From positions 1 to 27,310 of the forward strand of contig JASFKF010000001.1 of the NCBI GenBank assembly GCA_050118775.1: a DNA stretch of 27,310 bases. The letters are read 5' to 3'. The position numbers and the translations under genes are program-made. The DNA comes from Syntrophobacterales bacterium. Its GTDB lineage: Bacteria > Desulfobacterota > Syntrophobacteria > BM002. The first letter of the stretch is position 1, and each line of letters begins with the position of its first letter. The notes beneath the pieces are model-generated. The model worked only from the letters and a program-made list of their open reading frames with translations, was not told the origin of the DNA and searched no databases. Shown here in pieces: positions 1 to 27,310 of the stretch.

Positions 1-510
1 TGCGGGATAAAGTTTGTCCTCAACGACTAAAGTCTCCTTTCTGGTCTCGCCTCTTGATCTCACCTCCACCTCGAGTATGCCATTGGTGAGCTTGCCAGTT
101 AACTTTAATTTGTTACCGTCCAAATCGTAATCATAGACAAAATGTCTAAGAGTGAGATCATTCGCCACCCTATCGAAAGACCTGAAATTAACCTTTTTGT
201 CGAACATGAGGAAACGAAAGTGAAGCACTGCCTCGGACCTTATATCAAACTCCTTTTCACTATCTTGTGCAGGGGAGAGAGAAAAATGGGTGAAACCAAT
301 CTTGGCTCCGTTAAAAACAACTCCGGACCAATACTCCTCGAAGGGCCACTCGGCCAGGGAATATTGGACCGGCTCTGGCGGCGGCTCGCTCGCCTTGCGG
401 AAGTACATCCAGGCGCAACCACTTTGCATAAGCAGGAGCAAAATTAAAAGCAAATAGCAGCATCGCCCAAATTTTATTGTCCGCGCAAATCGGCAGCAAG
501 ATGGTTTCAT
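1..510 (-). CDS. Probable lipoprotein, truncated at the window edge (3' part missing); N-terminus resembles transglutaminase-like domain lipoproteins
   Basis: Manual translation from ATG at 510 stays open to position 1: MKPSCCRFARTIKFGRCCYLLLILLLLMQSGCAWMYFRK...EEYWSGVVFNGAKIGFTHFSL...DKLYPA. It has a hydrophobic stretch plus a lipobox-like QSGC. Absent from the ORF track because the stop lies outside the window. The transglutaminase association is recalled, not seen here. Confidence 0.75.
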   Translation of the reverse strand, partial: MKPSCCRFARTIKFGRCCYLLLILLLLMQSGCAWMYFRKASEPPPEPVQYSLAEWPFEEYWSGVVFNGAKIGFTHFSLSPAQDSEKEFDIRSEAVLHFRFLMFDKKVNFRSFDRVANDLTLRHFVYDYDLDGNKLKLTGKLTNGILEVEVRSRGETRKETLVVEDKLYPA

Positions 511-697
511 TTTCACACCAGCTATATACTCAACTTCGGTCTAAACCAATAGTTAAGCTATTCTAGCCTGTTTGGGCTTATTATTCTATTTCTTCTTGCC
601 TTAGGACCTCCCCTTGTCCTAAGGTAGCCGCAGGACCAATGGCCAACAGATGACCATCCAAGCAAATTCCGGATGAATCTTAAAAAATGGAGAACCT

Positions 698-997
698 ATG
701 AGTTTGCTCGTTGATTTTTCCATGTTTCCCCTGGACAAGGGCGAGAGCGTTAGCCCATACGTGGCCCGGTTAGTAAGAGTAATCAGAGAAAGCGGGCTGC
801 CACACAAGCTCGGCCCCATGGGCACCAGCATCGAAGGGGAATTCCACCAGGTTATGGCTGTAGTGACCCACTGCTTTGAAGAATTGAGCAAGGACTGTGA
901 CAGGGTGTATTTTGCCATCAAGGGTGACTACAGGAAAAAGGGTGAGGATCGAATCACCGCCAAGGTGGAGTCGGTGGAAGAGAAATTGGAGATTTAA
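698..997 (+). CDS. MTH1187/YkoF-like thiamine-binding protein (DUF77)
   Basis: 99 aa with family pattern FSMFPL..GESVSPYVAR...SGL.HKLGPMGTSIEGE...RVYFAIKGDYR...KVESVE; GGAG RBS upstream. Confidence 0.9.
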   Translation: MSLLVDFSMFPLDKGESVSPYVARLVRVIRESGLPHKLGPMGTSIEGEFHQVMAVVTHCFEELSKDCDRVYFAIKGDYRKKGEDRITAKVESVEEKLEI

Positions 998-1045
998 GAT
1001 TGCAGATTTGAGATGTGAGATGTGAGATCTGAGATGTGAAATATC
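997..1045. repeat. Heptamer tandem array, AGATGTG type (7 in-register units)
   Basis: agattgc agatttg agatgtg agatgtg agatctg agatgtg aaatatc, starting at the stop of the upstream gene. Confidence 0.9.
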
Positions 1046-1086
1046 GTTTACCATTTACGTATTGAACGAGTTCAACAATTTATCGG

Positions 1087-1117
1087 ACGCTATGCGCTAT
1101 GCTCTCTGCGCTATGCG
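1087..1117. repeat. Heptamer array, CTATGCG type
   Basis: acgctatgcgctatgctctctgcgctatgcg; 29/31 identical to 20302-20332. Confidence 0.9.
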
Positions 1118-1127
1118 AATCTCTACT

Positions 1128-1178
1128 GACTTCTGGATTCTGGATTCTGGATTCTTTGATTTTAGATTGCGGATTGAA
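1128..1178. repeat. Heptamer array, GGATTCT type, grading into agattgc/ggattga units
   Basis: gacttct ggattct ggattct ggattct ... agattgc ggattga. Confidence 0.85.
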
Positions 1179-1209
1179 GCTAACAATAAGCTGAAAGGGG
1201 GGAGTGAGC

Positions 1210-1782
1210 ATGAAAATGGTTTGTCTACTTGGTAGCCCCAGACCTAAAGGAAATAGTGCGGCCATGGCCGCGAAATTCTGCGAGACCGCCGAGAATTTAG
1301 GCGCTGAAGTTACCACCTTTGCCTTGAACAAGCTGAAATACCGTGGCTGTCAGGCCTGTATGACCTGCAAAACCAAGCTGGAAAAATGCGTACTCAAGGA
1401 CGACCTAGCAGAGGTCTTGGACGCCATCCGCGATGCCGAGGTGCTGGTGCTCGCCACTCCCATCTATTTCGCCGAGATCTCCAGTCAGCTAAAAACTTTC
1501 ATTGATCGAACCTTCTCATATCTGGTACCCGATTATCCGACCAACCCCAACCCATGCAGGCTCTCCCCGGGCAAGAAACTGGTTTTCATCGAGGCTCAGG
1601 GGCTCCCTGACGAAAGCGCGTTTGCAGACGTATTTCCCAGATACGATTTCATTTTCAAATGGTATGGATTCAGTGAAAGCTATCAGATTCGTGCCTGCGG
1701 AGTATTTAACAAAGGCGAGGTGGAGAGGCGGGAGGACATAATGAAATTGGCCGAAGAGACAGCCAGAAAGATCATGGCTTGA
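1210..1782 (+). CDS. Flavodoxin-family protein (iron-sulfur flavoprotein Isf / NADPH-dependent FMN reductase-like)
   Basis: LGSPRPKGNS FMN-binding loop, compact Cys motif CQACMTCKTKLEKC, ATPIYF and LKTFIDR. Start placed at ATG 1210 by GGAG spacing (track start 1204). Confidence 0.9.
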   Translation: MKMVCLLGSPRPKGNSAAMAAKFCETAENLGAEVTTFALNKLKYRGCQACMTCKTKLEKCVLKDDLAEVLDAIRDAEVLVLATPIYFAEISSQLKTFIDRTFSYLVPDYPTNPNPCRLSPGKKLVFIEAQGLPDESAFADVFPRYDFIFKWYGFSESYQIRACGVFNKGEVERREDIMKLAEETARKIMA

Positions 1783-1845
1783 GTGTCTTGGCGCCATTAC
1801 TCCGGCTCTTCGCTCTCAGTCCCTGCTGGCAGCTGCAAGCTGGTT

Positions 1846-1970
1846 CCTAACACCTGAAACCTAAATTCTTGAGTCTTGGTCTTTATTAATTAATTCTGTC
1901 TCCTTACTCCATGCCCCATGCTCCATGCCCTATGCCATATCGCACATCTCACATCTAGTTTTCCATTTGT
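1846..1970. repeat. Composite heptamer region (CACCTGA/AACCTGA, CCATGCY, CACATCT units)
   Basis: cctaacacctgaaacctaaa (1846-1865); ctccatg ccccatg ctccatg ccctatg ccatatc gcacatc tcacatc (1907-1955); then agttttccatttgtt, also found after the CACATCT array at 12852. Confidence 0.85.
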
Positions 1971-2356
1971 TTCATGAACTTAAAGATGTTTCATTGGGGT
2001 GGAATGAAATCTCGGGGCATTACAAACTATTAGATCCGAATCAAATTCACATCTTCTTTTGGGATCTTGAATTTCCTCGATGTTCTCATATTGGCAAGAG
2101 ATGTTGAGTCCTAGTCCTGCAAAATCAACCTAAATATTTTGTTAAGACCCTCCCCAGGCTTGAGTTTAAATGACTTGTCAATACTAACATTTAAACATCG
2201 CTATTCCTTTAACGAAAATTCCCCAGTCTTAAGACTATCAAACCCTCTTCAACCAGTTATGGTTACCGCTTAACACACAACGCTCCCCATCCTTTGCTGG
2301 TTCCCGTAGAGAGCGAGTTCTTATTATTTCACCCTATTTATTTTCTTTTGCAACGA

Positions 2357-2386
2357 TTGACTTAAAAGGCTGTTTCATCCTATACT
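2357..2386 (+). promoter_or_regulatory. Putative sigma70 promoter for the TerB-like gene
   Basis: TTGACT-N18-TATACT about 60 bp upstream of ATG 2448. Confidence 0.5.
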
Positions 2387-2447
2387 TCGCCCCTATCGAC
2401 GGGGAATACTGAACAGAAACGCCGTAGCCTAAGGGGAGGGAAAGACG

Positions 2448-3008
2448 ATGGATCCGAAGAAAATACTTGCAGATGCCCGAACTCTAGAGGAAGCTTTCTT
2501 CGCTAAGGATAACGCCCGACTGCTCGAGCAGATGCGGGAGAAAAAGCAACGTGAGGAGCTGCGTGAGGTAGTTCAGATCAAGGATGAAGCATTTCTCGAT
2601 CGGTTGATCGAGCTGGGGATCAATCCCGAGACGGTGCTGGCGTTGACACTCGTGCCGCTGACGGCAGTGGCCTGGGCCGACGGCATACTGGAGGATCGCG
2701 AGCGCGATGCAGTCATGAAGGCCGCCGAGGAGAAGGGGGTATCTCCGGGGACCGCCGGACACCAGCTGCTCGAAACGTGGCTTTCGCGCCGGCCTGACCC
2801 AGAGGTGTTTGAGATTTGGAAGAAATACGTCCGAGGTATCTGGATGACCTTCACCGACGATGAGCGTCGGCGGATGCGGGAGAGGATGCTCGATTGGGCG
2901 GTGGCAGTAGCCGAGTCGGCCGGTGGATTCCTTGGGCTGACCTCGAAGATTTCTCCGTCGGAGCGGGCAGTCATCAAGGAGTTGGAGAACGTGCTCAGGG
3001 TGTCCTAG
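2448..3008 (+). CDS. TerB-like domain protein with N-terminal coiled-coil
   Basis: 186 aa; AVAWADG..EDRER and VAESAGGFLG...ISPSE motifs typical of TerB-fold proteins; GGGAGG RBS; noticeably GC-rich. Confidence 0.75.
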   Translation: MDPKKILADARTLEEAFFAKDNARLLEQMREKKQREELREVVQIKDEAFLDRLIELGINPETVLALTLVPLTAVAWADGILEDRERDAVMKAAEEKGVSPGTAGHQLLETWLSRRPDPEVFEIWKKYVRGIWMTFTDDERRRMRERMLDWAVAVAESAGGFLGLTSKISPSERAVIKELENVLRVS

Positions 3009-3114
3009 CAGCCTCGCCTTGCCACACGCAACGGTGCTTCAGCAGATAGTTATTATACTCCAGACTTCTCCTCCTGAGACCAAGTTACAATATCTTGGTT
3101 TAAACTAAGAAAAT

Positions 3115-3139
3115 GCGGAGTCCTTGGCTCCGCTTTTTT
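3115..3139 (+). terminator. Rho-independent terminator
   Basis: GCGGAG-tccttgg-CTCCGC followed by TTTTTT. Confidence 0.65.
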
Positions 3140-3603
3140 GTTATCAAGATCTTGTGCCTGATCAAATCCAAGGGAAGCGTGAAGGATGTAATACAAACTT
3201 CGATAATGATCGAAATGCCTTTACATCTTTGGGTTACTTCGTGTTTGTCAGGTGAAGGATGCTTATCCTCCGTGGTATCCCCAGGTGCTACAGCTATGGC
3301 TCCTATCGAATGAGTAAGCCCTAACGTTACAAACCTGTGCCGTTAGCGTAAAGACGTGATCTCTAGAACAGAGAATCAGGCATGCATTCAAAAACATTGT
3401 GACCAAACCATCAACGACCACGTATATGATATAGCTCATCCGATTCAAAATGTGAAACGAACGATACAGATGTGCTGATTTGTTAGGTCCAATCAAATCT
3501 ATTTGCCATAGAGCAGAAAGGGAGGAGAAATCACAAGCAAAGCTGTTGGTTAATTCTGGCTAGTCTAATCTAATGCGAAAAATAAGAGACGGAGGGTGTA
3601 TTT

Positions 3604-4011
3604 ATGAAGCTATTGCGTATGAGTTTGGTTCTTGCTTGTGTTCTCGCTGCTACACTATGTTGGCTTCTCTATCCTGCTGCCGCGCTCAGCGCTGACATTC
3701 AGATCGATGTTGCGCCGAACGTCCTAAACATACAAAGTGAAGGCGTAATTGTGACGGTTCATACGGATATTGCCTACAGTGCAGTGGAAGGAGCGAGCGT
3801 ATATCTCAACGGTGTTGCAATCAAATACTGGAAGGCAGATGCACGGGGCAACTTTGTGGCTAAGTTCGATATGGATGAGATAAAGACCTTAGACGGCTTG
3901 ATAATAGATGACTACAATACGCTCGTGTTGAATGGATACACCACTGATGGTGATACATTTATAGGTGAGCAGGATATTAGGGTCATCGACATTATCCCTA
4001 AAGGGAGTTAA
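3604..4011 (+). CDS. Exported beta-rich hypothetical protein
   Basis: 135 aa; signal peptide (…AAALSA/D); mature part IDVAPNVLNIQSEG.IVTVH…FVAKFD…GEQDIRVI; GGAGG RBS. Confidence 0.85.
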   Translation: MKLLRMSLVLACVLAATLCWLLYPAAALSADIQIDVAPNVLNIQSEGVIVTVHTDIAYSAVEGASVYLNGVAIKYWKADARGNFVAKFDMDEIKTLDGLIIDDYNTLVLNGYTTDGDTFIGEQDIRVIDIIPKGS

Positions 4012-4046
4012 TACGCAAAGCGTAAATTGAGTTGAATATCCTATAA

Positions 4047-4080
4047 AAGGCAGGGTTGAGAATCACTCTGCCTTGTTGTT
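4047..4080 (+). terminator. Probable terminator of the 3604-4011 gene
   Basis: aaggcagggt…actctgcctt stem (one G-U pair) followed by gttgttt. Confidence 0.55.
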
Positions 4081-4370
4081 TCGGAAGATGTGTATTGCAT
4101 ACTTTAATCCCCACTCTATCCTTCGAGAGTCCGCTACCAAATATAGTAGTTGTCTCTAAATGTCGGATATAAACATAGCTGCTATAGCTGTTGAGTATTA
4201 CAAAGACGAAATTCTTAACATCTCCAAACCTTATCTGCAAAATCTAACGGCTTACGATTATTCCCGTGCTGCCTTCACTAGTAAAAGATCCCATCTTTGA
4301 TTGATTTGCTGTATTCAGTCTCAGCAATTGTTGTAGACCTAAGCAACTACAGGACTACTACAAAAACAAG

Positions 4371-4396
4371 AAAAGGCCCCTTTCGAGGGGCCTTTT
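4371..4396. terminator. Strong bidirectional rho-independent terminator
   Basis: Perfect 11-bp stem aaaaggcccct-TTCG-aggggcctttt, extendable with caaaaac/gtttttg. Confidence 0.8.
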
Positions 4397-4863
4397 GTTT
4401 TTGGTCCTTTGATGACTTTCGATTCAAAGGTTAAGCTTCATTGCTTGTCCATTTTTTGACCGTTATCCAGATGGGGTTACATTTCTCATCATCGAGAGAC
4501 ATTCAGAGAGCTTTAGATATGCTCCTCATACCTTCAATCCTCGCCAAGTTTAGGTATTGGCAAGAGATAGAAACTTGCCGTTTCCAGAGACTTATCACCA
4601 TATCTTGTCCGAGCATTCGTAAATACCCTTTCGACGGTAGAGATATTATCTGCAATCTTCTAGTGGTTTAGATCAATTCGTCACAAGCATCATTTTGCAC
4701 CTGCCTTTTGCAAGCTGGAATGTGTCTCCCCGATTTGAGTAATCGATACATTCTTCTGCTAACTACCGCTTTTAGATGTATTGTTTGGGTACAAGATCAT
4801 CCCTTGCCCCAACGCACAATAACTCCGGAAAGACCGTTATGAGCAATCTTAATGAAAAACATC

Positions 4864-4926
4864 TTGACAAAATTTCAGCATCATGAAACATTAGTATTAA
4901 ACTGCTGTTTAAATCTTATGTTTTAA
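4864..4926 (+). promoter_or_regulatory. TetR promoter region with palindromic operator
   Basis: TTGACA at 4864-4869; palindrome TTAAAC-tgct-GTTTAA at 4897-4912; weaker overlapping ttaaa…tttaa up to 4926, just upstream of the TetR start. Confidence 0.6.
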
Positions 4927-4946
4927 CTCAGGCAAAAGGGTAATAT

Positions 4947-5699
4947 ATGTCTGCTTCAGTGAAAGAAAACACCAAGAAAAAGCTGTTGTGTGCGGCCATT
5001 AAGGTCTTTGCCGACAAGGGGTTCGATAGCGCAACGGTTAGGGATATTTGCTTCCAGGTTGGTGCGAATGTGGCTGCGGTGAATTATTACTTCGGAGGCA
5101 AAGAGAGCCTTTACAGGTCCATCCTCGAAATGATGTTTAAAAAAGGCCAGGAGTTTAGGCGTGAGGAGGAATCCAGGCAGCAGGAGGGCCAGAGCCCTGA
5201 CGAAAGGTTGCGCCACTATATTGAGAGAGTCTGCCGGTGGACCTTCGGCGTGAGTGAACAAGACCCCAGCTCATGCGATGAGATGCTTAGTGATCAAGAC
5301 ACCTCTAGCTTTAATGAGCTTCTGGTTGATCTGCGCAAGATTTTCCTGAGGGAAATGACCCGTGCCACCACCCCAGAACTGGATGAAAAGGTCTACCAGC
5401 TTCTCCGTGACGACACCGACGAGATCCGCTCCATCATTCGGGAAATCATTGGCCATGATGCTCCTGAAGACGTGGTTCGGGATTGCGACTGCTCCATTAT
5501 CGGCCAGATCCTGTATTACGACACCCACTGGTCTGTCCACCTCCGCCTCAACCCTGACCGTCCTGGCATGCAGGAGTATCTGGGGCAACTGGTCGATCAC
5601 ATAACCCGCTTTTCCTTGGCGGGACTAGAGGCAACAAGAAAGGCACTTGAGGCTACCAAGATTCCTTTGGCCCCCCTTGATCGAAAAGAATCAAAATGA
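4947..5699 (+). CDS. TetR/AcrR-family regulator with CerR (DUF1956)-like C-terminal domain
   Basis: HTH: AAIKVFADKGFDSATVRDIC..VGANVAAVNYYFGGKESLY; C-terminal CSIIGQILYY…HITRFSLAGL. Confidence 0.9.
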   Translation: MSASVKENTKKKLLCAAIKVFADKGFDSATVRDICFQVGANVAAVNYYFGGKESLYRSILEMMFKKGQEFRREEESRQQEGQSPDERLRHYIERVCRWTFGVSEQDPSSCDEMLSDQDTSSFNELLVDLRKIFLREMTRATTPELDEKVYQLLRDDTDEIRSIIREIIGHDAPEDVVRDCDCSIIGQILYYDTHWSVHLRLNPDRPGMQEYLGQLVDHITRFSLAGLEATRKALEATKIPLAPLDRKESK

Positions 5700-5729
5700 C
5701 ACCCTAATTGACACTGAAAAGGAGATACG

Positions 5730-6422
5730 ATGAAGCGACTACTCTCTAAAGACGATTTTTTGGCCTCACTCTCATTAATTTTCCTCGCCCTGTCCATGAT
5801 AGGTTCTGTGTCACCAGCTTCTGCAAGGCAAGTATCATATGATATGCCCACCAATATTAATTCCTCGGCAGAATACCTCCTCTTTGTCCACAATTATTAC
5901 GTGGAAAAAAACGGTCCGGATGGGGCGTGTAAATACTACGACCTTCTGAATGCTTTTGCAGACAGTGGTTTTACCGTGATAAGCGAGATCCGGTCTGGAG
6001 AAATCATCCCCTGTGTATATGCAGAGAAAATTGTAGGTCAAATCAGGACCCTTCTGGATGCGGGCGTCCCACCCGATAACATCACGGTCGCAGGGCATTC
6101 AAAAGGTAGTGTCATCGCTCTTTGCGTTGCTTCAAAAGTAGGAAACCCCAAAGTCAACTTCGTTGTAATGGCAGGCTGTGAAATAAAACCGCTCTTGGAT
6201 GTATACCCAGATTACAGAACCCTCAAAGGTCGTTTTCTCTCAATCTATGCCTCTTCCGATTCAGTTGCTAGCAGCTGCAACATAGTCTTCTCGCTGGCTT
6301 CAGAGGGTTTCTCGAGCACTGAAATAAGATTGGAAAGCGAAGGTGGTCATGCACTTTTCTTCAAGCCCGAAAAAATATGGCTTACTCCTGTAATGAACTG
6401 GATTGGAAAAACACAACCTTAG
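5730..6422 (+). CDS. Secreted alpha/beta hydrolase
   Basis: Signal peptide; nucleophile elbow GHSKG; candidate Asp (ASSD) and His (GGHALF). Confidence 0.85.
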   Translation: MKRLLSKDDFLASLSLIFLALSMIGSVSPASARQVSYDMPTNINSSAEYLLFVHNYYVEKNGPDGACKYYDLLNAFADSGFTVISEIRSGEIIPCVYAEKIVGQIRTLLDAGVPPDNITVAGHSKGSVIALCVASKVGNPKVNFVVMAGCEIKPLLDVYPDYRTLKGRFLSIYASSDSVASSCNIVFSLASEGFSSTEIRLESEGGHALFFKPEKIWLTPVMNWIGKTQP

Positions 6423-6452
6423 TTCGGATCATTGAATTTAGAGCATCACTCA

Positions 6453-6567
6453 CCCACATTGGAGATTTTTTTAATCATAAGTCAGCAGCCATATTTATAA
6501 AGAACTGCATTCGACCACTTTTCTGTCGATTTATAGGACCATGTGTTGTTCTATTAAGGCCGAAAAA
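6453..6567 (+). repeat. Diverged intergenic duplicate, copy A (copy B at 8064-8175)
   Basis: 6515-6567 vs 8123-8175: 41/53 ungapped identity including exact tgttgttctattaa; weaker similarity continues upstream. Confidence 0.75.
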
Positions 6568-6687
6568 ATGAAATATGTATATCCTGAAGAAAACAAAAAG
6601 CTTCAATTCCAGCTCAAGTTGTTTATTTTAACTATTTTCGCTTTTATATCACTGAGGCAATTCGCATGTGAAGGGATCAGACAATGA
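6568..6687 (+). CDS. Possible 39-aa small hydrophobic ORF
   Basis: MKYVYPEENKKLQFQLKLFILTIFAFISLRQFACEGIRQ*; ATGA overlap with the next gene; no clear RBS. Confidence 0.25.
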   Translation: MKYVYPEENKKLQFQLKLFILTIFAFISLRQFACEGIRQ

Positions 6688-7805
6688 GACTACTGATTAT
6701 CTTCACACTGATATCGGTGACGATCTCATTCCTGGGGGCTCCGTTGCCCCTGTCGGCATGTACGGCTTTTTATCTTAAAGAAGGGTCGTTTCAGATACTG
6801 GGCAAGAATTTAGATTGGTACTTCGAGGAGGGCTTGATATATGTCAACAAGCGACAAACCAGCAAAGATGCCCTGATGATTGATCCATCCAAGCACGGGC
6901 AACCTGCCCGCTGGACAGCTCGTTACGGCAGCGTCACATTTAACCAGCATGGCAGGGAAATGCCCTTGGGAGGTATGAATGAAAAAGGCTTGGTGGTGGA
7001 AGCCCTGTTTCTTGGCGAGACCCGCTATCCGGCACGGGACCATCGACCGACCTTGCGAGGTCTGCAATGGGTTCAGTATCAACTTGATATGCACCGTACC
7101 GTTGAGGAAGTGATTGCCAGCGATGCCCAAATCAGAATCCGACCGTCCAGATCCCCAGGTCATCATTACCTGGTGGCGGACCGCAGTGGAGATTGCGCCA
7201 CTATTGAGTTTATCAACGGTGTGATGGAATACCACCGGGGTGACCTCCTTTCTGTTAGGGCCCTGACCAACACCACCTATGCCAAATCACTGCGTTACTG
7301 GCATAGGGGGCGGCCTCCAGTGTTCGACACCTACGATTCAGTCTGGCGCTTTATAAGGGTTGGTAGAAAGCTACAGGATTACGATCCAGCCCTTCCGGCG
7401 GTTGATTATGCCTTCAAAATACTGACTGCGGTGGCTCAGGCTGAATTAACTCGTTGGAGTATCGTCTATGATATCAAAAACCAGTGTATCCATTTTCTCA
7501 CGCGGGGGCATCGATTGATCCGGTATTTTGATTTGAATACTTTTGATTTCAGCTGTGCCACGCAAGTCAAGCAACTCGACATGCAGGCCCTCCTAGCAGG
7601 GGATGTTTCTCGGCGATTCGATGACTACGATTACCTGGTAAATCGCGATCTGATCACTAAGATATATCGAAATAGCCCGTACATGAGGGATTTCCCCGCC
7701 GAGGTCTTGGAAGCCATGGCACGTCAACCATTAGATCTTCCCTGCGATCCGGGCATCTCTGATGCGTTCCCCAATAGTGATTTGGGGTCAGACCAGGCGA
7801 AGTAA
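6684..7805 (+). CDS. Linear amide C-N hydrolase (choloylglycine hydrolase / penicillin V acylase family, Ntn hydrolase), secreted
   Basis: Signal peptide ending LSA then catalytic N-terminal Cys (CTAF); GKNLDW, GGMNEKGL, H(Y)LVADRSG, LTN motifs. Confidence 0.92.
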   Translation: MRLLIIFTLISVTISFLGAPLPLSACTAFYLKEGSFQILGKNLDWYFEEGLIYVNKRQTSKDALMIDPSKHGQPARWTARYGSVTFNQHGREMPLGGMNEKGLVVEALFLGETRYPARDHRPTLRGLQWVQYQLDMHRTVEEVIASDAQIRIRPSRSPGHHYLVADRSGDCATIEFINGVMEYHRGDLLSVRALTNTTYAKSLRYWHRGRPPVFDTYDSVWRFIRVGRKLQDYDPALPAVDYAFKILTAVAQAELTRWSIVYDIKNQCIHFLTRGHRLIRYFDLNTFDFSCATQVKQLDMQALLAGDVSRRFDDYDYLVNRDLITKIYRNSPYMRDFPAEVLEAMARQPLDLPCDPGISDAFPNSDLGSDQAK

Positions 7806-7838
7806 AGGCAAAGGGCTCAAGGCACATGGCAATGCAAA
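7806..7838. repeat. Degenerate heptamer array (AAGGCAC type)
   Basis: aaggcaa agggctc aaggcac atggcaa tgc directly after the stop codon. Confidence 0.45.
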
Positions 7839-8063
7839 GCACGATGAACGTGAGGCAGGCGCTATCCTCATTATGTCTTGTTATGATTGGTGGTCGAGCC
7901 CAGCTAGGATATTGATATAGTATAATTTATTCTCCAAAATTGCCGTTCCCTTGACTCTTATACAGAATCGCTCAATGGTTTATACTTTGTTGCCGTCATA
8001 GGGTCAGAAGGTACCTTATCTCGGCACCTTGCCAGCCAATGAGAGAGAAAAAGAACATTTATT

Positions 8064-8175
8064 CCCCAAATGGGTGATATTTTTCATTCAGATGTAAACA
8101 AGTCATGAAGAAATCTACTACGCTACTTTTCCATCCATTTAGGGGAACGTTTGTTGTTCTATTAAAGCCTGAAAA
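8064..8175 (+). repeat. Diverged intergenic duplicate, copy B
   Basis: See 6453-6567; this copy runs directly into the AGGAGG RBS of the DUF3786 gene. Confidence 0.75.
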
Positions 8176-8190
8176 TAGGAGGAACACCGC

Positions 8191-9003
8191 GTGTCCCAGC
8201 TAAATAATATCATGGAAATCTTCAAGATACTGGATAAGTCAAATTGCAGGAAGTGCGACGAACCGACATGTCTGGCCTTTGCTGCTGCCGTGTTCAAGGG
8301 TGAAAAACAGCTTGCCGAGTGCCCCAGCCTGGAGAGCGAAATAATTGAGCGCTATGGTGGGAAAGCCGGCAGTGAAATGACCCTTGAAGAGGAAGCGGAA
8401 CAAGCAATGGAGCAGCTGAAAGGAAAAATTACCACCATAGATCTTTCTTCATCAGCAAAGAAATTAAAGGCAAAATTCTCTGACGGGAAATTGACGATCA
8501 AGATTCTTGGCAAGGACTTCAGTGTCGATTCAAAAGGAAACATTACAACAGAAATTCACGTCCATTCATGGATAACGATACCAGCGCTCAACTACATAAT
8601 AAATGGTGCGGGAATCCCTGTTTCTGGAAAATGGGTCCCATTCAGGGAATTGAAAGAGGGGAAAACATGGTATCGGCTTTTTGGTCAGAGATGTGAAAAA
8701 CCCCTAAAAAAAGTTGCTGATACCTATACGGATCTCTTCGAGGACATGATTAGACTTTTCAACGGCAGGCAAGTTGAAAATCATTACAACTCTGATATTT
8801 CACTTGTTTTGCATCCCCTACCGAAAGTGCCCATTCTGATCTGTTACTGGAAGCCGGAACCGGAAGATGGACTCGAATCTAATCTCAATATCTTTTTTGA
8901 TTCAACAGCGGAAGAGAATCTCAACATCGAATCCATCTATACTCTTGCTACCGGGCTTACGATAATGTTTGAAAAGCTCGCTTTGAGGCACGGGTGGCAA
9001 TAA
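8191..9003 (+). CDS. DUF3786 domain protein with N-terminal Fe-S domain
   Basis: SNCRKCDEPTCLAFAA…ECP 4Fe-4S motif (AcsC/RnfB-type FeS domain); C-terminal W.PFRELK.G…PLPKVPILIC.W…FD pattern; AGGAGG RBS before the GTG start. Confidence 0.9.
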   Translation: MSQLNNIMEIFKILDKSNCRKCDEPTCLAFAAAVFKGEKQLAECPSLESEIIERYGGKAGSEMTLEEEAEQAMEQLKGKITTIDLSSSAKKLKAKFSDGKLTIKILGKDFSVDSKGNITTEIHVHSWITIPALNYIINGAGIPVSGKWVPFRELKEGKTWYRLFGQRCEKPLKKVADTYTDLFEDMIRLFNGRQVENHYNSDISLVLHPLPKVPILICYWKPEPEDGLESNLNIFFDSTAEENLNIESIYTLATGLTIMFEKLALRHGWQ

Positions 9004-9064
9004 GGATTAAATTTGAATGGGGATCAGCTAATAGTCATTAGACGGAGATGGGGAGAAGAACTTG

Positions 9065-9225
9065 GTGAAAATAAAAATCGATTTCAAATGTCCAGGTATA
9101 GAGCAGAATCTGAAAGCCATACCGAAATCGTATTCCTGCCCCAATGAGGTGCGTAAGTTGAAATATGGACGGATGAGACTAAAGGTAAGTGCTCATCCTG
9201 CAGAAGCATAATCTTTCAGGAACAG
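9065..9225 (+). pseudogene. Disrupted small zinc-ribbon protein
   Basis: GTG 9065: KIKIDFKCPGIEQNLKAIPKSYSCP; after a 1-nt deficit at about 9143 a shifted frame reads *GA*VEIWTDETKGKCSSC, i.e. CPxCGAEVEIWTDE…CxxC with TGA at 9145 and TAA at 9154. The 3' end is approximate. Confidence 0.7.
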
Positions 9226-9313
9226 GGACAAAGAAAATCACTAATTTTACCTCAAGTGGCCGGCAGAGGTCGACTTGGGCTCTATTCTGATATTGATACA
9301 GAGTGTAGCGGAG

Positions 9314-9922
9314 ATGAAGTACGGGCAACAAAGATACTCTGCTGATTTGAAAAAACTGACTAAACTGGCGAGTGAATTAGGTGCGGGCAGTGCTAAGGTT
9401 ATATCGACAAGCGACATTTCCGTTGAGGACCACTTGGCAAATTTATGTAAAGAACCTCGTTGTGAAAACTACGGGCTCTCGGCCAGTTGCCCGCCGCATG
9501 TTGCCGGACCGTCCGGATTTATTAAGCTGCTGAAAAAGTTTGAAAAAGCAGTGGTCTTTAAGATCGATGTCTCCTCAGAAATCCTGCTTTCGAGTGACCG
9601 CCGCGAAGTATTCAGGGCGCTCCATGAGATCTCCGCCTTTATTGAGCTATCAGCCGTCGAGATGGGATACCAACGCTCAAGAGCCTACGCAGGAGGTTCT
9701 TGCAAACGGCTCTTTTGCCACGATTACACTCACTGCCGGGTGCTAAAGGAGGGGGAAGCATGCCGTAATCCTCATCGTGCCCGACCTTCCATGTCAGGTT
9801 TCGGGATCAACGTGTCCAAGCTGATGCAGGTGGCTGGCTGGACCATGAGCCGGATCAGCCAGGATGCCGGTCGGAATGAGGCCTCGCTGGGAACGGTTTG
9901 CGGTCTGGTCTTAATTGGCTGA
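9314..9922 (+). CDS. DUF2284 domain predicted metal-binding protein
   Basis: LCKEPRCENYGLSASCPP, GGSCKRLFC…C…CR.P..ARPSMSGFGINV motifs. Start uncertain (track gives TTG at 9275). Confidence 0.88.
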   Translation: MKYGQQRYSADLKKLTKLASELGAGSAKVISTSDISVEDHLANLCKEPRCENYGLSASCPPHVAGPSGFIKLLKKFEKAVVFKIDVSSEILLSSDRREVFRALHEISAFIELSAVEMGYQRSRAYAGGSCKRLFCHDYTHCRVLKEGEACRNPHRARPSMSGFGINVSKLMQVAGWTMSRISQDAGRNEASLGTVCGLVLIG

Positions 9923-9972
9923 GGCGGACCACGTATATGTATCACAGAGTATAAGAAAGCGGAGCCAGCACT

Positions 9973-10992
9973 ATGAAACTCAAATATCTAATTACAGTGC
10001 TTCGGACAATGAAAATACCCGGTCTATTTCCGATCATGAGAGATTGGCAGGCTCTCGTGAGAATGCATTTTATGTATGCTGCGCATGAATCAGGTTTAAT
10101 TGAAGCTCTATCTACTCCTGCCTCCAAGGATGACTTGATTCAGAAGCTAAATGTGAAGCGCCCGGAGCTTCTTGAAGCACTCTTAGATGTTGGGCTTTCA
10201 GCGAAAGAACTCGCATTCGCAAATGGCTTATATAGTATTAAGGGAAAACGATCCAGAGCGCTAGCAGGCAACGAAGGCGATATGCTAACAGCCATGATTC
10301 AGGCAAATGTCACCTATTATAGTTCAGCATATCGTAATGCTGCTGATCGTATACACGGGGCTCCGCTTGGTGATGATCTCGAAAAAATCGGAGATGTAGT
10401 TGCAAGATTCTCAAAAATAGGTGAACCGTTTATTAGGCATTTTACAGCAGACATTGTTTCCGGCAGAAAATCAATGAGAGTCCTTGATGTTGGGTGTGGT
10501 TCAGGACTGTTCCTGCAAAGTATTTTTAACGTCAATTCAAATGCAACTGGTATCGGTATTGATATAGATGTGGCAGTAGTTGAGCAAGCCAGGCAAAACA
10601 TAGAAGATTGGGGACTGAGTTATAAGTTCATGATTATGGAGGGAGATATTTGTTCCCCTCCTGAAGGTATCGAAGGATCTTTTGACCTTATTACACTCTA
10701 TAATATTCTTCATTATTTCACTTCTGAAAAACGCATTGAATTGCTACGGATACTTCATTCAATGCTATCCCCTGATGGCACATTAGCTATCTCTACATTT
10801 TTGCGGAGTAATGGCGAGGACCTTGGAGCGGCAAATCTTAATATGGTTAATAGTTCTCTCGAAGGACTGGCACCTCTGCCTGACATCGATGAGTTGACAA
10901 CAGAGTTAGAGGGAAGTGGTTTTAAGAGAATCAAGACCCAAAGACTTATTCCGGGAAGCACATTTTATGGAATTGCCGCGGGTAACGCGTGA
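9973..10992 (+). CDS. Class I SAM-dependent methyltransferase (O-methyltransferase-like, N-terminal wHTH dimerisation region)
   Basis: VLDVGCGSG motif I, GIDID, EGDI, FDLI..YNILHY. Confidence 0.9.
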   Translation: MKLKYLITVLRTMKIPGLFPIMRDWQALVRMHFMYAAHESGLIEALSTPASKDDLIQKLNVKRPELLEALLDVGLSAKELAFANGLYSIKGKRSRALAGNEGDMLTAMIQANVTYYSSAYRNAADRIHGAPLGDDLEKIGDVVARFSKIGEPFIRHFTADIVSGRKSMRVLDVGCGSGLFLQSIFNVNSNATGIGIDIDVAVVEQARQNIEDWGLSYKFMIMEGDICSPPEGIEGSFDLITLYNILHYFTSEKRIELLRILHSMLSPDGTLAISTFLRSNGEDLGAANLNMVNSSLEGLAPLPDIDELTTELEGSGFKRIKTQRLIPGSTFYGIAAGNA

Positions 10993-11099
10993 TTGATTTT
11001 AGACCTAGAGGTCAAAGATACACGTGCCGTAGCACAATCCGGGTGGGCAATACTCAAAACACACAACTCTGCTATCCCTAGTCGATTTGGTGCATAATA

Positions 11100-11136
11100 A
11101 AAAAGCGCAGATTAGCATTTCAATTTAGCGCTTTTT
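11100..11136. terminator. Possible bidirectional terminator between convergent genes
   Basis: aaaaagcgc(agatt)…(aattt)a gcgcttttt stem. Confidence 0.45.
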
Positions 11137-11303
11137 CTGTTGAGCTTGCTGCACGATGTGGTGCCTATCCTTAACCGTCTAGAAGTTGTACTATCTGCTA
11201 TAGCTGTTGAGAAATAGAATGCCGAAAAAGTTGCCATCTTCAAATGATAGCTTGAACCAAGCTCTTGATCAGGTAACTTAAATATCTGCGGGAAAGAATC
11301 AAA

Positions 11304-12062
11304 TCAGAACCTAACAGACATGCAGGTTAGGCCTCCATCCATTTTGCGCACTTCACTGACGTCCAACTCAATAATATTGAGATCTAAGGCTAGAAGCTTT
11401 TTCCGAGTTTTAGGGAATCCCCTAGGAGTTATGAGAGAGCCGTTTATCAAGAGCGTGTTGGCGGCATATTCCTCAGATTTATCCACAACGATCTTATCAT
11501 ATTCTCTGAACTGATCGAGATTCCCATATAGTTCAGTCATCAATAGAGTGTTCTGGCCAACATAATTGACGCTGGATTTGAGGTGCAGTCCTGAACACAC
11601 AGGAACCACTGTCAAAGCCTTGCCGTATGCCTCAAGAATTCTGGCAAGTTGCTCGGCTCCCTTCCTGTTGGTGCGGCCGGAGATGCCGATGAAAAAATGT
11701 GTCCCCGCCATAAGTACATCCCCGCCGTCAACTGTACCGGGAGCCTTTATGTGGAAAGTTTCTCGGTAGTTGGCAAGGGTAGATTCAATTGTCTCTGCTT
11801 CGCCTCTTCTGCTGCTAGCTCCAGGATTTGTGATTATTGCAACATCTGGTGTTACTATTGCGACATCTTCTACGAAGTAAGCATCGGGATAACCCGGTAA
11901 GGGATCCAGCACAATAACATCAAGCCGGAGAGCTCTCAGCGTCTCGAGGTAAGCGGAGTGCTGTTCTAGTAACAGTTCATAGCTGGGTGTTCCCAAATTG
12001 GAAGTGGCTATACCATGAGCGAAGTCTTGTCCAGGTTTTCTCGTTATTGCATATTTGAACAT
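11304..12062 (-). CDS. ddaH: Dimethylarginine dimethylaminohydrolase (DDAH) / amidinotransferase family
   Basis: PDAYFVED, SRRGE, DGGDV, GLHLKS and DGGLTCMS catalytic motifs. Confidence 0.92.
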   Translation of the reverse strand: MFKYAITRKPGQDFAHGIATSNLGTPSYELLLEQHSAYLETLRALRLDVIVLDPLPGYPDAYFVEDVAIVTPDVAIITNPGASSRRGEAETIESTLANYRETFHIKAPGTVDGGDVLMAGTHFFIGISGRTNRKGAEQLARILEAYGKALTVVPVCSGLHLKSSVNYVGQNTLLMTELYGNLDQFREYDKIVVDKSEEYAANTLLINGSLITPRGFPKTRKKLLALDLNIIELDVSEVRKMDGGLTCMSVRF

Positions 12063-12088
12063 TTAGGAATCCCAGTTGCCAGCTGACT

Positions 12089-12754
12089 TTATCCTCTTTC
12101 CCACCAGGCGAAAATTACCAGCAGCACCAGGGCCCCGACCATCAAAGCGCAGTCCCAAAAAGTAAGATCATATTGCCTTCGAGTAGACCTGCCCTTCCGT
12201 CCGAAGCCTCGAGATTCCATAGCCAGGGCAAGTTCGTCAGACAAGACAAAAGATTGAGCCAACAAAGGCATGAGCAATGCCAAGAAATTGCCGACATTTC
12301 TTAGTCTTGGCCTGAGATCGATTCCCCTGGAACTCTGAGCGTCAATGATGTTGCGGATTTTCTGCCTTATCAAGGGCACGTAGCGCATGGCGGTGGTTAA
12401 TATAAAAGCAAAGCTGTAAGAGACCCCTAATTTATTTAGCGTAGCACCCAGCTCCTCTGGACTGACGGTTCGGAAAAAGACAAATGATACGGTCAAGAGA
12501 TTGAACAGCCGTATAGAAAGCAACAAAGCCACCTGGAGGTTAAAGGAGAAAAAAGCGATGACAAAAACCAGCCCGAGCATTGGCCAGAAGTAACGAAAGG
12601 AATGGGCCCACTCCTTTCCCATCCTGAGCAATGGCAGTGCAGCCAATAGAATAATTGACTCGACAACGAGTGTTTCCGGCTCCCTGGCGACAAAGACCGC
12701 TGCTATAGCCATCAACCCCAGGGCGAGTCTTGTTCTCGGATCCAAGCGAGTCAT
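12089..12754 (-). CDS. ecfT: ECF transporter transmembrane T component (CbiQ family)
   Basis: LDPRTRL, AMRYVP, AQSSRG, LALAMESRGF conserved Arg motifs. Confidence 0.93.
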   Translation of the reverse strand: MTRLDPRTRLALGLMAIAAVFVAREPETLVVESIILLAALPLLRMGKEWAHSFRYFWPMLGLVFVIAFFSFNLQVALLLSIRLFNLLTVSFVFFRTVSPEELGATLNKLGVSYSFAFILTTAMRYVPLIRQKIRNIIDAQSSRGIDLRPRLRNVGNFLALLMPLLAQSFVLSDELALAMESRGFGRKGRSTRRQYDLTFWDCALMVGALVLLVIFAWWERG

Positions 12755-12777
12755 TGCAGAGTTAAATCCTTCTGAAC

Positions 12778-12945
12778 AGATGTGGGATGTGAGATTGAAT
12801 ACTTGTCTTGAGATTTATTATCCCACATCTCAGATCTCACATCTCACATCCAGTTTTCCATTTGTTCGTGCTTCGTACTTCGAATTACCATTCGCCTTTT
12901 TAAGTCCTCAATCCGCAATCCGAAATCGAAAAGTGCCGAGTGCCT
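12778..12945. repeat. Composite heptamer element inside the ECF operon
   Basis: agatgtg ggatgtg agattga (12778-98) inverted against atcccac atctcag atctcac atctcac (12820-47); ttcgtgc ttcgtac ttcgaat (12865-85); aatccgc aatccga aatcgaa (12910-30); agtgccg agtgcct (12932-45). Confidence 0.9.
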
Positions 12946-14422
12946 AGTTTTTATCCTCGGGCGGGGGCAAGGCTCCTAGTTGAATCAAACGTTCATCACC
13001 CCAGAGATCCTCAGGTGATCCGTCGGCAACTACTCTACCATCATGTAGGACTATCCATCTGTCAGCGATGGCATGGGCAAACTCCAGGTCGTGAGTGGCA
13101 ATCAAGAGGGTGAAGTCCAGGTTCTCAAGTTCAGCCAGAAGGTTGGCCAGAGCCTCTCGAAAGCGCCCGTCTTGTCCTGAGGTCGGCTCATCCAGGATAA
13201 GAAGTTTTGGTCGCATGGCCAGAATCGAGGCAAGGGATACTCGCTTTTTCTCCCCCTCGCTGAGGCGGTAGGGGGATCTATTTAGAATCCCGTAAAGATC
13301 AAAAACGTTCCACATCTCCTTGATCCACTCGTGGCGCAATTTGCCGAGTTTTCTGGGACCTACCAAGACCTCATCTTTCACCCGGTATTTAAAAAACTGA
13401 TCGTTGGGATTCTGAAATGAGAGCCCCACATGGGCTGCCATCTCAGAAGGGGATTTACCCCGTATGTCTTCCCCCAGAAATGTGACTTTTCCCGCCGAGG
13501 GGTTCAGCAAGCCATTAAAGTGTTTGAGCAGAGTGGTCTTTCCCGAGCCGTTTCTTCCGATAAGGGCAACATTCTCCCCTTTTCTGAGATCGAAAGATAC
13601 ACCAGTGAGGATTTCTTTTTCCCCAATCCGGTATGAAAGGTCTCGTGCAGTGAGAAGGGGCTCCTTTCCTGCTGGCTTGTTTTCCCTTTTGGAGTACTGA
13701 GGCAGAAGGTTTGCTCTAGAAAGCGCCTGGTGAACGTGTTGCGGAATCCCCTGGTAAAGAATCTTCCCCTGATCCAGGATGAGACATCTAGTGGTGTCCT
13801 CGAGTAAATTTCCCAATCTTTGTTCAATGACTATGACAGTCTGGCCACTTTGGTTGATTTCCAGGATGGTTTGGCGAACTTTTTTGCTGGCGGCCCAATC
13901 AAGGTCGCCGTAAGGTTCATCAAGTAGGAGGACAGATGGGTTCAGAACGAGCACCGAGGCTACGGCCACAAGACGCTTCTCACCTCCCGAAAGAGTCACA
14001 GGTGATCGACCGAGCAGATCCTCGAGCCCCAGAGTAACCGAGATCTCCCTGATACGCTCGGCGATCTCGGGTCCTCGCACACCCAAACTTTCCAGACCAA
14101 AGGCAATTTCGTCTTCCACCGTGCTGTTGAATAGTTGAGCATCGGCGTTTTGCAGCACAAGACCAACGTGGGCGAAGAGATCGGAAACATTCAGCTCCAA
14201 AGTATTCAGACCAGCAACCGTAACGGAGCCTTGGAGCATGCCGCCGAAGTGGTGGGGAATGAGACCGTTGAAGGTATAGCCAAGGGTGGATTTTCCAGAG
14301 CCATTACCTCCTCCAATGAGCAGATACTCACCACTGTCCACGGAGAGGTCGATTCCTTGCAGCACCCACCCAGACCGAGGATAACGGTATCTTATGTCGC
14401 TCAAACGAATCACGGCTCCCAA
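12944..14422 (-). CDS. ECF transporter ATPase with two fused ABC domains
   Basis: Two Walker A motifs (GGNGSGKST, GRNGSGKTT), LSGGEK/LSEGEK signatures, LLLDEP/LILDEPT. An alternative GTG start at 14413 would give a GTGA overlap with thiW. Confidence 0.95.
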   Translation of the reverse strand: MGAVIRLSDIRYRYPRSGWVLQGIDLSVDSGEYLLIGGGNGSGKSTLGYTFNGLIPHHFGGMLQGSVTVAGLNTLELNVSDLFAHVGLVLQNADAQLFNSTVEDEIAFGLESLGVRGPEIAERIREISVTLGLEDLLGRSPVTLSGGEKRLVAVASVLVLNPSVLLLDEPYGDLDWAASKKVRQTILEINQSGQTVIVIEQRLGNLLEDTTRCLILDQGKILYQGIPQHVHQALSRANLLPQYSKRENKPAGKEPLLTARDLSYRIGEKEILTGVSFDLRKGENVALIGRNGSGKTTLLKHFNGLLNPSAGKVTFLGEDIRGKSPSEMAAHVGLSFQNPNDQFFKYRVKDEVLVGPRKLGKLRHEWIKEMWNVFDLYGILNRSPYRLSEGEKKRVSLASILAMRPKLLILDEPTSGQDGRFREALANLLAELENLDFTLLIATHDLEFAHAIADRWIVLHDGRVVADGSPEDLWGDERLIQLGALPPPEDKN

Positions 14423-14892
14423 ATGCCCCCTTTGCGGAGAAGTTTCAAGGCTATGACCCCAATAATAGTGCCTCCAATAGTGCTCACACTGAAGGCCACC
14501 ATCAAGGTGGCAAGGGCCATAGTCTTACCCATGAGAAGAGGAGCCACGATCCAGACGCTGGCAAGGGAACCCAGGATCCCGGTGCCCACTACTTCCCCCA
14601 ACCCGGCTAGATAGATGTTTCTAAATAACCGGTAGGCAAACCCTGCCAGCAAGGCACCAAACATGCCACCGGGAAAGGCCAGAAGAGTTCCGAGACCAAG
14701 AATATTTCTGATTATGGCGGCTATAGTAGCGATAGCCACGGCGTAGGCCGGTCCCAGCATGACCGCGCCGAGTACATTTACCATGTGTTGGGCAGGAAAA
14801 CACTTGGAAATGCCCACGGGGATAAAAAGGGGGGACAAAGCGACCGCAATGGCCACCAAGATCACTGCACGGGCGACGTCTTTTGTTTTCAT
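14410..14892 (-). CDS. thiW: ECF transporter S component ThiW (predicted thiazole precursor uptake)
   Basis: FIPVG.SKCFPAQHMVNVLGAVMLGP…RNILGLGTLLAFPGGMFGA…GEVVGTGILG. Start at 14892 by GGAG spacing (track 14898). Confidence 0.92.
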   Translation of the reverse strand: MKTKDVARAVILVAIAVALSPLFIPVGISKCFPAQHMVNVLGAVMLGPAYAVAIATIAAIIRNILGLGTLLAFPGGMFGALLAGFAYRLFRNIYLAGLGEVVGTGILGSLASVWIVAPLLMGKTMALATLMVAFSVSTIGGTIIGVIALKLLRKGGIWEP

Positions 14893-15164
14893 GGCCATTT
14901 CTCCTTGTCTTTGCCCGTAGAGAATAACTTGGGCCGCCTCACGAATAAATTATTATAATACCTTAAATCGGTGGGAATAGGATACCAAATCAACCACAAA
15001 GTAATGAGATCACATTTTCATCAGGGTTAAATGATAAATGAAGATCTGACCCCTCTACCATAGTCTTCCAATGGAAAGGTTGGCATACTTTGTGTTATAA
15101 AGTTTGCAATTCGTAGCGTAAACCGGAGTTGATAGCACGTTCTGATCTTAAAGAGGTGAATCTA

Positions 15165-16316
15165 ATGAAGTGGAAGTCCCTGCTCCTGCTGGCTGCAGTT
15201 ATTTTTTCTTTTTCCAAGGTTTATGCGGATCCCTTTGAGCCTTCCGGTTTTCCCTCACTTATAACATCGCTCAAGTTAGCCACGGCTATTGAGTTTTGTG
15301 GAGAAGAAGTACCTCTTGGAGAGCAACAGGTCAGAGAGCGACTGGAAAAAGAACTCCTCCTTTCCCTGTGGAACAGGCCCCAGGTCATTCTCTGGCTAAA
15401 GCGTTCAACACGATATCTGCCGCACATCGAGGAGGTCCTCAGAAATGAGGGGATGCCGGACGATTTGAAATATCTTGCCATTGCTGAGAGCGCCCTGAGA
15501 CCTCACGCCCACTCGAGAAAAGGAGCGGTGGGTTTTTGGCAGTTTATGAGATACACCGGGCAAAAATACGGTTTAATAATAAATAATCGTATCGATGAGA
15601 GGCGGAACATTTTTGCTTCAACCAGGGCAGCAACTAGGTATTTGAGGGATCTCCACGAGATTTTTGGCTCATGGGCTCTGGCAGCAGCAGCTTACAATAT
15701 GGGGGAAGAAGGGCTCATGTCCGAAATCCTCGAGCAGGGGAATAACGACTATTTTCACCTCTATCTTCCCCTGGAAACCCAACGGTATATCTTTAGGATT
15801 ATAGCAATAAAGCTGATTTTAGAGGACCCGGCCAAATATGGATTTTATCTTCTTGAGGAAGACTACTACCCCCCCTTCCACTTTGATCAGGTTAGCATTG
15901 AATGTGCCGACGAGACTCCAGTCCGAATTGTTGCCAAGGCAGCCAAAAGCACTTTCAAAGCCATAAAGGAATTGAATCCCGAAATCAGAGGACACTATCT
16001 GGCAGAGGGAAACTACACCATACTGATTCCAAAGGGCGACTCTGGGGATTTTCAGGCTCGATATGGGAATCTAGTAAGGCAGTGGTCCTCGAACCAACAG
16101 GAGCGAATCTATTTCGTAAAAGAAGGTGACAACCTTACCGCCATTGCCGAGCGATTTGCTGTACCCTTGGCCTCTCTTATAATTTGGAATCGCCTGAACC
16201 CCAGAGAGACCATCCATCCAGGTGACCGGCTCATCATCTACCCCCAAAAACCTGTGTATGTTGACATTGACAACCAAAATAACGGCAGCAACGGGGCTGC
16301 TCTCACCAACGATTAA
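15165..16316 (+). CDS. Lytic transglycosylase (SLT domain + LysM), MltD-like
   Basis: Signal peptide MKWKSLLLL…; DLKYLAIAES catalytic Glu, GAVGFWQFM, AAYNMGE, PLETQRY; C-terminal LysM YFVKEGDNLTAIA…LIIWN. GAGGTG RBS supports ATG 15165 (track 15129). Confidence 0.93.
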   Translation: MKWKSLLLLAAVIFSFSKVYADPFEPSGFPSLITSLKLATAIEFCGEEVPLGEQQVRERLEKELLLSLWNRPQVILWLKRSTRYLPHIEEVLRNEGMPDDLKYLAIAESALRPHAHSRKGAVGFWQFMRYTGQKYGLIINNRIDERRNIFASTRAATRYLRDLHEIFGSWALAAAAYNMGEEGLMSEILEQGNNDYFHLYLPLETQRYIFRIIAIKLILEDPAKYGFYLLEEDYYPPFHFDQVSIECADETPVRIVAKAAKSTFKAIKELNPEIRGHYLAEGNYTILIPKGDSGDFQARYGNLVRQWSSNQQERIYFVKEGDNLTAIAERFAVPLASLIIWNRLNPRETIHPGDRLIIYPQKPVYVDIDNQNNGSNGAALTND

Positions 16317-16332
16317 TGAACCGAGGCCTAGC

Positions 16333-16372
16333 AACAAATCTCAAGTCCCAAATCCGCAATTTCAAATCAAAA
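16333..16372. repeat. Heptamer array, AAATCYC type
   Basis: caaatct caagtcc caaatcc gcaattt caaatca. Confidence 0.7.
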
Positions 16373-16505
16373 GATCCAATAGCCAGTGAGGCGTACGGCT
16401 CAAGGAGCAAGATACAGGGCGATTTGGTCACTTGGCTGCGCCGTCATATGCCTTCGGCGTCAGTACGCTTCGCTGTCATTTATTGTAATAGGTACAAGCC
16501 TTCAA

Positions 16506-16530
16506 ATCGCAAGCAAAGCTTGCTCCTACA
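16506..16530 (-). repeat. GTAG-type REP-like palindrome
   Basis: Minus strand tgtaggaGCAAGCtttGCTTGCgat: GTAG tag followed by a perfect 6-bp hairpin. Confidence 0.5.
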
Positions 16531-16568
16531 GAATATAGTAGAGCTTATATTACTTGCTTTATGCCGTC

Positions 16569-16666
16569 TCCTGACTTCTGACCTCTGATCTCTGTCTTTT
16601 TACTCTATGCCCTATGCTCCATGCTCTATGCACTCTCGCATCTCAAATCCCCCATCCCCATCTGAC
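16569..16666. repeat. In-register composite heptamer array (CTGACYT then CTATGCY then CATCYCC)
   Basis: tcctgac ttctgac ctctgat ctctgtc tttttac tctatgc cctatgc tccatgc tctatgc actctcg catctca aatcccc catcccc atctgac. Confidence 0.85.
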
Positions 16667-16817
16667 TTTTTCATAGGTCGCATGAAAGTTGCATTAAGCT
16701 TCACTACTTATGGCAGCTAGCCTGCATTATTCGCGAATCTCTGGGATTCATGAAAAATTCGGGCTAGGAGTGCCAAAGGGCTATAGAACAAGGACGTTTT
16801 TTCCCCTTAAACAAACA

Positions 16818-17813
16818 ATGACGGTGAAAAAATACCTCACATTCTGGATCTCGACTCTGGCCCTATTTTTCCTTCTAAACGCAAAGCTCAGGGCAACGGA
16901 AATTCCGGCGGCTGAGTATCGCTCTAGGATCCAAGACTATGTTGCGCTCTTAGAACAAAGAGAGGGGAAATTGCAGTCTGAGGAAAGTTATTGGTTCAAC
17001 GAGAGATTTCCCCCCAATCTAGTGGTCCAAGATAATAGTGGAGATGGCTACCTCGTTGATCGTGAAGATTTTTTGCGCTGGATTCAGGAGGCTGAAAATA
17101 GTCCAGAGGGTAGGGATGACTTTATCGCTTATCAAAAGACTCTATTGAAGCAGATTTCCTTGGAAGCTAGAGGGAAATTTGAGGAAAAAGCCAACTGGGA
17201 GGAGTGCAAAAACCTTCTGGACAAGATATATAGCGGCAAAGAGTTCAACAAGCTTGCCAAAAAAAAGGCTCCTATTTGGCAAAAATACCTGCGGGAGTTC
17301 ATAGCTGCCTTGGGCAAATGGCTCAAGGAGCATTTTAAATTCTTGGGCGGAATCCAGGGGGAATGGATCTTCTACGTTGGTTACGGGATCCTGCTGGTGC
17401 TGGCGACAATCCTCATCATTTGGATAATCCGTTTGTTTGGTCCAGTGGGTTGGCGCTGGCGGCAGCCGCGGCTAGACTTGCCGACCTCGATCCAAACATC
17501 CTCTGACAAAGGCTGGCGAGAATGGCGGGATGAGGCTGACAAAAAGGCTCAACAAGGGGCTTTTCGGGAAGCCATTAGATTTCTGTTTATTTCGGTTTTG
17601 GTGCAAGGCCACCAAAAGGGATGGTGGCTCTATGAGCCAGAGGCCACCAACAGAGAACATCTCGCCCGAATTGCAGGCAACAGCGACAGGCGCCAACCAC
17701 TCCAAAGATTGATCGAAAGCTACGAACTGGCGTGGTATGGGCTGAGACAGCCAGGTCGGCAAGAATTCCAAGACTGTGAATACTGGGCTAAGAGCATGGA
17801 GGGTTTGGCATGA
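16818..17813 (+). CDS. DUF4129 domain membrane protein
   Basis: N-terminal signal/TM, central TM, C-terminal ADKKAQQGAFREAIRFLF…EATNREHL…YELAWYG. Start uncertain (track 16710; 16818 gives a signal-peptide-like N-terminus). Confidence 0.85.
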   Translation: MTVKKYLTFWISTLALFFLLNAKLRATEIPAAEYRSRIQDYVALLEQREGKLQSEESYWFNERFPPNLVVQDNSGDGYLVDREDFLRWIQEAENSPEGRDDFIAYQKTLLKQISLEARGKFEEKANWEECKNLLDKIYSGKEFNKLAKKKAPIWQKYLREFIAALGKWLKEHFKFLGGIQGEWIFYVGYGILLVLATILIIWIIRLFGPVGWRWRQPRLDLPTSIQTSSDKGWREWRDEADKKAQQGAFREAIRFLFISVLVQGHQKGWWLYEPEATNREHLARIAGNSDRRQPLQRLIESYELAWYGLRQPGRQEFQDCEYWAKSMEGLA

Positions 17814-18940
17814 GCAGTGGGGGACGTGCCAATTGGTGGAAAGCGGGAGTCTTGGGGGTCTTACTGTTCCTGGTTGCCTACGGGCTAGTGGCATTAGAGT
17901 CCAGAGGGATAAACAAGGAAAATGAACGGAGAACGACATACAGCGCCGCAGCTGGGGGATACAAGGCGCTTTATCTCTGGCTTCATAATCTGAACCTGCC
18001 GGTTAGAAGATGGGAGAGAACACTTAACGACCTTTCAGCCGAAGCATCGGTGCTGGTGATGGTAGAGCCCGAACTCGGTCCAACCAAAGGGGAGCTGGAG
18101 ACGCTCAAAGAATGGGTTGCCAATGGAGGGACTTTCGTTCTCATAGGCAGACAGCCAAATTTGTTCTGGTTAAACATGGGGTTTGAGTTGCAGCCGGTGT
18201 TTGTTATGCAGCACTTGCAAGATAACAAAGAGCCTCTACAATTCCAAGCTGGACCTTACACACAGGGGATTAAGACCCTTGATTACAATGGCCATCCTGA
18301 CCTCAGTTCGTCACGCCCGCAAGGTGTTGTACATGTCAGGAGCGGCGGAACCGGACTACTCATGGTTTTAGATGAAGGTGAAGGGCGGGTTATCGGTCTT
18401 TCCGATCCCAGTTTGTTCTCTAATGGGTCGCTGCGAGAGGGGGACCACGCTCGGCTTGCCCTTAATCTAATGCTGGCCCACCTTGGCAATGGGGAATTGC
18501 TCATCGATGAATATCACCATGGGTATGGCAGGGCGACATCGGTGCTGGCACACCTCTTTAGTTCCAGAGCTCTAATACCCCTGTTGCAAGCAATATTAGT
18601 TCTCCTTGTGCTCTGGGCCAGCAAGGGAAGACGTTTTGGGCCTCCCAGACCGCTATTACAGCAGGAGCGTAGTTGCTCTCTTGAGCATGTGCGGGCCATG
18701 GCACAGCTGTACCAGAGGGCGAAGGCGCGAGTCCTGGCTCTAAATGCTATGGTGCGTTGGATTGAAGAGGAAGCAAAAAGTATCCTGGTCCACAGGGAGC
18801 GCAACCTTCGAAATAAATTGCTGATTGCACGACAGCAGCTAGAAATACCAGACACCACAGAAAAAGAGCTTCTAAATCTCTCCCGTGGGCTTTACTCGGC
18901 CTTGGAGCAGGCTCGCAGGAGAGCGACTCACGTCGCATAG
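17810..18940 (+). CDS. DUF4350 domain protein
   Basis: TTYSAAAGGYKALYLWL, LKEWVANGGTFVL, LFSNGSL…DHARLALNL, IDEYHHGY, RRFGPP; ATGA overlap with DUF4129. Confidence 0.88.
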   Translation: MSSGGRANWWKAGVLGVLLFLVAYGLVALESRGINKENERRTTYSAAAGGYKALYLWLHNLNLPVRRWERTLNDLSAEASVLVMVEPELGPTKGELETLKEWVANGGTFVLIGRQPNLFWLNMGFELQPVFVMQHLQDNKEPLQFQAGPYTQGIKTLDYNGHPDLSSSRPQGVVHVRSGGTGLLMVLDEGEGRVIGLSDPSLFSNGSLREGDHARLALNLMLAHLGNGELLIDEYHHGYGRATSVLAHLFSSRALIPLLQAILVLLVLWASKGRRFGPPRPLLQQERSCSLEHVRAMAQLYQRAKARVLALNAMVRWIEEEAKSILVHRERNLRNKLLIARQQLEIPDTTEKELLNLSRGLYSALEQARRRATHVA

Positions 18941-18963
18941 CGCCAAGCGCTCGGCGCAGAGCG
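18934..18963. repeat. Heptamer array, CGCATAG type (reverse of CTATGCG)
   Basis: cgcatag cgccaag cgctcgg cgcagag cg; the same units are reused at 20170-20199. Confidence 0.75.
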
Positions 18964-19119
18964 AGGAAAATATCTTCAAAGTAGAAAGCTGGGACTAAGT
19001 ATTCAAACTTAGTACTTATGACGGACCATTTGAAAAAGAGTAATGAATCCAATGAGTGAATAAAAGCTATCCTAAGGCTACGCGCAATGCCATAAGCGCA
19101 TTGCGCCACGGAGTGGAAA

Positions 19120-20073
19120 ATGCCGGCAGAAGTGAAAAAGTTGGCGGACCGAATCTCAGCTGAGATATCGAAAGTGATCGTGGGGCAACAGGAGGGGGTT
19201 ACTCACTTGCTGGTGGGTCTCCTGGCAAGAGGACATGTCTTAATGGAGGGTGTTCCGGGATTGGCCAAAACCCTTCTGGCCAAAACCTTGGCTTTCATCC
19301 TCAAGGCTGAGTTCACCCGAATTCAGTTTACCCCTGATCTAATGCCCGCCGACATTTTGGGAACGCAAATTTTTGATTTACAAAGCAGGACCTTTCACCT
19401 TCGCCAGGGTCCAATTTTCACCGAGATTCTTTTGGGCGACGAAATCAATCGGGCACCACCCAAAACTCAGTCCGCCCTACTTGAGGCTATGGAAGAAAGG
19501 CAGGTGAGCATTGACGGCAAGACACTGCCTTTGTCTGAGAGCTTTATGGTGGTGGCAACCCAGAATCCCATAGAGCAGGAAGGAACTTACCCGCTTCCAG
19601 AGGCACAGCTGGATCGTTTCCTCATGAAGATAGTTTTGCATTACCCTGCAGAAAGCGAGGAGCGCGAAATACTTTCCAGATATGGGACCTCGTCAGAACC
19701 CCACGACCTGGAGGGGAGGGGAATAGGTAGACTGGCCGGAGGGGACACGGTTGTTCGATTTCGGCAAAGAGTGAGCCAGGTGCGAGTGGAGGAGGGCATT
19801 GTGGCTTATGTGCAAAAGTTGCTAACAGGGACGCGACGCTCTCCTCATCTCCATCTTGGAGTTAGCCCGAGGGGAGGAATAGCCCTGCTTAGAACAAGCC
19901 AGTGTCTGGCCGCTGTACGGGGGAGGGACTTTGTTGTTCCAGACGACGTCAAGGAGATGGCTCCAGCTGTTCTCAGGCACAGGGTGATTTTGAGGCCAGA
20001 GGCTGAACTTGAAGGACTGACGCCTGACCGGGTCCTTTCGCAGATTCTGGATGGCATCCCCGTACCGAGGTAG
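19120..20073 (+). CDS. moxR: MoxR-family AAA+ ATPase
   Basis: EGVPGLAKT, RIQFTPDLMPADILG, DEINRAPPKTQSALLEAMEE, ATQNPIEQEGTYPLPEAQLDRF, AVLRHR. Confidence 0.97.
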   Translation: MPAEVKKLADRISAEISKVIVGQQEGVTHLLVGLLARGHVLMEGVPGLAKTLLAKTLAFILKAEFTRIQFTPDLMPADILGTQIFDLQSRTFHLRQGPIFTEILLGDEINRAPPKTQSALLEAMEERQVSIDGKTLPLSESFMVVATQNPIEQEGTYPLPEAQLDRFLMKIVLHYPAESEEREILSRYGTSSEPHDLEGRGIGRLAGGDTVVRFRQRVSQVRVEEGIVAYVQKLLTGTRRSPHLHLGVSPRGGIALLRTSQCLAAVRGRDFVVPDDVKEMAPAVLRHRVILRPEAELEGLTPDRVLSQILDGIPVPR

Positions 20074-20174
20074 GTCGCATTAGCCACCTTCCTTCGTAAC
20101 AATCTCTCGCCCGCTCTCTTGGGCTTGACTGCAGTCAATCCCTGCGGTCTCTCGAGCCCTTGAGAAAGTCGCCA

Positions 20175-20334
20175 AGCGCATAGCGCGAGGCGCAGAGCGT
20201 AACTTCAGATCCATTGGAGATATTTAAAATTAGCCAGGGCAAGATGGAAATTGCTCAATCCTTTCAATCGAAACAACTATTACTGCGGGTAATATTGTAA
20301 AACGCTATACGCTATGCTCTTTGCGCTATGCGCT
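20175..20334. repeat. Inverted heptamer-arm element (about 160 bp)
   Basis: Left arm agcgcatagcgcgaggcgcagagcgt vs reverse complement of right arm agcgcatagcgcaaagagcatagcgt: 22/26, outer 12 bp perfect; AT-rich core of about 100 bp. Confidence 0.8.
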
Positions 20335-20383
20335 ATTTGTGAGCTCTGTGAGAGTTAGAAAGGTCAGACAAAAATAACAGACG

Positions 20384-21715
20384 ATGAGGACGGAAAGCCA
20401 AATACAGAAACCCTGGGAAAGATTTCCGATTCCCACTAATCTTACCCTGTGTCTAATGATCCTGGGCGTTGGATTTGCTGCTCTGCTGAACTGGAAGGTG
20501 GTCTTTGGGTTGGATCTTGGAATCCTGGTTATGTCTGTTGTGGATTACACCCTGACATTCAAGGGTGGCGAAATCCAGGGAGAAAGAATCTGCCCGCGCC
20601 ATTTCTCCATCGGTACAGAGAACAGTATAGAAATACTCTTAAAGAACACCCTTCCCTCCCGCAGGAGAGTGCGGGCGCGAGATCAAACTCCTACAGAATG
20701 GGAAGCTGCGCCAGTCCTTAAGGCGGTGATTCCGGGGAGATCTTCCTTGAGCCTTGATTATCCAGTTGTTCCTCCGGAAAGAGGGAAATACCGTTTCGGC
20801 AAACTTTTCATAAGAGTAGAGGGCCCTATGGGGCTAGTATCCAGACCCATGAGGATCAGTGCATCGGAGGAGATAAAAGTCTATCCCAGTCTTCAGCCCC
20901 TACGCTGCGCTGACCTTGCCACCTATAGGCGTGTGGCCCATCGGGGACTCAAACCAACCAGATGGAGGGGCGAGGGACGGGAATTCGAGTCTTTGAGGGA
21001 ATACGTGGAAGGTGATGACCCTCGCAAGATCCACTGGAAAGCCACTGCCAGGTTCGACCACCCTATAGTCCAGCAGTATCAGACGGAAAAAAACCAAATA
21101 GTGATGATATTGCTGGATGTGGGCCGGTTAATGAGTGCGGTGTCGGAGGGGAAAACAAAACTGGATTATGCCCTGGAGGCAGCTCTTCACCTAGCCCACA
21201 CCGCACTTGTAGGAGGGGATCAGGCTGGCATTCTGGCCTTTGCCGACCGGGTTATCTCCTTTATTCCCCCCAAGAAAACGGTTGGACAACTACAGTTTAT
21301 TTTAGAGGGAACCCTGTCCTTGCGGCCCCTTCTGGTGGAACCCCAGTACGAACAGGCACTTCTTTGGCTCCGGTCAAAAGTTCGGCGGCGAAGTTTGGTG
21401 GTGATCTATACGGATCTTCTCGACGAAGTAGCTTCAGAGAATCTTCTGAGCGCAGTATCACTGCTGAGACCAGTTCATCTGCCCCTGTGTGTCGCCATCA
21501 GGGAGTCGGAATGGGATGAATTGTTGAACGATCCGCCCACTGAGGTACAAGGGGTGTACGAGAGGGCTGTACTCCAAGAGCTCCTTCACCAGAGGAGTAA
21601 AGCTCTGGGGGGCTTGGTGCAAAAAGGAGCCTTGGCCATGGATTTGCCCCCCTCAAAGCTGTCAATAGGAACAATGGAGCGTTATTTGGAGGTGAAAAGA
21701 CGAGGCTTGCTCTGA
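20384..21715 (+). CDS. DUF58 domain protein (vWA-like MoxR partner)
   Basis: GEGREFESLREYVEGDDPRKIHWKATAR, ILLDVGRLM, GDQAGILAF, RRSLVVIYTDL; N-terminal TM segments. Confidence 0.93.
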   Translation: MRTESQIQKPWERFPIPTNLTLCLMILGVGFAALLNWKVVFGLDLGILVMSVVDYTLTFKGGEIQGERICPRHFSIGTENSIEILLKNTLPSRRRVRARDQTPTEWEAAPVLKAVIPGRSSLSLDYPVVPPERGKYRFGKLFIRVEGPMGLVSRPMRISASEEIKVYPSLQPLRCADLATYRRVAHRGLKPTRWRGEGREFESLREYVEGDDPRKIHWKATARFDHPIVQQYQTEKNQIVMILLDVGRLMSAVSEGKTKLDYALEAALHLAHTALVGGDQAGILAFADRVISFIPPKKTVGQLQFILEGTLSLRPLLVEPQYEQALLWLRSKVRRRSLVVIYTDLLDEVASENLLSAVSLLRPVHLPLCVAIRESEWDELLNDPPTEVQGVYERAVLQELLHQRSKALGGLVQKGALAMDLPPSKLSIGTMERYLEVKRRGLL

Positions 21716-22674
21716 GTTGCAGGTAACATGAGATAGCAAAGGAGAAAGACAAAAAGCAAACCAGCCGTTAGAAACTTGATCCACGGAGGCAGGTGAGCCG
21801 GGGAGAAAAAGCCTTCCACAACTCCTGCAAAGATAAGAAGAGGGACGCAGCCAAGAATAAGCTGGACAGCATTTCTACCTCGCTGAGTTAAAGCTTCTTT
21901 TCTTGACAGATCGCCAGGTACGATAAGAGATGATCCAAGCAGAAGGCCTCCTCCTCCGGCTATAAAAATGGCGCTAAGCTCGATGACCCCATGAGGAAGA
22001 ACAAAGGACCAAAAATCCACACTTAGACCGTGCAGGTGGCACAAAGCGGCCAGTGTGCCCAATAAAAGCCCGTTAAAGGCCATGATGTAGACGGTCCCCA
22101 GACCAAAGGTTATTCCGAGAGCAAAGGCCAAAAAAGTCACAGAGATGTTATTTGTCATTATTACGCTGGAGGCTACGGGACGGACAGCCAAAATTGAGTC
22201 GAACCAGACCTTGCCCCCTTCCACTTGTTGAATAAGATGAGGGGGGGCGACCAGAGGAATGAAAGTGTCGTCAATAAGGCCGGCAGCGAAACCATATACA
22301 CAGCCAAGAAGAAAGATTGCCAGGGCAGCTAGGGTCCAGGAACATGTGGCCCTGAAAGTTTGAGGGAAAGTGGAATGGAGAAAACTCCACAATCTAGTCC
22401 AGCCGGGGGTAGGGCTGCGGTAGATTTGGCCATGAGCCCGAGCCACCAAGTGGTTCAAATAATCTAGCAGTTCGTCGGGGAGGCCCGCCTCCTGTTGAAA
22501 GGCTTGTAATCGAGCCAGGTCAGCGGTTGCCTCCCGGTAAAGACGGCCCACATCGGGGAGGTCCGAAGGTTGCAAGTTTCTCCCTTTACCCCTTTCCAGG
22601 GATTGAAGGAGTTTTTCTAACCTCTCCCATCGTGGTCTTCTGGCCTCGATAAACTTTTCGATGGATTGACTCAT
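21682..22674 (-). CDS. Stage II sporulation protein M (SpoIIM/DUF95) family membrane protein
   Basis: W.RLE.LL, LYREATADLA, YLNHLVARAHGQIY, IMTNNISVTF..FALG, FNGLLLG, LPHGVIEL, AGVVEGF. Confidence 0.92.
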   Translation of the reverse strand: MSQSIEKFIEARRPRWERLEKLLQSLERGKGRNLQPSDLPDVGRLYREATADLARLQAFQQEAGLPDELLDYLNHLVARAHGQIYRSPTPGWTRLWSFLHSTFPQTFRATCSWTLAALAIFLLGCVYGFAAGLIDDTFIPLVAPPHLIQQVEGGKVWFDSILAVRPVASSVIMTNNISVTFLAFALGITFGLGTVYIMAFNGLLLGTLAALCHLHGLSVDFWSFVLPHGVIELSAIFIAGGGGLLLGSSLIVPGDLSRKEALTQRGRNAVQLILGCVPLLIFAGVVEGFFSPAHLPPWIKFLTAGLLFVFLLCYLMLPATQSKPRLFTSK

Positions 22675-22702
22675 GGCCCTAGGGTAGCAAAAGGCTGCTG
22701 GG

Positions 22703-23497
22703 ATGGAAACAGCAAAAGAGACTCTAAAAATTCAAACCCCAGAGCACGTGGGTTTTCGCTACGTACTCGCCGGATTGGGCACACGGTCTACAGCTTTTTT
22801 ACTGGACACGATTGTTAGGGGTCTTTTTATCCTATTTATTTTTTTGGTAATATTACTTCTTGCTAGATGGCTGCCAGCATTCGATCCTACCGGCATATTT
22901 GCAGCGATTCCTAAAACCTGGTTTTTTGCCCTGGGAGTGCTTGCCTATGGGGTTGTGGATTTGGGCTATTTCTTGATTTTTGAAGCCTTATGGAGCGGGC
23001 AGACCCCCGGAAAAAGAATGCAAAAGCTCCGGGTGATCAGAGTCAATGGTCAGCCCATCGGCTGGCTGGAGTCGTCGATTCGGAACATCTTAAGGGCGGT
23101 GGACATATTGCTGGGCTTTTACCCCCTGGGACTATTTGTAATGTTTCTGAGTTCTCGCAGCCAGAGAATCGGAGACTATGCCGCCGGCACCGTGGTGATA
23201 GTTGAACGCAGACGCAACGTGCCCATGGATAAAACTCGCCTGCGCACAACTTCCAAGTTGAACCTTCCGGAGCTTGAACTCCATGTTTCGACCCTTGAAC
23301 CCAAGCAATACCAGGTCATAAGGTCTTTTCTCCAGAGACGGCAGGCAATGGACGCATCCCACCGCCGTGAGCTTGCCCTTCTCCTGACCAGCCGTTTGAT
23401 GAAAAAATGGGGTATTTCATTCGGAGGTGATATCCCGGATGAGTCCTTCCTCGAGGAAATCGTCGGGATCTACGAGAGAACCAGAAGAGCCATCTAG
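22703..23497 (+). CDS. RDD family protein
   Basis: TPEHV.F.Y.LAGLGTRSTAFLLD, GQTPGKR…LRVI…G, IRNILRAVD, QRIGDYAAGTVV. Confidence 0.95.
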   Translation: METAKETLKIQTPEHVGFRYVLAGLGTRSTAFLLDTIVRGLFILFIFLVILLLARWLPAFDPTGIFAAIPKTWFFALGVLAYGVVDLGYFLIFEALWSGQTPGKRMQKLRVIRVNGQPIGWLESSIRNILRAVDILLGFYPLGLFVMFLSSRSQRIGDYAAGTVVIVERRRNVPMDKTRLRTTSKLNLPELELHVSTLEPKQYQVIRSFLQRRQAMDASHRRELALLLTSRLMKKWGISFGGDIPDESFLEEIVGIYERTRRAI

Positions 23498-23500
23498 GGA

Positions 23501-23637
23501 ACTAGGCACTAGGAACTAAGTACTAGGCACCAATTCTCAAGGTGTCAGGTTTCAGGTGTCAGGGAGACAAAACAAAAAGTCTGAACACTGAAACCTTGGT
23601 CTTTACTCCATGCTCTATGCCCCATGCCCCATGCCAT
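23501..23637. repeat. Composite heptamer element (ACTAGGC; inverted GGTGTCA/CTGAAAC arms; CCATGCY)
   Basis: actaggc actagga actaagt actaggc accaat (23501-34); ggtgtca ggtttca ggtgtca … ctgaaca ctgaaac (23541-96); ctccatg ctctatg ccccatg ccccatg ccat. Confidence 0.9.
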
Positions 23638-23765
23638 GAATGAAGGCTTTAGCCAAATGACCGTGTAGCGCAGTGACGGCCATAAACTTAGCAATGACAA
23701 TCGAATCCGGAATAGAAATTGCTAAGGTATAGTGGGACATTTCCCAAAAAGAGCAGGGGGTAACC

Positions 23766-25085
23766 ATGACTCAGAGTGGTGCCAGCGCAGAGGCCAAAAG
23801 ATTCGTTATAAGCGTGACAGGACTCAAGCAAGGAGCCTCTCCAGAGGCCTTGGTTGCTGCTCTCCAGAGTATCTTTCCAAAAAAAACCGCCGAGCAAATA
23901 CGCGGGGCCTTGGCCAGGCTTCCATTGCTATTAACCCGCTCTGCCACTGAAGAGCAGGCCGAAAAGGTCAAAAGTTTCCTCGAGTCGAAAGGGGCTATTT
24001 TGAGGTTGGTCACCTCTACTGCATCGGCAACCACGGCTTATCCTGCATCAGCGGCTAGACCTCCAAGCGCGGCTCCGGTCGCCCCTTCTAGGTCGGAGAT
24101 GGTGAGGGCAACCGCTGCTCCGCAGGAGGCAAAACCCTACAGTGGAATTGAGCGCAGGGCCAAGCCTCGGGTCCACCCCGGCATTGGGATTCATCCCATG
24201 GGAATTGGGGAAATCCTGGATCGTTCTTTTCGCCTTTTGCGCCAGCACTTTTTGCTGTTCTTCTTCATTCTATTGATCCCCCAGGGAACTTTCTTTGCAT
24301 TCAACAAAGGAAGTCAGATTTTTGTCACAGGAGGAGTGGAGCAAAGTATGACAGCGGGCATGGGTATAGGATTGATGGTCTCCGTTATACTAGCTGTGCT
24401 GATAATGATGATTCTCCAATTTTGGGCCCAGGGGGCACTAATCCATGCAGTTTCCGAAACCTATCTGGGTCATGCAACCTCGCTGGCCAGCTCTTACGGT
24501 GCCATGCGATCACGTTTGGGGCGACTTTTGGGCACCATGTTTCTTTGGGGAGTTTTGATCTTTCTGGTGCCGGCATTACTGGGCATAGCCATGGCAATTC
24601 TCGTTCCCATCATCGCCGCAGTGGGCTTCGCAACCACGACTACAGCAATACTATCAATAGTACTGGTTCTCGCCGGGGTCATCTGGTTCTTTCACCTATT
24701 TCTCAACTGGCTTCTGGTGGACAAAGTCGTGGTTCTCGAGGGAAAAAGCTGGGGAAATGCCCTGCGTCGCAGCAAAGAGCTAATGAATACCCGCACCGAG
24801 CAGGGATTTTGGAAAAGGCCAAAAAACAAGGCCGGTCTGATTTTGCTCCTAGGCTTTCTGATTGGGGTGGGGATCCACCTTCTCTTTCAAGTGCCCGGTT
24901 TGCTAAGTCAAATGTTTCTGCCCATGAGCCTCGGGGGACTGACTCTGACCCTTCAGCAAATTCTCAATGTGATAGCCACCTCACTGGCGACGGTTTTCAC
25001 TGCCATCGCCATGATCCTTTTCTACTATGACATCCGGTTGCGAAGTGAAGGCTTCGACTTAAAGGCCATGGCAGAACATTTATAA
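23766..25085 (+). CDS. Polytopic membrane protein (GPDPase-membrane-domain-like) with N-terminal L7/L12-CTD-like domain
   Basis: C-terminal part starts PMGIGEILDRSFRLL, has about 6-7 TM segments and ends FYYDIRLRSEGFDL; N-terminal LPLLLTRSATEEQAEKVKSFLESKGA; AGGGGG RBS. Confidence 0.85.
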   Translation: MTQSGASAEAKRFVISVTGLKQGASPEALVAALQSIFPKKTAEQIRGALARLPLLLTRSATEEQAEKVKSFLESKGAILRLVTSTASATTAYPASAARPPSAAPVAPSRSEMVRATAAPQEAKPYSGIERRAKPRVHPGIGIHPMGIGEILDRSFRLLRQHFLLFFFILLIPQGTFFAFNKGSQIFVTGGVEQSMTAGMGIGLMVSVILAVLIMMILQFWAQGALIHAVSETYLGHATSLASSYGAMRSRLGRLLGTMFLWGVLIFLVPALLGIAMAILVPIIAAVGFATTTTAILSIVLVLAGVIWFFHLFLNWLLVDKVVVLEGKSWGNALRRSKELMNTRTEQGFWKRPKNKAGLILLLGFLIGVGIHLLFQVPGLLSQMFLPMSLGGLTLTLQQILNVIATSLATVFTAIAMILFYYDIRLRSEGFDLKAMAEHL

Positions 25086-25144
25086 TAGGACGGTCATCTC
25101 CGTAGTCGCAGCAGACAATTGGTGAAATGTTTGGCTTAGGCCGG

Positions 25145-25693
25145 TTATCTACCTTTGGGCCACTTACGGACAAATTCCGCCTGTATTTCTGTCTCCGGCG
25201 ACGGAAGATGTGAGATGGGGTCATTTCGTCGAAGCTCGCCGAGCAGATCCAGGGCTGCCTCTCCCACTGCCATTCCATGGCGAGCCAGGTAACAGCCTAC
25301 CACTGTGCCAGTCCTGCCACGTCCTCCCCAACAATGAAGATAAACGGCGGGATTGTGCTCCATGGCCCGATCAATCTCATCCAGGATTGAAACCATAACT
25401 TCCACCGGAGGAACGTTCATATCTCGAATGGGCATGTGCACAAGTTCTATGGGGAGGTCCATTTCATTTGCCATGGTTTGAAGCTGGTCCTCATAGGGAA
25501 CAAATTGCTCTCCCTGGAAATTTTCTTCATCTCTCTCCATGAGACTTACTATGTGGCGAATCCCTTGTTCAAAAAGATTTTTCAGTTTTTCCCGAGCCGT
25601 TACCGAATCTCTGCTACCAGGATAATAGCCGGCGAGAAATTTTCCTGGCACAACCCAGTATGACCGGGTAAAGGGTACAGAGTAAGTTTTCAT
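25145..25693 (-). CDS. Dual-specificity / protein tyrosine phosphatase family protein
   Basis: CX5R P-loop VYLHCWGGRGRTG; SYWVVPGKFLAGYYP; PIRD; PET..Q. Confidence 0.92.
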   Translation of the reverse strand: MKTYSVPFTRSYWVVPGKFLAGYYPGSRDSVTAREKLKNLFEQGIRHIVSLMERDEENFQGEQFVPYEDQLQTMANEMDLPIELVHMPIRDMNVPPVEVMVSILDEIDRAMEHNPAVYLHCWGGRGRTGTVVGCYLARHGMAVGEAALDLLGELRRNDPISHLPSPETEIQAEFVRKWPKGR

Positions 25694-25742
25694 CGTCTGT
25701 CACTAATAGCGGGAATCCGTGAACAGTGGCACCCCAGTTTTT

Positions 25743-25833
25743 ACTAGGCACTAAGCACTAGACACTAGGCACCAATGATACCCTTTGTTATACACTTCTT
25801 GTAGTGCCTAGTGCTTAGTTCCTAGTGCCTAGT
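25743..25833. repeat. Inverted ACTAGGC heptamer arms (hairpin-forming)
   Basis: actaggc actaagc actagac actaggc acc … gtgccta gtgctta gttccta gtgccta gt; the right arm is a 29/30 reverse complement of 23501-23530. Confidence 0.92.
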
Positions 25834-25851
25834 TGCAGCGGCTGCTAGCTG

Positions 25852-26640
25852 TTAAAGTTCGGCCAGTTTCTTGAACAAATGGCCCTTTCTGTCCTTAAGA
25901 AAAGGCATAGTAGAGCGAACCTCGGCTACTTTGGCCGGATCAATATCTGCCAAGATCAAGGTCTCCTTATCTCCGCCGTGAGCGAGAATCTGGCCAAGAG
26001 GATCTATGATGGCCGAGCCCCCGATGAAGTTGAGATCGCCACCATGTCCTACACGATTCACCCCTACCACGAAACACTGACTCTCCGCGGCCCGAGCTTG
26101 CAAAAACAAGTCCCAATGAAGCTGACGCACAGCTGGCCAAGAAGCAATAATCACAATTAGCTCACATCTGTCTACCACAAGCCGAAACAATTCAGGGAAG
26201 CGCAGATCATAGCAAACGAAACAGGCAGCATTGAGTTCTCCTAGACTAAATGGAACTGGCCAGTCACCGGCTTCGTAACTTTCGTCCTCCCCCAGCAAAC
26301 CGATCTGGTGAATTTTGGCGTAAAGCGCAAGATCTTTGCCATTACGGTCCACAGCGAGAGACACGTTCTGTGGTCCACCCTCATCCCGAGCCAAGACAAA
26401 GCCACCTACCATTGCCAAGCCCAGTTCACGGGCTAAGGTACGAAGGAGTGTCGGGGTGAGGCCGTCCAAAGATTCAGGGGTGATGGAAGTATCCATTGAG
26501 AACCCGGTGGCAAACATTTCCGGCAGGATGAGCAACTCGGCTCCTGCTTTCTTTGCTTGCGCCGCCATTTGACGGGCTTTTTCGTGGTTGGCTGATCTGT
26601 CGTGCCAGGTTATGTCCATCTGTGCTGCTGCCACTTTCAT
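25852..26640 (-). CDS. Carbon-nitrogen hydrolase (nitrilase family; omega-amidase / YafV-like)
   Basis: Catalytic triad LPEMF (E), YAKIH (K), VCYDLRFPE (C); ASWP..R..HW; GVNRVG. AGGAGG RBS supports ATG 26640 (track 26649). Confidence 0.93.
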   Translation of the reverse strand: MKVAAAQMDITWHDRSANHEKARQMAAQAKKAGAELLILPEMFATGFSMDTSITPESLDGLTPTLLRTLARELGLAMVGGFVLARDEGGPQNVSLAVDRNGKDLALYAKIHQIGLLGEDESYEAGDWPVPFSLGELNAACFVCYDLRFPELFRLVVDRCELIVIIASWPAVRQLHWDLFLQARAAESQCFVVGVNRVGHGGDLNFIGGSAIIDPLGQILAHGGDKETLILADIDPAKVAEVRSTMPFLKDRKGHLFKKLAEL

Positions 26641-26868
26641 CCCAGCCACCTCCTGAGGGTTTCTTTTTCCTTTTCAGATGTTTTCCTGAAGTCTGTCCCT
26701 AATATCATATCCACTGAAATGCACGCCAGCCAAAAATCGGACGGTGGTATTATCTCTTTTGTCTCAGGAGTTCGCCCAAAAATGTGTGGTTCTCCCATCT
26801 TCCTTGACATGGGTAAATCTGGTTGGTATTTGTGTGGTTACATAATCTCTGGCAGATGAGGGAATACC

Positions 26869-27309
26869 ATGTTCAGGACCGCTGATAATTACAATCTTTA
26901 CTATGACGGACTAGTATCTGAAGAGCAAGAGACAAACCTTAAGAGCTTGATTATGCAACACCAAATATCAACTGAATTTGCGGCCCTTCTCAAAAGAGAT
27001 TATAACTTCAAGATTTTAAATACTTATGGTGAACACCAAAAACTTATCTGGATTCTCTACAAGATTCTTGGAGTATTTGCCCTTTCGGCTCTCTTTGCCG
27101 AGGAACCTCATCCAACTGGATGTGAATATGAAGCAAGAGTAGATTTTTATATTGAAGCAAGCGGTAATTTTGAATATGAATTGAAAAACAACTTGTTTTT
27201 ATACGATGATTATGGATCTTCGGACGAGTGCATAGAGAGAATTGCACTAAAGTCAATTGGTTTTGACGAAAATTGCAGAATTAGGGGTAATATGGGAGAG
27301 ATGGATGTA
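26869..27309 (+). CDS. Hypothetical protein, truncated at the right edge
   Basis: GAGGGA RBS; ATG 26869 opens 147 codons without a stop to the window end (MFRTADNYNLYYDGLVSEEQETNLKSLIMQHQ…GNMGEMDV). Absent from the ORF track. Confidence 0.75.
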   Translation, partial: MFRTADNYNLYYDGLVSEEQETNLKSLIMQHQISTEFAALLKRDYNFKILNTYGEHQKLIWILYKILGVFALSALFAEEPHPTGCEYEARVDFYIEASGNFEYELKNNLFLYDDYGSSDECIERIALKSIGFDENCRIRGNMGEMDV

Positions 27310-27310
27310 A

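Follow-up and report, generated by a model that had tools for sequence, protein, structure and literature searches.

The heptameric tandem repeats scattered through the intergenic gaps of this genome are probably, for the most part, the arms of small hairpin cassettes, paired or left single by decay; when complete, these cassettes carry a gene of the four-helix-bundle family PF05635/TIGR02436, named S23p. The cassette gene and its arms are inherited and diverge together. Sister species compared at a single orthologous gap show that cassettes have been acquired, exchanged for others or shortened by internal deletion, which yields gene-less hairpins and then single arms; dispersed families of gene-less hairpins are copied as whole modules. 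Moreover, the number of units shifts by 7-nt steps, and strains that are otherwise near-identical have exchanged hairpin interiors.

Period-7 arrays in the genome and in the window

Arrays were called by Tandem Repeats Finder (TRF) in the source genome, a MAG of 2.39 Mb (G000). Genome-wide, period 7 accounts for 1077 of the 2327 TRF rows, period 14 for 254 arrays and period 21 for 57. A 5th-order Markov simulation on the G000 contigs gave 36 period-7 arrays against the 1077 real ones; the lack of period-7 enrichment after composition control that would have told against a sequence-only reading of the window (the whole stretch of 27,310 nucleotides analysed here) was therefore not seen. In terms of the Mrazek-class test for heptameric long SSRs, the period-7 excess is present, non-coding and robust to composition. 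In fact, 976 of the 1077 arrays (91%) are mostly intergenic, although 81.5% of G000 is coding; about 38% of gaps of at least 100 bp hold a period-7 array, and such arrays make up 6.1% of the non-coding bases. Gap enrichment is also found for periods 8 (153 arrays) and 9 (155 arrays); at periods 6 and 10-12 the arrays lie mostly in coding DNA, in numbers close to background. The arrays are not assembly artefacts, because their positions are identical in independent JGI, NCBI and Logan assemblies. About 200 heptamer unit classes are present, the commonest being ACATCTC (70 arrays), and copy number drops sharply beyond about five units, with 222 arrays at 4.5-5.5 copies and 34 at 5.5-6.5.

In the window, TRF period-7 arrays fall in seven of the nine loci first recognised from the letters alone; the other two, 7806-7838 and 18934-18963, are short, degenerate and seen by eye, under the TRF threshold. 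Only gene-less forms occur there, with no complete S23p cassette in the window itself. The absence of arrays from coding sequence, noticed at the outset, holds for the window, where all lie outside gene calls, but not for the genome, where 56 arrays are mostly within gene calls, themselves crude. The impression that arrays often begin at a stop codon is only moderately borne out: 60 of 543 start within 5 nt of a stop, the median distance being 68 nt. The features, none of them assigned a strand, are the following.

TRF period-7 arrays, first part: 985-1039, 1088-1117, 1131-1155, 1909-1936, 12820-12850, 12905-12927, 16571-16594
TRF period-7 arrays, second part: 16603-16631, 20303-20336, 23501-23530, 23540-23563, 23608-23635, 25743-25772, 25802-25833
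985-1039: AGATGTG-type heptamer array, G-rich arm type (TRF period 7, 7.9 copies), whose start coincides with the stop codon of gene 698-997
1088-1178: three adjoining arrays, CGCTATG (1088-1117), TTCTGGA (1131-1155) and a GATTGCG remnant (to 1178) (TRF and sequence)
1909-1971: CCATGCY array, then CACATCT array, then conserved flank AGTTTTCCATTTGTT, a motif that recurs at 12852-12866 (TRF and sequence)
7806-7838: weak degenerate period-7 stretch, AAGGCAA-like (by eye)
12778-12866: complete gene-less hairpin with AGATGTG-type arm, loop of about 22 nt, CACATCT-type arm and conserved flank (RNA fold, family alignment)
12905-12927: AATCCGC array (TRF)
16333-16666: hypervariable gap with AAATCCG-, CTGACYT- and CTATGCY-type arrays and short dispersed modules (strain alignment)
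18934-18963: degenerate GCGCATA-type array overlapping the stop of gene 17810-18940 (by eye)
20170-20336: inverted pair, GCGCATA-type (20170-20195) and CGCTATG (20303-20336), spacer about 105 nt (TRF and sequence)
23501-23635: ACTAGGC array, then GGTGTCA/GGTTTCA hairpin (23540-23598), then CCATGCC array (TRF and sequence)
25743-25833: gene-less hairpin, ACTAGGC x4, 29-nt loop, GCCTAGT x4 (TRF and sequence)

Inverted pairing and the S23p cassette

Inverted array pairs number 98 against 29 expected, with a median loop of 26 nt, and an inverted partner within 300 nt is found for 326 of 1065 G000 arrays, against 94 and 29 in two controls; about two thirds of the arrays are without a detectable partner. 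The hairpins fold on both strands (z -2.8 to -7.7) and they are polar: the G-rich arm comes first, on either strand, in 109 pairs against 19 (37 to 5 by unit class), and the same chirality is seen in S23p cassettes (53 to 12; 24 to 7 for cassette clusters). The window hairpin at 12778-12866 (RNA fold -31.9 kcal/mol, z -4.3, the opposite strand folding too) belongs to a dispersed family of at least 20 copies with variant units in a fixed order. The one at 25743-25833 folds with -40.5/-48.5 kcal/mol (z -6.7/-7.7), and its right arm matches that of an S23p cassette in G008, variant-unit order included, at 32 of 33 positions by eye-count.

A complete cassette reads, in order, as a G-rich arm, about 20 nt with a ribosome-binding site, the S23p gene, 0-40 nt and a complementary C-rich arm; the arms consist of units of mostly 7 nt, sometimes 8 or 9, usually in 3-5 copies. 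Among the 90 PF05635 genes of the genus, 87 were testable for bracketing, and a more sensitive scan found arrays within 130 nt on both sides in 66 of these, the best arrays having period 7 in 112 cases, 8 in 20 and 9 in 15. Strict inverted bracketing was found at 12 of 29 S23p loci compared with 17 of 1350 G000 genes (Fisher p 2e-14). Of the trans-acting candidates listed beforehand, it is the four-helix-bundle protein that fits.

Gene and arms evolve in concert: the arm unit is identical in 74% of pairs whose S23p identity is at least 80%, in 18% at 65-80% and in 0.5% below 50%. The gene is under purifying selection (median dN/dS 0.09 over 33 pairs). Co-inheritance of the arms has exceptions: in the cassette of G000 and G011 the gene and right arm are common to both and the left arm is not. 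The solved structure nearest to the S23p of this genome is 2GSC, XCC0516 of Xanthomonas campestris (E 2e-29), and the fold is pentameric, with five chains in 2GSC.

The arm units of cassettes from other genomes (65 units, from 83 cassettes of the genus) exactly match 569 of 1065 G000 arrays (53%), where random unit sets match 60 on average and 255 at most; the commonest class, ACATCTC, has only a one-mismatch neighbour among the sampled cassettes. In the window, the units CGCTATG and GATTGCG are ones that also build the arms of S23p cassettes elsewhere in the genus, and AATCCGC is the arm of one S23p cassette clade.

The association extends beyond the genus. In the rest of the phylum arrays lie on both sides of 16 of 21 S23p loci, with a chirality of 12 to 0; in a sample of the class Gammaproteobacteria they do so at 18 of 27 S23p loci versus 3 of 57 control ORFs (Fisher p 4e-9), with a chirality of 15 to 0.

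Turnover and alternative explanations

Orthologous gaps are non-homologous between genomes of the same genus and strains 99.8% identical differ in their allele at array gaps; the arrays are thus not invariant ancestral low-complexity DNA, an outcome that would have told against the sequence-only reading. The sites read are gaps between protein genes, such as those of lexA-imuB-dnaE2, not 23S rRNA. Over eight species the lexA-imuB gap shows four states: (i) full cassettes in G000, G013, G005, G012 and G008; (ii) in G009, a cassette that keeps both arms but is missing ~265 nt from the start of its gene region; (iii) a gene-less hairpin in G010, with the GCGAGAC unit of the G013 cassette; (iv) a near-empty gap of 34 nt in G007. 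Comparison of filled with empty sites at this gap showed no duplication. Neither a target-site duplication nor defined ends could be made out, no transposase was identified, and the gene-bearing form does not encode one.

Variation between strains is seen in the window as well. The gap at 16333-16666 has three unrelated alleles (276, 80 and 235 nt) in strains 99.5-99.9% identical at the flanking genes; its modules have copies elsewhere in the genome, and part of the window allele is found inverted in another gap of G013. The hairpin at 23540-23598 (fold z -3.5) keeps its arms in two strains in which the interior is replaced. At 20170-20336 one strain is without exactly one 7-nt unit, at 20322; G013 and G002 carry quite other arrays in the orthologous gap.

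Such a unit deletion is what pure in-situ slippage would produce, the polymerase slipping by 7-nt steps so that any heptamer expands locally and the S23p link is incidental; preferential 7-nt slippage is an idea attributed to Mrazek et al. 2007. This origin is in accord with the heptamer excess reported in many unrelated bacteria (PMC4692102), with arrays in the S23p-free genome G072 (100% complete, no PF05635 match, yet 5 genuine-looking arrays in 40 kb) and with an array density that S23p presence does not predict: over 20 genomes of the phylum the difference was not significant (Mann-Whitney p 0.37), and only 3 of 10 S23p-positive genomes are array-dense. We nevertheless consider it unlikely. 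Slippage cannot yield identical variant-unit order, loop and flanks at 20 or more loci; it leaves unexplained both the inverted partners with their fixed G-first polarity and the roughly 30-fold excess bracketing of S23p genes over other genes; and free expansion would give a long tail of copy numbers, whereas these fall sharply above about five. The proposal that unrelated units sharing one period do not arise by independent slippage is upheld by the copied hairpin modules, by the units common to S23p cassettes across the genus and by polar inverted pairs far above chance.

The hairpins occur preferentially in co-directional gaps and less than expected in divergent promoter gaps (observed 78:8:5, expected 65:12:14, p 0.006), a location that would also suit host regulatory sites, that is, binding sites or RNA elements of a regulon of S23p or of another global regulator, as Aklujkar et al. 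proposed for the paired tandem repeats of Geobacter metallireducens (PMC2700814). Strong purifying selection on S23p, and a pentamer (2GSC) alongside arrays that end at about five units, point the same way. However, sites are not conserved in orthologous gaps, either between species or between 99.8%-identical strains, and the closed genome G002, with one S23p gene (one S23p lineage), has many unit families, at a density of ~42 arrays per 100 kb. Terminator-type T tracts are not in excess, and this reading too appears improbable. Intrinsic terminators were rejected in their own right: a T tract directly follows the stem in 15-16% of hairpins against a background of 11%, and a consensus scan was at chance.

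Mobilisation of REP/REPIN-type elements by RAYT (Y1 tyrosine transposase) genes, one of the mechanisms suggested at the outset, would account for hairpins dispersed between genes, and all but one of the 18 genomes in the array-rich family (17 of 18) have a PF01797 match. RAYT-like genes are thus present, but none of the four Y1_Tnp genes in G000 has arrays at its flanks; the units fall into about 200 unrelated classes, where a RAYT has one REP sequence; and G014 has 11 S23p genes and no PF01797 match, which leaves this origin very unlikely. Least credible of all is a retro-element in which S23p works like its relative Avd with a reverse transcriptase, the hairpin RNA being copied to DNA: PF05635 is the family used for finding Avd (PMC10053308), but the S23p match to the DGR Avd model is weak (25 bits, below the family cut-off of 80), and RVT_1, of the reverse transcriptase also suggested beforehand, is absent from the closed array-rich relatives G002, G010 and G012, as well as from G013 and G000, and just 6 of the genus's 17 other genomes have a match; a DGR (Avd plus RT) was rejected on these grounds.

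Several results count against the cassette origin itself: array density is not predicted by S23p presence; G072 has arrays but no PF05635 match; most unit families of G002 lack a resident cognate gene; about two thirds of the G000 arrays are without a partner; the arms of a cassette may differ in inheritance; ACATCTC has only a near match among the sampled cassettes; and neither target-site duplication, defined ends nor transposase was seen. If the arrays are arms of S23p hairpin cassettes, the arms would pair within the host operon transcript, since most hairpins sit between co-directional genes, and they may be processed by RNase III, by analogy with the stems of rRNA intervening sequences. 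Slippage, together with repair templated on the opposite arm, might keep the arrays homogeneous, and spread to new gaps would rely on array homology or on an activity that recognises structure, and not on a sequence-specific transposase.

Relation to known repeats and implications

The likeness to the STRRs of heterocystous cyanobacteria, drawn from the window alone, is apt for anatomy: both consist of tandem heptanucleotides in few copies per array, with several unit types at hundreds of intergenic sites. The units of STRR1, STRR2 and STRR3 are CCCCAGT, TTGGTCA and CAACAGT. With the units so given, they occur in 0, 1 and 0 G000 arrays respectively; the host appears to be of another lineage than the heterocystous cyanobacteria, and it has about 200 unit classes. 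For one protein of the host, the nearest named relatives are spread over several phyla and only 56% identical. The STRR report from Calothrix PCC 7601 is cited in PMC4692102, and so is the over-representation of heptameric long simple-sequence repeats in many bacteria (Mrazek et al. 2007, cited in Rehm et al. 2015). Our literature search found no paper describing hairpin pairing, polarity or a link with S23p for STRRs.

The GGGAATC/GGGGAYT arrays known from Xanthomonas and Nostoc, in which a single G-rich unit was investigated for G-quadruplex formation (PMC4692102), are likewise intergenic, mostly of ~4 units and in some cases inverted pairs, and vary in length and sequence between close species while the neighbouring genes stay constant; here, by contrast, units are many and mostly not G4-prone. 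X. campestris pv. campestris carries GGGAATC arrays, and 2GSC (XCC0516) comes from X. campestris. The TAACTGA direct repeats of marine Beggiatoaceae, some Cyanobacteria and Bacteroidetes (PMC4679880) are also intergenic heptamers of patchy phylogenetic spread, in 2-6 copies near start codons, but they are of a single unit, inverted in one case of 170, and TAACTGA is not used in G000.

The supposition that nothing similar had been described in this kind of anaerobe is not borne out: paired 7-9-nt tandem repeats were published for the anaerobe Geobacter metallireducens in 2009 (PMC2700814), and an excess of heptamers in many bacteria has been on record since 2007 (cited in PMC4692102). Like those described here, they have 3-5 tandem units, mostly in opposite-strand pairs at variable distance, in dozens of copies; they were read as "global regulator binding sites", and no link with a gene cassette or with turnover was drawn.

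Related in gene content are the ORF-bearing 23S rRNA intervening sequences (IVS) with S23p of Coxiella burnetii, reported also from Leptospira and Brucella (PMC4990558), in which, as in the complete cassettes, a PF05635/TIGR02436 gene lies inside terminal inverted repeats. The Coxiella IVS has GACAGAT x3-4 upstream of S23p, in a copy number that varies by strain, inside the stem cut by RNase III, and it is regarded as a selfish element whose S23p is decaying (PMC4990558). The present cassettes differ in lying between protein-coding genes, not in helix 25 or 45 of 23S rRNA, in having arms that are wholly tandem repeats and in an S23p kept by purifying selection. REPINs and MITEs are similarly short, palindromic, non-coding and dispersed, with gene-less forms outnumbering the gene-bearing one; for the present elements no cognate transposase and no target-site duplication were seen, and their tandem-unit arms are of many unrelated sequences.

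A bolder proposal, which we put forward tentatively and with considerable doubt, is that the S23p pentamer is a trans-acting factor that recognises hairpins with short-period arms of any sequence and helps to copy or stabilise them, its geometry dictating both why the period is 7 nt and why arrays stop at about five units. The STRRs of cyanobacteria, the heptamer arrays of Xanthomonas and Geobacter and the rRNA intervening sequences would then all derive from a single selfish cassette system, ancient and spread across bacteria, with a new mechanism of mobility of which the G-first polarity would be the signature, for example through 3'-end extension on either side of an insertion. The view of the arrays as S23p hairpin cassettes offers a testable origin for a class of repeats that has been without explanation since 1990.

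Abundance, placement and polarity of the arrays

Period-7 tandem arrays were recovered by TRF at seven of the nine window loci named in the sequence-only reading; the other two (7806-7838 and 18934-18963) are short degenerate stretches, visible by eye only, at which TRF gives no array. The metagenome-assembled genome in which the window is contig 1 (G000; 2.39 Mb in 463 contigs, 48.8% GC, 61% completeness) holds 1077 period-7 arrays at a TRF score of 30, together with 254 of period 14 and 57 of period 21, while the same contigs simulated with a fifth-order Markov model give 36 of period 7. The heptamer arrays are therefore real, and the enrichment of their period persists after composition control. 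According to our own gene calls, which use a hexamer coding score on ORFs and cover 81.5% of G000, 976 of the 1077 arrays are intergenic; arrays take up 6.1% of the non-coding bases, and about 38% of the gaps of at least 100 bp hold one or more of them. Arrays of periods 8 and 9 are mostly intergenic too (153 and 155 arrays), and those of periods 6 and 10-12 are mostly coding.

The 8-mer arrays TGGAGTAA, GTCATTAG and AGGAATTG and the 9-mer arrays AACGACTTC and GCGAGACGA (G000 and the loci L111, L209, L109, L278 and L297) behave like the heptamers and also form the arms of S23p cassettes, in which a four-helix-bundle gene (PF05635) lies between a G-rich and a complementary C-rich array, so that the period is preferred rather than fixed. 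Of the 1172 possible canonical unit classes, 200 are used in G000. Array length has its mode at about four units and falls about 6.5-fold from five to six units (222 arrays at 4.5-5.5 copies versus 34 at 5.5-6.5).

Pairing of the arrays is strongly polarized. Same-unit arrays less than 400 bp apart in G000 are inverted in 98 cases versus 29 expected and direct in 9 versus 29 expected, and the median loop of the inverted pairs is 26 nt. A more sensitive scan gave 326 of 1065 arrays an inverted partner at most 300 nt away, against 94 for a random unit and 29 for a reversed unit. The hairpins of the window fold on both strands, with z from -2.8 to -7.7. In 109 pairs versus 19 the G-rich arm leads, as it does in 37 unit classes versus 5; since the order of an inverted repeat is identical when read from either strand, this is a true property of the element and not an effect of orientation. 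Hairpins are over-represented between co-directional genes (tandem, convergent and divergent gaps number 78, 8 and 5 versus 65, 12 and 14 expected; p 0.006). A role as intrinsic terminators was rejected: T tracts after the hairpins are not above background, and a terminator consensus scan, which is blind to loops longer than 8 nt, gave chance-level results.

S23p genes between complementary arms

Among the trans-acting genes that had been proposed as partners of the arrays, only the four-helix-bundle proteins were retained, as S23p genes are bracketed by arrays. Reverse transcriptases were discarded, PF00078 being absent from closed array-rich relatives. A RAYT/REP system fares no better: Y1_Tnp genes are present and have no flanking arrays. 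Identity of S23p with Avd was also rejected, with a score far under the Avd cut-off. As a separate observation, unusually long ORFs of about 270-335 aa that match Y1_Tnp weakly were noted in G000 (C85:1150-2124, C141:1267-2274, and on contigs C239 and C396); nearly every genome of the family has them, in 1-12 copies.

Every one of the 18 family genomes contains PF05635, as do 27 of 31 relatives. G000 has two S23p genes, one of them on contig 42 between GGTAAAC and GTTTACC arms. When a strict test was applied, requiring a TRF array on each side at no more than 350 nt and units reverse-complementary with at most one mismatch, 12 of 29 S23p loci are bracketed versus 17 of 1350 G000 genes (Fisher p 2e-14). 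The addition of 60 further S23p loci brought the genus cassettes to 90, of which 87 were testable, and in 66 of these 87 an array lies within 130 nt on either side. The best arrays at genus cassettes have periods of 7 (112), 8 (20) and 9 (15), and the G-rich arm lies 5' of the S23p gene in 53 cassettes versus 12. The protein is under purifying selection, as indicated by a median dN/dS of 0.09 over 33 pairs. Among solved structures the closest to it is XCC0516 of Xanthomonas campestris, whose entry contains five chains; this number and the ceiling of about five units per array may reflect coincidence or constraint.

The S23p gene and its arms co-diverge. The arm unit is identical in 74% of the S23p pairs with at least 80% identity, in 18% of those at 65-80% and in about 0.5% of those below 50%; moreover, arm units within S23p clusters are one-step neighbours (for example GATTGCG, GATTGGA and GATTGTA), which implies a concerted change of all the units in both arms.

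Cassettes of the genus and the arrays of G000 also share units. The 65 arm units recorded in 83 cassettes from elsewhere in the genus are an exact canonical match to 569 of the 1065 G000 arrays (53%) and to 17 of the 25 commonest unit classes, while random sets of 65 heptamers give a mean of 60 matches and a maximum of 255 in 5000 trials. Matching was kept exact because one-mismatch matching was too permissive, random sets then matching 20%. Arm units of other families or of the wider phylum match G000 arrays at chance level. Within the window, the right arm of the hairpin at 25743-25833 agrees with the right arm of a cassette in the relative G008 at 32 of 33 positions (counted by eye), with an equal order of variant units.

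Turnover, copying and decay

The species comparison covered 17 other species of the genus. The window genes align at 85-92% with syntenic regions of the relatives G013 and G002, whereas the intervening gaps are unalignable and carry different arrays. An example lies within this gene set:

Window 16710-25085: MoxR AAA ATPase, DUF58/VWA, DUF4350, DUF4129, SpoIIM-like and RDD genes, adjoining an SLT/LysM transglycosylase

Here the MoxR-DUF58 gap has GCGCATA/CGCTATG arms in the window; in G013 its arms are CTCAGAG/CTCTGAG, and G002 has a 9-mer array there. Loci related to that of MoxR reach no more than 56% identity and come from many phyla. Compared with the window, 16 population contigs recovered from other metagenomes show 99.3-99.9% identity, and all their indels fall within array gaps. 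One is the deletion of a 7-nt unit at 20322; in the GGTGTCA hairpin at 23553-23581 the interior is swapped and the arms are retained; and at 16336-16640 there are three unrelated alleles of 276, 80 and 235 nt, assembled from short modules that are found again at dozens of other loci. A 245-nt piece of this hypervariable gap allele (window 16417-16646) recurs inverted and 88% identical at G013:C27 11187-11430, a different gap that is orthologous to window 998-1203. No population variants of the gene at 1204-1782 are on record.

Invariant ancestral sequence is thus excluded as an account of the arrays, to which near-identical strains owe most of their structural differences. They also break metagenome assemblies: many population contigs stop at arrays, and the G000 assembly is in 463 pieces. 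Apart from the arrays, about 10.3 kb of the window (1787-12076, genes 2448-12062) are without counterpart in syntenic G013, in which about 130 nt separate the flanking genes; the difference is either an insertion in the window genome or a deletion in G013.

The commonest hairpin family (AGATGTG type, including window 12778-12866) has at least 20 copies of about 100 nt in both orientations; within each arm the variant units follow an identical order, the loops are similar and the flanks are partly in common. Independent slippage cannot account for this recurrence of variant order, loops and partial flanks in at least 20 copies, although slippage would supply the 7-nt length changes. The proposal of a common origin for the arrays is consequently supported, modules of the AGATGTG type having been copied whole at 20 or more loci. 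A dispersed repeat of about 220 nt (14 copies, 87-99% identity: C174:1-338, C400:2318-2650 and 12 others), unrelated to the heptamer arrays, was also seen in G000. The G000 contigs C3 and C386 are 93-96% identical over several gaps, which may reflect a duplication or the binning of two strains into one genome.

A decay series is observed in the SOS mutagenesis operon, which on contig 42 (L198, 1-4085) runs lexA, S23p, Y-family polymerase and dnaE2; the polymerase (IMS domain) was named imuB from its position before dnaE2. Across eight species the lexA-imuB gap is found in four states: full cassette, half-deleted cassette, gene-less hairpin and a gap of 34 nt. The full cassettes have four different arm units, and their S23p proteins are 30-45% identical versus 83-98% for LexA. 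In G009 the cassette is half-deleted: its two arms (GCGCATA/CGCTATG) persist with the final ~125 nt of the gene, and the first ~265 nt are lost; G010 has a gene-less hairpin that shares its GCGAGAC unit and left flank with the G013 cassette; G007 has the 34-nt gap. A CGCTATG arm remnant stands directly before the imuB start in every species of the series. At another locus, G011 has a cassette whose protein is 87% identical to that of G000, with the right arm shared and the left arm different (9-mers).

S23p cassettes recur in gaps of the lexA-polymerase-dnaE2 operon (G000, G002, G005, G006, G008, G009, G010, G012 and G013). G013 has three in consecutive gaps, and the sole S23p gene of the closed genome G002 is located there. 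This association was not seen outside the genus, and a functional tie between S23p and SOS mutagenesis was rejected, as the case is one orthologous locus in this genus only.

Distribution across phyla and significance

PF05635 is found in 86 of 151 sampled genomes of the phylum, where S23p loci outside the genus have arrays on both sides in 16 of 21 testable cases and the G-rich arm first in 12 versus 0. A second sample, 201 genomes of the class that contains a Pseudomonas genome, includes 38 with a PF05635 gene; 18 of 27 S23p loci are bracketed versus 3 of 57 control ORFs at the same loci (p 4e-9), 38 of the 45 best arrays have period 7, and the G-rich arm is first in 15 versus 0.

The picture from array density is weaker. 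Among the relatives, random regions are array-rich in two families only, that of the window (11-54 per 100 kb) and one other (13-26); four S23p-free relatives are at background, and so are several S23p-bearing ones. S23p presence or count was rejected as a predictor of density, not being significant in 20 further genomes of the phylum (p 0.37), among which at least 16 arrays per 100 kb occur in 3 of 10 S23p-bearing and 0 of 10 S23p-free genomes (Fisher p 0.21). The genome G072, with no PF05635 match, has 5 real-looking arrays in 40 kb. S23p cassettes consistently come with these arms, but the presence of cassettes is insufficient for a genome-wide bloom of arrays, which perhaps does not strictly require them.

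The record of tandem heptamers in cyanobacteria goes back to 1990, and to our knowledge they have been assigned no origin and no function. As summarized by Rehm et al. 2015 (PMC4692102), heptamers were reported in 2007 to be in excess in many bacteria, with polymerase slippage as the suggested cause, and GGGAATC heptamer arrays are described in X. campestris pv. campestris, among other organisms (PMC4692102); TAACTGA repeats are the subject of PMC4679880. In Coxiella, heptamers lie upstream of S23p inside an IVS element cut by RNase III (PMC4990558). A search for LSU rRNA in genomes of the window's family (G002, G010, G012, G018 and G000) gave no match in the four single-contig ones; their rRNA operons are probably masked or withheld. 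The view that such arrays are undescribed in anaerobes has to be corrected, as paired tandem 7-9-mers, read as regulator sites, are already on record in Geobacter metallireducens (PMC2700814). No paper tying STRR-like arrays in general to S23p cassettes was found in a search of mostly openly available papers.

We regard it as reasonably probable that the arrays derive, as arms or relics, from S23p-type hairpin cassettes and from the gene-less, module-copied derivatives of these, and we infer that the arms pair, and may be processed, as RNA. The cassette is under purifying selection, and its anatomy, an S23p gene between polar tandem-repeat arms, is shared by at least two phyla. The cassette link turns heptamer arrays from a descriptive oddity into a testable system, and it joins two old puzzles, the STRR-like repeats and the ORF-bearing intervening sequences of rRNA.
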